A DNA stretch of 63,880 bases, counting the filler, from a bacterium (lineage in GTDB: Bacteria; UBA9089; CG2-30-40-21; SBAY01), in the NCBI GenBank assembly GCA_040757115.1. It is 5 parts of 5 records of this genome, joined end to end, with 100 filler letters (N's around TTAATTAATTAA, not from the genome) between each part and the next. Parts side by side here need not be neighbours in the genome. Positions count along the whole stretch, not along the records: positions 1 to 13,361 come from JBFLYA010000107.1; positions 13,462 to 26,821 come from JBFLYA010000108.1; positions 26,922 to 39,773 come from JBFLYA010000109.1; positions 39,874 to 52,609 come from JBFLYA010000110.1; positions 52,710 to 63,880 come from JBFLYA010000123.1. One strand, written 5' to 3'. The translations under genes were made by a program, and so were the position numbers. A model generated the notes under the pieces. That model was not told the origin of the DNA, did no database searches, and saw nothing but the letters and a program-made list of their open reading frames with translations. Shown in pieces: positions 1 to 63,880 of this stretch; positions within the stretch are counted from its first letter, which is position 1, and every line of letters starts with the position of its first letter.

Positions 1-125
1 GTTTTCCACAATCAATTTCTACCTATTTCTATAAATTTCAATCTATTTCTATTATCTTATCTCCATATCACTCTTATCTCCTTATCCCCTTTCTTACACT
101 TTTGATATATAGCCTGAACGGTTAC
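1..125 (-). mobile_element. GTAAC-TIR miniature element, family A (partial, cut by window start)
   Basis: Matches 61651-61775 and the reverse complement of 41237 onward; ends in the TIR CTGAACGGTTAC. Confidence 0.9.
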
Positions 126-164
126 AGTTTAAGATTATTATTCTTCCCTTACCTTAAAAATGTA

Positions 165-446
165 GTAACCGTTCACCGCAGAGACGCAGAGGAACAGAGA
201 AGATATGGAAATAAATCAGATAACAGAAAAGATTATTGGTGTAGCCATTGAAATACTTATGACCTGCTTGCCGAATGTTCAGCCGGCAAGCCAGATTTGT
301 TAATCCATCCCTGATTTTCATCAGGGCAAGTTTAATGTTGTTGGACTCAAGAGCTTGCACTGATGAAAATCAGGGATGTTAAGCCTATCGTAAATAAATT
401 TTAATTTTCTTCTCTGCGTCTCTGTGTCTCTGCGGTGAACGGTTAC
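165..446 (+). mobile_element. GTAAC-TIR element, family C, carrying an internally deleted GxxExxY gene remnant
   Basis: TIR GTAACCGTTCAC...GTGAACGGTTAC; CCGCAGAGACGCAGAG arms; encodes [17 protein letters not shown]; near-identical to 21369-21661; no TSD. Confidence 0.85.
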
Positions 447-576
447 AAATTCGTGAATCGTGTCCGTTTTCCGTGTCCGTAATTAGGCTGAAGGTTTTTT
501 CTTCCTGTTGTCCTCTGCCTTCTGCCCTCTGTATTTATCCGTGTTAATCCGTGTTGATCAGTGGCTGAATAATTAC
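447..576. mobile_element. Right part of a family B element fused to the preceding family C element
   Basis: Matches ~1269-1398; ends CTGAATAATTAC. Confidence 0.8.
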
Positions 577-613
577 TGTAAATTCAATATTCAAAGTCTA
601 TCTTCAACTACCG

Positions 614-949
614 TTAGACCCCAACTCCTCTTGCAGATTGAGACAGAACTTCAGCAACCCAGGAACCGATATTTTTTCTATCCTTTTCAGCTGCAAGAAT
701 GACTTTGCGATGTTCCTCAGGTGATAGTCTAATAGTGAACCGTCCAGAAAATGGTTTTTCAGGTTTCTCTCTTCGCTCCACACAAAAAGACAAATAATCC
801 TCAATCGAATCCTCAAATGCCTTACGCAATTCCTCAACTGTTTTTCCTTGAAAAGTGATAACATCTCGAATGTTTATTACCTCTCCATGAAAAATATTAG
901 ATTCACTATCAAACTCGACCTGACCCAAATAACCCTTATATTCCATCAT
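614..949 (-). CDS. hicB: HicB-family antitoxin
   Basis: MEYKGY..VEFD....IFHGEV..IRDVITFQG..V.EL..AF..S..DY...PEKPFSGRF.IRLSP signature; overlaps hicA stop. Confidence 0.9.
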   Translation of the reverse strand: MMEYKGYLGQVEFDSESNIFHGEVINIRDVITFQGKTVEELRKAFEDSIEDYLSFCVERREKPEKPFSGRFTIRLSPEEHRKVILAAEKDRKNIGSWVAEVLSQSARGVGV

Positions 950-1200
950 AGTTCCACCTCTGATTCGGTTAAAAATCGACGCATGGAAATCACTGTTCCT
1001 TTATCTGTTTCTTTCCGGGGATGTGGTCGATGAAACACAGCACGCACTCCCTTGAGAGCAATACGTATTCGTGAGCCTCGCCCTTCACTGATTTCCGCCC
1101 CACAAGCCACAAGCAGACTTTCAATATCAGCCCATGGGATATTAGCACGGACTGGCTCTGTAAAAATGGCTTGTAAAGTTTTTCTATGTTTTGATTTCAT
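946..1200 (-). CDS. hicA: HicA-family toxin (mRNA interferase)
   Basis: W.DIE.LL...GA...EG.GSR...FHRPHP motif; directly upstream of hicB. Confidence 0.9.
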   Translation of the reverse strand: MKSKHRKTLQAIFTEPVRANIPWADIESLLVACGAEISEGRGSRIRIALKGVRAVFHRPHPRKETDKGTVISMRRFLTESEVEL

Positions 1201-1228
1201 AACCGTCCTATAACTTAATTACTCAAAC

Positions 1229-1398
1229 GTAACTATTCAGCCATAGATGGACACAGATGAAACATTGAAAATTCGTAAATCGTGTCCGTCTTCCGTGTCC
1301 GTAATTAGGCTGAAGTTTTTTTCTTCCTGTTGTCCTCTGCCTTCTGTCCTCTGTATTTATCCGTGCTAATCCATGTCCATCAGTGGCTGAATAGTTAC
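1229..1398. mobile_element. GTAAC-TIR element, family B (complete)
   Basis: GTAACTATTCAGCCA...TGGCTGAATAGTTAC; homologous to 5840-6026, 12833-13238 and 62523-62842. Confidence 0.85.
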
Positions 1399-1402
1399 AA
1401 GT

Positions 1403-1431
1403 AGTATAACATAGGTTTCAGGTTATGTCAA
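1403..1431 (-). promoter_or_regulatory. Sigma70-type promoter for hicAB
   Basis: TTGACA-17 bp-TATACT on the minus strand, 4 nt from the family B TIR. Confidence 0.65.
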
Positions 1432-1507
1432 ACTAAATTTCCTGGCGGAGGAATTCTCGGTAAAAAATTAGATAGAGGCTCATTATTCCTTATTTTTCTC
1501 TCAAAAT

Positions 1508-1685
1508 ATTTCGACCTGTGCAGGTAGAAAATTAAGGAAGCAGATTTTTAATAGTAAGCGGATTTAACGGATTTAGCGGAAAAAGAAATAAAAAAAATCC
1601 GCTCAATCCGTTTAATCCGCTTACAATAAAAAATGTAATCTGTTTAATCAATTATCCTTTTATTTCTAATTGCACAGGTGGAAAT
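1508..1685. mobile_element. Miniature IR element (ATTTCGACCTGTGCA ends) with nested GTAAGCGG...CCGCTTAC hairpin (1554-1624)
   Basis: 14/15 inverted repeats at 1508 and 1671-1685; related ends at 4234-4248 and ~16752. Confidence 0.6.
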
Positions 1686-1690
1686 TTTAC

Positions 1691-1719
1691 TTGACATCTA
1701 TATTAAAATTTGATACACT
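1691..1719 (+). promoter_or_regulatory. Sigma70-type promoter
   Basis: TTGACA-17 bp-TACACT with extended TG. Confidence 0.65.
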
Positions 1720-1768
1720 AAAGTTGGAAGATACAATTTAATCAATTACCAAAAGGGGGAAGAAAAAG

Positions 1769-4199
1769 ATGTTAAGAAAGATTTTATATCTATCAATTTT
1801 TATTTTTTTGTTACCATTTTTAGCCTTTGGTGAGGAAACCACTTCCTCAATTATCACGGTGGGTAAGGTCTACACAAAATGGAAAGGATTTTTAAACATA
1901 CCTTTCTGGACAGATGCAAGTGTTTCTTTTAATGGAATTTCCCCGGTTACTTTACCCAAAGAGGTAACTGCTTTTCAAATCGGGTTAGATTGGCGTGGTG
2001 AAAATGAGACTCGCGCATCTCAAAAATGCACCATTATTACCCGCATTGAGGCAGAAACTTATCCTAACTCAGGCAAGTGGACACTTTTATTTGAAGAGGC
2101 AAATGAAATGATAGGTCGAGGAGGAGTAATTGAGGAAAGACCTATTGTAACCAGAAATATCCCGCAGGAAAAACCAGAAGTAAGGTATAAAATTACGGTT
2201 AGAGCGACTATGCCGCTTGGGCAAGAACAAAAACCTGAGATTACTTATCTAACCGTGCTCCTTACCTCAAAGGCATATACGACTTACACCTCTATCCCGA
2301 TTCTTCCTATAATGCTCCTTCATGACCCTAATGGTGATGAGAGTTACATTACTCTACAACCAAATACCTCCATTTCTCACTTATTAAGTATTAATTTAGC
2401 CGGGCTGGAGGCAAAAATAGAAAACCAACAAAAGGTGTTTTTTGAAACACAAAAGGCTAAAATAGAAATTAATCCTATGTCAGAAAATACAGTAATGATA
2501 AATTTCATCTCTAAAGAGGCGATAACCTCCGCTGTTTCAAAAGACCCTTGTTTAATTGGAACGGGTCTTGGAGATACTTATGTGGTGATTAAAGATTTAC
2601 CCATAAAATTTAACTTCTCAAAGGCATTTACTCCATTAGGGGAAGAGAAAAGGGCTTTTTCCTGCTGTATCGTTAGTCCACAGGAGGCTGGACTTTCTCC
2701 AGAAAGAGGATTTGATGTTGTCTTAATACCAGCCGCAGCTTTGCGTTCTTACGATAAAGAGTGTCCAATCTTTGGCAATTGGGGACAATTAGGATTAGAT
2801 GACCAGATGAGACAACAATTGATAGAGATGAATATAGGGTGGGATAATATGGTCTCTCCAGAGGAAAAAGATGATGTTATTGACCTCGGCGAGGGATATT
2901 TAAACTTTAAAGACCAAACAAGAAAAGATTACACTCAAGTCTATTTGAACAAGGTTAGTTTTTTTTCAGAGATGGTCATAGAGCCCTATTTTGCAACAAC
3001 AGCAGGGATTCCTGTCTCAAGAGATAAGATGCTTACCGCAATCATCTTAAATGAATCACCTGTAACTAAAAGTGTTCCAAAGGATAATTTAATCGTTACT
3101 TTAGAAGATGACGATAGACAAAATATCCCGGGTGATTTCTTTACTTATCAGTTCTATCTGGATAAACGATTTGGCTCCTTATTAGTTATTACTAAAGATG
3201 ATAAAACTAAACCTCAGACTTTAGATTCACTTTATACCCGAAGTTTCTCATCTAACCCTAAGGAATACTGGACCGAAGACTTAAAAATCATACCCGTAGA
3301 GGTGTCAATTAAGGGATTAGTTACTTCGACTACTGGTGAAGGAATTGGTAGTGTTAGCTTAGAGGTAAGGTTAGATGATAAGGTGGTAAAAGAGGTGATG
3401 ACTAAAGCAGGAGGCACTTATACCATTGATGGATTAATACCAGGGAATAAGTATGTTTTGATACCCAATATCGCCGGCTATCAGTGTAAAACAATAGAAA
3501 TAGAACCTTTTTCGCATAATGAATTAATCCGTGAAATAAATGTAGTTTTAGAACCAATTGTGAAGGAGGTGTTACCAGAAGAAAAAGTTATAGTTGAAAT
3601 ACCACCTGCACCATTAATTCCTGAGCCTGTTCCTCCTAAACCTGAGATAGTGGCTGAGAAAGAAATATCTGAATTGTTAGTTAACAGCAATTTTTCATCC
3701 GCATTAGATGGCTGGAAATTAGTTAAGATTGGTGCAGGCAAAGAGATGTATGCCAGCGTCATCAGGAATGATTTTACCTATCCGTATGCCTTAGAGATTA
3801 AGCGCACAGGTTCTAACCGTGTTCGAGGTGAAATGGGCGTCCGACAGGTATTAAATAAGGATGTCTCTGGATATACTCAATTAGNNNNNNNNNNNNNNNN
3901 NNNNNNNNNNNNNNNNNNNNNNNNNNNNNNNNNNNNNNNNNNNNNNNNNNNNNNNNNNNNNNNNNNNNNNNNNNNNNNNNNNNNACGGGTTTTTATACGC
4001 TCCAAAGATTAATTATCCAGATATAGGGGAAAGGATTGAGCAGGATAAATGGATTATCTACACCTCAAATAATTTATTGGAGTGGACACCCAAACCCAAA
4101 CTGATTAAAGAGATAAAACTATCTGGTAGTGGTTGGGGATTTCACAGTAAGATTGCTAATGTAAAATTGATGGGGGAAAAAGGTTCTGAGCATAGATGA
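1769..4199 (+). CDS. Large secreted hypothetical protein (carboxypeptidase-regulatory-like domain, Pro-rich linker, possible carbohydrate-binding C-terminal domain); spans an N gap
   Basis: Signal peptide; 'IKGLVTSTTGEGIGSVSLEV...T...GTYTIDGL.PG'; after the gap another frame reads GFLYAPKINYP...GSGWGFHSKIANVKL..* to 4199, so the supplied 4012 end is probably a gap artefact. Confidence 0.6.
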
Positions 4200-4266
4200 A
4201 AATATACCATCTGTCCTATCGGCTTATTTCAATTGCACAGCTCGAAATAATTTGCAAAGGTGATTA

Positions 4267-5841
4267 ATGTCTTATCTCGTTTTAGCCAGAAAGTATCGAC
4301 CGAAGATTTTTAGTGAATTAATCGGTCAACCACATATTAAAGAAACCTTAAGCAATGCCATTACTTCTAATCGGTTAGCCCAGGCATACCTATTCACGGG
4401 TTCACGAGGCACGGGAAAAACTACAACTGCCAGAATATTGGCTAAATGTCTAAATTGCCTTAACGGGATGTCGATAACCCCTTGTGGTAAATGTTCTTCC
4501 TGCGAGGAGATTGCTGGTGGCTATTCAATGGATGTTATAGAAATAGATGGGGCATCAAATCGTGGAATTGATGAGATTCGAGAATTACGAGAAAGGGTTA
4601 AATTTCTCCCCGCGAAGGCAAAATATAAAGTTTATATCATTGATGAAGTGCATATGTTGACCAATGAGGCTTTTAATGCCTTATTAAAAACCCTCGAAGA
4701 ACCACCTCCTCATGTTATATTCGTTTTTGCAACTACTGAACCTCATAAAGTTCCCCAGACTATCCTTTCAAGATGTCAACGGTTTGATTTTAAAAGAATA
4801 CCAATATCTGAAATTTGTAAATTATTAAAATACATTGCAGAAGAAGAGAAAATCGAAATAGACGATTTAACATTAATTTCTATCGCCAAAGCCGCAGAAG
4901 GAAGTATGCGAGATGCAGAATCTATTTTAGACCAGGTAGTTTCTTATTGCGGGGATAAGGTTTCACAGGAGGATGTCGTAACTATCCTCGGCATAGTAAA
5001 ACAAGAGGTGTTATTTACCTTTTGCGAGGCAATAATTGCCGCCTCAGCAAATAAAATAATTCAACTCTTAAATGAGATAATTGATAAAGGATTAGATTTA
5101 TCACAGTTTGTTCGTGAGTTGATGATGCATCTACGGAATTTACTTATAATTAAAACAGGTTGCCGTCCTGATTCAGTCATTGACCTGACTTCAGAAGGGA
5201 TAAAATTATTAGAAAGCCAATCATCACAACTTGGACAGGAACAACTTTTAAATCTGATTGAAGCACTTCAAAAGGCAAATGAAAATATGCGATTATTTCC
5301 ACTCCAGGCAAGATTAATATTAGAAATAGCCTTGATAAAGATGATTCAGGGAAATAAGCCCAGGATAGAGGAAGTGAAACAAGAGGTTGTTTGGACTCCG
5401 CCAAAAGAATTATTTGTGAAAGAACCAATAGAGGAGGTTAAAGCACCTGTTGTTACCCCGAGTAAGGAATTTGAGAATCAATCTTTAGAGTTTTCTTTAG
5501 AGCAGATAAAAAATATTTGGCCAGAAATCCGAAAAAATATTAAAAATGAAAAACCGGCTTTAGATACCTGTCTGGCATTGGCTGAGATTACGGATTTAGT
5601 TAATCAGACCATTATCATTGGGTTTAAAAGGGGTGATTCATTTCATAAAGAAAGAATAGAACGCCTTGAGAACAAAGACTTTATTCAAGAACAGCTTAAA
5701 AAAATAACAAACTGTAACCTGCACATCAAAACGATATTTATTGATGGAGCATCAATAGAGGAGGGAAAAACTGTAGTCAGTCCGAAGGTATTGGATATGG
5801 TTTTTAAAGTTTTCCCGGAGGCACAGATAATAGAAGGTTAG
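4267..5841 (+). CDS. dnaX: DNA polymerase III subunit gamma/tau
   Basis: [19 protein letters not shown], Zn-binding cysteines, [12 protein letters not shown]. Confidence 0.97.
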
Positions 5842-6026
5842 AGGGCAGAGGGCAGAAGGCAGAGGGCAGAGGGCAGAGGGCAGAGGGCAGAAGGCAGAGG
5901 GCAGAAGGCAGAAGGCAGAGGACAACAGGAAGAAAAAACCTTCAGCCTAATTACGGACACGGATACCGGACACAATTTACGAATTTTCCGTGTTTCATCC
6001 GTGTCTATCTGTGGCTGAATAATTAC
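5840..6026. mobile_element. Family B element, one end missing, with expanded AGAGGGC/AGAAGGC heptamer tract
   Basis: ~11 heptamers at 5840-5920; ends CTGAATAATTAC. Confidence 0.8.
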
Positions 6027-6029
6027 TTT

Positions 6030-6100
6030 TTATATTTGCTGCTCTTTGGAGGAAATTGACCCGTTTAAAAACTACAATTTCCTGGTTTTGCAGAACTCTA
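6030..6100. mobile_element. Right end of family E element (TTTTGCAGAACTCTA)
   Basis: Matches 23740-23822. Confidence 0.7.
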
Positions 6101-6133
6101 ATTTACCAAAGAAAAGGAGGGATAAGTTAAAAA

Positions 6134-6454
6134 ATGGAGTTTCAAAACATTCTTAAACAAGTTCAAGAGATGGGAACACAATTTAAAAAGGTTCAAAAAG
6201 AACTGGCTTCTAAAAAAGTCACCGCCAGTGTTGGTGGTGGGATGGTTCAAGTTACGGCTAATGGACAAAAAGAAATCATCAGTATTACCATAGAAAAAGC
6301 CATAATTAATCCTCAAGAAAAGCAGATGTTAGAGGATTTAGTTTGTGCCGGGGTAAATGAGGCACTTTCAAAGGCACAAGATTTAGCCGTAGAACAAATG
6401 ATGAAAACGACTGGTGGGATGAACATCTTTGGATTATTAAAAGGGTTGGTTTGA
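6134..6454 (+). CDS. ybaB: YbaB/EbfC nucleoid-associated protein
   Basis: [27 protein letters not shown]; dnaX-ybaB-recR synteny. Confidence 0.95.
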
Positions 6455-6458
6455 AAAA

Positions 6459-7055
6459 ATGTATTTAACCCCTTCTATGACCAAATTAATAGAAGAATTA
6501 TCTAAATTACCTACAATTGGGCCAAAAACTGCCTCCCGATTAGCATTTTATATCTTGAAAACATCACCCGAAGAGACAAAAAGATTAGCCAGAGCAATCC
6601 TTGAGGTAAAAGAAAAGGTTAAAAATTGCTCGATTTGCTATAACATCACAGAACAAGACCCTTGTGATATTTGTCAGGACATTAAAAGGGATAAAAAAAT
6701 AATCTGTGTGGTAGAACAGGCTCAAGATATAATGGCGGTGGAAAAGACAAGGGAATATAAAGGAACTTACCATGTCTTGGGCGGGGCTATTTCACCCCTG
6801 GATGGTATTAGTCCAGAACATCTACGGATAAAAGAATTAGTCAAAAGGATTGAGAGTAATCCATTAGAGGAAATGATTATCGCAACCAATCCAAATGTAG
6901 AAGGTGAAGTAACCGCACTTTATCTGACTAAATTAATCAAACCGCTGGGAATAAAATTAACCCGAATAGCCTATGGCATACCTGTTGGTGGAGATCTGGA
7001 ATATGCCGATGAGGTTACATTAGCTAAGGCGCTGGAAGGAAGGATACAACTATAG
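6459..7055 (+). CDS. recR: Recombination mediator RecR
   Basis: [14 protein letters not shown]4 zinc finger, [13 protein letters not shown], Toprim ATNPNVEGE. Confidence 0.97.
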
Positions 7056-7149
7056 AAAATTATAGGGTTTCACGAAATTAAAAGGAGGTAATTGGTCACT
7101 AATTACCATTCACCAGTTACCAATTACCAGAAAATAGGAGGTATTTAAA

Positions 7150-8025
7150 ATGTTTAAAGGTTCAATTGTTGCTCTGGTAACACCATTTAAAGATGGTCAG
7201 GTAGATAAGGAAAGGTTGTTGGAATTAGTTGAGTTTCATATTCAAGAAGGGACAGATGGGATAGTACCGTGTGGGACTACTGGTGAATCAGCGACTTTGT
7301 CCCATGATGAACACAAAGAGGTCGTAACTCTGGTTGTCAACGCAGTAAATAAACGAATTCCAGTGATTGCCGGGGCGGGGTCAAATTGCACGCGGGAATC
7401 TGTTGATTTAGCTCATCATGCGAAAAAGGTAGGTGCTGACGCTATTTTAGCCGTAACACCTTACTACAATAAACCAACACAAGCCGGACTATATGAACAC
7501 TACGCCACCATTGCTAAAGAGGTTGATATTCCACTTATTCTTTATAATGTTCCAGGTAGAACCGGCGTAAATTTACAACCTGAAACCGTGGCAAAACTAT
7601 CTAAAATCAACAATATTGTTGGAATTAAAGAGGCATCGGCAGATTTAAGACAACAAACTAAAATTGTTGAGCTTTGCCGTCCAGATTTTGCCTTAATCTC
7701 TGGTGATGATTTTACACTACTACCAACATTATCTATTGGTGGAGTAGGCGTTATCTCAGTCGTCGCAAACATTGTCCCAAAAGATATGGCAAATTTAATT
7801 AAAGAGTTTAACAAAGGCAACTTTGATGAGGCGAAAAGATTACATTATAAAATATTTCCTTTATGTGAGGCTTGTTTTATTGAGACAAGTCCGGTGCCTG
7901 TAAAAGAGGCATTAGGAATAATGGGTAAGATATTGCCAGAAGTAAGACTACCTTTAGTCCCATTACAAGAAACTAATCGAGAAAAACTACGGCAAACTCT
8001 AATTACCTATGGGATAGGCGTTTAG
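7150..8025 (+). CDS. dapA: 4-hydroxy-tetrahydrodipicolinate synthase
   Basis: GTTGES, YNVPGRTG, GIKEAS motifs. Confidence 0.96.
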   Translation: MFKGSIVALVTPFKDGQVDKERLLELVEFHIQEGTDGIVPCGTTGESATLSHDEHKEVVTLVVNAVNKRIPVIAGAGSNCTRESVDLAHHAKKVGADAILAVTPYYNKPTQAGLYEHYATIAKEVDIPLILYNVPGRTGVNLQPETVAKLSKINNIVGIKEASADLRQQTKIVELCRPDFALISGDDFTLLPTLSIGGVGVISVVANIVPKDMANLIKEFNKGNFDEAKRLHYKIFPLCEACFIETSPVPVKEALGIMGKILPEVRLPLVPLQETNREKLRQTLITYGIGV

Positions 8026-8081
8026 CAGATAGTTGAGCGATTACAAAGAGGGTGTTGAAAAAGTCCTCGCACCCAACAAGG

Positions 8082-10020
8082 GGAGAGCGTTGCAAATAAG
8101 ATTGGGATTTAATGCAGGTTTTATTTAGTAATGGAGAGATAGAACTTGCCAAAGTAGGAAAAGAGATATAAAATTGGAACTTGACATCAAAGGAGGGTGT
8201 AGAATTAGGGAGTTATGGATTTGGTAGTAGCGTGAGAGGGCCTAATGTTTTGGATAAAATAAGTCGATAAAGATAACAGAAGTAAGTCTAAATTCTTTAG
8301 GAGGGGAGTAATGAATACAAAAGAGGACTTCTGTTATCAGGGTATTTCATTTCAGTCCGAAGAGGATAGTGGCGTTGGGGGAGGACTGGAAATCAAACAA
8401 GATGGGAATCGATTTTGTGTCATAGGCCGAGGGTTTAATATCGGCTGGTTACTGGATACTGCTTCGAATCGAAAGGCGGTGTTAGTGTTTATCCGGCTAT
8501 TTCGAGACAAGGCAGGCAAACCATTATATACCCATCAGGAACTTTCAGAGATAGTGGGGAGTAAGAATCGGCAGGCTTCAAGCAGTCATATGGAACAATT
8601 TCATGCTTGTGGTGGCGATATATTGAAGTTTCTGAGTCGTCGTCGCAAGGTAGATGGAGAGGTAGTAGGAGCAGTATTATCAGAGTTAAAGAAGGATCCT
8701 TTAAAGGCAAAGAATGAATTATGTCAGGAAGTGAAGAGGAGGCTTAGTAGGGATGACCTGACGGAGATGAATATTCAAGCAGCGTTAGAGCAAATACCGT
8801 ATGAACCATTATACCGTAGGTTAAGAGAGCAGTTGAACAAAGGGGAGGTGCATTATCAAGAGGACTATCTTTTGCAGGAGGTAATGAATAGTTTTAGTTC
8901 CTGTGGAGGCGAGCAGGGAGGTATGATGCTGGGAGAAGTGGAAGGGATGAAGGTATCAGATCCGACAGGGATACGGAATTTGTTAACGCCGGAAGTAAGT
9001 TTATCCTGCATCAACAAATCGTTGCAGATAGTATGTTTTGTGATGGCCTTGTATCATCATGAGGTTGGATTGTCTGTTCTGGGTAAATGGTTGAAGGTTC
9101 ATAAGACTACGATATTACGATGGATACTTGGGTTATCATTGGAGCTTTGGCCAATAGTGTGGAGTTGGGTAAAGAAGGGGGTGAAGACGAGGAAGGTCTA
9201 TATAGATGAGAAATGGCTGAAGATTCAAAAGAGATGGTATTATTGGTTTGTCGTTTTGGATGAGGGGACAGGTTTACCGATAATAACTTCACTTTTAGCA
9301 TCTCGAGGGGTATGGGCATGTCGGTGGATAGGCTATCAGATGAAGAAGTTGGGTCAAATTCCTAAAGCAATTATCACGGATGGAATGGTAACATATAAAT
9401 ATCTCAAGGAGATCTTAGGAAAAGATGTTGAGCATCTGTTGTGCCATTTTCATTATCAACAGGTTACCAGCCGATGGGTCAAAGAGAACTTCAAAGGGAA
9501 TGAACAACTTATTAAGCAGCGTAAGAAAGAGTTGAAGGAGGTCTTACAAACTAACGATAAGCGGACGGTCAAGCGGCGTTTTGAGAAACTTAGAGGAATG
9601 GCCGAAATAATGGGGATACAAAGATGGGTTTCGAATATGGAGGAAGCATTGCCGAAGCTTTTACCTGCTATTGGAAGCAAGAAATTTCCTAAGACCAATA
9701 ATGCGATAGAGCGATTCTTTAGAGATTTTAATCAATTTTACAAAAGAAGGTGTGGATTCTTTTCTGTCATGAGTGCCAGGAGAGAAATCATCAGTTTTTT
9801 GGTAATGTACTTATTTCTTCAGCAGCCAGGTAGTTGCAAGGCTCCACTTGAAATGATTATGCCAGAAGTAAAAAATATGCCTTTCTATCAACTGGTTAAC
9901 AATCCACTGGGTTGCCTGTTAGGACTACAAAATGTCAAGTTAAATAAAAATATGGCAGAAAATAGAACAAAACAATGCCTCGGACCTTAAATATAACGCC
10001 AAACCTTATGCAACACTCTC
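8082..10020 (+). mobile_element. Insertion sequence with imperfect TIRs
   Basis: Left GAGAGCGTTGCAAATAAG (8082); right revcomp GAGAGTGTTGCATAAG (10020); encloses a transposase; no TSD; extra end-like GAGGGTGTTGAAAAAG at 8048. Confidence 0.75.
8311..9990 (+). CDS. DDE transposase (IS6/IS240-like core with Mutator-like CxxH motif; family uncertain)
   Basis: HTH (VHKTTILRW), YIDEKW, IITDG, LCHFH, TNNAIERFFR. Confidence 0.85.
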   Translation: MNTKEDFCYQGISFQSEEDSGVGGGLEIKQDGNRFCVIGRGFNIGWLLDTASNRKAVLVFIRLFRDKAGKPLYTHQELSEIVGSKNRQASSSHMEQFHACGGDILKFLSRRRKVDGEVVGAVLSELKKDPLKAKNELCQEVKRRLSRDDLTEMNIQAALEQIPYEPLYRRLREQLNKGEVHYQEDYLLQEVMNSFSSCGGEQGGMMLGEVEGMKVSDPTGIRNLLTPEVSLSCINKSLQIVCFVMALYHHEVGLSVLGKWLKVHKTTILRWILGLSLELWPIVWSWVKKGVKTRKVYIDEKWLKIQKRWYYWFVVLDEGTGLPIITSLLASRGVWACRWIGYQMKKLGQIPKAIITDGMVTYKYLKEILGKDVEHLLCHFHYQQVTSRWVKENFKGNEQLIKQRKKELKEVLQTNDKRTVKRRFEKLRGMAEIMGIQRWVSNMEEALPKLLPAIGSKKFPKTNNAIERFFRDFNQFYKRRCGFFSVMSARREIISFLVMYLFLQQPGSCKAPLEMIMPEVKNMPFYQLVNNPLGCLLGLQNVKLNKNMAENRTKQCLGP

Positions 10021-10073
10021 GCTTTTATCCCATTAAAGTTTTTTGAAATCTCCTTTACTTCAAGAACATTCAT
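10021..10073 (-). pseudogene. livG: 5' stub of branched-chain amino-acid ABC ATPase truncated by the IS
   Basis: Reads MNVLEVKEISKNFNGIKA just after livM and ends exactly at the IS right end. Confidence 0.75.
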
Positions 10074-10085
10074 CTCTCTCTACCT

Positions 10086-10955
10086 TTACTCAAATTTGTA
10101 TTCACCTGCAATCCCTTGAGGTCGAAAATACATAAAGCCGATGAGAAGCAGGGCATAAATCATCTGCCGCAGGTTAGCGGCTACTGAATCTGGGATCCCG
10201 AGGAATCGTAAGACTTCCGGGATAATAAGGAGAAGAACTGTTCCAACAACCGGTCCTTTCAGATTGCCCATTCCGCCAACAATGATAATGGTAGCAATGA
10301 ATATTGACTCCTCTAATGTGAAGCTTGTCGGGTCGATGTAAGTAACATAATGGGCAAAGAGACTTCCGGAAATAGCTGCCATTCCAGCCGCAATAAGGAA
10401 GGCAAGAACCTTTACTCTGAATACATCCTTGCCCAGGGCCTGGGTGGCTAACTCATCCTCTCTGATTGCCTTTAATAATCTTCCAAAGGGAGAGACAAGA
10501 ATTCTCCTTATCACAAAGAAAGAGCCTGCCACGATAATAAGGGTTAGCAAAAAGTATTTCGGCAAGGTGGAGAACTCAAATCCAAATAGTGATGGGACAG
10601 GTATACCAGGTATCCCATAAGGCCCTCTGGTAAGACCAATCCAGTTATACAGGATAGTAAATACAATGAGTTGGAATCCGATGGTGGCTAAGATAAAGTA
10701 GTCTCCCTTCAGGCGGAGGGATGGAAGAGAGACACACAGGCTTATAGCCATTGCCCCAAGAATACTTAGCGGAAGAGCTAAAAAGAAGTTTAGCCCCAGT
10801 TTCACCATCAGCAGGGTTGATATATAAGCCCCTATTCCATAAAAGGCAGCATGGCAAATAGAGAGAAGCCCGGTATAGCCTATTAGCAGGTTAAGGGAAA
10901 AAGCCAGGATGAGGTAGATATTTATCATAATCAAGATATGAAGTAAATAATTCAT
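10086..10955 (-). CDS. livM: Branched-chain amino-acid ABC permease
   Basis: GYTGLLS..HAAFYGIGAY, LRLKGDYF, FGRLLKAIREDE. Confidence 0.92.
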   Translation of the reverse strand: MNYLLHILIMINIYLILAFSLNLLIGYTGLLSICHAAFYGIGAYISTLLMVKLGLNFFLALPLSILGAMAISLCVSLPSLRLKGDYFILATIGFQLIVFTILYNWIGLTRGPYGIPGIPVPSLFGFEFSTLPKYFLLTLIIVAGSFFVIRRILVSPFGRLLKAIREDELATQALGKDVFRVKVLAFLIAAGMAAISGSLFAHYVTYIDPTSFTLEESIFIATIIIVGGMGNLKGPVVGTVLLLIIPEVLRFLGIPDSVAANLRQMIYALLLIGFMYFRPQGIAGEYKFE

Positions 10956-11827
10956 GTCTCTTCAAGCCTCCTTGTCTTGCCCATAATTCCCTGCGGACGG
11001 AAGAGGAGAAACATAATCAGAATAGAGAAAGTGACCAGGTCTTGCCATCTGGCGGAGGTCTTCCAGATGACCATATTCTGGATTATACCTAAGAATAATC
11101 CACCCAGGGCAGCTCCGGTAAAGGTCTTTACTCCACCCACAATAACGGCCACCGCCGCTAAGAGAAAGATGGAAAGGCCCATATTGGGATCAATCCCTAC
11201 ATCTAAAGAGACAAGTGCCGCCCCAACACCAGCCAAAAGGGAACCTACTCCAAAGGCAATGATTCTTGTCTTCTCAACATCTATCCCTACCACTTCTGCC
11301 AGAAGGGCATTATTAGACAATCCCCTTAATGCCTTCCCAAGTCTTGTTTTCATTAGGAAGATATAAAAGATGGAAAAGAGAATAACAAAGGCTATGGCAT
11401 CCAAGACCTGAATCCGGGTCAGGATAATTGAACCAAAGTGGTAGGTTTTGCTTACCCGAGGGAAGATGACTTTGGTTTCGTTTCCAAAGAGGAGGGCAAT
11501 TAGGTTTTGAAGAAAGATATAGACACCAAGAGAGCTAATGATGTAAGTAGCTGGTGCGGCCTCCTTTTTTCTTAAAGGGGAGTAAATAAATACCTCTATC
11601 AGGATACCCAATAGAGTTGCTCCGGCCAGGGAGAGAAAAAGGCTTGTTAGAATGTTTGTCTTAAGATTGATAAAGAGGAGATAGAGAAGGTAAGCCCCAC
11701 TTGTATAAACAATCCCATGTGCAAAATGAAAAATCCCCGTAGCGCTATATATTAACCCAAAGCCCATAGCAACCAATGCGTAAACACATCCCATTACAAT
11801 ACCGTTAGATAGAAGCTGAATTAGCAA
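10952..11827 (-). CDS. livH: Branched-chain amino-acid ABC permease
   Basis: NGIVMGCVYALVAMGFGLIY, FAHG, LLFRPQG; TTG start with GGAGG RBS. Confidence 0.92.
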   Translation of the reverse strand: MLIQLLSNGIVMGCVYALVAMGFGLIYSATGIFHFAHGIVYTSGAYLLYLLFINLKTNILTSLFLSLAGATLLGILIEVFIYSPLRKKEAAPATYIISSLGVYIFLQNLIALLFGNETKVIFPRVSKTYHFGSIILTRIQVLDAIAFVILFSIFYIFLMKTRLGKALRGLSNNALLAEVVGIDVEKTRIIAFGVGSLLAGVGAALVSLDVGIDPNMGLSIFLLAAVAVIVGGVKTFTGAALGGLFLGIIQNMVIWKTSARWQDLVTFSILIMFLLFRPQGIMGKTRRLEET

Positions 11828-12086
11828 TTAAACCTCCTATACAAATAAAAATGAGAAGAACTTGCCCAAAGTTTAACTCCAAAAGTCAATAATCTCTTTC
11901 TTTTTGGACATCTTAATCGCTCCTAATTATAAAATATAGCATACTTTTAAATTAGTGACTCTACATTTGTAGCAAATTTGTAGCAGACTCTGTTCTTTCT
12001 TATAAGGGATACTGTGTCAGTCTGCCCCTAATTCTCTTTTCTTTTTTGAGACACATTTTGAGACATTTTTCACTAAATTGAGACAT

Positions 12087-12216
12087 TTATATTGCTCTAT
12101 ATCTTTTATCGCGTGTGGTTCCTTCAGCTTTTACATAACTTATCTTCTCTAACTTCTTAAAGTCTCTAAATGCGGTTTTTCTTGTAACATTGAACATCTT
12201 AGCATATTCCTTATTG
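12087..12216 (-). pseudogene. C-terminal wHTH fragment of an AlbA_2/RecG-C-type protein
   Basis: TNKEYAKMFNVTRKTAFRDFKKLEKISYVKAEGTTRDKRY; cut at the TIR at 12217. Confidence 0.6.
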
Positions 12217-12385
12217 GTAAGCGTTCAGGGTGTAATGAAGGAAAAATGGAAAAGTTGGGGAAAAGGGGAAATTATTTATTTATTTCCAGTCTCCGTATAT
12301 CCAGTTTAAAATCAGCAAAGTTGATTAACAAACCCATCTTTTTATCTACTGCTTTCAGATAGGATCTTACCTGTGCATAATACTT
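12217..12385. pseudogene. Solo TIR followed by the C-terminal fragment of a GxxExxY gene (minus strand)
   Basis: GTAAGCGTTCAG at 12217; minus frame YYAQVRSYLKAVDKKMGLLINFADFKLDIRRLE. Confidence 0.65.
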
Positions 12386-12544
12386 CTGATTTTATTGATT
12401 AGTATTTCTCTTTCTTCCTAAAAAAGTATTGACAAGCGTTGAGGGTATATATTATACTATCTGAAAGGGTATCGGCGTTTGAGGTAAATGAAGGTATTTA
12501 ATAAAGGGAAAAAGGAATTATAATCAAGGATCTTTCGAAAAGAT

Positions 12545-12768
12545 ATGAAAGAAACAAAACATAGTGAGTTTAAAAAATCAACCGGTGAGTGGAAAGAAAT
12601 TGTAGAAACGGTTTCTGCTTTTTCTAACACCGAAGAAGAATTTCGTTTTGATAAGCAAATTTGCAAGAATGCTAAAATACAGCACTGAGAGAATTAACCA
12701 GATTAAAAACACTAAACCTATTAATCCCAAAAGGCGTTGGAAGAGCAACCACCTATGTCCTTAAATGA
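12545..12768 (+). pseudogene. Internally deleted AlbA_2...wHTH gene
   Basis: N-terminus MKETKHSEFKKSTGEWKEIVETVSAFSNTE joined out of frame to C-terminus ALRELTRLKTLNLLIPKGVGRATTYVLK*. Confidence 0.6.
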
Positions 12769-12832
12769 TGCGGTGAATTTGCGGTGAAGCAAACTGAATG
12801 CAAAATGGTCTTTAAATATTAAAATCCAAAAT

Positions 12833-13238
12833 GTAACTATTCAGCCATTGATTGACACGGATTAGCACAGATAAATAGCAGAAGGCAGAGAGCAGAAGGC
12901 AGAGGACAGAAGACAGAGGTCAGAGGCGGGTTGTCCCCCGCTGGCGGGGGTTAGGGGGTGGTTGTCCCCCGCTGGCGGGGGATTAAGGGGGTGGAAATCT
13001 CTTCCACTGGCAGAGAATCAAGAAGGATAGAAAATAAAAGTTAGAAGGAGAAACGCTCATGAACCGTTGGTTCACAAATGAAGATGAAAATAGGTTTGAT
13101 GGTTCAGGTGAAATCAGGCTGAAGCCTGCGGCTGCCAGCCTTCCCGAGTCCCGAACCCCGAGTCCCGAGTCCCGATTTTCAGAAGAACCCTTCAACCTGA
13201 TTACGGACACGGAAAACGGACACGATTTACGAATTTTC
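12833..13238. mobile_element. Composite family B element with nested CCCCCGCTGGCGGGGG palindromes and a junction-bounded payload
   Basis: GTAACTATTCAG at 12833; B sequence resumes ~13188; interrupted at 13239 by family A. Confidence 0.75.
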
Positions 13239-13361
13239 GTAACCGTTCAGGCTATATATCAAAAGTGTAAGAAAGGGGATAAGGAGATAAGAGTGATATG
13301 GAGATAAGATAATAGAAATAGATTGAAATTTATAGAAATAGGTAGAAATTGATTGTGGAAA
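13239..13361 (+). mobile_element. Family A element (partial, contig end)
   Basis: Matches the first 123 nt of 41237-41474. Confidence 0.9.
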
Positions 13362-13461
13362 NNNNNNNNNNNNNNNNNNNNNNNNNNNNNNNNNNNNNNN
13401 NNNNNTTAATTAATTAANNNNNNNNNNNNNNNNNNNNNNNNNNNNNNNNNNNNNNNNNNNN
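13362..13461. other. Artificial contig linker (N44-TTAATTAATTAA-N44); also 26822-26921, 39774-39873, 52610-52709
   Basis: Identical all-frame stop linker in four gaps. Confidence 0.95.
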
Positions 13462-13784
13462 TGTCCACAACTTACCCACAATTGCTTGGATAACTCCTTT
13501 GGAGTTACCCACACTCTCCACATCACTACCAGTACTAATAATTAATTTTTTAATTTTATTTTCAACCCCCAACCCCCAATCTTGGGGGCTTTAATAAGGA
13601 ATTAGGATTGTGGCATTCAAAATGACCAACAATATATATTATACGAGGACGATGAAAATGTAGTTTTATGATTCGATGGTTTTATAGTTTAAGAAGATAA
13701 GCATGGACGCAGGATACAAGTCTGGAGATACTATACTAATTCACTAATCTCTAATTCACTAATTCGCTATTTTCAGGAGAAGAA

Positions 13785-14480
13785 ATGCTGAAGGTAGAAA
13801 ATCTTGAGGTTTATTATCATCATATCCATGCCCTTGCAGGGATTTCATTCGAGGTAAATGAGGGAGAGATTGTTGCCCTCTTAGGGGCTAATGGTGCGGG
13901 TAAAACAACAACTCTTGCCGCTATCTCAGGATTGGTAAAGATATGTAATGGGGCAATTAGATTTTTAGACCAGGACATTACCCCTTTAAAACCACATCAG
14001 ATTGTTCAACTTGGAATTACACAGGTGCCTGAAGGAAGAGGGATATTTGAACCATTAACCGTGATGGAAAATCTCCAACTTGGGGGTTGGACAAAAAAGA
14101 ACTCAAAAAAACAAATAGCCTATGTTTTTGAGATATTTCCACTTCTTTATGAGCGTCGGGCACAAGTCGCCGGCACATTAAGTGGTGGGGAACAACAAAT
14201 GTTAGCCATTGGCAGGGCTTTGGTTAGCAATCCTAAACTTTTACTCTTAGATGAACCATCTTTAGGATTAGCCCCTAAACTTATCGAGAGGATATTTAAA
14301 ACAATTGCACGGATTAATCAAGAAGGAACATCTATTCTCCTTGTAGAACAAAATGCTTATATGTCACTTAATATTGCTCATCGCGGGTATATTTTTGAAA
14401 CAGGGAAAATAATATTGGCGGGGAAAAGTGATGAACTTGTCCAAAATGAATTAGTGAAAAAGGCCTATTTAGGTCATTAA
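13785..14480 (+). CDS. livF: Branched-chain amino-acid ABC ATPase
   Basis: GANGAGKTT, VPEGR.IF, LSGGEQQMLAIGRAL, LDEPSLGLAP, LLVEQN. Confidence 0.95.
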   Translation: MLKVENLEVYYHHIHALAGISFEVNEGEIVALLGANGAGKTTTLAAISGLVKICNGAIRFLDQDITPLKPHQIVQLGITQVPEGRGIFEPLTVMENLQLGGWTKKNSKKQIAYVFEIFPLLYERRAQVAGTLSGGEQQMLAIGRALVSNPKLLLLDEPSLGLAPKLIERIFKTIARINQEGTSILLVEQNAYMSLNIAHRGYIFETGKIILAGKSDELVQNELVKKAYLGH

Positions 14481-14785
14481 CTTAAGCCGATGCCTATCAT
14501 CCGTGCCATTCTCTCGGCAACCCCCTCTATTATCTCTTCTTTTGTGAGAGAATGACTATTCAGTCGTTCGATGACCTCTGAGATTTTTTCCTGACGAATA
14601 TCAGGGATGGCAACCATTATCTTTTTTGCTAATTCTTTTGCTTCAACCCTCTCCTGTTGAATTCCTCTTGCCTGAGAAGAAATAGATACTTTATCTGCAA
14701 GTGCCGGATCATTCTCTATTCCTTTGGGTTTGACCCCATTTACCTCAGTTACTTTTGGTGTTAATGTAATTGGATTTACTACCAT
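14477..14785 (-). CDS. flgM: FlgM-like anti-sigma-28 factor
   Basis: DKVSISSQA...PDIRQEKI.EV pattern; small size. Confidence 0.6.
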   Translation of the reverse strand: MVVNPITLTPKVTEVNGVKPKGIENDPALADKVSISSQARGIQQERVEAKELAKKIMVAIPDIRQEKISEVIERLNSHSLTKEEIIEGVAERMARMIGIGLS

Positions 14786-14864
14786 AATTTTATCTCCCCT
14801 CCTTTTTTAATCGACATTTATTTAAAAAAACTTTAGTAAAATTTAAAAAAAAATTAACTTTTCT

Positions 14865-15410
14865 GTAACTATTCAGCATACCAAGCAAGTAGGAAGTAGG
14901 AAGTAGGAAAGGGGGAAAATACTTCATACTATTTTACTCTTAATTGATTTGATTAAACCTATAAGCATCCTACTCACTTCTTCAGATATATCCCAAATGG
15001 ATTGAAAATCTGGCAGATAATTAAGATCTTTAGATAGAATTAGATAATACCTTTCCTACTCTCCTACTTCCTACTTTCAGGGAAATCTCCCCCATTTCAC
15101 TGACGCATTACCTTAGTTCTTCAAGAGAGCCCTGGCTTATATTATAGGCATTTAACTTATTCTTTATGCCTTGTTTCTTAAAACCTTCTGCAATATTTGC
15201 TGGAATAGAAACAGCCGCTTTGCACATCTGTTGCACCAATCCATATTTTTCTTCAGTGGGGAAGTTTTTGGTTATTTCGTATATTCTTATCACTAAATGA
15301 TGGCTTTTTTGCCATACTACAAGTTGTCTAAAATCATCTAACTTCTCATTCATTTTCTTCCCCTTTCCTACTTCCCTACTCTCCTACTTTCCTACAGGGT
15401 GAATAGTTAC
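14865..15410. mobile_element. GTAAC-TIR element carrying a four-helix-bundle gene between AAGTAGG/CCTACTT heptamer arms
   Basis: GTAACTATTCA...TGAATAGTTAC; perfect 8-bp TSD ACTTTTCT. Confidence 0.9.
14924..15353 (-). pseudogene. Four-helix-bundle protein (TIGR02436/23S-IVP/Avd-like) interrupted by a 61-bp insertion
   Basis: FRQLVVWQKS..L...IY.IT..FP.EEKYGL..QM..AAVSIPANIAEG; continues RYYLILSKDLNY...MLIGLIKS after removing an insert flanked by TACCT repeats (15048, 15109). Confidence 0.85.
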
Positions 15411-15506
15411 ACTTTTCTTACCATTTCAAATATATCATAGAATTATATAGATGTCAATTCTAAACATAGCCTGGATTATCCAATTAGCGTTACGCCAGTT
15501 GGATAA

Positions 15507-16640
15507 TTAACGCTTTGCTTGCTCTAATATCCAGCGTTTGAAAAAGATATCACAAATTATGTATTGGCCATTTTCCTTTTCTATTAGTTCTTTTTCCATT
15601 AGTCCCTTGAGTGCCTTTTGAACACTTGAAGGTGCTCCCAGATTATATCTTCTTAAGAAATCAGTTGAGAATACTTCTGCCTTTTCTTGTTGACTTAAAC
15701 CTGCCAGAACCTGTTTTTGTTTTAGAGTCAAGGTATCCCAAATAGTGGCAAAAAGGGTTGATTCTTTCTTAAGCAATCCCAAAAGAGCCAGAGCAACACT
15801 CTTTTCTTCTACTTTTACCTGGTCGCTATATTCATCCCATAAAATATGGCAGAGATATTGAGTATAATAAGGATGGCATTCAGAGATTTCTACAATTTTT
15901 TCTATGGTTTTGTCTTCTATCTGAATCTGGCTTCTTTTGAAGTGGTATTTAATAAACGAAATAAGATTACCTTTTTCTATTTTTCCCAATGGGAAGTGCT
16001 TGCCACTTTTATAAAAAGGCCTGTTGAGATTGTAAAACATATCAAACATTAGATGGTGTTTACTTCCCATAAAGATGTAACTTACATTTCGATGAGATTG
16101 AAATACAGAGCGCATCTTTTTCTCTATTTCATCATCCCCATAATTAGCAATCTCTTGAAATTCATCAAAAACCACCACACCATTCATTCCTCTTCTATCC
16201 GCTTCTTTCTTAACCGCGGTGAGTAAATCATCTAATATTGGGCTAATATTGGTAGTTTTATCATATTCAAATTCAACCTCTGGCAGATTATCAGGTCGAA
16301 TTACTATCTTAGGAAGCAAACGGGGTAATAGTTCTTTTATCCTTTCCATAACTACTTCAATTTTACCCTTAATACTCTGACTTAAAGCTCGAGCATAAAC
16401 TTCTATAAACTTTTCTTTTGTGATAGCCGGATACAAATCAATATAGGCAATGAGAAAAGGTCTATTCTGAAGATTTCTAATCACTTCCTTAATAAGAGAA
16501 GTTTTTCCATATCGTCTGGGAGAGAAAATAATTATATTTTCTCCATTTTCGATATCTTTTACCAGTTCAGCGATTTCATCTTTTCGGTTACAAAAGGCGT
16601 TTCCAGAAACCTCTTCTCCATAAATAAAAGGATTCTTCAT
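15507..16640 (-). CDS. P-loop ATPase (ATPase_2/archaeal-ATPase type) with C-terminal wHTH
   Basis: MKNPF.YG, F.NR..E, SPRRYGKTS, VVFDEFQ; start moved to MKNPF. Confidence 0.85.
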   Translation of the reverse strand: MKNPFIYGEEVSGNAFCNRKDEIAELVKDIENGENIIIFSPRRYGKTSLIKEVIRNLQNRPFLIAYIDLYPAITKEKFIEVYARALSQSIKGKIEVVMERIKELLPRLLPKIVIRPDNLPEVEFEYDKTTNISPILDDLLTAVKKEADRRGMNGVVVFDEFQEIANYGDDEIEKKMRSVFQSHRNVSYIFMGSKHHLMFDMFYNLNRPFYKSGKHFPLGKIEKGNLISFIKYHFKRSQIQIEDKTIEKIVEISECHPYYTQYLCHILWDEYSDQVKVEEKSVALALLGLLKKESTLFATIWDTLTLKQKQVLAGLSQQEKAEVFSTDFLRRYNLGAPSSVQKALKGLMEKELIEKENGQYIICDIFFKRWILEQAKR

Positions 16641-16944
16641 CTGTTTTACTGCTACGGATACGAATTTGCTTTCTGAGCGTTTTGTGTATTTATTCATTTT
16701 TGCATCTTCTGATGACATTTTAGCAGAAATTTTGTCCTATGTCAACAAAAACTTTCAACCTGTATGGTTAGAAATTAGGAGATAATATTTTGGGGACGCT
16801 GTCCCCAATCCCCCCGTAGGCGTTAACTTAAGAGACAAAATATAACATGGAATATTCTGGCATACCTTTTAAATCCTTGTTAAGGTAGTAGAGCGTAGGA
16901 GAGCAAATATCTTCTATCAGTTTGTAATTCTGTGATAGAACTGT

Positions 16945-17122
16945 GTAATGTCAGTCGTCAGTGGCGTGGGGGGATTAACCTGACTTTTAGAAGAAATCAC
17001 GGAAACACAGAAATGATGAAACACGGAAAATTGATTTTTACTCTGTGTTTCTGTCCTTCCGTGTTTCTGTGGTAACAACTCTCATTTTCAAGAGAACGCC
17101 CCCCATTTCACTGACCCATTAC
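16945..17122. mobile_element. Palindromic element with GTAATG..TCAGT ends and CACGGAAACAC arms
   Basis: Right end CCCCCATTTCACTGACCCATTAC matches the insert in the four-helix-bundle gene (~15089-15111). Confidence 0.55.
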
Positions 17123-17281
17123 AACTATACTTCATTTCCTCATAAATTATACTTAATTAGGCAGAGATCTGAAAACAGAAGATAGACTTCTATCTTCTGA
17201 CCTCTGTTCTCTGTCTATAGTTATAAACTAAAGGAATCACCAGGAACTTTTAAGAAATCACAATAATTGTTAAAATTTTTC

Positions 17282-17310
17282 TTGACGAATAACAATAAAT
17301 CTTGTATACT
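17282..17310 (+). promoter_or_regulatory. Sigma70-type promoter
   Basis: TTGACG-17 bp-TATACT. Confidence 0.65.
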
Positions 17311-17342
17311 TAAAATAATAAATTTAAAGGAGGTTGTTTAGA

Positions 17343-18503
17343 ATGGGTTTATGGATAGGAAGAGGTCGTAAGGCGCGAAGATGCTATGGATTTGATGAAA
17401 TCGCTATAGCACCTGGCGTTGTAACTATTGACCCGGATGATGTTGATATTCATTTTAGATTAGGAAATTTAAAATTTGAGATTCCGATTATTGCCGCGGC
17501 AATGGATGGAGTTGTAGATGTAGAATTTGCTATTGAAATGAGTAAATTAGGTGGTTTGGCAGTTTTAAACTTAGAAGGTATTCAAACTCGATATGGGAAT
17601 CCGAAAAGTGTTATTGATAAAATTGTCTCTGTCCCTCCAGAAGAAGCAACTAATATCCTTCAACAGATATATGAAGAACCTATTAAAGAAGAGTTGATTG
17701 AAAAGAGGATAAAAGAAATTAAATCGGCAAACGCTATCGCCGCCGTGTCCTCAATTCCACAACGAGCAGAAAGATTCGCTCAAATTGCTCAAGATGCAGG
17801 AGCAGATATATTTGTTGTTCAATCAACTGTAACCACAGCAAAATATATCTCAAAAGATAAACCTTTTTTAAACTTTAAAGAATTAAAAAAGAAATTATCC
17901 ATTCCATTAATCGTGGGTAATTGTGTTACTTACGAAGCCAGTCTTGAGATTCTGAGAACAGGCATTGATGGTTTATTAGTTGGAGTAGGCCCTGGAACCG
18001 CCTGCACAACTCGTGGAGTATTAGGCATAGGAGTTCCCCAGGTTAGTGCCACGGTTGATTGTGCCGCGGCAAGAGATTTCTATTATAAACAAACAGGAAG
18101 ATATATTCCGATTATCACTGATGGGGGGATGTCGGTAGGTGGGGATGTATGTAAGGCATTTGCGGCTGGTGCAGATGCGGTAATGATTGGCTCATCATTT
18201 GCTAAGGCTAAAGAATCACCTGGAAAAGGCTACCATTGGGGAATGGCAATGCCTCACCGTAATCTACCACGAGGCACTCGAATTTATGTCGGGACTGCCT
18301 CGAAATTAGAAGAAATACTCTACGGGCCTGCTCATTTAGATGATGGCTCACAAAATCTCGTCGGCGCTCTTAGAACCGCAATGGGTATGTGTGGAGCGAA
18401 AAATATAAGAGAAATGCAGTTGGTCGAATTGATTATCGCCCCGGCAATCAAAACCGAAGGTAAAATATTCCAAAAAGCCCAAAGAATAGGAATGGGAAAA
18501 TAA
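17343..18503 (+). CDS. guaB3: GuaB3-family IMP dehydrogenase-related protein
   Basis: IGRGRKARR.YGFDEIAI.PG, VGVGPG.ACTTRGVLGIGVPQ, GYHWGMA. Confidence 0.9.
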   Translation: MGLWIGRGRKARRCYGFDEIAIAPGVVTIDPDDVDIHFRLGNLKFEIPIIAAAMDGVVDVEFAIEMSKLGGLAVLNLEGIQTRYGNPKSVIDKIVSVPPEEATNILQQIYEEPIKEELIEKRIKEIKSANAIAAVSSIPQRAERFAQIAQDAGADIFVVQSTVTTAKYISKDKPFLNFKELKKKLSIPLIVGNCVTYEASLEILRTGIDGLLVGVGPGTACTTRGVLGIGVPQVSATVDCAAARDFYYKQTGRYIPIITDGGMSVGGDVCKAFAAGADAVMIGSSFAKAKESPGKGYHWGMAMPHRNLPRGTRIYVGTASKLEEILYGPAHLDDGSQNLVGALRTAMGMCGAKNIREMQLVELIIAPAIKTEGKIFQKAQRIGMGK

Positions 18504-18516
18504 GAGAGAAAGTTTA

Positions 18517-18758
18517 TATAGCAGTTATTAGTCAAAATTTTATTCAGGGTGGATAAGTAAAAAATCCCAAATCCCAAGCACCAAATCCCAAATAAGCACC
18601 AAATTCCACATACCAAAAAGCGAATTAGAGATTAGTGAATTAGAGATTAGATTTTACTAATTCGCTAATTCGCTTAATTCACTAATTCACTAAATGGAAT
18701 TTGTGATTTGGAATTTCATAGCCATATCTGGGTCAAATTCCGATTAATAAGTGCTATA
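18517..18758. mobile_element. TATAGCA-ended miniature element with nested 7-mer and 8-mer hairpin arms
   Basis: TATAGCAGTTATTA...TAATAAGTGCTATA; AAATCCC/GGAATTT outer arms, GAATTAG/CTAATTC inner arms. Confidence 0.6.
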
Positions 18759-18857
18759 GTAGATAGTTTATAGTTGATGATAGATAGTATAGCAACTATC
18801 AACTAATTTTCAGAAGGACATTTATACCGATAAGGTTCGGTACAAGGGAGGGAAAAT

Positions 18858-19796
18858 ATGACAACTTACTTAATTACTGGGGGGGCAGGTTTTATTGGCT
18901 CAAATATTGCTGCCAGATTAATTAAAGAAGACGGAAGTAAGGTTAAAATCTTAGATAATTTTTCTACTGGTAAGATGGAAAACATTAACCAGTTTTTAGA
19001 CAAAATAGAAGTAATTGAAGGAGATATAACCAACTTAAAAACAGTCAAAAAGGCGTTAGAAGGGGTAAATTACTGCTTTCATCAAGCCGCATTACCATCA
19101 GTCGAGCGTTCTGTTAAAGACCCGTTTACCTCAAATGAGGTAAATATTACAGGCACTTTAAATGTTTTAATTGCGGCAAGAGATGCAGGCGTTCAACGAG
19201 TAATTTACGCCTCATCCTCATCTGTTTATGGAGATACACCTGTTTTACCTAAACGGGAAGATATGAAGCCTTCTCCACTTTCTCCTTATGCCGTAACAAA
19301 ACTTACCGCAGAAGAATACTGCCAGTTATTTTATTCCATCTATGGATTAGAAACTATTTCCTTAAGATACTTTAATGTCTTTGGTCCTAATCAAGACCCA
19401 ACATCTCCTTATGCCGCGGTTATATCAAAGTTTGTGACAGCAATGCTGACAGGAAAAGAGGTTTTAATTTATGGCGATGGAGGGCAATCAAGAGATTTTA
19501 CCTATATCGATAATGTCGTTTCTGCTAATGTCTTAGCCACTAAGACGACTGAAGGACTTGGCGAAATATTTAATATTGCCTGTGGACAAAGGGTGACGGT
19601 TAATGAATTAGCCAGACATATCGCCAGAATACTCAATGTCGAGATTAAACCACAACATGTTGACCCAAGACCTGGAGATGTTAGACATTCTCTGGCTGAT
19701 ATATCAAAGGCACAGGCTTTTCTCGAATATGAACCTGAAGTTGGCTTTGAAGAAGGCTTACGCTTGACAATAGAATGGTATAAAAATAGGGTTTAG
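18858..19796 (+). CDS. NAD-dependent epimerase (WbpP/UDP-GlcNAc 4-epimerase-like extended SDR)
   Basis: GGAGFIGS, HQAALPSV.RS, YAVTK, RYFNVFGP.QDP. Confidence 0.9.
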   Translation: MTTYLITGGAGFIGSNIAARLIKEDGSKVKILDNFSTGKMENINQFLDKIEVIEGDITNLKTVKKALEGVNYCFHQAALPSVERSVKDPFTSNEVNITGTLNVLIAARDAGVQRVIYASSSSVYGDTPVLPKREDMKPSPLSPYAVTKLTAEEYCQLFYSIYGLETISLRYFNVFGPNQDPTSPYAAVISKFVTAMLTGKEVLIYGDGGQSRDFTYIDNVVSANVLATKTTEGLGEIFNIACGQRVTVNELARHIARILNVEIKPQHVDPRPGDVRHSLADISKAQAFLEYEPEVGFEEGLRLTIEWYKNRV

Positions 19797-20062
19797 GAAT
19801 AAGTTATGGCGAAACGCAGAAATAAAGGGACTCGGGACTCGGGACTCGGGACTCGGGAATAAAAGAATCCCCTAACCCCGAAATCCAAATCCCGAACCCC
19901 GATTTTCAGGGGAGAAGGCTCATGAACCGTGGATTCACAACAGGAGAATGAAAATAGGGAAAAAAACAGGTGGAGGAAAGATTTTCTCTCTACTATCTAC
20001 TTTCTACTCTCTACTTCCTATTTTTAGGAGAAATAAGTCATTTAACTATTTTCTTGAAAAAT

Positions 20063-20581
20063 ATGAGGGGTGAAATAAAAATTAATAAAAACAAAGCCGT
20101 TTTCCTGGACCGCGATGGTGTGATTAATAAAAAAATAATTGGCGATTATGTAAAATGCTGGGAGGAATTTGAATTTCTACCAGGTGTTAAACAAGCAATA
20201 AAATTGTTGAATCAATCTCAATTTAAGGTGATTGTAGTTACCAACCAGGCATGTATTGGTAAAGGAATCATCAAAGAAGAACAACTACAACAAATTCATC
20301 AACAGATGCTCAATGAACTAAAGGATTATGGCTCTTCTATAGACGCAATTTATTACTGCCCACATCTTACTGAAGATAATTGTAATTGTAGAAAACCCAA
20401 ACATGGAATGTTAGAATTGGCAGATAGAGACTTTCAGATAGATTTTAAAAACTCATGGTTGATTGGAGATGAAGATAAAGATATAGAAGCAGGCAAAAGG
20501 GTAGGTTGTAAAACTTGCTATGTAACTCATGAGAAAGGATTACTTCAAATCGTAAAAGAGATTATAGGAGAGAGAAGTTAA
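20063..20581 (+). CDS. gmhB: D-glycero-D-manno-heptose 1,7-bisphosphate phosphatase (HAD IIIA)
   Basis: FLDRDGVIN, VTNQ, CPH...CNCRKP, IGD..KD; the upstream part of the supplied ORF is repeat-derived. Confidence 0.85.
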   Translation: MRGEIKINKNKAVFLDRDGVINKKIIGDYVKCWEEFEFLPGVKQAIKLLNQSQFKVIVVTNQACIGKGIIKEEQLQQIHQQMLNELKDYGSSIDAIYYCPHLTEDNCNCRKPKHGMLELADRDFQIDFKNSWLIGDEDKDIEAGKRVGCKTCYVTHEKGLLQIVKEIIGERS

Positions 20582-20598
20582 AAGGAGGACAGAGGGAA

Positions 20599-20835
20599 AT
20601 GAACTTATGGGAATCATTAGCCCTGGTAGGCACAGCGGCGACAATATTAGGGGTATTTTTGACTGTCTATGGGGTAGTGAATAATAAAACACTAAAGAAT
20701 GAAACCAAATTAACACGAGAAACAATAGAAGAAGAGGGTAAGTTGACACGAGAGATGATTAAAGAAACTACTGAATATTTAGGTAGGCTAATTGTGGCTG
20801 ACGGAGATAGAACCCGTCTGGCTATGAGTAAGTAG
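20599..20835 (+). CDS. Small membrane-anchored coiled-coil protein, copy 1
   Basis: AGGAGG RBS, N-terminal TM helix; three near-identical copies. Confidence 0.75.
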   Translation: MNLWESLALVGTAATILGVFLTVYGVVNNKTLKNETKLTRETIEEEGKLTREMIKETTEYLGRLIVADGDRTRLAMSK

Positions 20836-21004
20836 AAAAGTTATCATACAGCAAATATAGAGAGAAGAAAGGTTATCTTTCTTTGAACCTGAAATTTGAA
20901 ATTTATTCGGGATTTGGTGTCTGGAATTTGGAATTTCTGGGTGAATACCACCATCCGTCCAGTTAAAGATGTAGGTAAAGATTAGAAAAGGAGGATACAG
21001 GGAA

Positions 21005-21307
21005 ATGAACTTATGGGAATCATTAGCCCTGGTAGGCACAGCGGCGACAATATTAGGGGTATTTTTGACTGTCTATGGGGTAGTGAATAATAAAACACTA
21101 AAGCATGAAACCAAATTAACACGAGAAACAATAGAAGAAGAGGGTAAGTTGACACGAGAGATGATTAAAGAAACTACTGAATATTTAAGCAGGTTGAGTA
21201 AAGAAACTACTGAATATTTAAGCAGGTTGAGTAAAGAAACTACTGAATATTTAGGTAGGCTAATTGTGGCTGACGGAGATAGAACCCGTCTGACTATGAG
21301 TAAGTAG
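21005..21307 (+). CDS. Small membrane-anchored coiled-coil protein, copy 2 (two extra 11-aa repeats)
   Basis: As copy 1 plus two 33-bp in-frame repeats KETTEYLSRLS. Confidence 0.75.
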   Translation: MNLWESLALVGTAATILGVFLTVYGVVNNKTLKHETKLTRETIEEEGKLTREMIKETTEYLSRLSKETTEYLSRLSKETTEYLGRLIVADGDRTRLTMSK

Positions 21308-21368
21308 AAAAGTTATCATACAGCAAATATAGAGAGAAGAAAGGTTATCTTTCTTTGAACCTGGAATT

Positions 21369-21661
21369 GTAACCGTTCAGGGGGTAATTTACCGCAGAGA
21401 CGCAGAGGAACAGAGAAGATATGGAAATAAATCAGATAACAGAAAAGATTATTGGTGCAGCCATTGAAATACTTATGATCTGCTTGCCGAATGTTCAGCC
21501 GGCAAGCCAGATTTGTTAATCCATCCCTGATTTTCATCAGGGCAAGTTTAATGTTGTTGTACTCAAGAGCTTGCACTGATGAAAATCAGGGATGTTAAGC
21601 GTATCGTAAATAAATTTTAATTTTTTCTCTGCGTCTCTGTGTCTCTGCGGTGAACGGTTAC
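21369..21661 (+). mobile_element. Family C element with GxxExxY remnant
   Basis: TIRs; TSD CTGGAATT/CTGAAATT (7/8); empty site present in the paralogous spacer at 20889. Confidence 0.92.
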
Positions 21662-21775
21662 CTGAAATTTGAAATTTATTCGGGATTTGGTGCCTGGAAT
21701 TTGGAATTTCTGCGTGAATACCACCATCCGTCCAGTTAAAGATGTAGGTAAAGATTAGAAAAGGAGGATAGGGAA

Positions 21776-22024
21776 ATGAACTTATGGGAATCATTAGCCC
21801 TGGTAGGCACAGCGGCGACAATATTAGGGGTATTTTTGACTGTCTATGGGGTAGTGAATAATAAAACACTAAAGCATGAAACCAAATTAACACGAGAAAC
21901 AATAGAAGAAGAGAGTAAGTTGACACGAGAGATGATTAAAGAAACTACTGAATATTTAGCTAAATATTTAGGTGATCTAATTGTGGCCGACGGGGGTAGA
22001 ACTCGTTTAGCTATGAGCAAGTAG
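21776..22024 (+). CDS. Small membrane-anchored coiled-coil protein, copy 3
   Basis: As copy 1 with a 4-aa insertion and diverged 3' end. Confidence 0.75.
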   Translation: MNLWESLALVGTAATILGVFLTVYGVVNNKTLKHETKLTRETIEEESKLTREMIKETTEYLAKYLGDLIVADGGRTRLAMSK

Positions 22025-22131
22025 AAAAGTTATCATCCAGAGAGAAGAAAGATTATCTCGATGAATTCTCTATTGGCAAATTCCAAAGGTAGAATCAAAA
22101 GTCTTTGACTACAAAGAGAGGAGAAAATTCA

Positions 22132-23421
22132 ATGAAGATTTGTATGATTGGCACCGGCTATGTGGGGTTAGTTACTGGCACTTGCTTTGCAGACTTAGGA
22201 AACAATGTTATTTGTGTAGATAATAATGAAGAAAAGATTAATATCTTAAAAAGTGGTGGAGTGCCTATTTATGAACCAGGGTTAAATGAAATGGTAGAAA
22301 GAAATGTTAAGAAAAATAGACTTTCATTCACCACTTCAATCGTTGAAGGGGTTGAGGTATCAGATATTATCTTCATTGCGGTAAGCACACCACCTTTACC
22401 TGATGGAGAGGCAGACCTATCTTTTGTTGAAAATGTATCTAAAGAAATTGCTCAAACAATGAAAAGTTATAAATTAATCGTGGAAAAAAGCACTGTTCCG
22501 GTGCAAACAGGCGAATGGGTTAAACGCACGGTCAAATTAAATAATAAGCATCAGGTTGAATTTGATGTTGCCTCAAATCCTGAGTTTTTACGAGAAGGCT
22601 CGGCGGTATATGACATTATGCAGCCAGACCGAATAGTTATTGGCGTAGAATCTGAACGGGCAGAAAAACTCTTAAAGGAACTTTATGCCCCATTTAATGC
22701 CCCAATTGTTGTTACAGATATCAAAAGTGCTGAATTAATTAAACACGCCTCTAATTCCTTCTTAGCCCTCAAAATCTCATTTATTAATGCCGTGGCAAAT
22801 ATATGCGAACTCTCCGGAGCAGATGTTCTAAAGGTTGCCGAAGGAATGGGTTATGATGAACGGATAGGAAGAAGTTTCTTAAATGCTGGTCTTGGTTTTG
22901 GTGGCTCATGTTTTCCAAAAGACCTCTCTGCTTTTATCCGCCTCGCTCACAAACTTGGCTATGATTTTCAACTCCTGAAAGAGGTTGAGAATATAAACAG
23001 AGAACAACGAAAACTTATTGTGACAAAGATAAAAAACGCTGTCTGGATATTAAAGGATAAAAAGATAGGTATTTTAGGACTGGCTTTTAAACCTAATACA
23101 GATGATATGCGCTCTGCCCCTTCGGTTGAGGTAATTGAAATGTTACAAGGTCAAGGGGCATTTATCAAGGCATTTGACCCGGTGGCTATGGAGAAGGCAA
23201 AACCATTGTTAAAAAATGTTACTTTCTGCAAAGACTCTTACGAAGTCGCTGAAGAAAGTGATTGCCTGGTAATTATGACCGAATGGAATGAATTTAAAGA
23301 ATTAGACTTAATTAAAATTAAGGAGAAAATGTCTAACCCGGTCATTATTGATGGAAGAAACATCTACGACCCGGCGAAAATGAAAGAATTAGGATTTGTG
23401 TATCATGGTATTGGGAGATAA
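22132..23421 (+). CDS. ugd: UDP-glucose 6-dehydrogenase
   Basis: GTGYVG, EKSTVP, SNPEFLREG, GFGGSCFPKD. Confidence 0.95.
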   Translation: MKICMIGTGYVGLVTGTCFADLGNNVICVDNNEEKINILKSGGVPIYEPGLNEMVERNVKKNRLSFTTSIVEGVEVSDIIFIAVSTPPLPDGEADLSFVENVSKEIAQTMKSYKLIVEKSTVPVQTGEWVKRTVKLNNKHQVEFDVASNPEFLREGSAVYDIMQPDRIVIGVESERAEKLLKELYAPFNAPIVVTDIKSAELIKHASNSFLALKISFINAVANICELSGADVLKVAEGMGYDERIGRSFLNAGLGFGGSCFPKDLSAFIRLAHKLGYDFQLLKEVENINREQRKLIVTKIKNAVWILKDKKIGILGLAFKPNTDDMRSAPSVEVIEMLQGQGAFIKAFDPVAMEKAKPLLKNVTFCKDSYEVAEESDCLVIMTEWNEFKELDLIKIKEKMSNPVIIDGRNIYDPAKMKELGFVYHGIGR

Positions 23422-23822
23422 TAAGGTTCTGCAAAATAGGATTTGGGGGAGACAACAAATAAATATCAAATATCAAATATTAAATATCAAATATAAATAT
23501 CAAAATGCAAAATTACAAATCAAATTCCAAAAAGGACTTCAAGTATTTTAATGCTGAAATGTAGTAGATAGTAGATAGTTTATAGTAGATAGTTTATAGT
23601 AGATAGTTTATAGTAGATAGTTTATAGTAGATAGTTTATAGTTGAAGGACTATAAACCATAAACTATAAACCATAAACTATAAACTATACACTATAAACT
23701 ATACACTATAAACCCTAAACTATAAACGAGTTTTGCATTTTGCTCTTTGGAGGAAATTGATAAAAATAAAGGCTTTAAATACCCGCTTAAAAACTACAGT
23801 TTCCTGGTTTTGCAGAACTCTA
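23422..23822. mobile_element. Family E miniature element with nested GATAGTTTATAGTA/CTATAAA hairpin
   Basis: TIR TAAGGTTCTGCAAAA...TTTTGCAGAACTCTA; 12-bp TSD ATTGGGAGATAA duplicating the ugd 3' end. Confidence 0.88.
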
Positions 23823-23896
23823 ATTGGGAGATAAAGAAAAAAAACTATTTACCCAATAAAATCATTTTCTGTGGCTGAACGATTACAAAAAGGTTA

Positions 23897-24358
23897 ATGG
23901 TGATGATTGAAGGAATTAAAATTATTAAATTAATACCTCATGTAGATGAGCGAGGATTTTTAATGGAAATTCTGCGTAAAGATGCCCCACATTTTAAGCA
24001 ATTTGGGCAAATCTATCTGACTACCTGTAATCCTGGTGTTATCAAAGCCTGGCATTCACATAAAAAACAGACGGATAACCTCTTTTTAGTTAAAGGAAGT
24101 CTTAAACTTGGTCTATACGATGGCCGAACTGACTCGCCAACATATAAACAGACCGGGACAATTATCATCACTGAATTAAATCGTCAATTAGTGCAAATTC
24201 CACCTTTTATCTGGCACGGATTTTTGGCATTAGGGAATGAACCCGCTTATGTCCTTAATATTCCAACAGAATTATACAATTATGATGAGCCAGATGAAAT
24301 GAGGGTTGACCCGTTTGATAATGATTTTAATTTTGATTGGAAGGTAAAATCAGGATGA
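23897..24358 (+). CDS. dTDP-4-dehydrorhamnose 3,5-epimerase-family cupin
   Basis: DERGFL.E, KAWH.H..QTD, IPP..WHGF. Confidence 0.85.
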
Positions 24359-25287
24359 GAATTTTAATTACTGGTGGTGCTGGATTTTTAGGTTCACATT
24401 TATGTGATTATCTACTCAATATAGGACATGAGGTTATCGCTATGGATAATCTCATCACCGGCAACATAGATAATATCAGCCATATCCGGAGTGAGAAATT
24501 TCAATTTTATAGACATGATGTCACAGAATTTATTTATGTAGATGGGCATTTAGACTTTATTCTTCATTTTGCCTCCCCTGCCAGTCCAATGGATTATGTA
24601 AAATATCCGATTCAAACATTGAAAGTAGGTGCGTTAGGAACGCATAAAACATTAGGATTAGCCAAATACAAAAAAGCCTCTTATTTACTTGCCTCGACAT
24701 CAGAGGTCTATGGTGACCCATTAATTAGTCCGCAACCAGAAGATTACTGGGGTAATGTTAATCCTATTGGACCACGGGGGGTATATGATGAAGCAAAACG
24801 ATTTGCCGAGGCATTGGTTATGGCATATCATTCCATTCACGGCATAGAGACCCGTATTGCCAGAATATTCAACACTTATGGTGAACGAATGCGATTAGAG
24901 GATGGACGAGTAGTGCCAGCATTTATCCCGCAAGCATTAAAAAATGAACCAATAACAGTCTTTGGTGATGGAAGTCAAACTCGAAGCTTTTGTTATGTCG
25001 CTGACCTGGTTGAAGGAATTTATAAGTTGATGTGTTCAAATTGTCATACTCCAGTTAATCTTGGCAATCCACAGGAAATGACGATTTTAGAATTCGCACA
25101 AAAGATAATTGAAATTACCAACAGTAAAAGTGAGATAATTTATAAACCATTACCTACCGATGACCCGAAACAACGAAGACCGGATATTACTAAGGCTAAA
25201 ACATTACTCGGTTGGGAACCAAAGATAAATTTTGACGAAGGAATGATAAAAACTATTAATTGGTTCAAAAAACGGTTAAGTGTCTAA
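24355..25287 (+). CDS. UDP-glucuronate decarboxylase (UDP-xylose synthase family)
   Basis: [43 protein letters not shown]. Confidence 0.92.
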
Positions 25288-25325
25288 TAAAAACAGGTGA
25301 AAAAATGGATAGTGTCCTATCATAG

Positions 25326-26420
25326 CTAATTTACCATCACGGTTTTCTTTAGGGCATTTGAAAAAGGCAGACCCTCTGTCTCATCCAGCCCAAACATAAT
25401 ATTCATATTTTGAACAGCCTGTCCAGCCGCCCCCTTAATAATGTTATCTATACACCCCATTACTATGTAAGTACTTGTTCTTTCATCAACTTGAATACCA
25501 ATATCACAAAAATTAGTCCCTTCTACATTCTGGATTTCTGGATATTCTCCTTGCTTGCAAATTCTAATAAATGGTTTATCTTTATAAAATTCTTGATATT
25601 TTTCAACGAGAGATTCAAATGTCATCCTTTTCTGTAGTTTAATATAAGTTGTTGTAAGCATTCCATATTTAAAACTGGCTACATGTGGAGCAAAAAGAAC
25701 TTTAACTTTATCCTGGATTAAATCTCCTAATTCTTGCTCTATCTCTGGTATATGAGGATGGATACCTATTTTATAGGGTTTAATATTTCCTTCGACTTCG
25801 ATAGCTAAATTCCGGTCATTTGGCTTTCTCCCGGCACCAGAAACACCGCATATTGCCTCAATAATAATTATTTCCTTTTTCTCTATGAGTTTATTAATAA
25901 ATAAAGGGGCTACTGAAAGAATAGTGCAGGTTGGATAACAGCCTGGATTTGCTATAAAAAATGCATCTTTTATCTTTTGAGAGTATATCTCGGGTAATCC
26001 ATAGACTGCTTCATTAAGAAGTTGTCTATTATTTTGCTTGAAACCATACCACTTATATAAATCAGCATCTTTCAATCTAAAATTTGCACTTAAATCAATA
26101 AATTTAATATTTGATTTTGTCTTTTGTGCTTTTTTAACTAAATTTGATGTTTCTGTTAAAAATTCACCGTGAGGTTTTGAAAGAAATACCACATCGCACT
26201 TTTCTATTACTTTATCCGCATTGTATTCACTACTTTTTAGCTCGAAAATACCTTCTAAAAATTTATGAATATCACTTATTTTTTCTCCTCCTTTGGTTTC
26301 TGATACTAATAAAGTTATAGTTGCATACTTATGGTTAGCTAATAACTTTAATAATACACCAGAGGATATACTGGCGGCACCTATTATTCCAATCCTGATT
26401 TTCTCTTTGTTTTTTTTCAT
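25326..26420 (-). CDS. argC: N-acetyl-gamma-glutamyl-phosphate reductase
   Basis: IDLSA.FRL, YGLPE, ANPGCYPT, SGAGR, DNIIKGAAGQAVQNMN. Confidence 0.9.
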   Translation of the reverse strand: MKKNKEKIRIGIIGAASISSGVLLKLLANHKYATITLLVSETKGGEKISDIHKFLEGIFELKSSEYNADKVIEKCDVVFLSKPHGEFLTETSNLVKKAQKTKSNIKFIDLSANFRLKDADLYKWYGFKQNNRQLLNEAVYGLPEIYSQKIKDAFFIANPGCYPTCTILSVAPLFINKLIEKKEIIIIEAICGVSGAGRKPNDRNLAIEVEGNIKPYKIGIHPHIPEIEQELGDLIQDKVKVLFAPHVASFKYGMLTTTYIKLQKRMTFESLVEKYQEFYKDKPFIRICKQGEYPEIQNVEGTNFCDIGIQVDERTSTYIVMGCIDNIIKGAAGQAVQNMNIMFGLDETEGLPFSNALKKTVMVN

Positions 26421-26555
26421 AACTATTTTTCTTTCTAATATTTTCTGAAGTGAAGCACCAGACAATGGTTGTTTCACTTCACCTGGGTAAATAATTACAA
26501 TAATATTATATTATAATTATATATTTTTTGTCAAGTCTTTTAAAAAAGAGGCAGA

Positions 26556-26683
26556 AGTTCTCGGTGAATTTTTAGAGACTGAATTTACCTATGTTTAGGA
26601 GAGATAGAAAAAATTTTTTCGTAAACATTTTGAGAGAAAAATAAGGAATAATGAGCCTCTATCTAATTTTTCACCGAGAATTC
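26556..26683. repeat. TTCTCGGTGAA-ended miniature IR element; inverted partial copy at ~1450-1510
   Basis: GTTCTCGGTGAA...TTCACCGAGAATTC; ~55 bp shared with 1450-1510. Confidence 0.6.
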
Positions 26684-27067
26684 TTGCGGTTCAACAGCAA
26701 TTCTCGGTGAAAATAAGAAATGGGTATTTATGAGGGTTTTTCGGGATTATGAAATATATTTTTCGTAAAGATTTTTGTTTTTTGAAAAAAAGATATAGAC
26801 TTTTTATCTTAAATGTGGTATNNNNNNNNNNNNNNNNNNNNNNNNNNNNNNNNNNNNNNNNNNNNTTAATTAATTAANNNNNNNNNNNNNNNNNNNNNNN
26901 NNNNNNNNNNNNNNNNNNNNNTTTAACAAAATATCTGGAATAGTAACTATCATCATATCTATTTCTCCTCCCTTTTATAATTAATATCGGGAGGAAATAG
27001 ATAATACTTAATACTTTAATTGTCAATTTGTTATAAAAAAACGCAAAAGTTTAGATAGTAAATTTGG

Positions 27068-27577
27068 GTAACTGTTCAGCCACAGAGGCACAGAGTTCAC
27101 AGAGAATTAGAGAAATTAGCCATAAATGGACACGAATTAACCTCTGACATTCGATAAATGTAATGCGAACCTTTGTATGTGTTTAGCGTATTTATGCATT
27201 GGATACAAACCTGAAAGGTTTGAATTTTACATAACCGTAGGTAAAACCTACGGAAATGGACATTTACGATGTCTCTCAACCCTGAAAGGGTTGAATTTTA
27301 AACGAGGGATAAAATTCGACCCTTTCAGGGTCTCAGAGTGCATGTATGTGTTTCTTCCGTAGATTGCATCTACGGTTATGTGAAGTTTGACGCTTTCAGC
27401 GTCGGAAAAAAATATCGTCACGCTAAACACATACGAACCTTTAGGTTTGCTTTCCTGCTTGCCAGAAGCGAGGCTAAAGTCTCGCACTACAAATCTTTTT
27501 ATTATTCGTGTTCATTCGTGGTTATATATTCCCTCTGTGTTCTCTGTGACTCTGTGGTTATATCCCGGAACGGTTAC
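27068..27577. mobile_element. Family D element containing a nested element
   Basis: TIRs; TSD AAATTTGG; equals 33684-33923 plus an insert. Confidence 0.9.
27175..27434. mobile_element. Nested GTATGTGTTTAGCGT-TIR element with REP-like GAAA hairpins
   Basis: 15-bp perfect TIR; TSD GAACCTTT; ACCCTGAAAGGGT and CCGTAGG...CCTACGG stems. Confidence 0.88.
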
Positions 27578-27596
27578 AAATTTGGAGAATAAAAAA

Positions 27597-28796
27597 ATGG
27601 GTAATGAAGAGATAGAAAAACACCTGGAATTAGGTGAAGATTCTAAGTGGGAGTTTAAGTCAGAAATTTCACATCCCGATGACCTATCTTCTGAAATTGT
27701 CGCTATGGCAAACTCTGAAGGCGGAACTATCCTACTTGGTGTCTCTGATAAGGGAGAACCAACTGGTAACCTTGATGATAAGGAAACAATGAATACAGTG
27801 GTTGTCTCAATAGAAAATATCTCTCGGAATAATATAGAACCCGCTTTATTTCTTACCTGGGAAAAGATAAAGATAAATGGTCACACAATCCTGGCGATTA
27901 AAATTCCCAAAGGTCCAGATAGACCATACCGCACCAACAAAGGAGTCTATTATCTCCGTGTGGGGACAAGCAAAAAGATTATTAGTCGGGGAGAGTTAGC
28001 AAAGCTCTTTCAATCTACCGGCTTATTTTATCCTGATGAATCCCCGGTTTTAAATACGGACATCGCTGATATTGATAGTGATTATCTGAACAAAGCCTGG
28101 CCCGAATTAGTAAGCATACCTTTATCTAAAGCCAGACTCAAAGACTGTGGGATAATAAGCACTGATGAATCTGCTTTGACAATTGGTGGGCTTATCTGCT
28201 ATGGCAAAGAACCACAAAAAAGGCTACCTTATGCCAGGATTACTGCCATCAGATTCCCGGAAGGAGATATTGAAGGTGGACATAGGTATCTTGAGAGGTT
28301 AGAGATTGAAGGCAGGATTGAAGACCAGGCAAAGGAAGCAACTATGTTTTTGACTCGTCATCTTGGAATAGTAGAAGAAATTTTGACATTTGCTTCGGAA
28401 ACTCAAACCAGCCCTCCCAAACTCTTATTATCAGCCATTCAGGAAGGAATAATCAATGCCCTGGTTCACCGCGATTACACCCTTCCTTCCCAAATTAGAC
28501 TCTTTGTCTTTGATGACAGGATAGAAATATTAAGTCCTGGCAGGTTGTTGAATACGGTAAATCTTTCAGAACTGAAACTTGGCTGTCATGCGGTTAGAAA
28601 CCGTATCATCTTTGCCCATTGTCTGAGGCTGAAATTGGTTTATAATGTGGGATTGGGTATTCCAACAATGTTCAGGCTAACACTCAGGGCAGGTCTTCCT
28701 GAACCAGAAATAAGTCTTGTCGGCTCAGAATTTAGACTTGTCTTCAGGAGAAACGCTCATGTCCACAGCGCGGACACAAACGACGATGAAAATTAA
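27597..28796 (+). CDS. AlbA_2 (Schlafen-like) + HATPase_c_4 ('RecG C-terminal') protein
   Basis: GED...EFK, IVAMANSEGGTILLGVSD, YYLRVG, EGIINALVHRDY, DDRIEILSPG; 3' end runs into the junction repeat. Confidence 0.88.
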   Translation: MGNEEIEKHLELGEDSKWEFKSEISHPDDLSSEIVAMANSEGGTILLGVSDKGEPTGNLDDKETMNTVVVSIENISRNNIEPALFLTWEKIKINGHTILAIKIPKGPDRPYRTNKGVYYLRVGTSKKIISRGELAKLFQSTGLFYPDESPVLNTDIADIDSDYLNKAWPELVSIPLSKARLKDCGIISTDESALTIGGLICYGKEPQKRLPYARITAIRFPEGDIEGGHRYLERLEIEGRIEDQAKEATMFLTRHLGIVEEILTFASETQTSPPKLLLSAIQEGIINALVHRDYTLPSQIRLFVFDDRIEILSPGRLLNTVNLSELKLGCHAVRNRIIFAHCLRLKLVYNVGLGIPTMFRLTLRAGLPEPEISLVGSEFRLVFRRNAHVHSADTNDDEN

Positions 28797-28842
28797 TGGG
28801 ACGCAGATTTACAGGATTTACAAGATTTTAAAGAAAAGCCAC

Positions 28843-28990
28843 TAATGCTCTGTCGCCATTCAAGTGATTGATTGGCCGTTGTCCCCCGCTGGCGGGGGTA
28901 GGGGGTGGATTCTTCTATTTCAGATTTCATATTCCACCCCCTTAATCCCCCGCCAGCGGGGAACATCAATTGAGTAGCGACAGAGCACTA
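28843..28990. mobile_element. TAATGCTCTGTCGC-ended element enclosing CCCCCGCTGGCGGGGG palindromes
   Basis: TGCTCTGTCGC...GCGACAGAGCA inverted repeat nested in a GGACGCAGAT/ATCTGCGTCC hairpin. Confidence 0.65.
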
Positions 28991-29189
28991 AGGCACTATA
29001 AAAACATCAAGAAACTTTAAGGAAATAACTATAGAAATACAATAATAAAAAATTAATTTTAATCCTGTTCATCTGCGAAAATCTGCGTCCAATTTTACAT
29101 TTTCAGGGGAAACGGGCATGACCTGCGGCTACCAGCCTTTCCGAGTCCCGAACCCCGAGTCCCGAGTCCCGATTTTCAGGAGAACAATA

Positions 29190-32100
29190 ATGGAATGGTA
29201 TGAAAGATTAGATGGATGGAATAAGATAAATGAAGGCGACCTGGTAACCATTGCCTTATTTAAGTTTGATATGGCAAAATCTACCCAGCTTGGAAAACAA
29301 CTTGGTGCAGAAGAAAACAGAGATTGCCTTAAGAAATATCACGACCTGGTAGAATATATTCTAACCGGGTTTAATATCGCTCCCCAGCCATTTGAATTTC
29401 AAAAGGATGGGGCAACGGTCTATTTCCTTGGGGAAAATGCCGTCTCTGAGGCAGTTCGTGCCGGGAAAAAACTTCTTTCTGAGATAAGAAGGACTCTGGA
29501 ATACGAGGTTCACATCAGAATTGGCATTGGTGTTGACGATGTGTATTTCAAGAAAAGACTGGGAGAGATTTCATCACATCAGTTTGACCTTGGAGGACAT
29601 TCAGAAAAGGTTTGCCCCATCGATTCCCTTGTCTTAACCGAGGAGGCATATTTAGACCTTGATAGATTAGATAAAGGATTGGCAAGTGAGTTTGGCTTTC
29701 TTGGAACTACACTTGAGGATAAGTCACCTTTATTTGTCTATCCCAAAACTCGCCAGATAAACAAACCAGCTGAATTTTTTAAGCCAGAGGATGACCCATA
29801 CTGCATTAAGGCACGGCTTATCAATTACTATAATACCCCATCATTTTGTCAATTTAGATTTGTGGGCATCCGTCAATTTGAAAAGGTAGGGTTAGCCCTG
29901 GAGATTCGTAAGGCTTATGTCCTTCTTAAAGCCCGTGCCTGGAAGGAAAGGGAAGAGATAGATGAAAGTAGAAAGATGAAAGATGAAAGAGAAAGGGAAG
30001 AAAGGGAAAGAAGACCTTTTCTAAGCGAAAAGACCTATCGCGAGACACCTATTCCCCTTGACGGACTTTTAAAGAAAGACAAAAATATTATTCTGCTTGG
30101 TGACCCCGGTTCTGGAAAGACAACCTTTCTTCGCTGGCTTAGCTTGATGTTTATAGATGGGGTAAGGAATATAAAAAGGCATCTGGGAATTGAGGAAAGC
30201 CTTATTCCCCTCTTTATCTCTGTAGGTAGATTCTTTAATTTGCGTTCAGAAAATCCAAACCTTGGATTACTTAATCTCCTTTCCCTCTATTTTTGTCCCT
30301 ATGGCTGTGAGGGATTGGAAAAGATGCTTGAACCTCGATTAAATGATGGGCAGGTTATCTTTCTCTTTGATGGTCTGGATGAGCTCCCATCTGCCAATGA
30401 AAGAGAGATAGCAAGAAATCTGGTTGAACTCTATACCAGCCAATATTCAAAGAATAGATTCATCATCACCAGTAGAATTGTTGGCTATCCCGGGCTTTCT
30501 ATCCCTAATTCCAGAGAGTATTGTCTGGAAGGACTTGATGAAGATGAGGCAACAAAATTGGCTTTTGCCTTTTACTTTAGTTTAGCCATTAAGGATGAAG
30601 AAAAAAAACCCCGGGCAAAGGAACTGGCAGAAGAGAAAAGCCATATCCTTATCTCATCATTAAAGGAGCGGGAAAACCTCCTTGCCTTTCTCCAGAACCC
30701 ACTCTTACTTACCCTGTCTGCCATCTGCCACACAAATCTTGGCAAACTTCCCAAATATAGGGTTCGGCTATATGAGGTCGCCACCCAGACATTGGTTGAT
30801 GCCTGGGCAAATGCAAGAAGACCTGAGAGTATAACAGAAAGAGAACACATTGACTATGAGGCAGAAGGACTGCGTGTCTTACCAGCCATTGCTCTCTGGA
30901 TGCATCAGGAAAAACCAGCGGGATTGGTCAGAGAGGATGAACTTATAGAAAAGATTAAAGCCCTGCTTGGAAAAGGGGAATTTGATGCCAAAGAATTTAT
31001 GAGGAGACTTGAAGCCGCAGGAAGCCTTTTAATAAATAGAGGAGAAAACCAATATGGCTTTATCCACCAAACATTCCAGGAGTATTTAGTGGCAAAACAA
31101 ATGGTAAAATCAGTAAAAGATTCCTGGGAAGATTACATCTCTGAATTTCTTTACAACCCCCGCTATGAAGAAATATGGAGACTAATTGCAGGTGAGATTG
31201 GCATAATTGAAGGAAGCGGTGAGAAGGCAAGCCTTTATATAAAAAAGATTTACGAAGATACTGATGACATTAATGCACAAATCCTTAAGAAGAACCTTTT
31301 GCTCTCTGCCAAAGCCCTTTCAGATACCGTCTCTTATGATGAGGAGCTGAATAATGGGATTGTATCTGACCTCTTTAATGCCTGCATTAAGGATGAACCA
31401 CCACCACCCAGAGAACAACTCTTCCTTGCCATCCGACAATTAAAAGGAAGGGAAGAAGGTGAAAGGCTTTGTGGCCTTCTGGTAGATAGACTGAAGGATT
31501 TTGATAGGGATGTTCGTTCTGCCGCAGCAGAGGCAATAGGGAATCTGGGGGATAAAAGTGCCCTCCCACAACTTATTCCTTTGTTGAGTGATGCTGTTGG
31601 GTATGTTCGTTCTGCCTCAGCAGAGGCAATAGGGATGTTGGGGGATAAAAGTGCCCTCCCACAACTTATTCCTTTGTTGAGTGATGCTAATTGGTTTGTT
31701 CGTTCTGCCGCAGTAGAGGCGATAGGGAAGTTGGGGGATAAAAGTGCCCTCCCACAACTTATTCCTTTGTTGAGTGATGCTGAGTGGGATGTTGTTCGTT
31801 CTGCCGCAGCCGAGGCAATAGGGAAGTTGGGGGATAAAAGTGTCCTCCCAAAACTTATTCCTTTGTTGAATGATGCTGATGGGTATGTTTGTTCTGCCGC
31901 AGCAAGGGCAATAGGGGAGTTGGGTGATAAAAGTGTCCTCCCAAAACTTATTCTTTTGTTGAAAGATGCTAAGTGGGATGTTCGTTCTGCCGCAGCAAGG
32001 GCAATAGGGAATGTGCGGGATAAAAGTGTCCTCCCACAACTTATTCCTTTGTTGAGTGATGCTGATGGGTATGTTCGTTCTGCCGCAGCAAGGGCAATAG

Positions 32101-32492
32101 GGAAGTTAGGTGATAAAAGTGCCCTCCCACAACTTATTCCTTTGTTGAGTGATGATGAGTGGTATGTTCGTTCTGCCGCAGCAGAGGCAATAGGGAAGTT
32201 AGGGGATAAAAGTGCCCTCCCACAACTTATTCCTTTGTTGAGTGATGCTGATGGGTATGTTTGTTCTGCCGCAGCAAGGGCAATAGGGGAGTTGGGTGAT
32301 AAAAGTGTCCTCCCAAAACTTATTCTTTTGTTGAAAGATGCTAAGTGGGATGTTCGTTCTGCCGCAGCAAGGGCAATAGGGAAGTTGGGTGATAAAAGTG
32401 CCCTCCCACAACTTATTCCTTTGTTGAATGATGCTAAGTGGGATGTTCGTTCTGCCGCAGCAGAGGCAATCTGGAATCTCTCGCTGGTCTAA
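29190..32492 (+). CDS. NLR-like STAND protein: class III nucleotide-cyclase-like domain + NACHT NTPase + HEAT repeats
   Basis: VTIALFKFDMAKST, KDGATVYF, IRIGIG; GDPGSGKTT, FLFDGLDE, IITSR, NPLLLT, FIHQTFQEYL; 10.5 HEAT repeats; AGGAG RBS before MEWYE. Confidence 0.88.
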   Translation: MEWYERLDGWNKINEGDLVTIALFKFDMAKSTQLGKQLGAEENRDCLKKYHDLVEYILTGFNIAPQPFEFQKDGATVYFLGENAVSEAVRAGKKLLSEIRRTLEYEVHIRIGIGVDDVYFKKRLGEISSHQFDLGGHSEKVCPIDSLVLTEEAYLDLDRLDKGLASEFGFLGTTLEDKSPLFVYPKTRQINKPAEFFKPEDDPYCIKARLINYYNTPSFCQFRFVGIRQFEKVGLALEIRKAYVLLKARAWKEREEIDESRKMKDEREREERERRPFLSEKTYRETPIPLDGLLKKDKNIILLGDPGSGKTTFLRWLSLMFIDGVRNIKRHLGIEESLIPLFISVGRFFNLRSENPNLGLLNLLSLYFCPYGCEGLEKMLEPRLNDGQVIFLFDGLDELPSANEREIARNLVELYTSQYSKNRFIITSRIVGYPGLSIPNSREYCLEGLDEDEATKLAFAFYFSLAIKDEEKKPRAKELAEEKSHILISSLKERENLLAFLQNPLLLTLSAICHTNLGKLPKYRVRLYEVATQTLVDAWANARRPESITEREHIDYEAEGLRVLPAIALWMHQEKPAGLVREDELIEKIKALLGKGEFDAKEFMRRLEAAGSLLINRGENQYGFIHQTFQEYLVAKQMVKSVKDSWEDYISEFLYNPRYEEIWRLIAGEIGIIEGSGEKASLYIKKIYEDTDDINAQILKKNLLLSAKALSDTVSYDEELNNGIVSDLFNACIKDEPPPPREQLFLAIRQLKGREEGERLCGLLVDRLKDFDRDVRSAAAEAIGNLGDKSALPQLIPLLSDAVGYVRSASAEAIGMLGDKSALPQLIPLLSDANWFVRSAAVEAIGKLGDKSALPQLIPLLSDAEWDVVRSAAAEAIGKLGDKSVLPKLIPLLNDADGYVCSAAARAIGELGDKSVLPKLILLLKDAKWDVRSAAARAIGNVRDKSVLPQLIPLLSDADGYVRSAAARAIGKLGDKSALPQLIPLLSDDEWYVRSAAAEAIGKLGDKSALPQLIPLLSDADGYVCSAAARAIGELGDKSVLPKLILLLKDAKWDVRSAAARAIGKLGDKSALPQLIPLLNDAKWDVRSAAAEAIWNLSLV
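31503..32480 (+). repeat. Coding tandem array of ~10.5 near-identical 93-bp HEAT units
   Basis: GTTCGTTCTGCCGCAGCA...GATAAAAGTGCCCTCCCACAACTTATTCCTTTGTTG repeated with 93-bp period (one 96-bp unit). Confidence 0.95.
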
Positions 32493-32723
32493 TTCCAGGT
32501 TCATAAGAAGCGGAAATTTTCCTTATAGGGCTATTAACTGGAAGTCTACATAGGATAATACCCATAAATAAGGCATGAGAATAATCGTTCCGTTAGGAAC
32601 ATAATATCGGTAGGAATAGATAGACAAACCAATCAGTTCCGTAGATGGTAGAAAATTTATGGAAAACCATTTACCAATATATTGTCCCTATGGGACATTA
32701 ATGAAGGATGAGGTAGAATTTTC

Positions 32724-32977
32724 GTAACCGTTCAGATAGTAATTCACCGCAGAGACGCAGAGGAACAGAGAAGAAATTGAAATAAATCAGACAACAGAAA
32801 AGATTATTGAGGCAATTATTGTCCTACATAGGACCTCAAAACCAAATTTGTTAATCAATCATGATATGTCGGTTTTCAAAAGCTTGCTCTGATGAAAATC
32901 CGTGATGGAATGAGGCATGTGGTAAATAGTTTTTAATTTTTTCTCTGCGTCTCTGTGTCTCTGCGGTGAACGGTTAC
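32724..32977 (+). mobile_element. Family C element with degenerate GxxExxY remnant
   Basis: TIRs and CCGCAGAGACGCAGAG arms; EINQTTEKII; no TSD. Confidence 0.82.
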
Positions 32978-33014
32978 TGGTCAACAATACATATTATACG
33001 AGGAGGTAAAAGGT

Positions 33015-33701
33015 ATGAAAAAAATAATTGTATGTGGATTGCTTGTTCTGAGTTTATCAGGATGCATGGGAACAAAAGAAAAACCTGTTACGACTGAAGA
33101 AATTACTATGGCAGAATCAGGAATTAGTTCGTCAGGTAAATTGGAGTTTTCTAACGAAGAAGAGGTAAAAGGGTTGGAAATGAAGTCTGAAGAAAGTAAG
33201 AAGGAAATGGAAGAAATAGGGGTTATTGAGACTAAGTTTGGTAAAATGACTATCAGATTTTTCCCGCAAGATGCACCAGGTCATGTAGAAAACTTTAAAA
33301 AATTGGCTAAAGGAAGGTTTTACAATGAAACAACATTTCATCGGGTCATACCAGGGTTTATGATTCAAGGCGGAGACCCAAATAGTAAAGATGATGACCG
33401 AACTAATGATGGTATGGGTGGACCAGGTTATACAATTAAGGCAGAATTTAATAGCCTATCTCACAAAAGAGGTATCGTTTCTATGGCACGCAGTGCTCAT
33501 CCGGATAGTGCCGGGTCTCAATTCTTTATCTGTGTTGCCCCAGCGACTTTCTTAGATGGACAATATACAGTATTTGGAGAGGTAATAAATGGGATGGATG
33601 TTGCGGATAAGATTGTCAATGTCCCACGGGATAGCAATGATAACCCAATAGAAAAAATACCAATGACCGTATCGATTATCAGTGTAAGCGTTCAGCCATA
33701 G
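33015..33701 (+). CDS. Cyclophilin-type peptidyl-prolyl isomerase, lipoprotein
   Basis: LSGC lipobox; FHRVIPGFMIQGGDP, SMAR, SAGSQFFI, LDGQYTVFG. Confidence 0.93.
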   Translation: MKKIIVCGLLVLSLSGCMGTKEKPVTTEEITMAESGISSSGKLEFSNEEEVKGLEMKSEESKKEMEEIGVIETKFGKMTIRFFPQDAPGHVENFKKLAKGRFYNETTFHRVIPGFMIQGGDPNSKDDDRTNDGMGGPGYTIKAEFNSLSHKRGIVSMARSAHPDSAGSQFFICVAPATFLDGQYTVFGEVINGMDVADKIVNVPRDSNDNPIEKIPMTVSIISVSVQP

Positions 33702-33923
33702 AGGCACAGAGTTCACAGAGAATTAAGGAAATTAGCCATAAATGGACACGAATTAACCTCTGACATCCCATAAATGTAGTACGAACCTTTAGGTTCGTCT
33801 TTTGGCTTGCCACAAGCGAAGCTAACGCCTCGCACTACAAATCTTTTTGTATTTGTGTTCATTCGTGGTTATATATTTCCTCTGTGTTCTCTGTGACTCT
33901 GTGGCTATATCCTGAACGGTTAC
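33684..33923. mobile_element. Family D element inserted in the last codons of the PPIase gene
   Basis: TIRs; perfect TSD TTATCAGT. Confidence 0.92.
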
Positions 33924-33937
33924 TTATCAGTAAATAA

Positions 33938-35179
33938 ATGACTTGTGAATTAATTCTTAAAGCAAATTATATATTACCTATATTAAAGCCTTTAATTGAA
34001 GATGGAGCTATTCATATTAAAGATGGCACAATAATTGAATGTGCCAAATTTTCTAAAATCTCAAGTGCAGATAAAAAGATTGTAGAATTAAAGAATGCCT
34101 GTTTATTGCCTGGTTTTGTCAATGCGCATAGTCATCTTGAATTAACCAGTCTAAAAGGTAAAGTTCCGTATAAAGGGTCATTTATTCAATGGATTCGGGA
34201 TATAATTGAAGCAAAAAATGTCTGGAATGAAAAGAATTACATAAGTTCTTTAAAGTTAAGTATTAAACAATTAGTCGAAAGTGGCACAACAACAATTGTA
34301 GATATTACGGCAAGTGGATTATCACCACAAATTTTATTAACCTCTAATTTACGAGGTAGAATTTATAAAGAGATAACTGGCTTTAAATTTGATTCAGTAA
34401 GTCAAATTATTACAGACTTAAAAAAATATCTATCAAATTTATCCCCAACAAATTTAATTGACTTTGGTGTAGCTCCACATGCACCTTATTCAGTTAGTCC
34501 AAAGTTACTTACAGAATTACTTAGTCTATCCAGAAATAATAACTTACCTCTGTCTATTCATCTATCTGAGGATAAAACAGAACTAAAATTTCTTATGAAA
34601 GGTAAAGGTGAAATAATAAATTTATTAAAAGAATTAAATGTTTGGGAAGATGAATGGAAGCAACCAGGACTGTCTTCAGTAAAATATTTAGATTCCATAG
34701 GGATATTGAATTCAAATATTATTGCTGTGCATCTAAATTGCATTAATGAAGAAGATTTAGAGATTTTAAAAAAAAGAAGGGTAGGAGTAGTTCATTGTCC
34801 TAAAAGTCATAAATTTTTTCAACGAGATGACTTCCCTATTCAAAAATTAATAGATAAAGGGATTATAATTGCTTTAGGAACAGATTCATTAGCCAGTAAT
34901 GATTCATTAAATATGTTAGAGGAAATAAAGGAATTAAAAAGAAGATATAAAACCCTTTCTGCCGAAGGAATTCTTGAATTAGCTACGATAAATGGAGCAA
35001 AGATATTGGGACTTATGGATAAGATTGGAACTTTGCAACCAGGTAAAAAAGCGGATATAATTGCCTTGAGACTGCCTGAAGATTTAACTAAAGAGAAATT
35101 ATATGAATTTATAGTAACAAATGCAAAAAAGGTTATATTAAATATGGTAGATGGGAACTTCTTAAGATTTGAAGTTTAG
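33938..35179 (+). CDS. Metal-dependent amidohydrolase (MtaD/aminodeoxyfutalosine deaminase-like)
   Basis: PGFVNAHSHLE, APHAPYS, IHLSE, ALGTDS.ASN. Confidence 0.85.
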   Translation: MTCELILKANYILPILKPLIEDGAIHIKDGTIIECAKFSKISSADKKIVELKNACLLPGFVNAHSHLELTSLKGKVPYKGSFIQWIRDIIEAKNVWNEKNYISSLKLSIKQLVESGTTTIVDITASGLSPQILLTSNLRGRIYKEITGFKFDSVSQIITDLKKYLSNLSPTNLIDFGVAPHAPYSVSPKLLTELLSLSRNNNLPLSIHLSEDKTELKFLMKGKGEIINLLKELNVWEDEWKQPGLSSVKYLDSIGILNSNIIAVHLNCINEEDLEILKKRRVGVVHCPKSHKFFQRDDFPIQKLIDKGIIIALGTDSLASNDSLNMLEEIKELKRRYKTLSAEGILELATINGAKILGLMDKIGTLQPGKKADIIALRLPEDLTKEKLYEFIVTNAKKVILNMVDGNFLRFEV

Positions 35180-35269
35180 AAGTTATAAAGTTCTTAAGTT
35201 AAAAATTGGTAACTGGTAATTAGTGATTGGTAACTAATTATCAGTTACTAATTACTAAAGGTCCGTAAA

Positions 35270-36088
35270 ATGAAAATAGCCATAAGTGGTAAAGGAGGCG
35301 TTGGCAAAACAACATTAAGTGTTTTGTTAGCCTCATTGTATGTTGAAGAAGGAAAAAAAACCTTATTAGTCGATGCAGACCCGGATAGTAATTTAGCCGC
35401 TTGTCTTGGACTTTCACAAGAAATAGTCAATCAAATTACGCCTATTTCTAAAATGAAAGCACTTATTGAAGAACGCACCGGGGCAAAATTAGACCAGACA
35501 GGAACTTTATTTAAAATAAACCCCCAGGTAAATGATATTCCTGATAGATTTAGTCTAAATTTTAATGGGATTAAACTTTTAATTATGGGGACTGTTGAAA
35601 AAGGTAAATCTGGTTGTATGTGTCCGGCTAATACCCTTCTTAAAAATTTAATGAAAGAACTCTTAGTTAAAAAAGATGAGGTAGTTATTTTAGACATGGA
35701 GGCAGGAATTGAACATTTAGGCAGAGCGACGGCAGGTAATGTTGATGTATTTTTAGTCGTAGTAGAACCTGGACTTAGAAGTATTCACACCGCTAAAAAT
35801 ATTCAAAGATTAGCCAGAGATATTGGAATTAAAAATGTCCTGATTGTGAGCAATAAGGTAAGAAATGAACAGGATTACAGTATCATCACCCAGGAGGTAA
35901 AACCTCTTGAAATTATTGGTTCTATTTCATATCATGAAGAATTAATCAAAGCCGACCTCATGGGAAAAGGTATATTACCTATCCCAAATCCAAAAATTAA
36001 AGAAGAGATAGAAAATATAAAGTATATGATAAAAAGAAGTGAAGAAAGAGGAGAAGAGAGTAACGGTAAAGATGGGATACAATTTTAG
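35270..36088 (+). CDS. cooC: CO dehydrogenase/ACS nickel-insertion ATPase (CooC/AcsF family)
   Basis: SGKGGVGKTT, DADPDSNL, GCMCP, DMEAGIEHLGR. Confidence 0.92.
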   Translation: MKIAISGKGGVGKTTLSVLLASLYVEEGKKTLLVDADPDSNLAACLGLSQEIVNQITPISKMKALIEERTGAKLDQTGTLFKINPQVNDIPDRFSLNFNGIKLLIMGTVEKGKSGCMCPANTLLKNLMKELLVKKDEVVILDMEAGIEHLGRATAGNVDVFLVVVEPGLRSIHTAKNIQRLARDIGIKNVLIVSNKVRNEQDYSIITQEVKPLEIIGSISYHEELIKADLMGKGILPIPNPKIKEEIENIKYMIKRSEERGEESNGKDGIQF

Positions 36089-36485
36089 TAGCTGTTCACC
36101 GCACAGACACAGAGACGCAGAGAAAAAAATTAAAATCTATTCACCAGAGACAGAAATTTCCTTTTTTTGTGTGCCTTTCGGGTCTTTCGTTGTTTATTAA
36201 TCTTCTAATACTTACTTTTAACTAACTGTTTTTAAGCCTTTTTAAACACCGAAAAACGCGATAAACACGAAAAAAAAGTAACCGTTCACCGCAGAGACAC
36301 AGAGACGCAGAGAAAAAATTAAAATTTATTGATAACTATTCAGCCACAGATGGACACAGATGAAACACTGATTTTATTTTTTATCCGTGCTAATCCGTGT
36401 TAATCAGTGGCTGAATAGTTACTTTATTTCTATGTTTTCTCTGTTCCTCTGCGTCTCTGCGGTAAAGGATTACTTGAACGGTTAC
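36088..36485. mobile_element. Composite family C element (second C end at 36278, mini-B at 36332-36422)
   Basis: Outer TIRs; perfect TSD CAATTTTA. Confidence 0.88.
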
Positions 36486-36490
36486 CAATT

Positions 36491-37999
36491 TTATTCTTCT
36501 TGAACGACTCTGAGAACCTCCTCTACGGTAGTTACTCCTCTTTGCACCTTTTGAAAACCATCTTCTTGCATAGTTTTCATTCCTGATTTAATAGCAAGTT
36601 CTTTTATTTTATGAGCATTAGTCTTTTGGAGTATTAATTCTTGTAATTCATCATTTATCAGCAGTAATTCAAATATACCTATTCTTCCTTTAAAGGCAGA
36701 GTAATTGCACTTTTCACAACCACGTCCTTTAAGAAGTGTTTTTGAATGAAACTCTTTGACTAATTCTGGAGCAGGGAGATATTCTTCCCTGCACTCCGGG
36801 CAAATAAGTCGAACAAGCCGCTGGGCTAATATTCCAATTACCGACGAGGAAATCAGAAAATCCTCAACTCCCATATCATGGAGTCGGGTAATAGCACTTG
36901 CGGCATCATTGGTATGTAATGTTGAGAAAACTAAATGGCCCGTCAAAGCCGCCTGAACAGCTACCTCAGCCGTCTCTAAATCCCTTATCTCACCAACCAT
37001 CATAATATCCGGGTCTTGCCTTAACATTGACCGCAATCCTTGAGCAAACCCAAAGTTTATTTTAGGTTTTACCTGCAATTGATTTATTCGCTTTATTTGA
37101 TACTCAACCGGGTCTTCAATGGTAATAATTTTTTTCTCAGTTGAATTAATGCGGTTTAATGTCGCATACAGGGTTGTGGTTTTACCTGAACCAGTAGGAC
37201 CTGTAACTAAAATAATTCCATTTGGTCTATGGATTAATTTTTTAAATTGTTCAAGTATTGTTTCCTCAAATCCTAAGTCTTCTAATTCCAATAAAATACT
37301 TTCTTTTTCAAGTATTCTAAGAACTAAACTTTCGCCATAGAGTGTAGGTAATGTTGCGACACGAATATCAATTTGTTTGCCACCAACCTTAAGTTGTATT
37401 CGACCGTCTTGTGGTAATCTTCGTTCTGCAATGTTCATCTCAGCCATAAGTTTGATTCTTGAGATAATAGCCGGATAAAGCCATTTAGGTGGAGGAGCGG
37501 TATCATACAACACACCATCTATTCTATATCTCACCACCATTTCATCTTCAAAACATTCAATATGAATATCACTGGCTCTTTTTTTAATTGCCTCCATGAT
37601 GATTAAGTTGACTAATTTAATCACCGGTGCCTCATGAGCCAAACTCTCTAAATCAGCAGTTGTTTCTTTATCCTGGTCACTAATTTTCTTCTCTTTAATC
37701 CCGGAGATAATATCTTCAACGGTCTGTGCACCTGTTCCATAATATTTTTGTAATGCCTGGTCTATCTCATCTTGTGAACTAAACACTACTTCTATTTTAC
37801 ATCCTAATAAAAGTCCAATATCATCAAGGATATGAATTTCTAATGGGTCTGCGGTAGCAATAGTCAAAGTGTTATTATCCATTTTAATCGGGATTAGTCG
37901 ATACCTATTGACAAATTTTGCCGGTAATTTTTTAATTACTTCTTGAGGAATCTCAAGACTTAAAATATTTACTATTGGAATTTCATGTGTCAAATTCAT
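36491..37999 (-). CDS. gspE: Type II secretion/type IV pilus ATPase (GspE/PilB family)
   Basis: ASDIHIE, RRLPQDG, GPTGSGKTT, LRQDPD, TGHLVFSTLHTN, Zn motif. Confidence 0.92.
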   Translation of the reverse strand: MNLTHEIPIVNILSLEIPQEVIKKLPAKFVNRYRLIPIKMDNNTLTIATADPLEIHILDDIGLLLGCKIEVVFSSQDEIDQALQKYYGTGAQTVEDIISGIKEKKISDQDKETTADLESLAHEAPVIKLVNLIIMEAIKKRASDIHIECFEDEMVVRYRIDGVLYDTAPPPKWLYPAIISRIKLMAEMNIAERRLPQDGRIQLKVGGKQIDIRVATLPTLYGESLVLRILEKESILLELEDLGFEETILEQFKKLIHRPNGIILVTGPTGSGKTTTLYATLNRINSTEKKIITIEDPVEYQIKRINQLQVKPKINFGFAQGLRSMLRQDPDIMMVGEIRDLETAEVAVQAALTGHLVFSTLHTNDAASAITRLHDMGVEDFLISSSVIGILAQRLVRLICPECREEYLPAPELVKEFHSKTLLKGRGCEKCNYSAFKGRIGIFELLLINDELQELILQKTNAHKIKELAIKSGMKTMQEDGFQKVQRGVTTVEEVLRVVQEE

Positions 38000-38021
38000 T
38001 CTAAACCTTCTTTAAAAAATT

Positions 38022-38293
38022 GTAAGCGTTCAGGCTACACATCCGGTGTGTAAAAAGGGGGATAAAGAGATAAGGGAGATGTGGAGATTATAAATTAAAA
38101 GATTATGGTTATGAAGTTGGTATGGAAGCCTGCTCCTGACAGGCTCAGGAATTAGGTCAAGATGGTTCTAACTTCATAACCACTAAACCAAACCAGCCTC
38201 CTAACCCTAACCCTTTCACCAAGAACTCCTAAATATATCCTCTTATCTCCATAATCTCCATATCTCCTTTTCTTACACTACCTGAACGCTTAC
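38022..38293. mobile_element. Family A' element (A-type outer arms, different core)
   Basis: TIRs; TSD AAAAAATT; related to 50029-50265. Confidence 0.88.
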
Positions 38294-38399
38294 AAAAAAT
38301 TTTTCTTGCTAATATAGCCTGATAATATTATAATATATTCAGGTGGTTATTGTCAACCACCTTTTGCAGAAAATTAAAAGTAGTAACAAGAGGTGAATA

Positions 38400-39608
38400 A
38401 TGAAAATAGCGTATTTTGATTGTTTTTCTGGGATTAGTGGAGATATGATTTTGGGGGCTCTGGTTGATGCTGGATTGAATTTTGAGGATTTAAGAAACGA
38501 ACTAAAAAAGATACCAGTAGCCGACTACGAAATCAAATATGAAAAGATGATTAAAAAAGGTATTGCTTGCACAAAAGTAGATGTAATTACTGCGAGTGAA
38601 ATTGGCTCACCAGCAGAAATGATTGAATTGGTGGAAAAAAGCACATTAGAAGATGATATGAAACAGAAATCCAAAAAAATTCTCTATCGAATGGGAGAGG
38701 TTGAGGCGAAAGTTCATAGCATCTTAAAATCCAAAATAGAAGATGTGCATTTTCACGAGTTAAATTCTGTTGACACAATCATTGATGTTGTTGGAGCAGT
38801 TATTGGATTTAAAAAATTATGTATTGATGAAATTTATTCATCTCCTTTAAATGTGGGCAGTGGCATAATAAAAACTAAACATGGCATTCTTCCTGCACCT
38901 GGACCGGCGACTTGTGAATTGCTAAGAGGTATTCCTGTGTATTCAAGTGGAATAAAAGCCGAACTTACGACACCAACGGGTGCGGCAATTATCACAACAT
39001 TAGCTACTGGATTTGGTCATTTACCCGCAATGAAGATTGAGACAATTGGCTATGGAAGTGGGAATTTTGAACTCGAGCAACAGAGTAATTTACTTAGAGT
39101 CCTAATCGGTGAATCTCAAAAAGATGAGTGTGAATCTGATATAATCTCTTTAATTGAAACAAATATTGATGATTTAAACCCACAGATTTATGAATATTGT
39201 TTTGAGCGATTATTTGAGGCAGGGGCATTGGATATTTATTTGACCCCAATTATAATGAAAAAGAACCGTTCTGGGATAATTTTATCAATCATTGCCCCGC
39301 TGGATAAAGTGGATGAACTGATTAATATCGTTTTTAAGGAAACAACTTCTATTGGTATCCGATTGCAGGAGATAAGACGGAAAAAAATCAAAAGGGAAAT
39401 AATAGAAATAGAGACGGAATTAGGCAAGATGAAGGTCAAGAAAGTCATTTTTGAAGGCAAGGTTGAAATTATTCCTGAATATGAATCGTGCAAAAAGATT
39501 GCTATAGAAAAAGGAATTCCTTTAAAAAAAGTTTATTCAATAATAAACTCATCTGCAGATACGGGAAAGTATGGGACGCAAATAAACGCAGATTATCAGG
39601 ATTTTTAA
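38400..39608 (+). CDS. larC: Nickel-pincer cofactor biosynthesis protein
   Basis: YFDCFSGISGDM.LGAL, HFHE, ELTTPTGAA, ETNIDD, MKKNR, PEYE. Confidence 0.93.
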   Translation: MKIAYFDCFSGISGDMILGALVDAGLNFEDLRNELKKIPVADYEIKYEKMIKKGIACTKVDVITASEIGSPAEMIELVEKSTLEDDMKQKSKKILYRMGEVEAKVHSILKSKIEDVHFHELNSVDTIIDVVGAVIGFKKLCIDEIYSSPLNVGSGIIKTKHGILPAPGPATCELLRGIPVYSSGIKAELTTPTGAAIITTLATGFGHLPAMKIETIGYGSGNFELEQQSNLLRVLIGESQKDECESDIISLIETNIDDLNPQIYEYCFERLFEAGALDIYLTPIIMKKNRSGIILSIIAPLDKVDELINIVFKETTSIGIRLQEIRRKKIKREIIEIETELGKMKVKKVIFEGKVEIIPEYESCKKIAIEKGIPLKKVYSIINSSADTGKYGTQINADYQDF

Positions 39609-39881
39609 ATATACATCCTGATAATCTACGAAAATCTGCGTCCCATAACCTATTTTCAGGAGAAACGGACATGAGCCAAGGCTCACAAAGGGCAATGAAA
39701 ATGGGAGAAGGACAACCCCCTAACCCCCTTTATTAAGGGGGAATTGCTGAGAGTTTCTTTCTTCCCGAGTCCCNNNNNNNNNNNNNNNNNNNNNNNNNNN
39801 NNNNNNNNNNNNNNNNNTTAATTAATTAANNNNNNNNNNNNNNNNNNNNNNNNNNNNNNNNNNNNNNNNNNNNAAATTCTA

Positions 39882-39910
39882 TTGACACAATAATATTTTT
39901 ATGATATAAT
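39882..39910 (+). promoter_or_regulatory. Sigma70-type promoter for leuC
   Basis: TTGACA-17 bp-TATAAT, 7 nt before the ATG. Confidence 0.75.
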
Positions 39911-39917
39911 AAATTTA

Positions 39918-41174
39918 ATGGGGAAAACTATTGTTGAGAAGATATTAGGTGCGCATGTAAATAAAGAGGTTTGCGGCACAGATTTGATTGAGGCAAAGGT
40001 AGATGTCTGTCTGGGGAATGACATCACCGCACCTTTAGCCATAGTTGAATTTGAAAAATTGGGCATTAATTCTTTATTTGACCCGGAGAAGGTAGTTTTG
40101 GTTCTTGACCATTTTGTCCCAAATAAGGATGTAAATTCTGCCCAACAATGTAAATTTGTGCGTCAATTTGCCAAAAAATATCAAGTAAAAAACTTCTTTG
40201 ATGTTGGGAAAATGGGGATTGAACATGCCCTGCTCCCGGAACAAGGATTAGTTCTCCCCGGAGATGTCATTATTGGTGCTGATTCCCATACCTGCACCTA
40301 TGGTGCTTTAGGAGCTTTTTCAACCGGCGTCGGAAGCACTGATTTAGCCGCGGTTTTTGCCACAGGTGAAATCTGGCTCAAAGTCCCTCAAACAATTAAA
40401 TTTATATATTATGGAAAATTAAACCCCTGGGTGAGCGGCAAAGATTTAATACTTCACACGATTGGCGACATAGGTGTAGATGGGGCAAATAATATGGCAA
40501 TGGAATTTGCCGGTGAGGTGATTTCTAATTTGCCTATGGATAGCAGATTGACGATGGCTAATATGGCTATTGAGGCCGGGGCTAAATGTGGAATTATAGA
40601 ACCTGATGAAATTACCCTTGAATATGTTAAACCACGCGCTAAACGAGAATTTAAAATTTATAAAAGTGATACGGATGCAGAATATAAAGAGATTAGAGAA
40701 TATGATTGTCGCCAACTCGAACCACAAGTCGCCTTTCCTCATTTACCTTCTAATACCAGACCTATCAGTGCGGTGGGTAACATAGAGATAACGCAGGTAG
40801 TCATAGGTTCTTGCACTAATGGTCGAATAGAAGATTTACGAATAGCAGGGCAAATCCTGAAGGGCAAAAAGATTCATAAAGATGTTCGATTAATTATCAT
40901 CCCGGGGACACAACAAATCTACCTTCAATCTTTAAAAGAAGGTTTAATTGAGATATTTATCGAGGCAGGAGGTGTGGTCAGCACACCAACTTGCGGTCCC
41001 TGTCTTGGCGGATATATGGGGATACTGGCATCAGGCGAACGGTGTCTTGCCACAACTAACCGCAATTTTGTCGGCAGAATGGGACATAAAGAAAGTGAGG
41101 TATATTTAACCAACCCTGCCATCGCCGCCGCCTCGGCAATTCGTGGTAAAATTACCTCTCCTGATGAAACTTAG
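39918..41174 (+). CDS. leuC: 3-isopropylmalate dehydratase large subunit (LeuC type 2/HacA family)
   Basis: [37 protein letters not shown]. Confidence 0.95.
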
Positions 41175-41236
41175 AACTTCACGAAATTAAAAAGAGGTAT
41201 GAAATGGAAAAACTAATGGACAGACCAAAAATAATT

Positions 41237-41474
41237 GTAACCGTTCAGGCTATATATCAAAAGTGTAAGAAAGGGGATAAGGAGATAAGAGTGATATGGA
41301 GATAAGATAATAGAAATAGATTGAAATTTATAGAAATAGGTAGAAATTGATTGTGGAAAACAACAAATTTCCATAAATTTCTATTAGTTTCTACTAATTT
41401 CAATTTTTTTTAATAATATCTCCCTATCTCCTTAATCTCCACATCTCCTTTTGTTACACCACCTGAACGCTTAC
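41237..41474 (+). mobile_element. Family A element (complete, 238 bp)
   Basis: GTAACCGTTCAG...CTGAACGCTTAC; flanks do not match (no TSD). Confidence 0.9.
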
Positions 41475-41550
41475 GAAAAGTTTTGTATGATTAAAGGGTA
41501 ACTAATTACCAGTTACCAATCACCAAACATTTAAGGGGGGAAATGAAAAA

Positions 41551-41967
41551 ATGGATAAAGATAAAGGGAAAAAGAAGATTGCTGTGATTGACGACAATAC
41601 ATCATTTGTGGAGGTTTTAAGCAGATTTTTAGACCTGAAAAATTTTGAAGTGCTTCGTGCTTACAATGGCAAAGAAGGGATAAAAGTCGCCTCAAAACAT
41701 ACTCCTCACCTGATTTTATTAGATATAATGATGCCAGGATTATCGGGATATGAAGTCTGTGAAAGACTTAAAAGGATTGAAAAGACTAAAAATATACCAA
41801 TTATCTTCGTAACGGTCAGGTCAAGACCAGAAGATATTAAAAGAGGTTATGAATCAGGTGCGGTAGATTATATCACTAAACCCTTTAATTATCCAGAATT
41901 AATGGAAAAGATAAATAAAATAATATGTTTAGATGACGGAACACAGTTATATATGATATTTATTTAA
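41551..41967 (+). CDS. Single-domain response regulator (receiver)
   Basis: VIDDN, LLDIMMP, GAVDYITKPF. Confidence 0.9.
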   Translation: MDKDKGKKKIAVIDDNTSFVEVLSRFLDLKNFEVLRAYNGKEGIKVASKHTPHLILLDIMMPGLSGYEVCERLKRIEKTKNIPIIFVTVRSRPEDIKRGYESGAVDYITKPFNYPELMEKINKIICLDDGTQLYMIFI

Positions 41968-42015
41968 TAGAGGAGTGATAGTAAGGTATATAGCTTCTGT
42001 AAAGAGGAAAATAAG

Positions 42016-42510
42016 ATGAAGATAACCGGTAAAGTATTTAAGAAATTCAGGGCTGATGTTAATACCGATGAGATTATTCCTGCTGTTTATCTTGATACAA
42101 CATCGCCACAAGAATTGGCTAAACACTGCATGGAAGGAATTGATAAGGGGTTTGTCAGTAGTGTAGAAAAAGGGGATATTATTGTTGCGGATAAAAACTT
42201 TGGTTGTGGCTCATCAAGAGAACATGCACCGATTGCCATTAAAGCAAGTGGTGTGGCGTGTGTAATTGCTAAATCCTTTGCCCGAATATTCTACCGCAAT
42301 GCCATCAATATTGGCTTGCCAATCTTTGAATGTGACCAGATAGACAAAATTAAACAAGGTGATGTATTAGAAATAGACCCGAAAAGCGGTAAGATAAAGA
42401 ATTTGTCCCGCCAGGAAGAATATCCCACTACCTCTTTCCCGGAATTTATGCAATACCTCATTGATTGCGGCGGGCTAATGGAATATGTAAAAAAGAAACT
42501 GAAAAAGTGA
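42016..42510 (+). CDS. leuD: 3-isopropylmalate dehydratase small subunit
   Basis: [28 protein letters not shown]. Confidence 0.95.
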
Positions 42511-42570
42511 AAAGGGAAATTGAGTTCTTACCATTTTGAAAAAGGTGAGTTTTTGGAAGTTTGTATCAGC

Positions 42571-42793
42571 GTAACTGTTCACCGCAGAGACGCAGAAAAA
42601 AAATTAAAATCTATTCACCCGAGACAGAAATTCCCTTTTTTTTGTGCATTTTGGGTCTTTCGTTGTTTATTAATCTTTTAATACGGACTTTCGACTAACT
42701 GTTTTTAAGCCTTTTTAAACACCGAAAAACGCAAAAGATATTTTCCTCTCTGTTCCTCTGCGTCTCTGCGGTAAATTACCAGCTGAACAGTTC
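42571..42793. mobile_element. Family C element
   Basis: GTAACTGTTCAC...CTGAACAGTTC; perfect TSD GTATCAGC; core shared with 36088. Confidence 0.88.
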
Positions 42794-42802
42794 GTATCAG
42801 CG

Positions 42803-43744
42803 ATGGAGGAAAGAGCGTTGAAAATATTAGTGACAGGGGGGGCAGGATTTATTGGCTCAAACCTTGTGGATAGATTAATTGATGATGGACACAAAGTCAT
42901 TATCATCGATAACTTATTCACAGGTAAAGAAAAAAATATTAACCCGGCGGCAAAATTCTATAAGTTAGATATTCAAGACCCAGAGATTGAACAGATATTC
43001 AAAGACGAACAAATAGATATTGTTAACCACCATGCGGCACAGATAGATGTGCAGAAATCAGTCGATGACCCTATATTTGATGCCAGGGTGAATGTGCTTG
43101 GAAGTATAAATCTTCTTCAGTTATCTACAAAATATAATATTAAAAAATTTATCTTTGCCTCCTCTGGCGGCACGGTCTATGGCGAACAAAGTCTTTATCC
43201 TGCACCAGAAACGCATCCCCTCCTACCAATTTCACCTTACGGAATAAATAAACTCATCATTGAATATTACCTCTATTATTATTGGGCAGTACATAATCTT
43301 AATTATATCATCTTACGGTATGCAAACATTTATGGACCAGGGCAAGACCCCTGGGGTGAGGCGGGAGTAGTCGCAATTTTTATAAATAAAATATTACTCC
43401 ACCAACAACCGATAATAAATGGTGATGGCAAACAAACAAGGGATTATACTTATGTTGATGATGTCGTTGAGGCAAATATTTTAGCTATGAACTCACAAAC
43501 AACAGGGATATTTAACATAGGTTGTGGATTGGAAACCTCGGTTAATGAACTGTTCCAGATGATAGTCGAAGTAATGAAGGCTAATGTCGAAGAAGTTCAT
43601 GCCCCACCCAAAAAAGGGGAAACACCCCGTAGTTGCATTGATGGAACAAAGGCAAAATCAATACTTGGCTGGCAACCAAAAGTTAGGCTTGAAGAGGGTA
43701 TTAAAAAAACAGTGGAATATTTCAAATGCTCTTTCTCAAATTAG
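42803..43744 (+). CDS. UDP-glucose 4-epimerase-like extended SDR
   Basis: GGAGFIGS, HAAQ.DV..SV.DP, YGINK, GEAGVVAIF. Confidence 0.88.
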   Translation: MEERALKILVTGGAGFIGSNLVDRLIDDGHKVIIIDNLFTGKEKNINPAAKFYKLDIQDPEIEQIFKDEQIDIVNHHAAQIDVQKSVDDPIFDARVNVLGSINLLQLSTKYNIKKFIFASSGGTVYGEQSLYPAPETHPLLPISPYGINKLIIEYYLYYYWAVHNLNYIILRYANIYGPGQDPWGEAGVVAIFINKILLHQQPIINGDGKQTRDYTYVDDVVEANILAMNSQTTGIFNIGCGLETSVNELFQMIVEVMKANVEEVHAPPKKGETPRSCIDGTKAKSILGWQPKVRLEEGIKKTVEYFKCSFSN

Positions 43745-43813
43745 AGAGAGGTGAAGTATTGGACTGATGGGATAAGGAAATGTTAGTTTTTAATTTATCC
43801 CCTTTTCTTTCTA

Positions 43814-44512
43814 TCACTCCAACACTCCCCATTCTTCCATTATCTTTTCTGCGATGTAAAAGTCTAATGGAGTATCAATATCAATTGAATAAATAGACTC
43901 CATAATGATGGCGCGAACATCTTGCTCTTGATAAGATTTACCACTTAATATTACCTCTGTTTTACTGACAACTACCGCACCATTTAGCCTGTAAATAACA
44001 GGTAAATCCTGCCTTCTTAATGAACTATTGGTCTTGATGAACGGAGATACTTTATCCCCCTCTAATTTACACATCCAGTACGGATGAATCTCTGACTCGG
44101 TAATGGTAATAACTGAATCTGCATTTGTCTCCAGAATTTTCTCAATTGCCGCATCAATATATTTTACCGGGCGTAATGGCGAGGTTGGCTGTAACAAAAC
44201 GACAAAATCCGAGATATATCCTTCGGACTCAAGATACCTCAAGGCATGTTGAATTACAGGTAAGGTCGGTGCGGTATCGGTGGCTAATTCTGCTGGTCTT
44301 AAGAATGGCACCTCAGCCCCGTATTCTTTAGAAATCTTTGCAATCTGGTCATCATCTGTTGAGACAATTATTCTGTCTAAGTATTTTGATTTCAATGCCT
44401 CTTCAATGGTGTAGGCAATCAAAGGAATGCCTTGAAATGGTTTTATATTTTTCAAAGGGATATTTTTAGACCCCCCTCTGGCAGGAATAAGTCCGACGAA
44501 CTTCTTGTCCAT
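43814..44512 (-). CDS. neuA: Acylneuraminate (nonulosonate) cytidylyltransferase
   Basis: IPARGGSK.IP.KN, VSTD, LQPTSPLR, RRQDL, DID...DF. Confidence 0.88.
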   Translation of the reverse strand: MDKKFVGLIPARGGSKNIPLKNIKPFQGIPLIAYTIEEALKSKYLDRIIVSTDDDQIAKISKEYGAEVPFLRPAELATDTAPTLPVIQHALRYLESEGYISDFVVLLQPTSPLRPVKYIDAAIEKILETNADSVITITESEIHPYWMCKLEGDKVSPFIKTNSSLRRQDLPVIYRLNGAVVVSKTEVILSGKSYQEQDVRAIIMESIYSIDIDTPLDFYIAEKIMEEWGVLE

Positions 44513-44518
44513 AAAATC

Positions 44519-44591
44519 ATTATAACATCAACATTTTTGCAAGTCAAGAAAATATTTTTTAGTTGACAGAAGGTTATCAATATGATATGAT
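44519..44591. promoter_or_regulatory. Back-to-back sigma70-type promoters
   Basis: Minus: TTGACT-17-TATAAT, 6 nt before the neuA ATG; plus: TTGACA(44563)-17-TATGAT. Confidence 0.65.
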
Positions 44592-44614
44592 GATTTTAGC
44601 AGAGGTAAATAAAA

Positions 44615-45637
44615 ATGGAAAATGAGGTATTATTAACTCAAGGGGAGGAAGAAATTAATCCCCTAACACACATTAATATAGGGGTTTCATTGGCTAAGGA
44701 AGAGGCCTATGATGAAGCAGAAAAAGAATTTAGAAGGGCTATCCGAATAAATCCAGAGCTGGTCATTGCCCACTATAATTACGGAATTATTCTGGGAAAA
44801 ATGAATAGACTTATTGAGGCTGAAAATACCTATAAAAAGGCGATAGAATTAGCCCCTAAACTCGGGTTAGCTCAAAATAACCTGGGCATTATATTAATCA
44901 AACTGGGAAAATATGCGGAGGCAGAAAATGAATTTGGGGATGCAATCAAAAAATTACCCCAGTCATCACCCTCTTTAGCTATAGCACATCTTAATCTTGG
45001 TAAATTATTAGCCGACCTCAAACGGTATCATGAGGCAGAATTTGAATATCTTGAGGCTAAAAGGCTAAACCCAAATTTAAAAGAGGCATATATCAATCTG
45101 GGGAATTTATATCTGGAATTAGAATCTTATGAAAAGGCTAAAAAAGAATATAAACAGGCATTGGAGATTGATTTTCAAATGTCAAATGTCCATAACAATC
45201 TTGGCATTACCCTCGTTAAATTAAAAATGATTGATGAGGCAAAAGCAAAATTTGAGCAAGCGATTAACTTAGACCACGCCTACGCCCGCGCTTATCATAA
45301 CCTTAAAGAATTAGAAAAAGTAGCCGAGATTTTAAAACCTAAAACTACCCCCTGGACAACATATCTTGTTATTGGAATTACCGCGGTTGTTCTTTTAGAG
45401 ATTTTTATCTTATTTGTCTTCAATAAAATATCTGGAGTAGGATTTATGTCAACTATTCCTTTATTAGCGATGTTAGTCTTCTTTATCCTCTTTTCAGAGG
45501 CTAAACGGAAAGAAATCACACTCCCTGAATTAGACCTTGAGATTGACCCCAAAAACCAGATAATTGAAACTGAATTGCTAACGAGTGATTTTGCCCCGGA
45601 GGCTTTAATAAACAACCACGCAAATACAAAGGAATGA
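44615..45637 (+). CDS. TPR-repeat protein with two C-terminal TM helices
   Basis: Repeated AH.NLG..L/A...A..L.P units; hydrophobic segments near the C-terminus. Confidence 0.85.
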   Translation: MENEVLLTQGEEEINPLTHINIGVSLAKEEAYDEAEKEFRRAIRINPELVIAHYNYGIILGKMNRLIEAENTYKKAIELAPKLGLAQNNLGIILIKLGKYAEAENEFGDAIKKLPQSSPSLAIAHLNLGKLLADLKRYHEAEFEYLEAKRLNPNLKEAYINLGNLYLELESYEKAKKEYKQALEIDFQMSNVHNNLGITLVKLKMIDEAKAKFEQAINLDHAYARAYHNLKELEKVAEILKPKTTPWTTYLVIGITAVVLLEIFILFVFNKISGVGFMSTIPLLAMLVFFILFSEAKRKEITLPELDLEIDPKNQIIETELLTSDFAPEALINNHANTKE

Positions 45638-46059
45638 ATATATTAATTATCGATGGATATAATATTATTAATCAATGGGCTGATTTAAAAAAGGAATTAA
45701 AAAGAAGTGGACTTGAATACACAAGAAATAAGTTGATTGAAATCCTCGCCGAATATCAAACCTTTACGGGTGATAGAGTAATTGTTGTTTTTGATGGATA
45801 CAAGACGGATAAGAGATTAATAACTAAGAGTAGCCAGTTTGGAGTAGAGGTTATCTTTTCTAAACGAAAGCAAACCGCTGATTCCTTAATTGAAAGATTG
45901 GTTTATAACGAGCGGGGCGAAGATAAAACTATTTTCGTTGCCAGTCGAGATACAGCACTTGAGCGGATGATTTTTGGGATGGATTGCTTTACCATCTCTC
46001 CACAAAAATTAGAGGAAAGAATTAATGCAGTAAAATTAGAGATAAAAGGCTATTTCTGA
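45634..46059 (+). CDS. NYN-domain YacP/Rae1-like ribonuclease
   Basis: IIDGYNII, VVFDG, TADSLIERL, VASRD. Confidence 0.88.
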   Translation: MNILIIDGYNIINQWADLKKELKRSGLEYTRNKLIEILAEYQTFTGDRVIVVFDGYKTDKRLITKSSQFGVEVIFSKRKQTADSLIERLVYNERGEDKTIFVASRDTALERMIFGMDCFTISPQKLEERINAVKLEIKGYF

Positions 46060-46070
46060 GTGTGAATTTT

Positions 46071-46428
46071 CGGTGGTGTCTGAAAATAACTCTAATAGTG
46101 AAATCTATGCAGATTTGGTGTCCAAAAGGGATTTCCTCCAAAGAGCAAAATGCAAAAAGCAAATATAAAAATTACATATCAAAATGTAAAATTATCTCTT
46201 TCCTTTCAGCGTTAAAATACTTGAAGCAAAGATATTACCAAATTCCTCCAACTCTTTGAGAAACCCTGCTATTTCCTTTTTGAAATTTGATTTGTAATTT
46301 TGCATTTTGATATTTATATTTGATATTTAATATTTGATATTTAATATTTATTTGTTGTCTCCCTCAAATCCTATTTTGCAGAACCCTATACACTATTTTA
46401 ACCTTTATGCTAGATTAAGACACCACCC
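46071..46428. mobile_element. GGTGGTGTCT-ended element containing an inverted partial family E copy (to 46388)
   Basis: GGTGGTGTCT...AGACACCACC; 46280-46388 is the reverse complement of ~23422-23530. Confidence 0.65.
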
Positions 46429-46440
46429 TAAACACGTCCG

Positions 46441-47415
46441 TTAGCCCACTAATCTTTTTGTTACCTCTTCTACCACCTTTTTTTCTACATCAGATAATGA
46501 GCCTTCAATGACACAACCAGCCGCCCGCATGTGTCCACCACCACTAAAAATCTTAGCAATTTCACTTACACTAAAAGCACTCTTTGACCGCAAATTTACC
46601 TTAATCCTATCATGTCCTAAATCTCTAAAGAGTAAAATTACTTCTACTCCTTTGATTGACCTGAGTTGGTCTATTATTCGTTCTGGTTCGATTTCACTGG
46701 CTGGGTCTGTTTCCTTAAGCATTTTTTGTGTAATGTGAGCTATAATTATTTTCCCATCCAGGTTTGTTTTTAAACTATCTAATATCTTACCTAATAACTT
46801 AACAGAACTGGCGGTGTTCGCCTCATATATTTGAGAGGCAACTTCATTAGGGTCAATTCCACAGTTTAACAATTCCGCAACTATTTTATGTGAAGTAGGC
46901 GTAGTATTTACCTGTTTAAAGCTACCCGTATCAGTCATAATGCCCACATACAAAGGTAGGGCTAAATTATAATCTAATTTAAAATCCATTGCTTTAATGA
47001 CCTGATAGATTTGTTCAGCACAAGCACTGGCGGTTGTATTAATATAATTATAATCACCTATGCCCGGGGAATCTGGATGATGGTCGATATTGATAATAAG
47101 CGGGACCTGTTTAATTAGACCCACAACCTTACCTACCCGCTCAAATTGATTGCAATCTAAAACTATTCCCACATCAAATTTATATCTCTCATACTCTGGG
47201 GTGTAAATAAGAATCTTGTCACATTCTGGCAGGAAATGATAATTTTCCGGTGGTGGGTCTTCGTTAATAATCGTTACCTTCTTGCCTAATTTTTGAAGCA
47301 GGATGGCTGTGGCTAATTGGCTTCCAATCGAATCTCCTTCTGGACGGATATGAGCAGTAATAAGGAAATTATCCTCTTTTTGCAAGACATTCACAATGGA
47401 AGAGAGTATCTCCAT
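46441..47415 (-). CDS. nrnA: DHH/DHHA1 oligoribonuclease/pAp phosphatase
   Basis: H..PEGDSIGS, NIDHH, TDTGSF, GGGH..AAG. Confidence 0.92.
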   Translation of the reverse strand: MEILSSIVNVLQKEDNFLITAHIRPEGDSIGSQLATAILLQKLGKKVTIINEDPPPENYHFLPECDKILIYTPEYERYKFDVGIVLDCNQFERVGKVVGLIKQVPLIINIDHHPDSPGIGDYNYINTTASACAEQIYQVIKAMDFKLDYNLALPLYVGIMTDTGSFKQVNTTPTSHKIVAELLNCGIDPNEVASQIYEANTASSVKLLGKILDSLKTNLDGKIIIAHITQKMLKETDPASEIEPERIIDQLRSIKGVEVILLFRDLGHDRIKVNLRSKSAFSVSEIAKIFSGGGHMRAAGCVIEGSLSDVEKKVVEEVTKRLVG

Positions 47416-47422
47416 TTTACCT

Positions 47423-47770
47423 TTATCCTTTCTCTTTTAGTTCTTGTAGTAACTCATTGATGTGCATTCCATATTCAATCGAGGTATCAATTTTAAAGAT
47501 AATCTCCGGGATAAATTTAATCCTCATCCGTTTTCGTAATTCATTATGAATAAATCTACGGGCATTTGTTAATCCTTCTAATGTGTTCCTTTTCGACTCA
47601 TCATCACCATAGATACTCACAAATACCTTTGCTACCTGAAGGTCTTTTGATACTTCAACATCAGTGATTGTTACAAATCCAATGCGTGGGTCTTTTATTT
47701 TCCTAGTAATTATATCACTAATTTCTTCTTTAATTAAAGCCCCAACTTTTGCTGTTCGAAAACTTTCCAT
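47423..47770 (-). CDS. rbfA: Ribosome-binding factor A
   Basis: KDPR..FVTITDV.VS.DL..AKV, PEI.F..D.S. Confidence 0.95.
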   Translation of the reverse strand: MESFRTAKVGALIKEEISDIITRKIKDPRIGFVTITDVEVSKDLQVAKVFVSIYGDDESKRNTLEGLTNARRFIHNELRKRMRIKFIPEIIFKIDTSIEYGMHINELLQELKEKG

Positions 47771-47780
47771 GTGTATTTCC

Positions 47781-48065
47781 CTATAGAATCTCTATCTCAT
47801 AATCAATAATATATCCTTCAATCAGGTTCTTTTCAATTAAATTAACCACATTAGACAGAGTTTCATTCGCATGACGAGAATCCGTATTGACACACACTAT
47901 CCCTAATGTTGCCTTTTGCCACAAATCCAATGAATCTATCTCCGCAATAGACACATTAAATCTATTTTTTACCCGGTCGATAAGTCCTTTCAAGACATAC
48001 CGTTTATATTTTAAGGATTGGCTATTTGGAATATGTATGGTGATTTTACAACTGCCAATAATCAT
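47781..48065 (-). CDS. DUF503 (YlxP) protein
   Basis: SLK.KR..L...FNVSIAE...D.WQ; infB-DUF503-rbfA synteny. Confidence 0.88.
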   Translation of the reverse strand: MIIGSCKITIHIPNSQSLKYKRYVLKGLIDRVKNRFNVSIAEIDSLDLWQKATLGIVCVNTDSRHANETLSNVVNLIEKNLIEGYIIDYEIEIL

Positions 48066-48102
48066 AATAATAAAAAAAGTGAAGAGTAAAATTCTTCACT
48101 TC

Positions 48103-50010
48103 TCATAGTTTTTGTATAATTTTTTCCTGAGTGAAGACCTCAATAGTATCTCCCACCTGGACATCAGCCATCTTTTCTAATCCAATACCACACTCAACCC
48201 CAGCCACAACCTCACTTACATCATCTTTAAATCTTCGTAAAGAGATTATATTCGTTTCGAGAATAGGTTTTCCATTTCTAAGGACACGGGCATTTTTATT
48301 CTTAACTATTTTCCCTTCCTTGACATAACAGCCGCAGGCTGAGCCAATTTTAGAGGCTTTGAATATCTCTTTTATCTCGGCTACACCTAAAAGTATCTCT
48401 TTATACTTGGGTTCCAGAAGTCCTTCTAATGCCTTTTTGACTTCGTTGATGACATCGTAGATAATATTATAAGAGCGCAAATCTACGCCCTGTTTTTGAG
48501 CCAGATTTTTTATTTCTCCTCTTAGAGGCAGGTGGAAGCTAATAATGATTGCGTTTGAAGCCGCGGCTAACATCACATCAGATTCATTTACTTCGCCTAT
48601 ACTGGCATGTATTATTCTGGTTTTGACCTCTTTACTCTTTATTTTTTCAAATGAATGTCTTAACGCTTCAACAGACCCGGCAACATCTGCCTTGATAACG
48701 AGATTTAGTTCCTTAAGTTTTCCTTCTTTTATTTGAGAATAGAGTTCATCTAATGTAATTCGATGAGGCATTAGTTTTTTTTCTTCCTCTTGTAACTTCA
48801 GGCATATTTGCTTTGCCTTTTTTTCATCTTCAACTACACGGAAGGGGTCACCGGCACAACATATTTTAGAAAATCCAAGAACTTCAACTGGTGTTGATGG
48901 TCCTGCTGAGTTAATTTTTTCACCTTTATCGTTAAACATTGCCCTCACTCGTCCATAAGAGGTGCCAGAAACAAAGGCATCACCCTTTTTTAATGTTCCT
49001 TTTTGCACCAAAACAGTTGCCACAGGACCTCTGCCTTTATCCAGTCTTGATTCAATTATTGTTCCTTGTGCCTCTCGATTTGGATTAGCCTTCAATTCTA
49101 ACATTTCTGATTCTAAAAGTAACATTTCTAACAAATGGTCAAGTCCTATTTTTTGTTTTGCCGAGATTTCAGTAAAGATAGTTTTGCCACCCCATTTCTC
49201 CGCGACAAGCCCATAATCACCAAGTTGTTTATACACTCTTTCTATATTCACACCTGGCAGATCGATTTTGTTAATAGCAATTACTATTGGCACATTTGCC
49301 GCTTTAGCATGGTCTATTGCTTCAATAGTTTGAGGCATAAGACCATCATCAGCCGCGACGACTAATACGACCACATCTGTAACTTGAGCCCCTCTGGCTC
49401 GCATCGATGTAAACGCTTCATGACCCGGGGTATCTAAAAATACTACATTACCCCCATTTACATTTACTTTATAGGCACCAATATGTTGTGTAATGCCACC
49501 AGCCTCCTTTGCCGCCACATCTGTTTGACGAATAGCATCTAAAAGTTTAGTCTTACCATGGTCTACATGTCCCATAATCGTTACTACGGGTGCACGATGT
49601 TGTAATAATGATTCATCCTCACGCTCCTGGGCTATCTCTTCTTTTTGAGTCGCAATCTCAATATCGAGATGATAAATTAAATTACACTGGGCTATTATTT
49701 CTGGTGTTACTTGCTGATTAATTGGTGCCTTTATCCCCTTTGCAAATAGTGATTTTATTAATTCTGCAGATTTTATACCTATGGCTTTAGATAAATCACT
49801 TACCCGGGATGAAGAAGGAAGTATAATTTTTGTTTTTCCCTTTTTCACCGATTTAGCAAAAAGTTCCATTACCTTTTGTGCAGCTTCTGTATCAAGGCTA
49901 CTTAAGGCACTTTTAATTGCTATCCCCAGTTCCTTCAATTCACGAACCAGGGCTTTATTATCCATATTTAATTTGTGAGCAATCTCATAAACACGCATTC
50001 TTTTCACCAT
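48103..50010 (-). CDS. infB: Translation initiation factor IF-2
   Basis: MGHVDHGKT, EAGGITQHIGA, DTPGHEAF; start moved to MVKRMRV (upstream part of the ORF is element-derived). Confidence 0.97.
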   Translation of the reverse strand: MVKRMRVYEIAHKLNMDNKALVRELKELGIAIKSALSSLDTEAAQKVMELFAKSVKKGKTKIILPSSSRVSDLSKAIGIKSAELIKSLFAKGIKAPINQQVTPEIIAQCNLIYHLDIEIATQKEEIAQEREDESLLQHRAPVVTIMGHVDHGKTKLLDAIRQTDVAAKEAGGITQHIGAYKVNVNGGNVVFLDTPGHEAFTSMRARGAQVTDVVVLVVAADDGLMPQTIEAIDHAKAANVPIVIAINKIDLPGVNIERVYKQLGDYGLVAEKWGGKTIFTEISAKQKIGLDHLLEMLLLESEMLELKANPNREAQGTIIESRLDKGRGPVATVLVQKGTLKKGDAFVSGTSYGRVRAMFNDKGEKINSAGPSTPVEVLGFSKICCAGDPFRVVEDEKKAKQICLKLQEEEKKLMPHRITLDELYSQIKEGKLKELNLVIKADVAGSVEALRHSFEKIKSKEVKTRIIHASIGEVNESDVMLAAASNAIIISFHLPLRGEIKNLAQKQGVDLRSYNIIYDVINEVKKALEGLLEPKYKEILLGVAEIKEIFKASKIGSACGCYVKEGKIVKNKNARVLRNGKPILETNIISLRRFKDDVSEVVAGVECGIGLEKMADVQVGDTIEVFTQEKIIQKL

Positions 50011-50028
50011 ACTTCCTATTGAAAATAT

Positions 50029-50265
50029 GTAACCGTTCAGGTTATACATTAGAAGTGTAAGAATGGAGATAAGGGGATTGGGGAGATGTGGAGATTATAA
50101 ATTTCCTGGATAATTGAGCAAAATGGTTATGGAAAAAGACTAACTTTTATAACCCCTAAACCAAACGAGCCTCCAACCCTAATCCTTTCACCAAAAACTC
50201 CTAAATATATCCCCTTATCTCCTTTATCTCCATATCTCCTTTTCTTACACTACCTGAACGGTTAC
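50029..50265. mobile_element. Family A' element between nusA and infB
   Basis: Perfect 14-bp TIR; perfect TSD GAAAATAT. Confidence 0.92.
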
Positions 50266-50310
50266 GAAAATATTTGCCACAAAGGGGCAAAGACACAAAA
50301 AAATCCACAA

Positions 50311-51588
50311 TCAATTCATTCCCTTAACTATTTCCAGTATCTTCTGTGCCTTAACTTTGCCAAGATTAGGGACAGCAGTTAATTGTTCTATTGTTGCTCT
50401 GGCAATATCTTCTATTGTGTTAAATCCAGATTCTTTCAGTTTCTCCTCTAACTTCGGGCCAACGCCGGGTAAATCTCTGATATTGCTAATTTTCTTTTCT
50501 TCCTTTTTAAACAACTCTTCTTTTGCTTTTTGGCGTAGTTCTCCTTCTCTTTCTTTATCTATCTGGGATTGACTTTTAATATCAATCTTCCAGCCTGTCA
50601 ATTTAGCGGCTAATCTGACATTCTGACCCTCTTTTCCAATAGCTAAAGAGAGTTGTTCATCCGGAACAATGGCTATAGAAATCTTTGTTTTCTCGTCGAT
50701 AATCACTTCATTAACTTTAGCTGGAGAGAGTGAATTTTTAATAAATATTGCCGGGTCTTGAGAATGTCCAACTACATCTATCTTTTCGCCTTTTAACTCT
50801 TTAATGACTGCCTGAACACGCATTCCTTTCATTCCAACACAAGAACCAACCGCATCCACTTTAGAATCTGTTGACGCAACGGCAATTTTACTTCGATATC
50901 CGGGGTCTCTGGCGACTGAGACTACATTTATAATATGTTCATATATCTCTGGAACTTCCATTTCAAATAGCTTTTTTACTAAATCCGGATATGTTCGAGA
51001 CAGAATAACCTGTGGCCCTTTATTGCCCATTTTTGTCTCAAGGATATAGCATTTTATTCGGTCGCCTACTCTATATCTTTCTTTTGGTAACTGTTCTCTT
51101 GGTGGTAGAATGGCTTCTATTTTGCCCAATTGAACAAAAACATTATATCTTTTTTCGGCGCGTTGAACTATACCGGTAACTACTTCACCTACCCGTGCCT
51201 TGAACTCTTCATAAAGCAAGCCTCTTTCCGCTTCTTTGATTCTTTGTGTAATCACCTGTTTAGCCGCTTGAGCGGCTATTCTTCCAAAACCATCAGGTAA
51301 AGATTCTTCCGCTATTTTATCACCAATATTAGCCTCTGGATTTATTTTTTTTGCCGCTAACAAAGAGATTTGAGTAAATGGGTTTTTGACCGCCTCAACC
51401 ACTTCCTTTTTGGTGATGATATAAAATCCTTTTTTATTATCAAATTCAATCTCTATGTTCGTGCTTATGCCAAAGTTTTTTTTATAAGCGGATAGCAGAG
51501 CATCTTTCATCGCCTGAATTAATACTTCTTTCTTAATCCCTTTATCTCTTTCAAGTTGGACCAATGCCTCCTGTAATTCAGCTTTCAC
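50311..51588 (-). CDS. nusA: Transcription factor NusA with C-terminal HhH
   Basis: FGRIAAQAAKQVI.Q, ARDPG.RSKIAV, SLAIGKEGQNVRLA. Confidence 0.97.
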   Translation of the reverse strand: MKAELQEALVQLERDKGIKKEVLIQAMKDALLSAYKKNFGISTNIEIEFDNKKGFYIITKKEVVEAVKNPFTQISLLAAKKINPEANIGDKIAEESLPDGFGRIAAQAAKQVITQRIKEAERGLLYEEFKARVGEVVTGIVQRAEKRYNVFVQLGKIEAILPPREQLPKERYRVGDRIKCYILETKMGNKGPQVILSRTYPDLVKKLFEMEVPEIYEHIINVVSVARDPGYRSKIAVASTDSKVDAVGSCVGMKGMRVQAVIKELKGEKIDVVGHSQDPAIFIKNSLSPAKVNEVIIDEKTKISIAIVPDEQLSLAIGKEGQNVRLAAKLTGWKIDIKSQSQIDKEREGELRQKAKEELFKKEEKKISNIRDLPGVGPKLEEKLKESGFNTIEDIARATIEQLTAVPNLGKVKAQKILEIVKGMN

Positions 51589-51655
51589 TTAAAATTCCTC
51601 CTTTTCTCTGGTGTAATTGGTAACTGACAAATGGGAATTAGTTACTAATTACCCG

Positions 51656-52105
51656 TTACCACACAAGATTTGCCTTTGCAATTTCTGGATACGGTATTTT
51701 AAAAATCTCATTATCTACTGCAATGATAACTTTCTCATCCTCAAAACCAAGTAATTTCCCTTTAAAATTCCTTCTCCCTTGATATTTTGCCAATGTCGTT
51801 ATTTTACATTGATTATCCTTAAATCGAATGAAATCCGTTTTTTTGACTAAAGGTCTATTAAGACCTGGGGAAGAAACCTCTAAATGATAGCGATGAGAGA
51901 TAATTTCAGTATGGTCTAATGCCCTACTTATCATTTTGCTTACCATCACGCAATCATCTAAAGTTACTCCTCCTTCTTTATCAATAAATATCGTTAATTT
52001 CCCACCACTTTTAATCCGATAATATTCTATTAATACCAATTCTATCTTTAATGAGTCTAATATTGGTTGAATAAGTGTTTCCACTTCACTAATAATCTTA
52101 TTCAT
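51656..52105 (-). CDS. rimP: Ribosome maturation factor RimP
   Basis: IDKEGGVTLDDC, Y.LEVSSPGL.RPL. Confidence 0.95.
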   Translation of the reverse strand: MNKIISEVETLIQPILDSLKIELVLIEYYRIKSGGKLTIFIDKEGGVTLDDCVMVSKMISRALDHTEIISHRYHLEVSSPGLNRPLVKKTDFIRFKDNQCKITTLAKYQGRRNFKGKLLGFEDEKVIIAVDNEIFKIPYPEIAKANLVW

Positions 52106-52126
52106 TTGTTTTAAATGTCCTGTTAT

Positions 52127-52160
52127 AAAAAAAGTGGGTTATTCTCTACCCACTCTTTTT
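52127..52160 (-). terminator. rimP leader hairpin/attenuator
   Basis: AGTGGGT-agagaata-ACCCACT followed by a T run just upstream of rimP, typical of the conserved rimP leader. Confidence 0.7.
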
Positions 52161-52296
52161 CCAAAAACTCGCTTATTTTTACTATATCATATAATAGGCT
52201 AAAATGTCAAGTGTTTTTTTTGAGGGTGTTGAAATTTATACCCAAACAAAATGGTTTCGCTTTCTCTTCGTATTCTAAATCCAAAGCACGAAAAAG

Positions 52297-52479
52297 GTTT
52301 CAATCCTTGTTTTAATGGAAGTTGGGTTGTTACGATGGAAACGAGATTACGAGGAAACCCCAGCAGCTCCGTTTCAATCCTTGTTTTAATGGAAGTTGGT
52401 CGCTAACTTATCATCGCAATGCTGTATTTCTGGTATATTCTTGTTTCAATCCTTGTTTTAATGGAAGTTGGTCGCTAAC
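52297..52479 (-). CRISPR. Orphan mini CRISPR array: 3 x 37-bp repeats, 2 spacers (37 and 35 bp)
   Basis: Repeat (minus) GTTAGCGACCAACTTCCATTAAAACAAGGATTGAAAC with canonical ATTGAAAC end; degenerate copy at 52297; no cas genes in window. Confidence 0.88.
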
Positions 52480-52749
52480 GGCTATTTGCTACATAGCATA
52501 ACATCGTGCACCCTATTTTAATACAAATTTATAGCAGGACATCGTGCACTCTCACCCCATGGGGTGAGCGAAATTCTAATCCTCAAAAATAGCAGGACAT
52601 CGTGCACCTNNNNNNNNNNNNNNNNNNNNNNNNNNNNNNNNNNNNNNNNNNNNTTAATTAATTAANNNNNNNNNNNNNNNNNNNNNNNNNNNNNNNNNNN
52701 NNNNNNNNNCAGTTTAATGGCACTTCAGTAACAAAAATTCAAATATAAC

Positions 52750-52778
52750 TTGACAGCAGATAAAATGTTTAGTATAAT
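52750..52778 (+). promoter_or_regulatory. Sigma70-type promoter for the porV-like operon
   Basis: TTGACA-17 bp-TATAAT. Confidence 0.75.
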
Positions 52779-52784
52779 AAAATT

Positions 52785-53057
52785 GTAACCGTTCAGGCTA
52801 TATATCAAAAGTGTAAGAAAGGGGATAAGGAGATAAAAGTGATATGGAGATAAGATAATAGAAATAGATTGAAATTTATAGAAATAGGTAGAAATTGATT
52901 GTGGAAAACAACAAATTGGTCACTGGTCAATGGTCATTGACTAATGACTAATTTCTATAAATTTCTATTAGTTTCTATTAATTTCAATTTTTTTAATAAT
53001 ATCTCCCTATCTCCTTAATCTCCACATCTCCTTTTGTTACACCACCTGAACGCTTAC
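52785..53057 (+). mobile_element. Family A element with a 35-bp TGGTCAN/TGACTAA insert
   Basis: TIRs; perfect TSD ATAAAATT. Confidence 0.92.
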
Positions 53058-53094
53058 ATAAAATTGTCATAATTTAATAAGGAGGAGATATAAA

Positions 53095-54021
53095 ATGGAA
53101 AATGCAAAATGGAAAATGTTAGCGGTTATTATTCTTCTTGGTTATTCTTTAAATGTAGATGCCGCAATTTATAAAAAGGCAGGGACAACTGTTGGTCAGG
53201 TGTTAGAATTTGGTGTTGGAGCAAGGGCTTGTGCTATGGGTGAGGCATTTACCGGACTGGCAGATGATTTTAGCGCCTTCTACTGGAATCCCGCAGGTAT
53301 TGCTCAAATTGAAGATTTAGAGTTTAATTTTATGCATAATGATTGGTTTCAAGGGATAAGATATGAACTTGTTTCCACTGTTTTACCATTAGAAGAAGAA
53401 TTAGGAGCAATGGGCTTAAGTATCATCGTCTTAAAAGCAGATGACATCGTGGGGCGAGATACAAATGGAAATTTTACCTCAAATTTTGAAGCAAAAGACA
53501 GTGTTATGAGCCTTAGCTTTGGTCAAAGATGGAATGACAAAATATTAATTGGGGCAACGATTAAAAGGATTAACCTGCATATAGAAAACGAAGGAGGGAC
53601 ACAGTTTGCCTTTGATGCAGGTGGATTATATAAATTTCAGAATACTGATTTAACTCTCGGCGCAGTTGTCCAGAATATTGGTAAGAAGATAAAATTTATT
53701 GAAAAAGAGGAGCGATTACCTTTAAATTTCAAACTTGGCATTCTGTATAAGATGTTAGAAAAAAGAGTGTTACTAACATCAGATTTGAGTAAATCTATTG
53801 ACCGTGCTCTAAAACTCAATCTGGGCACAGAAATAATTATTAATTCAATCACAAAATTCAGGTTTGGGTATAACTCAACTAATGATGCTGACAATGGTTT
53901 TACTGCGGGTATAGGACTTAAGATAAAAGATATAATTGAGTTAGATTATGCCTACATCCCTTATGGAGAACTTGGTGATTCTCAACGAATTTCGCTCACC
54001 ACGAAATTTAAGGTTGAATAA
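53095..54021 (+). CDS. PorV/PorQ-family outer-membrane beta-barrel
   Basis: L..GVGARA.AMGEAF.GLADD.SA.YWNPAG; DYAY.PYG.LG...R.S. Confidence 0.88.
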   Translation: MENAKWKMLAVIILLGYSLNVDAAIYKKAGTTVGQVLEFGVGARACAMGEAFTGLADDFSAFYWNPAGIAQIEDLEFNFMHNDWFQGIRYELVSTVLPLEEELGAMGLSIIVLKADDIVGRDTNGNFTSNFEAKDSVMSLSFGQRWNDKILIGATIKRINLHIENEGGTQFAFDAGGLYKFQNTDLTLGAVVQNIGKKIKFIEKEERLPLNFKLGILYKMLEKRVLLTSDLSKSIDRALKLNLGTEIIINSITKFRFGYNSTNDADNGFTAGIGLKIKDIIELDYAYIPYGELGDSQRISLTTKFKVE

Positions 54022-54030
54022 TTTTTTAAT

Positions 54031-54915
54031 ATGAACCCGATACTTAAAAAAATTTTTCCATTGATTCTATTCGTTATATTTGTAATTTATCTCTTTTATG
54101 CAACCCTTTACCCTTTTAATTTCTCTTTCCAGGAAGATAATATTCTTTATAATCTTAATAGGGTAAATATTATCCCTTTCAGTTGTTGGGGTGGCAGAGA
54201 AATTTCATGGTCGGATGTCGTCAGTAATCTTCTTCTTTTTATTCCCTATGGTTTCTTACTAAACTGGGAATTACAAAATAGAAACATTGGAAAACTTAAA
54301 TCTAAATTAATATGTATCATCTCTGCTTTTTTACTTAGTTCGACATTGGAATTTTTACAATTGTTTTCTTTGAGAAGAAGAACCGGAATGACGGATATTG
54401 TCAATAACACGATTGGGAGTTGGATAGGTTGTGTTTTAAGTAATGATTTTTTAGTTTCTTTTAAAGATAAACTCTTTCATCAAATAAATCTACTCCGTCG
54501 TGAAAATCCTTTGCTTGTTTATTTAGGTTTATATAGTTTATTAATCATGCTTGTATTTATCTATCCCTTCGATATATCTATTGCGAGGGAGAATATATAC
54601 TATGCGATTAAGAATTTTAACCTGACGCCTTTTTACTATCGGGGACATCTTAATATTTCTTTTAGTGAAAATGGGATTAATATAATTTTATTTATCATCT
54701 TTGGTTTTCTTGTTTATGTTTCATTTAGAAGATATTACTCGAAAATATTAACGCTATTTATCACCATATTCATAGGATTTTGTCTGGCAACTTTAATTGA
54801 ATTTACTCAGATAATTATACCCAACAGAGTTCCAGATATAACTGATATTATTTTCTATATGATAGGAACTTTACTCGGCGACCTGCTCGCTTTTGTAACT
54901 TTATACAAAAAATAG
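54031..54915 (+). CDS. Tandem VanZ-domain membrane protein
   Basis: Two copies of N.LLF.P.G...E..Q.....R....D. Confidence 0.8.
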   Translation: MNPILKKIFPLILFVIFVIYLFYATLYPFNFSFQEDNILYNLNRVNIIPFSCWGGREISWSDVVSNLLLFIPYGFLLNWELQNRNIGKLKSKLICIISAFLLSSTLEFLQLFSLRRRTGMTDIVNNTIGSWIGCVLSNDFLVSFKDKLFHQINLLRRENPLLVYLGLYSLLIMLVFIYPFDISIARENIYYAIKNFNLTPFYYRGHLNISFSENGINIILFIIFGFLVYVSFRRYYSKILTLFITIFIGFCLATLIEFTQIIIPNRVPDITDIIFYMIGTLLGDLLAFVTLYKK

Positions 54916-54922
54916 GAAAATT

Positions 54923-56200
54923 ATGAAATATAAATCCACTTTCCTTTTAACTTTTGCTATTCTTTCAGGAATAATTATAGGCATTGCCATTTTATTTCGT
55001 CCTGATATATATGTTCTTGCTGGTAGTTGTTTCGCCATAATCACTCTAATACTCATCTTTATTCGGCCATATTTTGGTATTATTATTTATTATGCGACTC
55101 TTTTTATGCTCCCGGAGGAATTAGCAGGAACTCCTGCTCCCTTGATAATATGTTTAATCACAACCTTATTTTGCCTTAAAGATGTTATTAAAACTCGAGG
55201 ATATAAATTTGTCTTTGGGAAACAGAGTTATTTCCTATCAGGATTATGGTTAATGATGGTAGTATCCGTGGTTTTTGCCTACGAAAAAAGCCATTGTTGG
55301 AAACCATTATTAAGTTTTAGTAAAACATTTATATTTTATTTCGTAACAATTAATCTTATAAGGACAAAGAAAGATTTTAAAATACTACTCTGGGCAATCG
55401 CAGTTATCTTTGGCATTTTAGCCTTAAAGTGTAATGTTCATTGTTTTCTATTTGGACCTGGACGCGTTGCCGGTGCTGGGGGTGATAATAATCATTTTGC
55501 CTTAGCGTTAATAATGGCATTACCTTTTAGTATTTATCTATTCTTTTCAGAAAATCTACTCCTTAAAAAACTCCTTTTAGGAATAATCTCATTGTGTATC
55601 ATTGCAACGGTTATTCTTACTTTTTCAAGAGGTGGTTTTATTGGATTAATTGGGGTATTAAGTTTAATATTTTTAAAGGCAAGAACTAAGGCATTAGCTC
55701 TCTATGGAATTGTATTTTTAGTTCTATTGTTCATAGTTTCAATACCTTCAGGATATATAGAAAGACTAAACACTATCTTAGAGTATCAGAAAGATGATTC
55801 TGCTATGGGAAGGATATACGCCTGGAGAGCAGGTGGACAGATGATATGGGAACGACCACTAATAGGAATAGGATTGGGTAATTTCGCTCCCTTAGCCCAT
55901 ACCTATGATTCCCGATTAGATAAATCTATGGAGGCTCATAACTCATTTATCCATTTAGCGGGTGAGTGTGGTTTGATTTCATTATTACTCTTTATTATGT
56001 TAATATCTACTTCGATGATAGATTCATATAGAATCAGAAGAAATATAGATGAAAGATTTTCTAAGATAACAGTTCCTGCTTGTAAAATAATAGAGGTAAG
56101 TCTTGGTGGATATGTGTTAGCGGGTAGTTTTCTAAGTGAGGTAAATTTTGAGCTTGTTTATCTTTTATTTGCATTGAGTGTGATACTTAAACGATTGTAA
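54923..56200 (+). CDS. O-antigen ligase/polymerase-family (Wzy_C) protein
   Basis: D.N.FA, TFSRGG, SAMGR...W, P..G.G.GNF, AHNSFI. Confidence 0.85.
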   Translation: MKYKSTFLLTFAILSGIIIGIAILFRPDIYVLAGSCFAIITLILIFIRPYFGIIIYYATLFMLPEELAGTPAPLIICLITTLFCLKDVIKTRGYKFVFGKQSYFLSGLWLMMVVSVVFAYEKSHCWKPLLSFSKTFIFYFVTINLIRTKKDFKILLWAIAVIFGILALKCNVHCFLFGPGRVAGAGGDNNHFALALIMALPFSIYLFFSENLLLKKLLLGIISLCIIATVILTFSRGGFIGLIGVLSLIFLKARTKALALYGIVFLVLLFIVSIPSGYIERLNTILEYQKDDSAMGRIYAWRAGGQMIWERPLIGIGLGNFAPLAHTYDSRLDKSMEAHNSFIHLAGECGLISLLLFIMLISTSMIDSYRIRRNIDERFSKITVPACKIIEVSLGGYVLAGSFLSEVNFELVYLLFALSVILKRL

Positions 56201-56622
56201 GCGTTCAGCAGTCATCTATCAGTTGTCAACTGATGGCTGACCGCTGGGTGTATGTAAAATTTGTGGGTAAAAAATATTGAGGAATATTCATCTTTTTGCC
56301 GATATAAAGAAATAGATGAAATTCAATGCGAAAATTACAAATTCCAAGCACCAAATCTCAAATAAATTCCAAATTCCAATTTCCAAATAAGTTTCAAATT
56401 CCAAAGATTATATGACAACGAGAGGAATTTATTTAGATTTCTCAATAATTGAAGAAAAAATCTTTTTCTTGTCTTGTTTGGAATTTTGAATTTTGGTCAT
56501 TGAAATTTATTTGTAATTTGGTATTTGTGATTTGGAATTTTGTGATTTTCAATTGATTTAACCGTTAATTCAGACGGGTAAATAGTTACCCATAAATTTT
56601 ACACGCACCCCTGACCGCTTAC
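56197..56622. mobile_element. 52-bp minimal GTAAC-TIR hairpin element with a nested 365-bp element
   Basis: GTAAGCGTTCAG...CTGACCGCTTAC; perfect TSD AAACGATT. Confidence 0.88.
56246..56610. mobile_element. Nested GGGTG-TIR element with AAATTCC/GGAATTT heptamer arms
   Basis: 25-bp TIR (22/25) GGGTGTATGTAAAATTTGTGGGTAA; perfect 9-bp TSD CTGACCGCT. Confidence 0.88.
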
Positions 56623-56754
56623 AAACGATTATACCAGAACACATAATATTCATCTCCCCTAATGTAGCGAAGGTCGATATATTCCTCAAGAATATAAAAA
56701 GTTACAACGGGAAGATGTTTAAATATATCAAATTAAATACGAGGAGGTAGGAAG

Positions 56755-57771
56755 ATGAAAAAGAACACAATAAATATCTTAACAGCGTTGATAGTAAGTC
56801 TGTTTTTAATTGGATTAACTATCACACCGTCAAATGCCACAGGGTGGCCAGATTTGAAAATAGCAAAGGTGAAAAGACCAGAAGGCGTAAATCAACCACT
56901 TCCACCACTGCCACCAGTGCCAACAAAGGTAGTGATGAGTGACCCAGATGGCGATTCACAATTAAGCGATATCTACGAGTGGGAAGTCATTCCGGGTATT
57001 GGAGTCCCCACTGTAGATGTTGTTCAACTTGAGGCAGGGATAGGAATAAGTATGGGAAGTCCGGCGGTAACACTTCGACTCACATTTAACCAATGGACAG
57101 ATATATCCACAGTCATTGGATATATTGACCTTGATACAGACCAGGACCGGTACACAGGATGGGGTCCGTGGAAATATCCTGAAATTGGAGGAGGGTTTGA
57201 ATATGCTCTAGACTTCTTTTCCCTTCCTACTGTTTCAATTTACGATATAAATTGGAACTTGATGGGAGAACTAACCGCGGTTCTGGGAACAGATACCATT
57301 GAAATTACTATTCCATTAGGGATGCTTGGTAATGATGATGGGGTAATGGATTTAGAAATGATAGTGGGAAACTGGGATGCTCCAACAGATCTGGCGCCAC
57401 CCTCAGATGCCTATAGCGCTCACTCAATACCAACAAACCCTGTGGTCAGAATGTTTAGTAACGATGAGGTGTATACAACTGGCGAGACACTGAATGCCGA
57501 GGTTAAGGTAGTTAATGACGGAGCTACAATGACGGTTGATGTCCACATTTATGCCCAGGGATTCCATCCCTCTCCACTATGGGGACAGGTTCCACTAGTT
57601 CTCATGGATGATGTAGTTATTCCTGCAGGATTTAATCTGACCGTGCCGGTGATAAGTTACCCCATTACACCTGCTTCACCACAAGGTATTACAAAATTAG
57701 GAGCAAGAATCTGTGACCCAACCACAGGTGATATTTTGAGTGATGGTTCTAAGTTAATCATTATCGAGTAG
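56755..57771 (+). CDS. Secreted hypothetical beta-rich protein
   Basis: GGAGG RBS, signal peptide, Pro-rich linker, IDLDTDQD..TG and E..IPL..LG motifs. Confidence 0.75.
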   Translation: MKKNTINILTALIVSLFLIGLTITPSNATGWPDLKIAKVKRPEGVNQPLPPLPPVPTKVVMSDPDGDSQLSDIYEWEVIPGIGVPTVDVVQLEAGIGISMGSPAVTLRLTFNQWTDISTVIGYIDLDTDQDRYTGWGPWKYPEIGGGFEYALDFFSLPTVSIYDINWNLMGELTAVLGTDTIEITIPLGMLGNDDGVMDLEMIVGNWDAPTDLAPPSDAYSAHSIPTNPVVRMFSNDEVYTTGETLNAEVKVVNDGATMTVDVHIYAQGFHPSPLWGQVPLVLMDDVVIPAGFNLTVPVISYPITPASPQGITKLGARICDPTTGDILSDGSKLIIIE

Positions 57772-57790
57772 ATGACGAATTCTCTCTCGT

Positions 57791-57824
57791 CTGTTCAATG
57801 GTCATTGAAATGACCATTGAACAG
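57791..57824. terminator. Perfect hairpin between convergent genes
   Basis: CTGTTCAATGGTCAT-TGAA-ATGACCATTGAACAG. Confidence 0.6.
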
Positions 57825-57829
57825 CGGGA

Positions 57830-60283
57830 TTAAAAATTCCCTTTAACTAACCCCTTAAATATCCCAAATTCTAATTGATATACCTTCAATAATTCCTCAT
57901 CAGGAATAATACTGTCAGATATACCCATTTTTGCGTCAGTAAATCTATCTGCAAAGGATAAAACCAGTAAAGTTCCAGTTCCTACTTTAACGCTCACACC
58001 AATTGTCTGATTCTCCGGGGTAAAGAAAATAGGATTGCCACCTTCAATAATGGCTGAATTTACCTCTGATGGATAATACTTATTAAATGGTTGGGCATAG
58101 AGATGGGATGAGTAGATGGATTGATTAATCTTTACGCCAAAGGCAGATAGAAGTGAATTAGCGGTAGAACTACCGTTAGACAGACTATCCAGGAGCAATA
58201 TTTTTCCACCAGAATGGAGATAATCTTTAATCCAGGATATATCCTTTGATGTAAACTTCTTTTTAGGTTTGATGATGACTACGACTTCAGGTTTTTCCTT
58301 TTTAATATCTTCGCAGACTATTGGAAAATACCCCAGTCGTAATACCCATTGATAAAACATCTCAAAACTACACTCGTTATCCTGGACAAACCCTTTGATT
58401 GGGAGATTAAGGTCAGAATGTTTTGACTCAAAACAAATCTGAATTGGCTTAGTGTGAGGTTTTGGCAATGGATAATTTAATTTATTCACGAAGGTAAAAC
58501 CGACCATCCCTAAAGCCGTCATAAAGATTATCAGAGGCAAAGATTGAATATTGAATTTAGAAATAAATAGCCCAACGACGAATAATCCTATTCCTAAAAT
58601 CAAGAATAAGTAGTTTAACCGGCTCAGAAAATTTTCTCTATTTAACCAATTTAGTGTGCCTAAGAGTAATTCAGGTTTGCCTGGAATAAATGCCGAGAAG
58701 TTAGAGAAGCAGGTTGAATCTGTAAACCCCACCACCCGACCCTTGCCATATTTTACCCCAATTGTTTGAATAAAAGTCCCAAAATCCATCTTCGTGCTAT
58801 CTATAACCTGGGGATAAAAATTACTGCTTGAATAATCAATATCTAACGACTTTAAGCCAGAAGATAAAATGACATTTTCCCATAAATAATCTTTTGGCTC
58901 AACAGAACTGGAAGTGGCAAAGAGAAAACAAGGCATATTTTGAACGATAGGATGTGGTAGAAGTTTTGGAGGATAATATACTTGCTCGAATTTTTTCTCA
59001 ATATCAAATAGGCAATCATACCGAAAATAAAAACCAAATCTTTTTGCTATTGGATTAAGATAACAAGAAGAGCCAAAGACATTGGTATGTTCCCCTAATA
59101 AAAATAACCCACCACCAGCCTTAACAAATTCTACAATTGCCTCTATCTCCTTATCTAAAAACCTGGATGTAGGAATCTTCAAAACCAGAATATCATAATT
59201 ACTTAATAATTTAGATGTTATTGAACCCAAATTGCGGTCCACTTTATAATAATAACTCAAATAGTCTGTCATACAGTAATAATTATAACCTGATTCCTGT
59301 CCATACCAGGTTGTATCGTATTTTCTGGTGGTTTTTTCCCAATCGCTATGTGCCTCATCTATGAGAATTCTTCCTTGTCCGGGGATACCAGGGTCATGAA
59401 ATCCAAAATAACCAATGATAAATAACACCCCCAGACTGATTAAAACTAACCCTTTTATTTTTAAGGGGTTAAATGGTGGAGGTGTTATTTTAAGCTTAAA
59501 AAACCGACATAATAAAAATAGATAAGGAATAAAACTAAGTGTAATGATTGTTGGATTCCAGAAGAGAAAAACCTTATCTGCTTCCTCTTCATCAGGCACA
59601 AAATACTCCAGATAAAGAAATATTAATATCATTAAGATATACCTGAATATGAGGTAAAGCACGGTGGTGATGGTAAAAAGTCCGGTGGTTATCCACAATC
59701 TTCTGGAGGTAGAAAAGAGCCGAAGTAATATTATCCCTCCAATTAAAAGATTTAAGGCAGGAAAAACGCCCAATTTATCCCAGGTGGTAGGGAATTCATA
59801 GAGTTTCCGCATTGTCTCAATAAAGATAGTATCTTGACTTAAACTCACCGGCAGGGTTAAAAATTTTAGTATCTGGTAAATTACAGGGGTGAAGGCAGGA
59901 CATTGTTGCCATTTAGCCGTAAAACACATATAAGGATGCCCAATAACACTCTGGACACTCAAAAATCCCCCCACTAACCATAAACTACAAACTAATGGCG
60001 CCAATCTGCGAAAAGGAAGTAGTAAGAAACTTAAACCTAAAACTGCTGGACCTAAATTATAAGGGAAAGGCAATATAAGATAAGCAATTAATAATGGCAG
60101 GCAAAAAAAAGGGTAGCGTTTATCAATATTCTCAAGTTTTACCTGTCGCAAACCAAATAAAAGAAAAATAATGGCTAATCCAATTAAAATAAAAGTCCCA
60201 AAATAATTAGTTTTAATATAAAGGGATGAAGAGAAAAGCCAGGTTGTTGAAATTAAAATCATGCAAAACCAGATACCAAACAT
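57830..60283 (-). CDS. Polytopic membrane protein with DUF4350/GATase-like extracytoplasmic domains
   Basis: Many TM segments; ILIDEAH, L..YDILV, FVKAGGGLFLLGEH, G.GRVV...DS. Confidence 0.7.
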   Translation of the reverse strand: MFGIWFCMILISTTWLFSSSLYIKTNYFGTFILIGLAIIFLLFGLRQVKLENIDKRYPFFCLPLLIAYLILPFPYNLGPAVLGLSFLLLPFRRLAPLVCSLWLVGGFLSVQSVIGHPYMCFTAKWQQCPAFTPVIYQILKFLTLPVSLSQDTIFIETMRKLYEFPTTWDKLGVFPALNLLIGGIILLRLFSTSRRLWITTGLFTITTVLYLIFRYILMILIFLYLEYFVPDEEEADKVFLFWNPTIITLSFIPYLFLLCRFFKLKITPPPFNPLKIKGLVLISLGVLFIIGYFGFHDPGIPGQGRILIDEAHSDWEKTTRKYDTTWYGQESGYNYYCMTDYLSYYYKVDRNLGSITSKLLSNYDILVLKIPTSRFLDKEIEAIVEFVKAGGGLFLLGEHTNVFGSSCYLNPIAKRFGFYFRYDCLFDIEKKFEQVYYPPKLLPHPIVQNMPCFLFATSSSVEPKDYLWENVILSSGLKSLDIDYSSSNFYPQVIDSTKMDFGTFIQTIGVKYGKGRVVGFTDSTCFSNFSAFIPGKPELLLGTLNWLNRENFLSRLNYLFLILGIGLFVVGLFISKFNIQSLPLIIFMTALGMVGFTFVNKLNYPLPKPHTKPIQICFESKHSDLNLPIKGFVQDNECSFEMFYQWVLRLGYFPIVCEDIKKEKPEVVVIIKPKKKFTSKDISWIKDYLHSGGKILLLDSLSNGSSTANSLLSAFGVKINQSIYSSHLYAQPFNKYYPSEVNSAIIEGGNPIFFTPENQTIGVSVKVGTGTLLVLSFADRFTDAKMGISDSIIPDEELLKVYQLEFGIFKGLVKGNF

Positions 60284-60306
60284 CTTTTTACCTCCACTGA
60301 ACTGCT

Positions 60307-60512
60307 GTAACTATTCACCGCAGAGACGCGGAGACACAGAGAAAAAATTAAAATCTATTGGCTATACGCTTAATTCCATTTCTAATAGACCTGGACCTAA
60401 TGTCTTATGTATTTCAATTGCTGTACCAATAATTTTTTCTGTTATCTGATTTATTTCCATGTTTTCTCTGTTCCTCTGCGTCTCTGCGGTGAATTACTAT
60501 CTGAACGGTTAC
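60307..60512 (-). mobile_element. Family C element with internally deleted GxxExxY gene
   Basis: Minus strand [27 protein letters not shown] fused to [10 protein letters not shown]; TIRs; no TSD. Confidence 0.88.
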
Positions 60513-60530
60513 AATTTGAAAATGCTCTTA

Positions 60531-61301
60531 TCATACCATTACTTCTCCAGCGGTAATTATTTCTGTCTCTCCATTTTCTAATTCCACTAAAAGTCTTCCT
60601 TGTCCATCAATTGACACCGCAGAGCCTTCTATTGATTTATCTGGTAATTGAACCGTTATGTGTCTGCCCACGATTGAGGATAACTGGTTGATTTCATTTA
60701 AAAAAGGAGCGAGATTTTGCACCTTCTTGAATTTAAGATAATCTTTTTCCATACCTTCCAATATCTTTGCTAAAATTTCTATTATCGGAATTTCTTTTCC
60801 CAATGCATCTTTGAGTGATGTTGCCTTTGATGGAAGTGTTTGAGAATCCACATTGACATTAATCCCTACCCCGATAATAATATATCTAACCGCAACTTCA
60901 ACCGTTGAGCTTTCTGTCAATATTCCACCTACTTTTTTATTATTGAGATACAGGTCATTAGGCCATTTGATAAGGATATTCAGGTTAGTCATTTCTTTGA
61001 TTGCCCGGGCAATACTCAAGGCAACTAAAATCGTCAATCCAGAGGCTTGATTTATGTTCATTAAGGTTGGTGTGAGGACCAAAGAAAACCACAAACCTCC
61101 TTTTGGGGATATCCATGTTTTTGATGGTTGTCCTTTGCCTTCAGTCTGGATTTCGGCAATAACTAAAGTTCCTTCAGGTGCACCAAAAGCGGCTAATGAA
61201 TGAGCAATATCCTGAGTTGAACCCACCTCGTCAAATGTATGTATCTGCCGACCGAAAATTTTACTCACAAGATTTTCTTTAATCTCTTGTGCCTGCCACA
61301 T
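60531..61301 (-). CDS. birA: Biotin-protein ligase (no N-terminal HTH)
   Basis: STQ, AE.QT.G.G, W.SP.GGL, IKWPNDL, KVGGILTE, GVGINV; start moved to MWQAQ. Confidence 0.9.
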   Translation of the reverse strand: MWQAQEIKENLVSKIFGRQIHTFDEVGSTQDIAHSLAAFGAPEGTLVIAEIQTEGKGQPSKTWISPKGGLWFSLVLTPTLMNINQASGLTILVALSIARAIKEMTNLNILIKWPNDLYLNNKKVGGILTESSTVEVAVRYIIIGVGINVNVDSQTLPSKATSLKDALGKEIPIIEILAKILEGMEKDYLKFKKVQNLAPFLNEINQLSSIVGRHITVQLPDKSIEGSAVSIDGQGRLLVELENGETEIITAGEVMV

Positions 61302-61510
61302 AAGTTTTCGCTCCTTTTCCCCTGAAAATAGGAAGTAGAAAGTAGAGAGTAGAAAGTAGAAAGTAAAGGAAACATCACTCCTCACGCCCATCTCCTTACC
61401 TCCCACCTTCTATCTCCTACCTACTATTTTCATCCTCATTTGTGAACCCACGGTTCATGAGCGTTTCCCCTGAAAATACATTCGCAGATTTCGCAGATTA
61501 CACAGATTTT

Positions 61511-61864
61511 AGAACGGTTCACTTTTGTTTGAAATCTTGTAAGCGTTCAGGTGGTGTAACAAAAGGAGATGTGGAGATTAAGGAGATAGGGAGATATTAT
61601 TAAAAAAATTGAAATTAATAGAAACTAATAGAAATTTATGGAAATTTGTTGTTTTCCACAATCAATTTCTACCTATTTCTATAAATTTCAATCTATTTCT
61701 ATTATCTTATCTCCATATCACTCTTATCTCCTTATCCCCTTTCTTACACTTTTGATATATAGCCTGAACGGTTACGAAATCTTGTGGTTAGAAAATGGAC
61801 TGTGAATGTTTACAAATGTATATCCGAAACAAATCATAGGGAAAACGATAAAATGAACCGTCCC
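61511..61864. mobile_element. GGGACGGTTC-TIR element hosting a family A element
   Basis: AGAACGGTTCA...TGAACCGTCCC; TSD CAGATTTT; sister copy at 62569-62703. Confidence 0.8.
61539..61775 (-). mobile_element. Family A element
   Basis: TIRs; perfect TSD GAAATCTT. Confidence 0.92.
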
Positions 61865-61913
61865 CAGATTTTTAATTTTTCCTCCCTCGCTGGCGGGGAG
61901 ATTGTTTGATAGA

Positions 61914-62513
61914 TTATCCTGACAGAGCACTCCATAAATCCATCTTAAGTTGGGATATGGATTGAAATAATATCCCGTTCATCCCAATTTTACTTGCCGA
62001 GGCAATATGTTCTTTTATATCATCGATATAAATACATTTTTCTGCCTCAACATTTGCCCTTTTTAACGCTTCATAAAATATCTCTTTAGCTGGTTTGCTA
62101 AATCCTACCTGATATGATAAAATATACTCATCTATAAAATTTAAGACATCAAATTTAGCCATAGCGAATTCAAAGTGTATTTCGTTGGTATTTGACAATA
62201 AAAAGAGTTTATATCTACCTCTAAGACTCAATAATATCTCTTCAATCCCTTCATTTAGCCAGAAAATATCTTGCCAGATTTGTTTAAACCCTGTCAAGGA
62301 AATATTTAATTTAAGTCTATTTGATACCTTTTTAAAAAAATCCCTTGTTGAAATCTTTCCTTCATCATACAATCGCTCTAATCCAGAGGTAAATATTATC
62401 TCATAAACTTGTTGTGGTGAAAATCTGGATATTTGAGATAATTTTCTACAGATGATATTATGGTCAAAATTTAAGATGACATTGCCTAAGTCAAAGATTA
62501 TTAATTTAATCAT
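61914..62513 (-). CDS. HAD-family phosphatase (YihX-like)
   Basis: IIFDLGNV, LLSNTN, KP, YIDD; start moved to MIKLII. Confidence 0.88.
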   Translation of the reverse strand: MIKLIIFDLGNVILNFDHNIICRKLSQISRFSPQQVYEIIFTSGLERLYDEGKISTRDFFKKVSNRLKLNISLTGFKQIWQDIFWLNEGIEEILLSLRGRYKLFLLSNTNEIHFEFAMAKFDVLNFIDEYILSYQVGFSKPAKEIFYEALKRANVEAEKCIYIDDIKEHIASASKIGMNGILFQSISQLKMDLWSALSG

Positions 62514-62522
62514 AGTTGTAAT

Positions 62523-62842
62523 GTAACTATTCAGCCACAGATGGACACGGATGAAACACTGAAAATTCGGGACGGTTCCTTTTATCGTTTTTCCTATGAT
62601 TTTTGTTGGAAATTGGAAATTAGAAATTGGGCTTTTGTCTCTCTCCCTAATTTCCAATTTCTAATTTCAATCCGCAAGCTTTCAAACAAAAGTGAACCGT
62701 CCCTAAAATTCGTAATCCGTGTCCGTAATTAGGCTAAAGGTTTTTCCGCCTGTTGTCCTCTGCCTTCTGCCCTCTGCCCTCTGCCTTCTGCCCTCTGTAT
62801 TTATCCGTGCTAATCCGTGTTAATCAGTGGCTGAATAGTTAC
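62523..62842. mobile_element. Family B element with nested GGGACGGTTC element (62569-62703)
   Basis: Outer TIRs without TSD; inner TSD GAAAATTC/TAAAATTC. Confidence 0.85.
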
Positions 62843-63499
62843 GACTAAAGTAAATATTTTATCCACTTCTTCTAAACTATTTACGACCAAATCGGCACAA
62901 GAGAAATCCAGTCCTTGAGTAAACTGGTTTGGAACAGCGATACATTTCATTTTAGCCGCTTTTGCTGACATTACACCTGTTAGTGCATCTTCTAACACCA
63001 GGCACTCTTGCGGACTAATGTTTAATTTTTCTGCGGCTAATAAGTAAATATCAGGATTTGGCTTACCGTATTTGACCTCTTCTCCAGAAACAATTACTTC
63101 AAACTGCTCAACGATGCCTAATTTATTAACAATCAATTCAATAAATCGTCTTTTGGAAGATGAGGCAATGGCTTTCCTTATTCCGATTTCATTTAATAGA
63201 TGAAGGAGCTTAAAAAATCCAGGCATAGGTTTTATATTTTGTGCCAGAAGTCTTGTATAAATCTCTTCTCGCTCTTCTAAAAGCTTTATTGCTGGTTCCT
63301 CCAATTCAAGTTCTTCTTTGAATATCGTTAAACTTTCAATCGGGAGTCTTCCCATCAATTTTTGTTTAAGCGGTAGGGTAAAGCATTTACCTCTTTTTGC
63401 GGCTACCTGTTTCATTGCCTCAGAATATAAAGGCTCGGTATCAACCATTAGCCCATCCATATCAAAAATAACGGCTTTAATGGAGTAGTTTCTTTTCAT
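62810..63499 (-). CDS. HAD-family phosphatase (CbbY/beta-PGM-like)
   Basis: IFDMDG..VDTE, ASSS, GKPNPDIY, LEDA..GV; C-terminus derived from the family B element. Confidence 0.88.
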   Translation of the reverse strand: MKRNYSIKAVIFDMDGLMVDTEPLYSEAMKQVAAKRGKCFTLPLKQKLMGRLPIESLTIFKEELELEEPAIKLLEEREEIYTRLLAQNIKPMPGFFKLLHLLNEIGIRKAIASSSKRRFIELIVNKLGIVEQFEVIVSGEEVKYGKPNPDIYLLAAEKLNISPQECLVLEDALTGVMSAKAAKMKCIAVPNQFTQGLDFSCADLVVNSLEEVDKIFTLVVTIQPLINTD

Positions 63500-63528
63500 T
63501 AGTTTCCCTGTCTAAAGTTTCACCATTT

Positions 63529-63880
63529 GTAAGCGTTCAGCCACAGAGGCACAGAGTTCACAGAGAATTAAGGAAATTAACCACAAATGCACACGAATTA
63601 ACCTCTGACATCCCATAAATGTAGTGCGAACCTTATTGCTTTTTCATAAATAGGTTCCTCTTTTGGGGAGAGCGATAGCAAGAAGAACTTTAATGTAAAT
63701 ATCAAAATGCAAATATCAAAATTACAATGCAAAATGCAAAAATACTTGTAAATTAACAAAGTAGCTGGAGAATATTTTGATTTTTGATTTGTAATTTTAC
63801 ATTTTGATGTTTGATTTTTAATTTATTTTATGGTATTCCAGAAAAGTGGAAGTTAATTTTGCAAAAACCATTAGGTTCGC
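63529..63880. mobile_element. Family D element (runs off window) with a degenerate family E insert in its central palindrome
   Basis: Matches 33684 up to GCGAACC; insert ends TTTTGCAAAAACC before TAGGTTCGC. Confidence 0.8.

Follow-up and report, generated by a model that had tools for sequence, protein, structure and literature searches.

The short intergenic elements scattered over the window, i.e. the whole 63,880-nucleotide stretch of DNA analysed here, are in all likelihood (rough probability 0.8) non-autonomous members of the ISBst12 group of the IS66 family, some of them MITEs and others slightly longer cassettes that carry passenger genes but no transposase. The original prediction had considered the family not assignable and had named IS1595-, IS1- and IS256-type enzymes as candidates; complete IS66-family elements with the same 12-bp ends in related genomes now point to IS66 instead.

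The window consists of five pieces rather than one contiguous stretch, joined by linkers of the form N44-TTAATTAATTAA-N44 (positions 13362-13461, 26822-26921, 39774-39873 and 52610-52709), and contains an additional 100 N at 3885-3984. Its source organism is an uncultivated groundwater bacterium. The closest genome, here termed G001, is 94-100% identical to it in the main syntenic blocks.

A common terminus and an 8-bp target duplication

With at most one mismatch allowed, the 12-bp terminus GTAASYRTTCAS has 49 matches in the window, as compared with about 2.4 expected (100 shuffles, mean 2.39, maximum 7), which bears out the proposal that many elements share these ends. Three of the matches (17421, 36953 and 51087), located within ordinary coding genes, look like chance. 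Pairing + and - matches with up to two mismatches per end and a spacing of 30-1500 bp yielded 47 candidate pairs, ten of which have flanks identical at 8/8 positions; one more, the class I element 21369-21661 (+ strand), matches at 7/8, and the other 36 at no more than 5/8. In the class I-related element 42571-42794, GTATCAGC is found on both sides, provided that the right end is taken 1 nt short. All twelve duplications listed in the original prediction were thus recovered.

The ten perfect pairs comprise a 546-bp cassette with an interrupted four-helix-bundle gene on the - strand (14865-15410, duplication ACTTTTCT); the class III elements 27068-27577 (AAATTTGG) and 33684-33923 (TTATCAGT), the former hosting a nested 260-bp element (27175-27434) with variant ends (GTATGTGTTTAG) and its own duplication (GAACCTTT); a composite of nested elements at 36088-36485 (inner elements 36278-36485 and 36332-36422; outer duplication CAATTTTA); the class IV elements 38022-38293 (AAAAAATT), 50029-50265 (GAAAATAT), 52785-53057 (ATAAAATT) and 61539-61775 (GAAATCTT), characterized by GGAGATA arms; and a 426-bp element with TTGGAAT-type arms (56197-56622, AAACGATT). 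Six of the 17 complete window elements have no duplication, i.e. the class I elements (CAGAGAC arms) at 165-446 (+), which adjoins a class II fragment, at 32724-32977 (+) and at 60307-60512 (-), the last of which includes ~30 codons from the start of a GxxExxY gene; the 170-bp class II element 1229-1398; the class IV element 41237-41474; and the class II element 62523-62842 with a nested insert of ~166 bp (ends GGGACGGTTC...).

Other copies are partial: a class IV element of which the window start leaves the right part (1-125, right terminus 114-125), right portions of class II elements at 447-576 (terminus GTAATTATTCAG) and 5900-6026 (terminus 6015-6026), the left part of a class II element at 12833-13361 (+) with a class IV element inserted at 13239 and cut by the end of the piece, and an element truncated on its right side by the window end (63529-63880, +). 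At 12217-12420 (+), a left terminus is followed by a C-terminal fragment of a GxxExxY gene (12275-12391, minus strand), for which a partner end was looked for and not found, and at 23875-23886 (-) there is a right terminus, GTAATCGTTCAG, whose left end could not be placed. A '52-bp minimal' element had also been described, but no pair shorter than 91 bp was found in the window.

The same signature pervades G001, which holds about 765 elements. Exact termini number 773+757 in this genome versus 3+2 for a reversed-pattern control, and perfect 8-bp duplications flank 25 of 49 distinct pairs sampled (with 7/8 in two more), whereas shifted flanks gave none at 8/8 and one at 7/8. Short, devoid of a transposase, bounded by terminal inverted repeats, associated with a target duplication and present in many copies, the window elements have the hallmarks of MITEs.

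Recent mobility and distribution across phyla

The elements are recently mobile. Exact empty sites, with a single copy of the 8-mer, are present in G001 for elements 14865, 36088 (where the entire composite is absent), 38022, 50029, 56197 and 61539, and empty sites in a relative are what the original prediction had anticipated. Conversely, three insertions, likewise with 8-bp duplications, are found in G001 at sites that are vacant in the window (window coordinates ~20581, ~38384 and ~42690), and presence/absence at orthologous sites, a further mark of MITEs, is therefore seen as six absences in G001 and three in the window. At other loci, G001 has the same site occupied (33684-33923), also possesses the element (60307-60512), has it with a further nested insertion (42571-42794), has a 154-bp version (62523-62842) or has 562 bp of other sequence (41237-41474).

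Across many bacterial phyla, at least 120 stretches have a perfect pair of these ends 140-170 nt apart, with ~0.3 expected by chance on simple arithmetic. Their interiors are unrelated and lack such repeat arms. Perfect 8-bp duplications occur in 50 of 118 assessable cases and 7/8 matches in 11, whereas none of 118 control pairs is perfect or reaches 7; here as in G001, duplications are thus far more frequent than in the controls, as originally expected.

Interiors, hairpins and passenger genes

By blastn, the interiors of the window elements form separate classes whose shared sequence is limited to the termini, in some cases extended by arms of 30-55 bp, and 66 elements (those of the window plus 49 from G001) fall into 15 clusters. 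All 19 elements tested fold into long hairpins, with z scores of -5.0 to -17.4 relative to shuffles. Unrelated interior classes and long hairpin interiors, both features of the original prediction, are thereby confirmed.

At least class I and the four-helix-bundle class are deletion remnants of passenger-gene cassettes and not of a transposase gene. Four G001 elements of 464-563 bp, one of them with a perfect duplication, contain a full GxxExxY gene within these ends, and shorter G001 elements (176-407 bp; perfect duplications in eight of ten) have no more than fragments of either a GxxExxY or a four-helix-bundle gene, so that there is a series from gene-bearing to gene-less forms. In one of the G001 elements (L209), the intact gene lies inside ends and arms identical in kind to those of class I in the window, and the four-helix-bundle gene in 14865-15410 matches TIGR02436, the NCBIfam entry that supplies the name of this family, at 1.3e-24. 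Gene remnants sought in classes II, III and IV and in element 56197 were not detected. The interiors thus fall into separate classes but are not all arbitrary.

In the mechanism that we propose, the payloads would be small-gene cassettes with either a GxxExxY gene (PD-(D/E)XK-type) or a four-helix-bundle gene, every such gene being flanked by its own inverted arms of roughly 7-nt tandem repeats. Internal deletion would take out the gene while the two arms stay, and the short elements would be long hairpins of a class-specific repeat for just this reason.

G001 has 75 GxxExxY and 38 four-helix-bundle family matches, and locus-specific inverted arms surround the full GxxExxY genes without exception (16 of 16) and all but one of the 16 full four-helix-bundle genes. 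The ends described here bound four of 16 full-length GxxExxY genes and none of 17 four-helix-bundle loci examined. Since full-length passenger genes in G001 thus mostly occur outside of such ends, cassettes exist, and perhaps spread, without IS66-type ends. The hairpin cassettes might even be self-spreading altogether, e.g. through a homing or REP/RAYT-like process in which a GxxExxY nuclease acts on their arms, with IS66-type ends being an occasional add-on. This seems improbable to us, however, as all inspectable strain-specific insertions of this system combine GTAA ends with an exact 8-bp duplication, i.e. the footprint of staggered DDE cleavage, whereas for an end-less cassette, of which the window has no full-length copy, no strain difference was seen; moreover, the arm-free interiors of same-ended elements in other phyla do not fit a process driven by the arms.

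IS66-family transposases with the same ends

A 1505-bp element in one relative (L006 in genome G007) is bounded on either side by GTAACCGTTCAC and contains a 468-aa ORF that matches PF03050 at 4.5e-39 as well as DUF6444 and zf-IS66, and scores 270 bits against NCBIfam transpos_IS66 (NF033517; cut-off 180). In a second relative (G008), a 1737-bp element (L005) carries GTAACTACTCAG as its two termini and an IS66-family ORF of 522 aa (PF03050 at 1.5e-40). A decayed copy of an IS66-family element (L007) and a 579-bp deletion derivative that retains a transposase fragment (L017) were also found, and no 8-bp duplication accompanied the three IS copies whose ends match in the relatives. At least 24 termini are present in 21 of 24 genomes of the same phylum, and 15 of these 21 also have a PF03050 match; its absence from the other six TIR-rich relatives, which are fragmented MAGs, carries little weight either way. 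Among 16 genomes outside of the phylum, neither termini nor PF03050 matches exceeded the control in any.

A 5'-GTAA is generally taken as the family-wide signature of IS66 inverted repeats (ISfinder table), and the window elements have ends that start in this manner. ISDge4 of Deinococcus geothermalis, an element caught transposing and assigned to the ISBst12 group of IS66 by the authors who described it, encodes a 449-aa transposase, has the termini GTGACTACTCAGCA / GTAACTGCTCAGCA and is accompanied by an 8-bp direct repeat (PMC12898284). The window elements are like this group in their terminal GTAAC-T-G/A-C/T-TCAG and 8-bp direct repeat. ISBst12-type elements (L005, L006 and ISDge4) encode one DDE transposase of the IS66 family, about 450-520 aa in length, whereas the window elements are transposase-less, 90-550 bp long, present in hundreds per genome and filled with hairpins or passenger genes.

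In the window, tblastn with three IS66-family queries gave nothing better than E = 0.7, in agreement with the earlier statement that transposase remnants are missing. The only IS66-family transposase gene seen in G001 is split over contig ends and is 27% identical to the L006 enzyme, and its ends (GTAATTGTTTAC; GTAACTGCTCAT) show two differences each from the MITE consensus. This imperfect match, and the fact that an 8-bp duplication by itself does not fix a family, would leave room for an enzyme from another family with such duplications (IS1595, IS1, IS256 or ISL3) and a merely coincidental likeness to IS66 ends; given the identical 12-bp ends of complete IS66-family elements in two relatives and the near-identical ends of ISDge4, we regard such a coincidence as very unlikely.

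It is just as hard to believe that the elements are moved by the window's own 559-aa DDE protein (8311-9990), which is distantly related to IS6/IS240, IS256 and IS66 transposases (PF13610 33.4 bits, above cut-off; IS6 5e-12, IS256 1e-5, IS66 8e-4), is encoded by the sole transposase-like gene in the window and, with a 71%-identical copy at a different G001 locus, is itself mobile and found in both strains: IS256-type enzymes do generate 8-9 bp duplications, but the element of this protein ends in the inverted repeat GAGAG(C/T)GTTGCA and not in GTAA..., the nearest GTAA termini (6015, 12217) point the wrong way to bound its gene, and the enzymes encoded by elements with exactly the MITE ends are bona fide members of the IS66 family.

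If the elements belong to IS66, the responsible enzyme would be a DDE transposase of the ISBst12 type, encoded at another place in the genome, that binds the conserved 12-bp ends GTAA-S-Y-R-TTCA-S and inserts any DNA flanked by two of them into AT-rich targets, thereby duplicating 8 bp. The original prediction of a DDE transposase acting in trans on a cassette library stands as far as the short shared terminus, the many cassettes and the 8-bp duplications are concerned; from these sequence comparisons we infer that an IS66-type enzyme acts in trans in the window organism and that 12 bp suffice for recognition.

Relation to known systems

Bacterial MITEs are small, multi-copy and mostly intergenic elements with terminal inverted repeats and strong folding; in Anabaena sp. 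90, no matching IS is reported for the ends of the 'type II' MITEs (PMC3542288, PMC3184786). The window elements are similar to bacterial MITEs, including those of Anabaena, in being small, multi-copy, strongly folding and mostly intergenic with inverted-repeat ends, but differ from them in having many unrelated interiors on one terminus and an identified matching IS family.

Mobile insertion cassettes such as MIC231 of Bacillus cereus consist of IS ends around passenger genes, without a transposase. Four G001 elements (L209, L216, L224 and L225) and 14865-15410 in the window likewise have a passenger gene between IS-type ends and no transposase; unlike MIC231, they involve another IS family, and their passengers are GxxExxY or four-helix-bundle genes with inverted repeat arms of their own.

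REPINs (REP-RAYT) are short, highly abundant hairpin repeats between genes that depend on a Y1 transposase and are not known to produce a target duplication. The window elements are also short and very abundant intergenic hairpins, but their 8-bp duplications speak against a REPIN/RAYT identity and, together with the IS66-type ends, are indicative of a DDE enzyme.

Certain intervening sequences in 23S rRNA genes encode a four-helix-bundle protein. The four-helix-bundle ORF inside a long inverted-repeat stem is common to these and to the present cassettes, whose copies, in contrast, reside outside of rRNA genes, some of them with transposon ends and target duplications.

A hairpin-bounded gene cassette?

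More speculatively, GxxExxY and four-helix-bundle genes enclosed in their own complementary arms of ~7-nt repeats may represent an as yet undescribed hairpin-bounded gene cassette, the arms of which would co-evolve to keep the stem. ISBst12-type ends would then be the vehicle of such cassettes in many phyla, and the hyper-abundant hairpin MITEs would be worn-down skeletons of them. We put this forward tentatively, as a possibility with the odds still against it. If true, stem-keeping co-evolution of the arms would point to a function of the hairpin at the level of RNA or DNA, and the same cassette logic could account for those intervening sequences of 23S rRNA genes that encode a four-helix-bundle protein.

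Termini and target-site duplications

The window comes from a groundwater metagenome and consists of five assembled pieces joined by linkers of 44 N, TTAATTAATTAA and 44 N (13362-13461, 26822-26921, 39774-39873 and 52610-52709), so that features spanning these joints are not true neighbours; a separate run of 100 N lies at 3885-3984. An origin in a heterocystous cyanobacterium, suggested by the heptamer repeats, was rejected in view of this groundwater source and of relatives that are small MAGs from a different lineage; the best NusA matches are Firmicutes with 57% identity. Allowing up to one mismatch, both strands of the whole window together contain 49 matches to the terminus GTAASYRTTCAS, against a mean of 2.4 and a highest count of 7 in dinucleotide-preserving shuffles of the same sequence. 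Three matches (17421, 36953 and 51087) fall within ordinary genes and represent the chance fraction, and all others are the ends of intergenic elements. Elements lie about every 2.6 kb in the window and about every 6 kb in a 4.7-Mb relative.

When 47 candidate end pairs were scored for an 8-bp flanking repeat and the flanks of the plausible pairs inspected, the repeat was perfect in ten and reached 7/8 in one, and at 42571-42794 it is perfect if a base is missing from the right end; the twelve duplications given in the original prediction are thus all real. The remaining 36 pairs, mostly non-cognate combinations, show a flank identity of at most 5/8. Six complete window elements have no duplication, and a '52-bp minimal' element, which had also been proposed, was not found among the window end pairs.

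In 65 elements from the window and its nearest relative, G001, a sample chosen with the pattern itself, the terminus varies at position 6 (C:T) and position 7 (G:A), in both cases at about 70:30; the two positions mostly read CG or TA, TG intermediates being few among the window matches. Another type of end, GTAATG(C/G)GTCAGTGAAATGGGGG followed by GTAGGAA-type arms, is present at window 15092 and 17103 and in G001 opposite window 46071-46449, and may represent one more variant of the GTAA terminus. Three independent insertions or junctions (446/447, 13238/13239 and 62566-62775) lie at the same GAAAATTCG site within elements of one interior class (class II, see below), and AAAATT-like 8-mers are frequent among the duplications elsewhere, which hints at a preferred insertion target. 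Near the end of an assembled piece, the window also carries two CRISPR direct repeats (52371-52479; Rfam CRISPR-DR7, 40.8 bits each).

Recent mobility

Syntenic matches between the window and G001 were chained and each junction was inspected; identity is 94-100% in the main syntenic blocks and 86-89% in a few shorter ones. In line with the mobility originally proposed, G001 has exact empty sites, in which the 8-mer is present once (with one SNP in two of them), for six window elements, i.e. 14865-15410, 36088-36485 (the entire nested composite), 38022-38293, 50029-50265, 56197-56622 and 61539-61775. Conversely, G001 alone carries a class IV insertion inside the 42571 element (duplication CTTTCGAC), a class III insertion near 38384 (CAAGAGGT) and an element at 20581 (GAAGTTAA). 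Across about 64 kb there are at least nine insertion differences, and these elements are moving now. Duplications also exceed chance in G001: 25 of 49 distinct pairs have a perfect one and two have 7/8, whereas the control, i.e. the next 8 bp outward from each of the 49 elements, gave no perfect match and one of 7/8. The duplicated 8-mers are about 75-80% A+T, compared with a background of 63.5%.

The elements at 33684, 42571 and 60307 are common to both genomes, and site 62523 holds a 154-bp version in G001 versus 320 bp in the window. At 41237-41474, an element without duplication, a different sequence of 562 bp occupies the place in G001, and 165-446 stands where a class II element would have its left part; from these contexts, some duplication-less elements reflect adjacent deletion or recombination. 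Two more small insertions specific to G001 and with ends other than GTAA, a 173-bp element with ends of the type TGTTGTGTTGAAC.../...GTTGAGTAAG and a 93-bp insert (loci L045 and L047, opposite window ~35250 and ~44555), suggest that at least one further small mobile family is active.

Interior classes and passenger genes

Grouped by blastn after trimming of the 12-bp ends, the window elements form class I with CAGAGAC-type arms (165, 21369, 32724, 60307, 36278, 36088 and 42571), class II with CACAGATGGACAC arms (1229, 36332 and 62523), class III with CACAGAGGCACAGAG arms (27068 and 33684) and class IV with GGAGATA arms (subgroups 38022, 50029 and 41237, 52785, 61539), with 14865, 56197 and 27175 as singles. 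Members of a class are often alike only in the 30-55 bp arms beside the ends and differ in their cores. Together with 49 distinct G001 elements, 66 elements fall into 15 clusters in a sample biased by the way in which loci were retrieved. All 19 elements tested fold into hairpins far better than their own shuffles (z -5.0 to -17.4), and several are base-paired end to end along their entire length. A contig joint from 27165 to 27434 omits 268 bases (260 + 8), which proves no more than the existence of class III copies without the interruption and is not a locus-specific empty site, because assembled contigs end at element borders.

Two window regions have repeats of another kind. Window 61329-61540 contains tandem units of about 190 bp, each with a hairpin of unit-specific heptamers and with ...GTTTCCCCTGAAAAT between the units; there are about five units in G001 (L088) versus one or two in the window. 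The region 20581-22105 contains two to three copies of a small ORF together with its surroundings, with a class I element between them, and is much shorter in G001.

Some interiors carry the remains of genes. The 14865-15410 element contains a four-helix-bundle gene (TIGR02436, E 1.3e-24) broken after about residue 78, and class I elements begin with an ORF fragment, which at 60307-60512 matches GxxExxY proteins over their first ~30 residues; the 32-aa ORF in the class I element at 21369 has no NCBIfam match. In G001, TIGR02436 is matched 38 times and TIGR04256 (GxxExxY) 75 times, in many cases by fragments. One of its loci, L209, is the intact class I form, consisting of terminus, CAGAGAC arm, full GxxExxY gene, inverted arm and terminus, and together with the 60307 element it links class I to GxxExxY. 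With HMMs built from full-length G001 genes, a full GxxExxY gene is found in four TIR-bounded G001 elements (464-563 bp), one of them with a perfect duplication, and a graded series with gene fragments only extends down to 176 bp, perfect duplications flanking eight of ten truncated-gene elements. From this series and the intact form, at least two interior classes are deletion derivatives of passenger-gene cassettes. The same HMMs detected no gene remnant in classes II, III and IV or in the 56197 element.

Full-length GxxExxY and four-helix-bundle genes are flanked by inverted short-repeat arrays of locus-specific sequence. When the upstream 130 nt were compared with the reverse complement of the gene's own downstream 130 nt, 16/16 GxxExxY and 15/16 four-helix-bundle loci of G001 scored higher than 95% of the comparisons between different loci. 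IS66-type ends surround the full-length gene at 4 of 16 GxxExxY loci in G001. For full-length four-helix-bundle genes, boundaries formed by GTAA ends (0/17 G001 loci examined) or by a GTAATGSGTCAGTGAAATGG-type end (17 loci examined) were both rejected, one locus having an end pair with two mismatches each, no duplication and an opposite end in between. As full-length cassettes mostly lack IS66-type ends, the arms are part of the cassette and not of the transposon, which accounts for the worn-down elements being hairpins 'built from their own motif'. End-less cassette copies may spread autonomously; the GTAA-system insertions seen between strains, all with GTAA ends and 8-bp duplications, are not explained in this way. 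In several other phyla (loci L237, L271, L303, L030 and L042), the arms beside the terminus repeat its own inner half, GGTTCA(G/C), in tandem and could be extra, putative transposase binding sites.

Transposase family

GTAA ends combined with an 8-bp duplication point to IS66 in the ISfinder family table. Among 40 relatives searched, PF03050 (DDE_Tnp_IS66) was present in 16/24 genomes of the same phylum versus 0/16 outside it, and the terminus pattern is far above control in 21 of the 24 but does not rise over it in any of the 16 other genomes. A terminus scan of loci from relatives recovered complete elements bounded by the terminus: L006 (genome G007) spans 1505 bp, is bounded on both sides by GTAACCGTTCAC and contains an ORF of 468 aa, and L005 (G008) spans 1737 bp, is bounded by GTAACTACTCAG on both sides and contains an ORF of 522 aa, while L007 is a decayed copy and L017 (G010) a 579-bp deletion derivative that retains a transposase fragment. 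The ORFs of the terminus-bounded IS elements have DUF6444, zf-IS66 and DDE_Tnp_IS66 domains, and the L006 protein scores 270 bits against the NCBIfam IS66 equivalog model (cut-off 180). All three IS copies in the relatives lack the duplication.

The published element ISDge4, placed by its authors in the ISBst12 group of IS66, has the ends GTGACTACTCAGCA / GTAACTGCTCAGCA, encodes a transposase of 449 aa, shows an 8-bp direct repeat and was caught in transposition (PMC12898284, 2026). On these shared ends of complete IS66-type elements and on the ends and 8-bp repeat of ISDge4, the transposase family behind the window elements is predicted to be IS66, ISBst12 group; the original prediction was right about the 8-bp duplications, and the family it had considered unassignable can be named through L005, L006 and the ISDge4 ends. 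That another 8-bp-duplicating family supplies the enzyme is disfavoured, since the terminus matches the ends of IS66-type elements exactly. The window's own 559-aa DDE protein (8311-9990; IS6/IS240-like, weakly IS256- and IS66-like) is a poor candidate, because its own element, a separate IS at 8083-10021 with a 71%-identical copy at another G001 locus (C212), has other ends, the inverted repeats GAGAG(C/T)GTTGCA.

An IS66-type gene is absent from the window. In G001, one IS66-family gene was seen, split across the ends of two short contigs and preceded by a DUF2080 ORF; its enzyme is 27% identical to that of L006, and its ends, GTAATTGTTTAC and GTAACTGCTCAT, come close to the consensus without matching it. 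As G001 is a MAG of 770 contigs, repeated IS copies may be unassembled. A locus search with this transposase returned a single fragment, L004, on a contig of a MAG labelled Nanoarchaeota, with a transposase start 64% identical to the G001 enzyme behind the same GTAATTGTTTAC end; the sequence has either moved from one lineage to another or been misbinned.

Distribution across phyla

MAGs that contain the 21-mer of terminus plus class I arm bear the labels Syntrophobacteraceae, Desulfobacterales, Planctomycetota and Desantisbacteria; there, 5/13 pairs have perfect duplications and one has 7/8. Perfect end pairs 140-170 nt apart were found in at least 120 stretches, with about 0.3 expected by chance (our own arithmetic, assuming uniform composition). 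The matches listed include Planctomycetota, Chloroflexota, Nitrospirota, Desulfobacterota and Bacteroidota as well as Cyanobacteria, Gammaproteobacteria, Acidobacteriota and Omnitrophica, all phylum names being MAG labels. Of the elements with both flanks among these matches, 50/118 have a perfect duplication and 11/118 one of 7/8, whereas no control pair of the same 118 elements reaches 7; their interiors, again among the matches listed, are highly diverse. The 12-bp IS66-type terminus is thus conserved over many bacterial phyla, with freely varying cargo.

Implications

MITEs, IS ends around passenger genes and elements of the ISBst12 group are each already known kinds. Among the open-access papers searched, we found none joining MITEs to the IS66/ISBst12 group, nor one joining GxxExxY or four-helix-bundle genes to IS-ended cassettes; an earlier description elsewhere is possible. 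The assignment names the enzyme family of one of the densest small-repeat systems known to us, whose elements disrupt short-read assemblies and can remove flanking DNA. It also gives a genomic context to GxxExxY and four-helix-bundle genes, two very common 'hypothetical' families, and this may aid in finding their function.

What the first reader, a model, noticed from the sequence alone, without database searches (positions are those of the whole stretch)
165..60512. GxxExxY genes reduced to N- and C-terminal stubs inside CCGCAGAGACGCAGAG hairpin arms
Seen: family C copies keep both ends of a GxxExxY (TIGR04256, PD-(D/E)xK-like) gene while the middle is lost. At 60307 the minus strand reads [37 protein letters not shown]. 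Copies at 165, 21369 and 32724 keep EINQ.TEKII and the VN.F* tail, and a further C-terminal stub lies at 12290-12385. Deleting the ORF middle while keeping the cis arms is how non-autonomous derivatives arise from an autonomous element. Inference: the arms plus GxxExxY gene form their own genetic unit, and this nuclease-fold protein of unknown function may act on the arms or be their standard cargo.
Basis: partly seen in the sequence, partly recalled or inferred. Interest (0 to 1): 0.78.

Follow-up and report, generated by a model that had tools for sequence, protein, structure and literature searches.

The report
Decayed nuclease-gene cassettes riding on MITEs
The short gene stubs are real leftovers of a small nuclease gene that sits between its own inverted arms, but here they multiplied because the whole cassette lies inside an ordinary miniature transposon, not demonstrably through the nuclease itself.

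Summary
The copy at 60307-60512 is a clean internal deletion of an intact GxxExxY gene. The copies at 165, 21369 and 32724 keep the start and tail of the gene around a diverged middle.

Inner layer: GxxExxY gene plus arms built of repeated 7-9-mers is a conserved unit. It holds in 14 of 20 near-full genes here and in 64 of 76 loci from many phyla, against 3 of 145 shifted controls. The arm word follows the protein clade. Intact cassettes lie in sense between host genes (43 against 4). Four-helix-bundle (23S-IVS-type) genes here are packaged the same way.

Outer layer: the GTAAC...GTTAC ends carry 8-bp target-site duplications (33 of 106 against 0 of 424 controls). Their first 15 bases equal the ends of an IS66-family (ISBst12-type) insertion sequence in the same genome. 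So the hundreds of stubs are IS66-type MITEs with a decaying passenger cassette. In the sister genome a second cassette type rides a different MITE with 5-bp duplications.

What the nuclease does to its arms remains open. I found no G:U bias that would show RNA pairing. Earlier agents of this scan reported the cassette design in at least 30 other genomes.

The parts
165..447 (+). MITE copy. Outer inverted repeats at 165-175 and 437-447, inner arms at 176-203 and 408-435, GxxExxY N-terminal stub from ATG 205, tail with stop at 402-404, inner 25-nt hairpin at 306-378.
   Evidence: This form has 26 full-length hits in the genome, 11 of them at 97% identity or more.
21369..21661 (+). MITE copy of the same form. 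It is flanked by CTGGAATT and CTGAAATT, an 8-bp target-site duplication with 7 of 8 bases matching.
32724..32977 (+). MITE copy of a second form. The start codon is lost, and the N-terminal stub and tail are diverged.
   Evidence: This form has 35 full-length hits in the genome.
60307..60512 (-). Clean internal deletion of an intact-type cassette (27 N-terminal codons joined to the last 10 codons). The sister genome holds it at the orthologous place.
   Evidence: G001:C14 matches at 98% over 1401 bases, and that genome has 4 more full copies at 97-99%.
36278..36485 (-). Copy that keeps the arms and the tail only. Its core is replaced by another small hairpin element.
   Evidence: 10 full-length hits.
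36088..36277 (-). Adjacent partial copy of the tail-only form.
42571..42794 (-). Tail-only form. GTATCAGC stands on both sides if the right end is set one base inward.
   Evidence: 21 full-length hits.
12218..12403 (-). C-terminal stub of a different GxxExxY subfamily, with its own arm (GGAAAAG words) and outer end GTAAGCGTTCAGG.

Best explanation
The element has two nested layers. The inner layer is an old, widespread cassette: a roughly 125-codon PD-(D/E)xK (GxxExxY) gene between two inverted arms made of reiterated short words, here C-R-C-N-R-A-G. The outer layer, found in this genus and in a related genus of the same order, is a pair of IS66-family (ISBst12-type) terminal inverted repeats (GTAACCGTTCA...) that encloses the cassette. 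The composite behaves as a MITE: a transposase supplied in trans inserts it and makes 8-bp target-site duplications. The passenger gene is dispensable for this, so it decays by internal deletion, and each deleted form is then copied further. That is what the stubs are.

What is shown: the deletions, the multi-copy state of each deleted form, the inverted repeats, the target duplications, and an insertion sequence with the same ends.

What is inferred: that this transposase family does the moving, and how the cassette came to lie inside the MITE.

For the cassette itself my best guess is inference only, at about 40%. It is a promoter-less selfish gene read through from host operons, and its arms pair and carry clade-specific words that its own protein binds or cuts.
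For: Deletion derivatives. Each stub form is multi-copy in the genome, with 26, 35, 4, 10 and 21 full-length hits. The same deletion form occurs in the sister genome at 4 more places at 97-99% identity.

Census of this family in the genome: 215 left arms, 343 right arms and 136 paired elements. Of these, 5 are gene-sized with both gene ends, 52 are short with both stubs, and 45 keep the tail only.

Target-site duplications: 29 perfect and 4 with one mismatch among 106 elements, against 0 of 424 shifted comparisons with at most one mismatch.

A 1563-bp element at G000:C198:3061-4623 has the same 15-base ends (GTAACCGTTCAGGTA) and a DDE_Tnp_IS66 frame (PF03050, 136.5 bits, 2 stops). A relative holds an uninterrupted 541-codon copy with ends GTAACTACTCAGG. 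A published ISBst12-group element has ends GTAACTGCTCAGCA and an 8-bp direct repeat (PMC12898284, passages read).

In genus g5 the short armed elements end in GTAATAGTTCA / GTAACAGTTCAGC. 5 of 14 have duplications with at most one mismatch.

Independent second case: a CGCAAAG-armed cassette with one shared internal deletion, outer ends CTCGATGTTCAAGTTTTTT, and perfect 5-bp duplications in 5 of 7 copies.

The cassette as a unit: 14 of 20 near-full genes here have flank inverted-repeat score 16 or more. With 200-nt flanks all 15 complete genes show arms. The controls were 22 of 858 ORFs of like size, of which 9 are GxxExxY, 11 are four-helix-bundle genes and 2 are other, and 6 of 1495 random segments. 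In named genomes, 64 of 76 loci score 12 or more against 3 of 145 shifted controls.
Against: The IS66-type copy in this assembly has two stops, and the other five PF03050 matches are fragments, so no working transposase is seen here. 73 of 106 elements show no duplication. None of the four gene-bearing copies I looked at shows one. The insertion sequence itself shows none either. I did not test moving by recombination between the many copies. For the 5-bp family no autonomous partner was sought. It is unexplained why cassettes sit in the core of two or more unrelated MITE types.
Confidence: 0.75

Rival explanations
1. The GxxExxY nuclease is the mobility enzyme, the CCGCAGAG arms are its cis sites, and the stubs are its non-autonomous derivatives, in the manner of a RAYT with its REPINs.
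For: The gene and the dispersed repeats share the same arms. The catalytic residues E23, D63, E73 and K75 are invariant in 14 diverse members. The arm word is kept although silent sites are saturated: 53 of 78 loci against 0 of 146 controls, with 4-fold identity 0.26. The word follows the protein clade: 13 of 14 LLES-clade loci against 0 of 17 others (related genomes are not independent).
Against: The duplications lie at the outer repeats, which match an IS66-family element. A PD-(D/E)xK nuclease alone has no strand-transfer activity (general knowledge). G009 has 105 arm matches but only a 74-residue fragment of the cognate gene. Four-helix-bundle genes, which have no nuclease fold, are packaged the same way. 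Cassettes without outer repeats number 0-7 per genome in the relatives searched.
Confidence: 0.12
2. The cassette works at the RNA level, like a 23S rRNA intervening sequence. The arms pair in a read-through host transcript, RNase III cuts the stem, and the cassette mRNA is released while the host transcript is left in two pieces.
For: Intact cassettes are co-oriented with the upstream neighbour in 60 of 75 cases and the downstream neighbour in 57 of 73. Between co-directional neighbours, 43 lie in sense and 4 in antisense. The arms abut the start and stop codons. The Coxiella IVS has a 28-bp terminal stem, RNase III excision and tandem heptamers before its four-helix-bundle ORF (PMC4990558, passages). 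Genes of that family have the same arms here.
Against: Stem mismatches show no excess of G:U over A:C on the sense strand: 79 against 83, or 25 loci against 23. The arm word is conserved beyond what pairing needs. 9 of 53 loci have arms of flipped polarity. The 23S gene of this genome has only short expansions, and no GxxExxY or four-helix-bundle match lies in it.
Confidence: 0.3
3. The many copies arose by recombination, gene conversion or assembly artefact rather than by transposition.
For: 73 of 106 elements lack a duplication. The genome is in 462 contigs that often break at repeats.
Against: 29 perfect 8-bp duplications, each of a different sequence, against 0 of 424 controls. The copies sit in different unique flanks. 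The sister genome has its own copies.
Confidence: 0.04

Closest known systems
MITEs derived from IS66-family insertion sequences (ISBst12 group; for example ISDge4, PMC12898284)
   Same: Terminal inverted repeats that begin GTAAC...TCAG, 8-bp target-site duplications, no transposase of their own, hundreds of copies, and a full-length element with the same ends in the genome.
   Different: The core is not a deleted transposase gene. It is a foreign cassette with its own inner arms and a decaying GxxExxY gene. Four-helix-bundle cassettes and other GxxExxY subfamilies lie inside the same kind of ends.
ORF-bearing intervening sequences of 23S rRNA (Coxiella burnetii, Leptospira; S23p / four-helix-bundle ORF; PMC4990558)
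   Same: A small ORF is enclosed by terminal inverted repeats that contain tandem heptamers whose number varies. The same protein family sits in such arms in this genome.
   Different: These cassettes lie outside rRNA. The ORF here is a PD-(D/E)xK nuclease. RNase III cutting is untested, and no G:U bias was found.
REPIN-RAYT systems
   Same: A nuclease-type gene is flanked by the same hairpin-forming repeats that are dispersed through the genome.
   Different: RAYTs are HUH/Y1 transposases and mostly single-copy, and REPINs leave no target duplication (all recalled). Here the fold is PD-(D/E)xK, the genes are multi-copy, and the spread carries a DDE-type signature.

Membership tests
GxxExxY protein (TIGR04256 / PF13366 PDDEXK_3) | HMM score at or above the 35-bit cut-off | tested here: met
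   Intact copy L001 scores 162.5 bits. 47 places in the genome are over the cut-off. The window stubs themselves are below it (23.8 bits) or give no hit, so they are remnants, not members.
GxxExxY protein (TIGR04256 / PF13366 PDDEXK_3) | G-x-x-E-x-x-Y motif and PD-(D/E)xK catalytic residues on a restriction-endonuclease-like fold | tested here: met
   G20, E23, Y26, D63, E73 and K75 are invariant in 14 diverse members. The AlphaFold2 model has pLDDT 96.3. The best structural neighbours are generic PD-(D/E)xK proteins: Cas4 SSO0001 with Z 7.5, rmsd 3.8, 97 aligned; Hjc with Z 6.4.
MITE (non-autonomous DNA transposon) | Terminal inverted repeats, target-site duplication, no transposase, many copies | tested here: met
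MITE (non-autonomous DNA transposon) | An autonomous element with matching ends in the same genome | tested here: met
   G000:C198:3061-4623 has identical 15-base ends and a PF03050 frame. That frame has 2 stops.
IS66 family, ISBst12 group | Single DDE_Tnp_IS66 transposase frame, ends beginning GTAA, 8-bp direct repeats | tested here: met
   PF03050 at 136.5 bits, and one long frame in a 1563-bp element. The 8-bp duplications are seen on the MITEs but not on the insertion-sequence copy itself. The family features are taken from PMC12898284.
23S rRNA intervening sequence | Inserted in a helix of the 23S rRNA gene | tested here: not met
   All window copies lie between or beside protein genes. 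The 23S gene (C423:9709-13122) holds short expansions only.
23S rRNA intervening sequence | Excised from the transcript by RNase III at the terminal stem | not testable with these tools
   No RNA data were available.
REPIN-RAYT | HUH/Y1 (IS200/IS605-type) transposase | tested here: not met
   The protein is PD-(D/E)xK.

The most novel reading that the evidence does not exclude
GxxExxY cassettes, and their four-helix-bundle sisters, are an undescribed class of selfish hairpin cassettes found across bacteria and archaea. Each protein clade recognises its own reiterated arm word (C-R-C-N-R-A-G for the LLES clade). The cassette is expressed by read-through in host operons. It spreads by settling in palindromic places such as rRNA helix tips, intergenic hairpins and the centres of MITEs. 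That would explain why it turns up in the core of at least two unrelated MITE families here.
Probability: 0.3. Interest if true: 0.85.

Novelty: new variant of a known kind. Interest (0 to 1): 0.6.

Why it matters
GxxExxY and four-helix-bundle proteins are among the commonest unexplained multi-copy small genes in prokaryote genomes. Full-text searches found 3 papers for 'GxxExxY'. For PDDEXK_3, PF13366, TIGR04256, TIGR02436 and PF05635 they found 1 and 3 papers. None of the listings or passages I saw mentions the arms, and the 2012 survey lists the function as unknown.

This genome separates two things that look like one. The first is an ordinary IS66-type MITE burst, which explains the stubs and much of the assembly fragmentation. 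The second is an older gene-plus-arms unit whose arm word is under sequence selection and follows the protein clade. That gives a concrete candidate substrate for biochemistry. It also warns against reading every armed stub as evidence that the nuclease is a transposase.

Tried and rejected
- RNA evidence: no RNA holder was listed for an intact cassette with its flanks.
- Solved structures: a profile search gave no sequence match at E up to 1. Foldseek gave nothing at E 0.001 or better.
A narrower alignment A2 worked. The 79 named loci therefore sample mainly the LLES clade.
- A crude test of arm similarity (6-mer Jaccard over 110-nt flanks) against protein identity was weak: rho 0.12, with 104 of 2000 permutations as high. 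The word-based test was clearer.
- Looking for empty sites in the sister genome was uninformative. At 32724 its contigs break at the element. At 60307 the element is shared. At the C334 cassette the neighbourhood is rearranged.
- ORF-bearing IVS in this genome's 23S rRNA: none was found.
- For the relatives I had no matched control. 22 of 25 loci with both flanks scored 30 or more on that scale. One locus (L035) has direct rather than inverted arms.
- I did not identify the transposon family behind the 5-bp-duplication MITE or the TTCGACCTGTGAAATAGG ends.
Full report
OBSERVATION. The window is a chain of contigs of one 4.32-Mb, 36.8% G+C genome, joined by runs of N. The arm CCGCAGAGACGCAGAG (up to 2 mismatches) occurs 18 times in the window against 0 in 100 shuffles, and 598 times in the genome.

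I aligned the window copies with intact genes found elsewhere in the genome. Copy 60307-60512 (minus strand) is an intact-type copy with one clean deletion; it keeps 27 N-terminal codons and the last 10. Copies 165, 21369 and 32724 keep about 25 N-terminal codons and the tail around a diverged middle. Copies 36278 and 42571 keep only the arms and the tail.

By HMM, only the 60380-60460 stub registers (E 4.4e-5, 23.8 bits, under the 35-bit cut-off). The stubs at 205 and 21421 give nothing, and an intact copy gives 162.5 bits. The stub at 12287-12403 belongs to another subfamily with other arms.

THE INNER UNIT. A six-frame search of the genome with TIGR04256 gave 122 matches at E up to 10. Of these, 47 were over the cut-off and 20 covered at least 100 of 116 positions.

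Of those 20, 14 have a flank inverted-repeat score of 16 or more. Five of the six misses are N-terminally cut copies whose upstream side is replaced by another element. The sixth, C211, has its partner arm 161 nt downstream.

Controls were as follows. 22 of 858 ORFs of 100-160 codons reach score 16, and of those 22, 9 are GxxExxY genes, 11 are four-helix-bundle genes (TIGR02436, the ORF family of 23S rRNA intervening sequences) and 2 are other. 6 of 1495 random segments reach it. Two unrelated small-protein families therefore share one kind of packaging: a gene between inverted arms of reiterated 7-10-mers, with a different word for each paralog group.

In 30 unnamed relatives, 20 hold the family. 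Of the 25 loci with both flanks, 22 score 30 or more on the scale. The subfamily of the window keeps its CACCGCAGAGACGCAGAGG arms in three other genera without any GTAAC outside them.

In 79 named loci from many bacterial phyla and two archaeal bins, 64 of 76 with both flanks score 12 or more, and 48 score 16 or more. Shifted controls gave 3 and 1 of 145. No GTAAC ends and no flanking duplications were apparent there by eye.

THE ARM WORD. In the named loci, 53 of 78 carry at least two C-R-C-N-R-A-G words in each arm in inverted order, against 0 of 146 shifted controls. The genes meanwhile share a median of 58% protein identity and 26% identity at four-fold sites, which means the silent sites are saturated. 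The word is therefore under selection as a sequence, not only as a pairing partner.

Among this genome and its relatives the word goes with the protein clade. 13 of 14 loci of the 'LLES' clade have it, and 0 of 17 of the other clades do (two loci that my regex missed are LLES variants; related genomes are not independent). A cruder 6-mer test was weak.

The catalytic residues are invariant. The fold is a confident but generic PD-(D/E)xK, with no solved relative by sequence.

THE OUTER LAYER. In this genome the cassette is enclosed by GTAACCGTTCA ... TGAACGGTTAC. Of 106 unique elements with both outer ends, 29 are flanked by a perfect 8-bp direct repeat and 4 by one with a single mismatch. None of 424 shifted comparisons has one mismatch or fewer. 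In the window, 21369 has CTGGAATT / CTGAAATT, and 42571 has GTATCAGC on both sides if the right end is set one base inward.

The same 15 bases (GTAACCGTTCAGGTA) bound a 1563-bp element with a DDE_Tnp_IS66 frame at G000:C198. That frame has two stops. A relative has an uninterrupted 541-codon copy with ends GTAACTACTCAGG. A published ISBst12-group member has ends GTAACTGCTCAGCA and an 8-bp direct repeat (PMC12898284, passages).

The stubs are thus IS66-type MITEs. Each deleted form is itself multi-copy (also for the sister genome), so deletion came first and copying afterwards. The census of the family: 136 paired elements, 5 of them gene-sized with both gene ends, and 52 short with both stubs.

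Arm counts per genome (up to 1 mismatch) are 377 and 352 in this genus. In four genomes of genus g5 they are 218, 116, 105 and 48. Elsewhere among the 31 genomes searched they are 13 or fewer. The g5 elements end in variant repeats of the same type, GTAATAGTTCA / GTAACAGTTCAGC, and 5 of 14 have duplications. One g5 genome with 105 arm matches has only a fragment of the cognate gene.

A SECOND CASE. In the sister genome a CGCAAAG-armed cassette with one shared internal deletion occurs in at least 7 copies. It lies inside different ends (CTCGATGTTCAAGTTTTTT), with perfect 5-bp duplications in 5 of 7. Cassettes in the core of MITEs are therefore recurrent here.

HOW THE CASSETTE ITSELF WORKS. Intact cassettes in the named loci lie in sense with their neighbours: 60 of 75 upstream and 57 of 73 downstream. 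Between co-directional neighbours the split is 43 in sense to 4 in antisense. This points to expression by read-through.

The MITE-borne stubs show only a weak bias: 52 of 92, 55 of 87, and 34 to 18. That is what is expected if a transposase places them.

Stem mismatches show no excess of G:U over A:C on the sense strand (79 against 83). This gives no support to a constraint that acts only on the sense RNA. 9 of 53 loci have flipped arm polarity, and some genes sit between two complete hairpins.

I therefore rate an RNase III / IVS-like mode at about 0.3. I rate the nuclease as the mover of the stubs at about 0.12. As my best guess I hold that the protein recognises its own arm word.

COMPARISON AND VERDICT. 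The stubs are explained by a known kind of element, a MITE of an IS66-family insertion sequence, with an unusual passenger. The passenger resembles ORF-bearing 23S rRNA intervening sequences, which have a terminal stem, tandem heptamers and RNase III excision (PMC4990558, passages). It lies outside rRNA, and this genome's 23S gene has none. Full-text searches found no paper that describes arms around GxxExxY genes (for these I saw listings and a few passages only). Earlier agents of this scan reported the cassette design in at least 30 other genomes. The MITE layer, the clade-specific word and the G:U test are what this window adds.

Noticed in passing
window 14925-15410 (minus strand): A four-helix-bundle (TIGR02436) gene lies inside GTAACTATTCA ends and GTAGGAA-word arms. 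It is broken by an insert of about 70 bp that repeats its own arm words. The same broken form is seen on two other contigs (C90, C450).
   Followed up: partly
window 1229-1398: A gene-less 170-bp hairpin element with ends GTAACTATTCAGCC and ACAGATG-type words. It resembles the arms of another GxxExxY clade (I5; compare L048 and L058).
   Followed up: no
window 1505-1688: Nested inverted repeats. An outer TTCGACCTGTGCAGG-type pair encloses a GCGGATTTA-word hairpin. The same outer type (TTCGACCTGTGAAATAGG) encloses a further GxxExxY subfamily elsewhere in the genome.
   Followed up: no
window 32523-32700: A separate repeat of about 178 bp lies just upstream of the 32724 copy. It has many copies at 89-97% identity in the sister genome.
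   Followed up: no
L007 2225-2431 (G000:C408): A repeat of about 207 bp with more than 25 copies at 93-98% identity in the sister genome.
   Followed up: no
L150 (G000:C423:9709-13122): The 23S rRNA gene is 3414 nt long against a 2925-position model. It has several short expansions, for example 77 nt near model position 228. None holds a GxxExxY or four-helix-bundle frame.
   Followed up: partly
L035, L054, L122: Variants of the design. L035 has direct instead of inverted arms. In L054 and L122 the gene lies between two complete gene-less hairpins.
   Followed up: no
L076, L079, L137: Three Acidobacteriota bins carry the cassette directly upstream of what looks like the same host gene start, each with a different version of the arm words.
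   Followed up: no

Follow-up and report, generated by a model that had tools for sequence, protein, structure and literature searches.

A conserved hairpin motif heads the units of an apparently undescribed mosaic repeat family in an uncultivated groundwater bacterium

In integrons, cassette arrays adjoin intI with attI, the R'' and R' ends of each attC site form an outer helix, and the cassettes usually carry a promoterless gene. In the NIME of Neisseria, variable segments alternate with dRS3, a short site whose ends are inverted, in arrays of uniform orientation. Clusters of REP elements are reported to favour sites between convergent genes. REP/BIME are described as short extragenic hairpin units of high copy number that form mosaics with other short motifs, have no terminal inverted repeat and are linked to recombination and mRNA stability (PMC3184786). 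The same source describes BOX of Streptococcus pneumoniae as modular arrays of tandem subunits, transcribed and with predicted RNA structure, and MIRU of mycobacteria as 40-100-bp units that lie inside operons in gene orientation, with small ORFs overlapping the ends of neighbouring genes (PMC3184786). It further places Neisseria REP2 repeats and the IR-A/IR-B repeats of Borrelia plasmids directly upstream of genes, to which they bring an RBS and ATG, with two internal stem-loops; REP2 carries a promoter as well (PMC3184786). The IS200/IS605 family is reported to insert as single-stranded DNA 3' of a specific tetra- or pentanucleotide and to recognise subterminal hairpins (PMC3597680).

The window, that is, the whole 63,880-nt stretch of DNA analysed here, consists of contigs joined by N44-TTAATTAATTAA-N44 linkers at 13362, 26822, 39774 and 52610. 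The original prediction had located in it five copies and a half copy of a motif, here called J, read mainly as an attC-like site of a cassette-assembly system; because of the linkers, the copies at 13047 and 39652 lie near contig ends. All the positions hold, both by reading and with R1, a covariance model built from 31 J copies (the local set): with filters off there are exactly five full copies (52-74 bits, E <= 2e-10), followed by the half copy at 29100 with 17.5 bits and then by matches at noise level (<=13.6 bits). A 23-nt core of J, with up to three mismatches allowed, matches three times in the window vs 0 in 100 shuffles. J is nevertheless better described as the conserved 5' module of a small non-coding repeat unit, itself apparently undescribed, than as a site between cassettes. 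A unit runs from J through a variable 3' module to ATTTTCAGGAGAA. J comprises an SD-like box, an ATG at constant SD-N8-ATG spacing, a covarying 5-7-bp hairpin closed by TG...CA and then CACAAA-GGAGG-ATGAAAAT; the 3' module is exchangeable and usually consists of a long hairpin and heptamer runs. The features of the window are as follows.

13041..13091, plus strand: J copy 1 (R1 66.8 bits, E 5.9e-14); AGGAGAAACGCTCATG, hairpin TGAACC-GTT-GGTTCA, CACAAATGAAGATGAAAAT
13092..13187, plus strand: 3' module of unit 1; GGTTTGATGGTTCAGGTGAAATCAGG..., CCCGAGT heptamers, closing with core ATTTTCAGAAGAA
13735..13787, plus strand: array end, its start lost in the scaffold gap; CTAATTC heptamers, core ATTTTCAGGAGAA as SD, ATG at 13785
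19903..19955, plus strand: J copy 2, diverged (R1 51.8 bits, E 1.9e-10); GGGGAGAAGG, hairpin TGAACC-GTG-GATTCA
19956..20032, plus strand: 3' module of unit 2; CTACTTT-type heptamers, closing with ATTTTTAGGAGAA
28741..28793, plus strand: J copy 3 (R1 63.8 bits); hairpin TGTCC-ACAGCGC-GGACA
28794..29098, plus strand: 3' module of unit 3; long GGGACGCAGAT...ATCTGCGTCC hairpin and nested G-rich palindromic repeat, parts of which recur in the nearest genome (G001)
29099..29192, plus strand: short unit type, the 'half copy' (R1 17.5 bits); ATTTTCAGGGGAAACGGGCATGA fused directly to CCTGCGGCTACCAGCC, CCCGAGT heptamers
39653..39702, plus strand: J copy 4 (R1 66.9 bits); hairpin TGAGCC-AA-GGCTCA
39703..39773, plus strand: 3' module of unit 4; CCCCCTAACCCCC...GGGGG hairpin, ended by the contig end
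61426..61477, minus strand: J copy 5 (R1 73.6 bits, E 1.5e-15); hairpin TGAACC-GTG-GGTTCA
61300..61425, minus strand: 3' module of unit 5; long hairpin of purine-rich/pyrimidine-rich type (GGAGAT... / CTACTTT...) and core ATTTTCAGGGGAAAAG, followed by the AAGGAG and ATG of birA itself

That variable payloads alternate with the motif is confirmed, the payloads being non-coding members of a few repeat families. The 3' module of unit 1 also follows J at four G001 loci (L002, L005, L006 and L011), the ~95-bp J-plus-module block of unit 4 has 30 or more near-identical copies in that genome, and the short unit type is also found there upstream of birA. Copy 4 lies directly after larC and its GGGACGCA...TGCGTCCC hairpin, and copy 3 overlaps the 3' end (the final ~18 codons plus the stop codon) of ORF 27387-28796, which has Schlafen AlbA_2 and HATPase_c_4 domains. 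The use of the terminal AGGAG as a Shine-Dalgarno sequence is likewise upheld by reading: ATTTTCAGGAGAAGAAATG at 13769-13787 contains the SD of the livF-like ABC ATPase gene, the core ATTTTCAGGAGAA that closes the short unit is the SD of the NACHT-HEAT (NLR) gene (ATG 29190; ATTTTCAGGAGAACAATAATG at 29172-29192), and a similar end, in ATTTTCAGGGGAAAAGGAGCGAAAACTTATG at 61329-61300 on the minus strand, forms the translation-start region of birA. The ATTTTTAGGAGAA of unit 2 lies ~50 nt ahead of the likely start of a HAD-hydrolase gene and is therefore not its SD. The birA start chosen by the ORF finder is a GTG inside a repeat. No promoter-like sites beyond chance were found in the J units of the window.

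In G001, R1 gives at least 150 matches (the weakest of those listed at 52 bits), and the exact J pattern matches 104 times, vs 0 for the reversed control. The 150 matches listed fall into 100 arrays, of which 61 are singles, 30 are doubles, 8 are triples and one has five units, and among these matches none of the 39 multi-unit arrays, spaced at 90-399 nt, is of mixed strand. Arrays contain 1-6 units each and are scattered across at least 100 loci of G001; since the assemblies are fragmented and broken at J repeats, such counts are lower bounds and gene context is an ORF proxy (ORFs of at least 100 aa in G001 and at least 80 aa at metagenome loci). By this proxy, the downstream ORF of 51 G001 arrays is co-oriented in 33, opposite in 6 and uncalled in 12 (upstream ORF: 37, 8 and 6), and that of 81 metagenome loci is co-oriented in 50, opposite in 15 and uncalled in 16. 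Units are always in one orientation and thus form head-to-tail stacks in the sense of the flanking genes. Read depth in repeat-bearing bins is 40-140 times unique depth, and one metagenome locus (L156) has three identical 134-nt units in tandem.

Comparison of the window with G001, in which the flanking genes are 97-98% identical, reveals gain, loss and swap of units exactly at the conserved junction. Upstream of birA there is one unit in the window vs six in G001, with borders at ATTTTCAG|GRGAAAC, and downstream of larC the sequence is common to both genomes up to ATTTTCAGGAGAAA, after which the units differ. A ~250-bp block around 13047 is common with C58 of G001, the hairpin being swapped (GAACC/GGTTC vs CCCAC/GTGGG). 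Over 56 array regions (2108 HSPs), similarity blocks break at two short cores, ATTTTCAG(GRGAA) and ATGAAAAT: block starts cluster 8-11 nt ahead of CAG|G (273, 124, 119 and 77), while block ends cluster at 0 and +1 past ATGAAAAT (276 and 120) and at +5 and +6 after CAG| (199 and 155). Units always precede ATGAA(A) or the core ATTTTCAGGRGAA. Unequal recombination between the ~25-nt common junctions could also give the 1-vs-6 difference upstream of birA.

The reading to which we give somewhat better than an even chance is that the J units are a non-autonomous, orientation-locked mobile mosaic repeat of the REP/BIME, BOX, MIRU or REP2 kind. Units of this sort would enter, leave and swap at the cores ATTTTCAG(GRGAA) and ATGAAAAT, and we infer that they transpose, by an enzyme acting in trans. 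An empty site beside a filled site for a single unit was not recovered in the genomes compared. An alternative is an old repeat that no longer moves and is rearranged solely through slippage, gene conversion and homologous recombination among its many copies. In its favour, the ~25 identical bases at junctions are enough for recombination, the hairpin chimeras (TGAACC...GGCTCA) and the swap at 13047 resemble conversion tracts and the heptamer runs suggest slippage. Such a passive origin is nonetheless improbable, because near-identical units occur at many unrelated loci of a relative (G004) and at unique-flank loci of G001, solo units border directly on start codons, the native SD having been left in place, and orientation is strict.

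Relatives carry an ATGAAAC form of J. In G004, whole units lie between two ATGAAA boxes, the second of which is often a gene's start codon. The 45 exact J matches in that genome are mostly one identical J whose flanks are unrelated between loci; like the identical tandem units of L156, this points to a recent burst. Several features of the G004 loci read as a signature of insertion. Of the 20 loci fetched, 19 begin with ATGAAAC. Complete units (n=9) are 190-202 nt long and end with ATTTTCAG-ATGAA(A/C). The 3' end of a unit carries an SD, in G004 as GGAG-N8-ATGAAA, so that the translation start of the downstream gene stays working. In L266, L265 and L261 a native SD is retained ahead of the left box, and J copies are found inside reading frames in L255 and L257, as at 28741 in the window. 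In some copies the flanking box is unequal on the two sides (ATGAAA vs ATGAAC in L265, ATGAAG in L130), so it is not a 6-bp target duplication. No terminal inverted repeat was found at the ends of G004 units. A classical MITE mobilised by a DDE enzyme was rejected, there being no inverted repeat at the unit ends and the 7-nt inverted cores flanking modules, not the unit. One G004 module, P2, contains by eye TTGCAG-N18-TATAAT and AAGGAGG and recalls the REP2 repeats of Neisseria. In the mobile-repeat reading, the cores ATTTTCAG(GRGAA) and ATGAAAAT correspond to the ATGAAA/TTTCAT boxes of this older form of the family. A bolder proposal, which we consider tentative and rather unlikely, is that the J units are a new sort of mobile DNA, locked in orientation and homing to sites of translation initiation (the ATGAAA start box or, in this lineage, the SD core). 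They would be moved by an as yet unrecognised enzyme or by a recruited one of the HUH or integrase type, and would bring a replacement RBS or start codon together with swappable 3' modules, some of them with promoters.

The inner stem of J had been predicted to covary, and does so in the local set as well as in a larger alignment made with the covariance model. Among the 31 copies, 96.4% of its cells are paired, with both-side changes in 3/5 pairs and a covariation score reached by 0/500 shuffles. A second set of 100 copies, 96 of them distinct, comes from metagenomes and relatives and was aligned by fitting to the model; here 89.1% are paired vs 64.2% when shuffled and at most 61% when the partner is slid, with both-side changes in 4/5 pairs and a score again reached by 0/500 shuffles. 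The outer ends, ATTTTCA/TGAAAAT, are indeed inverted in sequence, but as a helix they are 76% paired with 0 compensating changes in the 31 copies, TGAAAAT pairing in the minimum-energy fold with the next downstream ATTTTCA; copy 1, which opens its array, lacks the predicted ATTTTC on its left side (GTTAGAAGGAG). Stem mismatches are A.C in 10 vs G.T in 4 distinct hairpins of G001 and the window, and A.C in 7 vs G.T in 3 in metagenomes, which weakly favours the bottom strand as the folding strand. This excess is slight, and chimeras between hairpin types may account for some of the cases. The hairpin insert varies from 9 to 15 nt, so that the frame of the conserved 3' part shifts between copies and J is not coding. 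Mini-ORFs of 10-21 codons in the translated copies are unconserved and change frame, and the ATG-to-ATG distances of 26 units fall into all three mod-3 classes (13, 11 and 2); a MIRU-like translational-coupling unit was rejected on these grounds. Rfam offers no family for J: at gathering scores its only match in the window is CRISPR-DR7, located elsewhere, and 18 metagenome loci gave 0 matches, with none on the element when an E-value threshold was applied.

Could the family be RNA rather than mobile DNA? J with its 3' hairpin might act in cis as a portable 5'-UTR or intercistronic leader, presenting or masking the SD and start codon or stabilising the mRNA, and its usefulness would then account for its spread. 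In favour of this, orientation is locked to transcription (33/39 and 50/65 called downstream ORFs co-oriented in G001 and metagenomes, respectively), the constant SD-N8-ATG is what a functional leader would show, the birA-side unit of the window folds at -62.4 kcal/mol (z -4.08), module P2 has the promoter-like elements mentioned above, and RNAalifold on 25 metagenome units predicts a covarying helix, CCATCCG/CGGATG, that pairs the AUG of the downstream gene, with compensating changes in 3/6 pairs. However, more than 100 copies precede unrelated genes, some lie inside the ends of reading frames (28741, L255, L257), units are replaced between genomes that are 97-98% identical, the SD of J is frequently GGGG or GGAA, that of the terminal core is unpaired in the predicted fold, A.C mismatches outnumber G.U on the sense strand, and the orientation lock follows equally well from an asymmetric target. 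We therefore doubt the RNA module as the primary explanation, but J may be a structured RNA element in a secondary role.

The enzyme that would move the units as mobile repeats is probably a single-strand, hairpin-recognising one (HUH/Y1, as in REP elements and derivatives of IS200/IS605) rather than an integron integrase or a DDE transposase. The statement that the window contains no recombinase needs one qualification: PF13610, a DDE transposase domain, matches in ORF 8311-9990 (33.4 bits vs a cut-off of 27), but nothing ties this ORF to J. Y1 transposases and integron integrases are present in the phylum, unassociated with J, and no recombinase linked to J was found. Y1_Tnp occurs in 22 of 30 relatives regardless of J presence. 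At six Y1 loci of G001 there is no J, other (REP-like) repeats flanking five of the six read, and four IS200-like copies whose ends were read (L102 in G001, L239-L241 in G004) have end hairpins of their own, unrelated to J. In 7 of the phylum's 24 genomes covered, the TIGR02249 integron integrase exceeds its curated cut-off, and G001 has high-scoring fragments (215, 208 and 125 bits). These integrases, the inverted 7-nt ends around a covarying hairpin and the head-to-tail units exchanged at a conserved core are what an integron-type system would offer, with J as the folded site, the payload as cassette and an integrase building the arrays. We now consider this main reading of the original prediction very unlikely. 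Ten TIGR02249 loci (58 kb) contain no R1 match better than E 0.34; four genomes with an integrase over the cut-off (G014, G009, G007 and G017) have zero J; and G003, with 35 R1 matches, has only Y1 fragments and a partial integrase match. Moreover, arrays of 1-6 units are dispersed at ~100 loci, not gathered beside an integrase, the payloads belong to repeat families that do not code, an outer-end helix finds no support, and J stands at the head of its unit, not at the close.

In a single 4.7-Mb genome, at least 100 gene fronts are made of interchangeable repeat modules. Repeats then contribute to gene starts, to SD sites and even to the ends of genes, with an effect on annotation that is visible in two ORFs of the window, 27387-28796 (end inside J) and birA (GTG start inside a repeat). 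That contigs of these uncultivated bacteria break at J repeats matters for assembly. Units turn over rapidly between near-identical genomes. Across many metagenomes, compensating changes preserve the hairpin. Should the units prove to be moved by a recombinase, of the single-strand or another kind, they would offer a compact natural means of putting sequences at translation starts. Were the homing proposal true, there would be a genome-wide set of exchangeable 'expression cassettes' before genes, and J would be the recombination site originally suspected. If the units are merely selfish DNA, they are still a clean and large case of mosaic repeats colonising translation-initiation regions, with the genes surviving.

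As regards known systems, J units are, like REP/BIME, short, hairpin-bearing, high-copy and mosaic, without terminal inverted repeats, but they are AT-richer, have fixed flanking boxes (ATTTTCAG / ATGAAAAT) and an SD-ATG, and are always in gene sense; the RAYT-like genes of G001 are flanked by non-J repeats. With IS200/IS605 derivatives (PATEs) they have in common a hairpin, no terminal inverted repeats, no variable target duplication (in G004 units) and, apparently, a single orientation next to a fixed short sequence. They differ in having one hairpin between two boxes, not one at each end (the 3' module has its own long hairpin besides the covarying one of J), and in linker lengths; no guide/cleavage-site complementarity was demonstrable for J units, and the sampled IS200-like elements of G001 and G004 have ends unrelated to J. 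BOX and MIRU have no sequence relation to J, the modules of which are exchanged at defined cores, and REP2, with ~26 copies and a promoter, is unarrayed, whereas J units number more than 100 and occur in tandem. Finally, attC and the NIME of Neisseria (dRS3 plus RS) resemble J in that a short inverted-end site alternates with variable segments in same-orientation arrays, but J has no integrase link, its arrays are dispersed and its payloads are 60-300-nt non-coding segments: the J family behaves like selfish mobile DNA, and not like an integron-type gene-cassette system.

A reading of the sequence found the five copies of J, a hairpin motif of ~52 bp, and the half copy as they had originally been described. 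With filters off, R1, the covariance model of J built from 31 copies in the window and in the nearest genome (G001), returned five full copies in the window and no more (52-74 bits), plus the half copy at 17.5 bits, all remaining matches scoring 13.6 bits or less. The 23-nt core of J did not occur in 100 shuffles; the G+C content of the window is 37%.

13041-13091, plus strand, full copy of J
19903-19955, plus strand, full copy of J
28741-28793, plus strand, full copy of J, overlapping the end of an ORF (last ~18 codons plus stop codon)
29100, half copy of J
39653-39702, plus strand, full copy of J
61426-61477, minus strand, full copy of J

Co-oriented neighbours are found on both sides of the copies at 19903, 28741, 29099 and 61477, and those at 13047 and 39652 are close to contig ends. 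The contigs of the window terminate in repeats and are scaffolded via N44-TTAATTAATTAA-N44 linkers (13362-13461, 26822-26921, 39774-39873 and 52610-52709), apart from a single run of 100 N (3885-3984); since they are joined contigs, gene order across the linkers is not evidence. G001, which has 34% of sampled 31-mers in common with the window and 97-98% identity in shared genes, was used as a reference. DNA of the window was found in sequencing runs labelled groundwater metagenome, and contigs from these DNA runs break at repeats, without a usable joint at units. A promoter scan of the window found 67 sites where 55.3 were expected, none of them tied to units. On the minus strand, two J hairpins (13078-13056 and 28782-28754), followed by CGTTTCTCCT and TTTCTCCTGA, appear terminator-like in a simple scan, with a weak T-run.

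The inner stem of J is 96.4% paired in A2, the 31-copy alignment underlying R1, in which three of the five pairs vary on both sides (e.g. A-U/C-G/U-A at one pair and C-G/G-C/A-U at another) and the covariation score was matched by none of 500 shuffles. A loss of covariation in a larger alignment had been named beforehand as a refuting outcome, but covariation was seen again in an independent set of 100 copies taken from metagenomes and relatives, none of which had entered model building. In the latter alignment, which was fitted to R1 and is thus biased toward the structure, 89.1% of cells are paired (64.2% when shuffled), four of the five pairs vary on both sides, none of 500 shuffles attains the score and a sliding partner yields at most 61% pairing. 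The outer ends (ATTTTCA/TGAAAAT), noted originally as inverted, do not behave as a stem in A2, being 76% paired with no compensating changes, a left side that varies freely and a fixed right side. Several hairpin types coexist side by side within G001, and the sense-strand mismatches counted over distinct hairpins show a weak excess of A.C over G.T (10 versus 4, and 7 versus 3). No Rfam family matches J.

In G001, J is the 5' module of a longer unit, in which J itself (GRGAAACGnnCATG, a hairpin TG...CA and CAAAnGAnGATGAAAAT) is followed by a 3' module and ATTTTCAG, directly after which comes either another unit or GAGAA and a gene. Families of 3' modules are few: GGAGAT/CTACTTT long hairpins, CCCCCTAACCCCC hairpins, GGGACGCAGAT hairpins and an GGTTTGATGG...CCCGAGT module. 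Across 56 array regions, similarity blocks start 8-11 nt before CAG|G and end either at ATGAAAAT or 5-6 nt past CAG|, breakpoints which show that J and the 3' modules are separate blocks; where they overlap, they do so in the short cores ATTTTCAG(GRGAA) and ATGAAAAT. The originally drawn boundaries are thus borne out, and the presumed 'junction' is seen to be itself a module.

At least 150 J are found in G001 with R1. Those listed fall in 100 arrays (61 singles, 30 doubles, eight triples and one of five), with J spaced by 90-399 nt, and none of the 39 multi-unit arrays among these listed matches is of mixed strand. Where ORFs were called, the downstream one (the nearest of at least 100 aa) shares the orientation of the array in 33 of 39 cases, and the upstream one does so in 37 of 45; arrays often start 13-30 nt past the upstream stop codon and finish with the Shine-Dalgarno (SD) of the next gene. 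Upstream of birA, the single unit of the window corresponds to six in G001, which include the window's own unit and a short 'half' type, with borders exactly at ATTTTCAG|GRGAAAC. Downstream of larC, window and G001 match until ATTTTCAGGAGAAA, after which the units differ. A ~250-bp block around 13047 is common to the window and to G001 contig C58, with a swap of the hairpin and of the few bases after it, although the block in C58 may be a paralogous copy, since wider flanks differ. Finally, the gap between the epimerase and HAD-hydrolase genes (19815-20032) holds only repeat units in the window, in place of which G001 has a 1.7-kb coding insert with two ORFs (C57:1435-3162). These four comparisons indicate that unit content turns over much faster than point substitutions accumulate.

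Near-identical units are present at unrelated loci in G004, a relative from the same phylum, in the order ATGAAAC, J, ATGAAAAT, long hairpin, GGAG, ATTTTCAG and ATGAA(A/C). The ATGAAAC start is seen at 19 of the 20 fetched loci, and the nine units that are complete within the fetched DNA measure 190-202 nt; in four of these nine, the ORF beginning at the terminal ATG is either long or extends to the locus end. At L266, L265 and L261, an SD remains at normal distance upstream of the left ATGAAA, and the units in L255 and L257 lie within reading frames. Terminal inverted repeats are absent from the G004 units, and the flanking boxes are not always identical, so that they do not represent a simple 6-bp duplication. 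A second 3' module (L252-L256, L258 and L259), which by eye carries a sigma-70-like TTGCAG-N18-TATAAT and a terminal AAGGAGG, may be a portable promoter with RBS.

The family extends further. The pattern GAAACG..CATG-N8-20-CACAAA.....ATGAAAAT is found on at least 120 metagenome contigs and on none of 2.9 million viral contigs. Exact matches occur in nine of 24 genomes of the phylum (104 in G001, 45 in G004, 12 in G003, three in G005, two in G002 and one in each of four others), reversed-pattern controls on the same 24 giving none, and R1 has matches in 11 of the 30 relatives, among them every one of the five family genomes and a genome from another phylum. None of the 401 genomes sampled throughout the phylum to which a Marinilabiliaceae MAG belongs had the J pattern, and 37 single matches in genome contigs to a narrow pattern (AGGAG plus a 12-24-nt gap) were dismissed as ordinary gene starts. 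Outside G001 and G003, the 5' box is ATGAAAC in place of AGGAGAAAC. In metagenomes, 26 short units (90-108 nt) span ATGAAACG to a second ATGAA(A/G), and this second ATG opens the downstream ORF in many loci, starting 43-55 nt after ATGAAAAT; these copies look as if they derive from hosts that do not use an SD.

A second live reading, one that need not exclude mobility, is a role at the RNA level, in presenting the SD or start or in stabilising mRNA. RNAalifold of 25 metagenome units returns one helix (CCATCCG/CGGATG), which pairs the second ATG and shows compensating changes in three of six pairs. Upstream of birA, the folded unit has TGAAAAT paired with the ATTTTCA that comes next downstream, closing a long payload hairpin (-62.4 kcal/mol, z -4.08); for the unit at 13047, the fold is no more stable than those of shuffles (z -1.31). 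A long-range ATGAAACGAGCATG/CATGCGAGTTCCAT helix with tandem G.A pairs, spotted by eye, was discarded, as it is lost in variants and not returned by RNAalifold.

As for an enzyme, co-occurrence of J with a recombinase, HUH or transposase family, suggested as a check, found no support. Y1/HUH transposase genes have nine matches in G001 and are present in 22 of 30 relatives; their presence does not track that of J, and those inspected bear other hairpins or REP-like flanks, with no J nearby. The integron integrase TIGR02249 exceeds its curated cut-off in seven of 24 phylum genomes (G014, G008, G005, G009, G007, G004 and G017; loci L271-L286), with fragments in G001, yet ten integrase loci (58 kb) contain no J and four integrase-bearing genomes lack J altogether. 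An ORF of 559 aa at window 8311-9990 (plus strand) carries a DDE transposase domain (PF13610). It has one full relative in G001 (63% identity), and short matches to its last ~30 codons number ~29 in G001 and ~20 in G003, many of them where contigs end. This dispersed end fragment of ~90 bp looks like a second repeat derived from an IS end, and ORF and fragment were set aside as belonging to another element, unrelated to J.

Other repeats and genes were encountered in the window:

29190-32492, plus strand, NACHT-HEAT (STAND NTPase) gene with 10.4 tandem 93-bp HEAT-repeat units at 31502-32470; no long match found in G001
52371-52479, minus strand, two CRISPR repeats (RF01320, 40.8 bits each) beside a scaffold linker; no cas genes among the checked ORFs nearby, which are nusA- and infB-like
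61532-61785, and 13239-13361 where cut by a linker, MITE-like repeat of ~245 bp, bounded by ACCGTTCAGG.../...CCTGAACG; G001 carries over 40 copies (93-100% identical), frequently located where contigs end

Tandem heptamer runs (AGAGGGC, GGGACTC, TAGTAGA, ACTATAA, CCTCTGC and others) occur in nearly every intergenic region of the window, for example at 5840-5921, 19827-19858, 23562-23727 and 62757-62797, the TRF output comprising 88 rows. They resemble the short tandem repeats of heterocystous cyanobacteria.

The data on the J units fit a mosaic repeat that is non-autonomous and locked in orientation, exchanges its modules at two short cores and restores the translation start through its 3' end. 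The lack of inverted terminal repeats and of any variable duplication, the fixed short box, the strict orientation, the hairpins beside boxes and the weak A.C excess together fit hairpin-recognising single-strand mobilisation, whose defining features are set out in passages of PMC3597680, better than DDE transposition or integron recombination. Mobility of the units is only inferred, because no empty site was recovered for a unit and no enzyme was found.

Literature searches, with supplements and ISfinder-type libraries outside their scope, found no published description of J units. Very small cyanobacterial repeats known as SDR, reportedly the subject of work by Elhai et al. in 2008, may be comparable. 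The TAACTGA repeats of Beggiatoaceae, as presented in part of PMC4679880, were ruled out, being absent from the window. With the repeats treated in passages of PMC3184786, the J units share several traits: they are modular and hairpin-rich like REP/BIME mosaics and BOX arrays, lie within operons in gene orientation like MIRUs, and supply RBS and ATG like REP2 and the Borrelia IR. By sequence, however, they are no member of any of these families, and what sets them apart is that all these traits occur together with defined exchange cores and with a covarying hairpin found across many metagenomes.

What the first reader, a model, noticed from the sequence alone, without database searches (positions are those of the whole stretch)
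14865..15410. Four-helix-bundle (Avd/IVP-like) gene as passenger of a TIR element
Seen: TSD, TIR, AAGTAGG heptamer arm, gene, CCTACTT arm, TIR, TSD. Removing a 61-bp insert (TACCT duplicated) restores a 122-aa ORF (14924-15353). The insert itself contains CCTACT heptamers, a junction-like TTTCAGGGAAA and an end shared with 16945-17122. Established: TIGR02436 proteins are widespread, often multicopy and of unknown function. This is direct evidence of how such a gene moves, and it suggests that the many empty heptamer hairpins in the window are collapsed versions of such cassettes.
Basis: partly seen in the sequence, partly recalled or inferred. Interest (0 to 1): 0.75.

Follow-up and report, generated by a model that had tools for sequence, protein, structure and literature searches.

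The report
Mini-transposon carrying a four-helix-bundle cassette
A small jumping element that lacks its own transposase has picked up a hairpin-flanked gene of unknown function and copied it around this bacterium's genome while the gene decays, which shows one way such genes multiply but not how they normally move.

Summary
Real, with corrections. Window 14865-15410 is a 546-bp non-autonomous IS66-type element: 11-bp TIRs (GTAACTATTCA) and an 8-bp target duplication (ACTTTTCT). A same-genus genome has the empty site with one target copy. The passenger is a heptamer-arm / PF05635 (TIGR02436) / arm cassette. This genome holds 11 complete copies, 8 with exact TSDs; only one keeps an open frame, and two near-invariant arginines are lost. 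The 61-bp insert is one end of a second MITE, and its TACCT 'duplication' is best read as microhomology, not a TSD.

The TIR route is not the general one. Of 80 homologues, 0 have these ends on both sides and 46 have arms. Here 12 of 16 four-helix-bundle lineages have no recognised TIR pair and are single-copy; the four TIR-borne lineages are the amplified ones. Arm type tracks protein clade across phyla. 'Empty hairpins are collapsed cassettes' holds for part: 148 of 263 long-loop hairpin calls contain gene sequence (intact genes included), 0 of 186 with 18-59-bp loops.

Verdict: a MIC/MITE-type carrier with unusual cargo. This scan noted the arm-gene-arm layout in other genomes and this nesting elsewhere in this genome; the empty site and decay series were tested here.

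The parts
14857..14864 (+). Left copy of the 8-bp target-site duplication (ACTTTTCT)
   Evidence: single copy at the empty site in G001
14865..14877 (+). Terminal inverted repeat, IS66 type (GTAACTATTCAGC)
   Evidence: 415 exact copies of the 11-mer in the genome with no conserved base outside it
14883..14918 (+). AAGTAGG heptamer arm (the arm downstream of the gene)
   Evidence: pairs with the other arm in the predicted RNA fold
14924..15049 (-). 3' part of the four-helix-bundle gene (about codons 82-122 and stop)
   Evidence: TIGR02436 positions 70-109, E 0.0038, below cut-off alone
15050..15111 (-). Remnant of a second MITE (family B): its GTAATGCGTCAGT end, subterminal region and one AAGTAGG arm; net 61-bp insert
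   Evidence: alignment to full copy C44:7807-8008; about 25 near-full matches in the genome
15112..15119 (+). Inferred 8-bp target of the family B insertion (its second copy inferred lost in the later deletion)
   Evidence: abuts the family B end at the same position in C11, C90 and C450; inference
15112..15353 (-). 5' part of the four-helix-bundle gene (codons 1-81), with Cys44/Lys45 where homologues have Arg-Arg
   Evidence: PF05635 96.5 bits, cut-off 33.8; TIGR02436 86.5 bits, cut-off 24
15355..15396 (+). CCTACTT heptamer arm (upstream of the gene, next to its purine-rich leader)
15398..15410 (-). Terminal inverted repeat, IS66 type (GTAACTATTCACC on the minus strand)
15411..15418 (+). Right copy of the 8-bp target-site duplication
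16945..17122 (.). Another family B-type element with a different hairpin cargo; no exact 8-bp TSD seen
   Evidence: flanks read

Best explanation
Two layers. The inner unit is an old, widespread cassette: a four-helix-bundle gene between two inverted heptamer arrays that can pair into a long stem. In this lineage one such cassette (AAGTAGG arms) came to lie between the ends of a single-ORF (ISBst12-like) IS66 element, giving a transposase-less carrier. An IS66 transposase acting in trans copied it to new sites with 8-bp duplications. The protein is not needed for this spread and decays neutrally. A second MITE inserted into one copy, and deletions between arms or at short microhomologies then produced the shorter derivatives; the window copy is one such intermediate. 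SHOWN: ends, TSD, empty site, multiple copies, an IS66 with near-identical ends, decay, deletion series. INFERRED: trans-mobilisation, the order cassette first and IS ends second, and the full-length family B insertion intermediate.
For: Empty site in G001 with one target copy. 8 of 11 complete copies here have an exact 8-bp TSD; 6 of 10 fetched G001 copies do, read by eye. TIR family: 1428 ends, 134 of 400 pairs with an 8-bp TSD against 0.5 in the control. A broken IS66 transposase lies between such ends at C198:3441-4623, and an intact 468-aa single-ORF IS66 of 1495 bp with GTAACCGTTCA ends lies in G007. A published ISBst12-group element has GTAACTGCTCAGCA ends, one ORF and an 8-bp DR (PMC12898284, passages). 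Arms predate the TIRs: the protein sits in a 19-row clade (support 99/97) from at least five phyla, 14 rows with AGTAG-type arms and none of the other class, and 0 of 80 homologues have IS66 ends on both sides. Decay: Arg44 (78 of 80 homologues) is Cys in all 8 copies covering it, Arg45 (80 of 80) is never Arg in the window or C409 copy and varies P/K/R/T; 6 synonymous against 29 non-synonymous base changes, neutral expectation 20% synonymous; 3 single-base deletions. All 4 TIR-borne lineages are multicopy and all 12 without a recognised TIR pair are single-copy.
Against: No intact transposase with these ends was found in this genome; the six PF03050 hits are partial or broken, in a 462-contig assembly. 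The intact IS66 has the CCGT variant (9 of 11 bases shared), and TATT ends pair almost only with TATT ends, so the exact parent was not found. The G007 element shows no TSD. 3 of 11 copies lack an exact TSD. No copy with the complete family B insertion was found. The capture step itself was not observed.
Confidence: 0.85

Rival explanations
1. TIR-element carriage is the normal way TIGR02436 genes move, and TIR-free copies have lost their ends.
For: Four unrelated TIR families here carry four-helix-bundle cassettes: 8-bp TSD (IS66 type), CTAG, TTAA/TTTA and TA. 88 of 159 TSD-validated IS66 MITEs have subterminal inverted arms against 0.7% of control segments.
Against: 0 of 80 homologues have IS66 ends on both sides, and the 4 generic TIR+TSD hits all use GAATTC with heptamer-like 'TIRs', read as array artefacts. 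None of 29 displayed loci from five relatives shows these ends in the 150-170 bp printed. At the tRNA-Leu/gyrA spacer two same-genus genomes carry different genes with different arms, flush against the tRNA end, with no TIR seen. The TIR-borne family studied is decaying.
Confidence: 0.07
2. The cassette inserted on its own into a pre-existing small MITE or IS66, and flanking DNA was then trimmed; the carrier did not capture it. This differs from the best explanation only in how the two layers met.
For: Arm elements and MITEs insert into one another throughout these genomes. In family D a 142-143-bp form without these arms exists beside 717-718-bp cassette-bearing forms.
Against: The family D short form has its own different interior, so it is not a clean empty carrier. 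In the IS66 family the arms start a median 8-13 bp inside the 13-bp ends, leaving almost no IS interior on either side.
Confidence: 0.4
3. The gene is useful cargo kept by selection (a transporter-type element spreading a functional RNA-binding protein).
For: One copy (C409) keeps a full 122-aa frame scoring 120 bits on PF05635.
Against: 10 of 11 complete copies here and all 10 fetched G001 copies are interrupted, frameshifted or deleted; conserved arginines are lost and substitutions look neutral.
Confidence: 0.05

Closest known systems
Mobile insertion cassettes (MIC231 of the IS231 group) and MITEs with passenger genes (PMC6199540, passages)
   Same: Two IS-derived inverted repeats, no transposase, one passenger CDS, mobilisable in trans in the published case
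   Different: IS66-type ends and 8-bp TSD; 485-550 bp, below the cited 700 bp-3 kb; the passenger is itself a heptamer-armed cassette and is decaying
IS66 family, ISBst12 group (ISDge4; PMC12898284, passages) and tIS66 with passenger genes (ISPa75; PMC12888890, passages)
   Same: GTAA-initiated ends, 8-bp direct repeat; IS66 elements are known to carry passengers
   Different: No transposase inside; perfect TIR only 11-13 bp; the exact autonomous parent was not found
ORF-bearing 23S rRNA intervening sequences (Coxiella S23p; PMC4990558, passages)
   Same: Same protein family inside complementary arms that form a stem
   Different: Lies between protein genes, not in rRNA; arms are heptamer arrays; wrapped in IS ends; RNase III processing untested
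DGR accessory protein Avd
   Same: Distant sequence similarity (PF22296 37.8 bits for the intact copy)
   Different: Below the curated cut-offs (40 for PF22296; NF033474 27.2 against 80 for the 5' part); no reverse transcriptase inside the element
Intergenic heptamer repeats (TAACTGA of Beggiatoaceae; PMC4679880, passages)
   Same: Tandem 7-mers ending just upstream of start codons, with a patchy distribution and no known mobility mechanism
   Different: That paper's main text has no match for four helix, S23 or intervening; it treats direct repeats, not gene-enclosing inverted arms

Membership tests
IS66-derived MITE / mobile insertion cassette | Short TIRs beginning GTAA | tested here: met
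   11/11 TIR; conservation starts exactly at the G
IS66-derived MITE / mobile insertion cassette | 8-bp target-site duplication | tested here: met
   ACTTTTCT on both sides; family peak at 8 bp, 134 of 400 against 0.5
IS66-derived MITE / mobile insertion cassette | Empty site with one target copy in a relative | tested here: met
   G001:C57
IS66-derived MITE / mobile insertion cassette | No transposase inside the element | tested here: met
   546 bp accounted for by arms, PF05635 gene and insert; no PF03050 hit there
IS66-derived MITE / mobile insertion cassette | Autonomous IS66 with matching ends | tested here: inconclusive
   Intact single-ORF IS66 in G007 and a broken one in G000 carry the CCGT/GCGT variants (9 of 11 at best); none found with the TATT variant
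IS66-derived MITE / mobile insertion cassette | Mobilisation in trans by the transposase | not testable with these tools
   needs a transposition assay
PF05635 / TIGR02436 four-helix-bundle proteins | Score above the curated cut-off | tested here: met
   96.5 and 120.1 bits against 33.8; 86.5 against 24
PF05635 / TIGR02436 four-helix-bundle proteins | Intact frame with conserved residues | tested here: not met
   Window copy interrupted; Arg44/Arg45 replaced by Cys/Lys. It is a pseudogene member.
DGR Avd | Score above the Avd model cut-offs | tested here: not met
   37.8 against 40; 27.2 against 80 for the 81-aa part
DGR Avd | Adjacent reverse transcriptase and template repeat | tested here: not met
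   Immediate neighbours are a FlgM-like gene and an AAA ATPase; the wider genome was not searched for an RT
rRNA intervening sequence | Located inside an rRNA gene | tested here: not met
   Lies between two protein genes
rRNA intervening sequence | Termini pair into a long stem enclosing the ORF | tested here: met
   Predicted fold pairs both TIRs and both arms; no shuffle control on that fold
rRNA intervening sequence | Excision by RNase III | not testable with these tools
   no RNA run listed

The most novel reading that the evidence does not exclude
Arm-gene-arm cassettes (four-helix-bundle and GxxExxY) are an undescribed class of mobile element with their own TIR-independent route. That route delivers them to the spacer just upstream of a ribosome-binding site, where one cassette or bare hairpin replaces another. 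Their long palindromic arms also make them the preferred raw material for new MITEs of several IS families, which then amplify and erode them. This would explain both the multicopy orphan genes and many orphan heptamer arrays.
Probability: 0.4. Interest if true: 0.75.

Novelty: new variant of a known kind. Interest (0 to 1): 0.42.

Why it matters
It gives a documented case (filled and empty site, TSD, deletion series) of how a TIGR02436 gene becomes multicopy. It separates two things that are easily confused: copy number comes from hitch-hiking in IS-derived carriers, while the conserved unit is the TIR-free arm-gene-arm cassette. Multicopy status should therefore not be read as evidence of function. 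It also points to where the open question can be tested: orthologous spacers such as tRNA-Leu/gyrA, where close relatives swap cassettes without TIRs.

Tried and rejected
1) A 6-bp TSD with a 12-bp TIR: rejected, the family-wide signal is 8 bp with the TIR starting at G. 2) TACCT as the TSD of the insert: rejected; the insert is a one-ended remnant of a family whose full copies show 8-bp duplications (3 of 9 pairs exact, three more at 7 of 8 by eye). 3) An intact cognate transposase in this genome: not found with PF03050 or with the C198 protein; the assembly is fragmented, so this is not absence. 4) A generic TIR+TSD screen on 80 homologues: 4 hits, all GAATTC with heptamer-like repeats, rejected. 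5) Apparent 13 copies of the C413 gene: these are another MITE inserted at its 3' end. 6) Family D as a clean test of event order: inconclusive. 7) Expression: no RNA holder listed. Contigs of three DNA runs of one study show the 61-bp-skipping form as DNA and other flanks at the element's end; one run may be the source of the window, so this is not independent. 8) Three rows of the DUF177/rpmF comparison (G002, G004, G005) were cut at the wrong side and the G002 dsrD row is not orthologous upstream; they were not used. 9) No structure prediction or complex job was run.

Full report
OBSERVATION. The window carries the 8-mer ACTTTTCT at 14857-14864 and 15411-15418, enclosing a 546-bp element whose first and last 11 bases are perfect inverted repeats. 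Inside lie an AAGTAGG array, a minus-strand gene and a CCTACTT array. The 5' part of the gene scores 96.5 bits on PF05635 and 86.5 on TIGR02436, and the 3' part matches the rest of the TIGR02436 model weakly. Removing 61 bp gives a 122-aa frame. The neighbours are a FlgM-like gene and an AAA ATPase, both on the same strand as the cassette gene.

IT IS A TRUE INSERTION. In same-genus genome G001 the two flanks are contiguous and share one copy of the 8-mer. The pattern GTAA[CG][CT][AG]TTCA occurs 1428 times in this genome. Of 405 paired elements, 400 had full flanks and 134 of those have an exact 8-bp duplication, against 0.5 with shuffled flanks; other lengths are at background. Pairing was mechanical and nesting is common, so the other 266 include mis-pairs.

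WHICH TRANSPOSON. PF03050 gives six hits here, all partial or broken. The best, C198, lies between GTAAGCGTTCA and GTAACCGTTCA ends. Searching 21 genomes with it found in G007 an intact 1495-bp element with one 468-aa ORF and GTAACCGTTCA ends. The published ISBst12-group element ISDge4 has one ORF, GTAACTGCTCAGCA ends and an 8-bp repeat (PMC12898284, passages). The window element's TATT variant shares 9 of 11 bases with the G007 ends. TATT ends pair almost only with each other, so a sister IS66 not found here is the likely parent.

THE FAMILY AND ITS DECAY. Eleven complete copies with the same two ends occur in this genome (284-546 bp), 8 with exact TSDs, plus three partial ones; one further pattern hit was a false match. 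Only C409 has an open frame; C407 has a frameshift. The ten regions fetched from G001 and one from G003 are all deleted forms. Against 80 homologues, Arg44 (78 of 80) is Cys in all 8 copies that cover it, and Arg45 (80 of 80) is Pro, Lys, Arg or Thr. Base changes among the 19 copies compared with C409 are 6 synonymous to 29 non-synonymous, counted per base, where 20% synonymous is the neutral expectation. The homologue set was seeded with query peptides, so some columns are invariant by construction; positions 44-45 were not among the seeds.

THE 61-BP INSERT. It aligns over 62 columns with one end of a ~200-bp element with GTAATG..TCAGT ends; about 25 places match it almost in full. Full copies show 8-bp duplications in 3 of 9 pairs. 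C90 and C450 have the same end at the same base of the gene but keep the element's interior and lack the gene's 3' part; the window copy keeps the 3' part and lacks most of the element. The simplest history (inference) is one full insertion followed by different deletions. The window deletion ends at AAGG, present both in the element's arm and at the target, and the element's first bases GTA equal the gene's next bases. Together these produce the apparent TACCT repeat. Twelve further copies begin the gene at this same junction, as expected from arm-to-arm recombination in a window-type copy.

IS THIS HOW THE GENE FAMILY MOVES? Of 26 PF05635 hits, 7 are this family, 7 lie in three other TIR families (CTAG, TTAA/TTTA and TA duplications), and 12 have no recognised TIR pair. 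Arms are general: 18 of 25 loci scored reach an arm score of 14, against 2.2% of 1532 short ORFs and 1.0% of 1598 long ORFs (one hit at a contig end was left out, and interrupted copies score low). The four TIR-borne lineages have 3-82 near-identical pieces (the query included some arm sequence), and the 12 others are single-copy. Among 80 homologues from other genomes, 46 reach the arm score and none has IS66-type ends on both sides. The cross-locus control there is 14%, raised by shared arm types. In the tree the query lies in a 19-row clade (99/97) spanning at least five phyla, with 14 AGTAG-type rows, 5 unclassified and none of the 27 CAG-type rows; AGTAG labels need 7 changes against 15.6 shuffled, 0 of 500 as low. 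The classes were defined after looking at the data, 37 of 80 rows were unclassified, kin share labels, and only 122 columns were used, so this shows clustering, not co-evolution.

A ROUTE WITHOUT TIRS. At the tRNA-Leu/gyrA spacer, G000 and G001 carry different four-helix-bundle genes with different arms, G002-G004 carry bare hairpins of three other units, and G005 a short remnant. All lie between the tRNA end and the gyrA ribosome-binding site, with no TIR seen. Different occupants also appear before dsrD, rpmF and one further site, while the fabD/fabG cassette is shared by G000 and G001 and missing from the short G003 spacer. These were read by eye at 5 sites; gene names other than those scanned are recalled from sequence, not from a call. 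The mechanism of this turnover is the unexplained part.

EMPTY HAIRPINS. A script called 606 repeat-armed hairpins (some elements counted twice). Of 263 with loops of 60 bp or more, 148 contain four-helix-bundle (42) or GxxExxY (106) sequence, intact genes included; 42 hairpins keep both gene ends with the middle deleted. Of 449 random segments, 4 had a DNA hit and 1 a protein hit. None of 186 loops of 18-59 bp had a hit, and 157 loops under 18 bp were not searched. Of 159 TSD-validated IS66 MITEs, 44 have GxxExxY and 6 have four-helix-bundle remnants, and 88 have subterminal inverted arms. So collapse is shown for long-loop hairpins, mostly of GxxExxY origin, and is untestable this way for the short ones. 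The short hairpins in the window (1556-1624, 23559-23713, 62605-62670) have no IS66 ends adjacent.

WHAT IS KNOWN. Transposase-less IS ends around a passenger gene are MICs (PMC6199540, passages), and IS66 elements with passengers are described (PMC12888890, passages). The same protein family inside a stem is the 23S rRNA IVS (PMC4990558, passages). Nine searches of the open library (listings and abstract starts) showed no paper on heptamer-armed four-helix-bundle cassettes or their carriage by IS66 MITEs. Passages of PMC4679880, PMC8700078 and PMC8024623 were read and do not describe it. Subscription papers, ISfinder and supplements were not seen. Earlier notes of this scan report the arm-gene-arm layout in other genomes and the two-tier nesting in this genome; they are unchecked AI notes and are not counted as support.

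VERDICT. A real, well-documented passenger element of a known kind with unusual cargo. The generalisation does not: the TIRs are a recent, lineage-specific wrapper that amplifies a decaying gene. Interest 0.42; the higher-value question is the TIR-free cassette.

Noticed in passing
window 14808-14835 (minus strand): A sigma-28-like promoter (consensus recalled, not from a call) lies upstream of the FlgM-like gene; the element inserted about 30 bp upstream of it, so it probably leaves that promoter intact.
   Followed up: no
G000 C356:6700-7400 and C430:38300-38900: Four-helix-bundle cassettes and a bare hairpin with the same arms sit between ~25-bp partial copies of a CRISPR-like repeat, as if inserted at the repeat with duplication of its 3' part.
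   Followed up: no
G000 C256 tRNA-Leu/gyrA spacer and orthologues L164-L168: Six related genomes each hold a different arm element (two full cassettes, three bare hairpins, one remnant) at the same spacer.
   Followed up: partly
window 23559-23713: A long bare hairpin (6-bp loop) nested inside a collapsed C126-type four-helix-bundle cassette.
   Followed up: partly
window 165-446, 21369-21661, 32724-32977, 36278-36485: IS66-type MITEs with CGCAGAG arms; those at 165 and 21369 correspond to genome hairpins that keep both ends of a GxxExxY gene.
   Followed up: partly
window 20599-22024: Three tandem near-identical small ORFs (78, 100 and 82 aa) separated by repeat elements.
   Followed up: no
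window 17158-17217 and about 13737-13775: A 60-bp bare hairpin upstream of the IMPDH-family gene, and a one-sided repeat array just before the ABC ATPase start.
   Followed up: no
G000 C413:6001-6369: A four-helix-bundle gene truncated near its 3' end by yet another multicopy element, seen at 12 other places.
   Followed up: partly
G000 C20:10653-10936 and C58:2910-3200: Copies of the studied element in which the gene is replaced by an unrelated purine/pyrimidine hairpin, still with exact TSDs.
   Followed up: no
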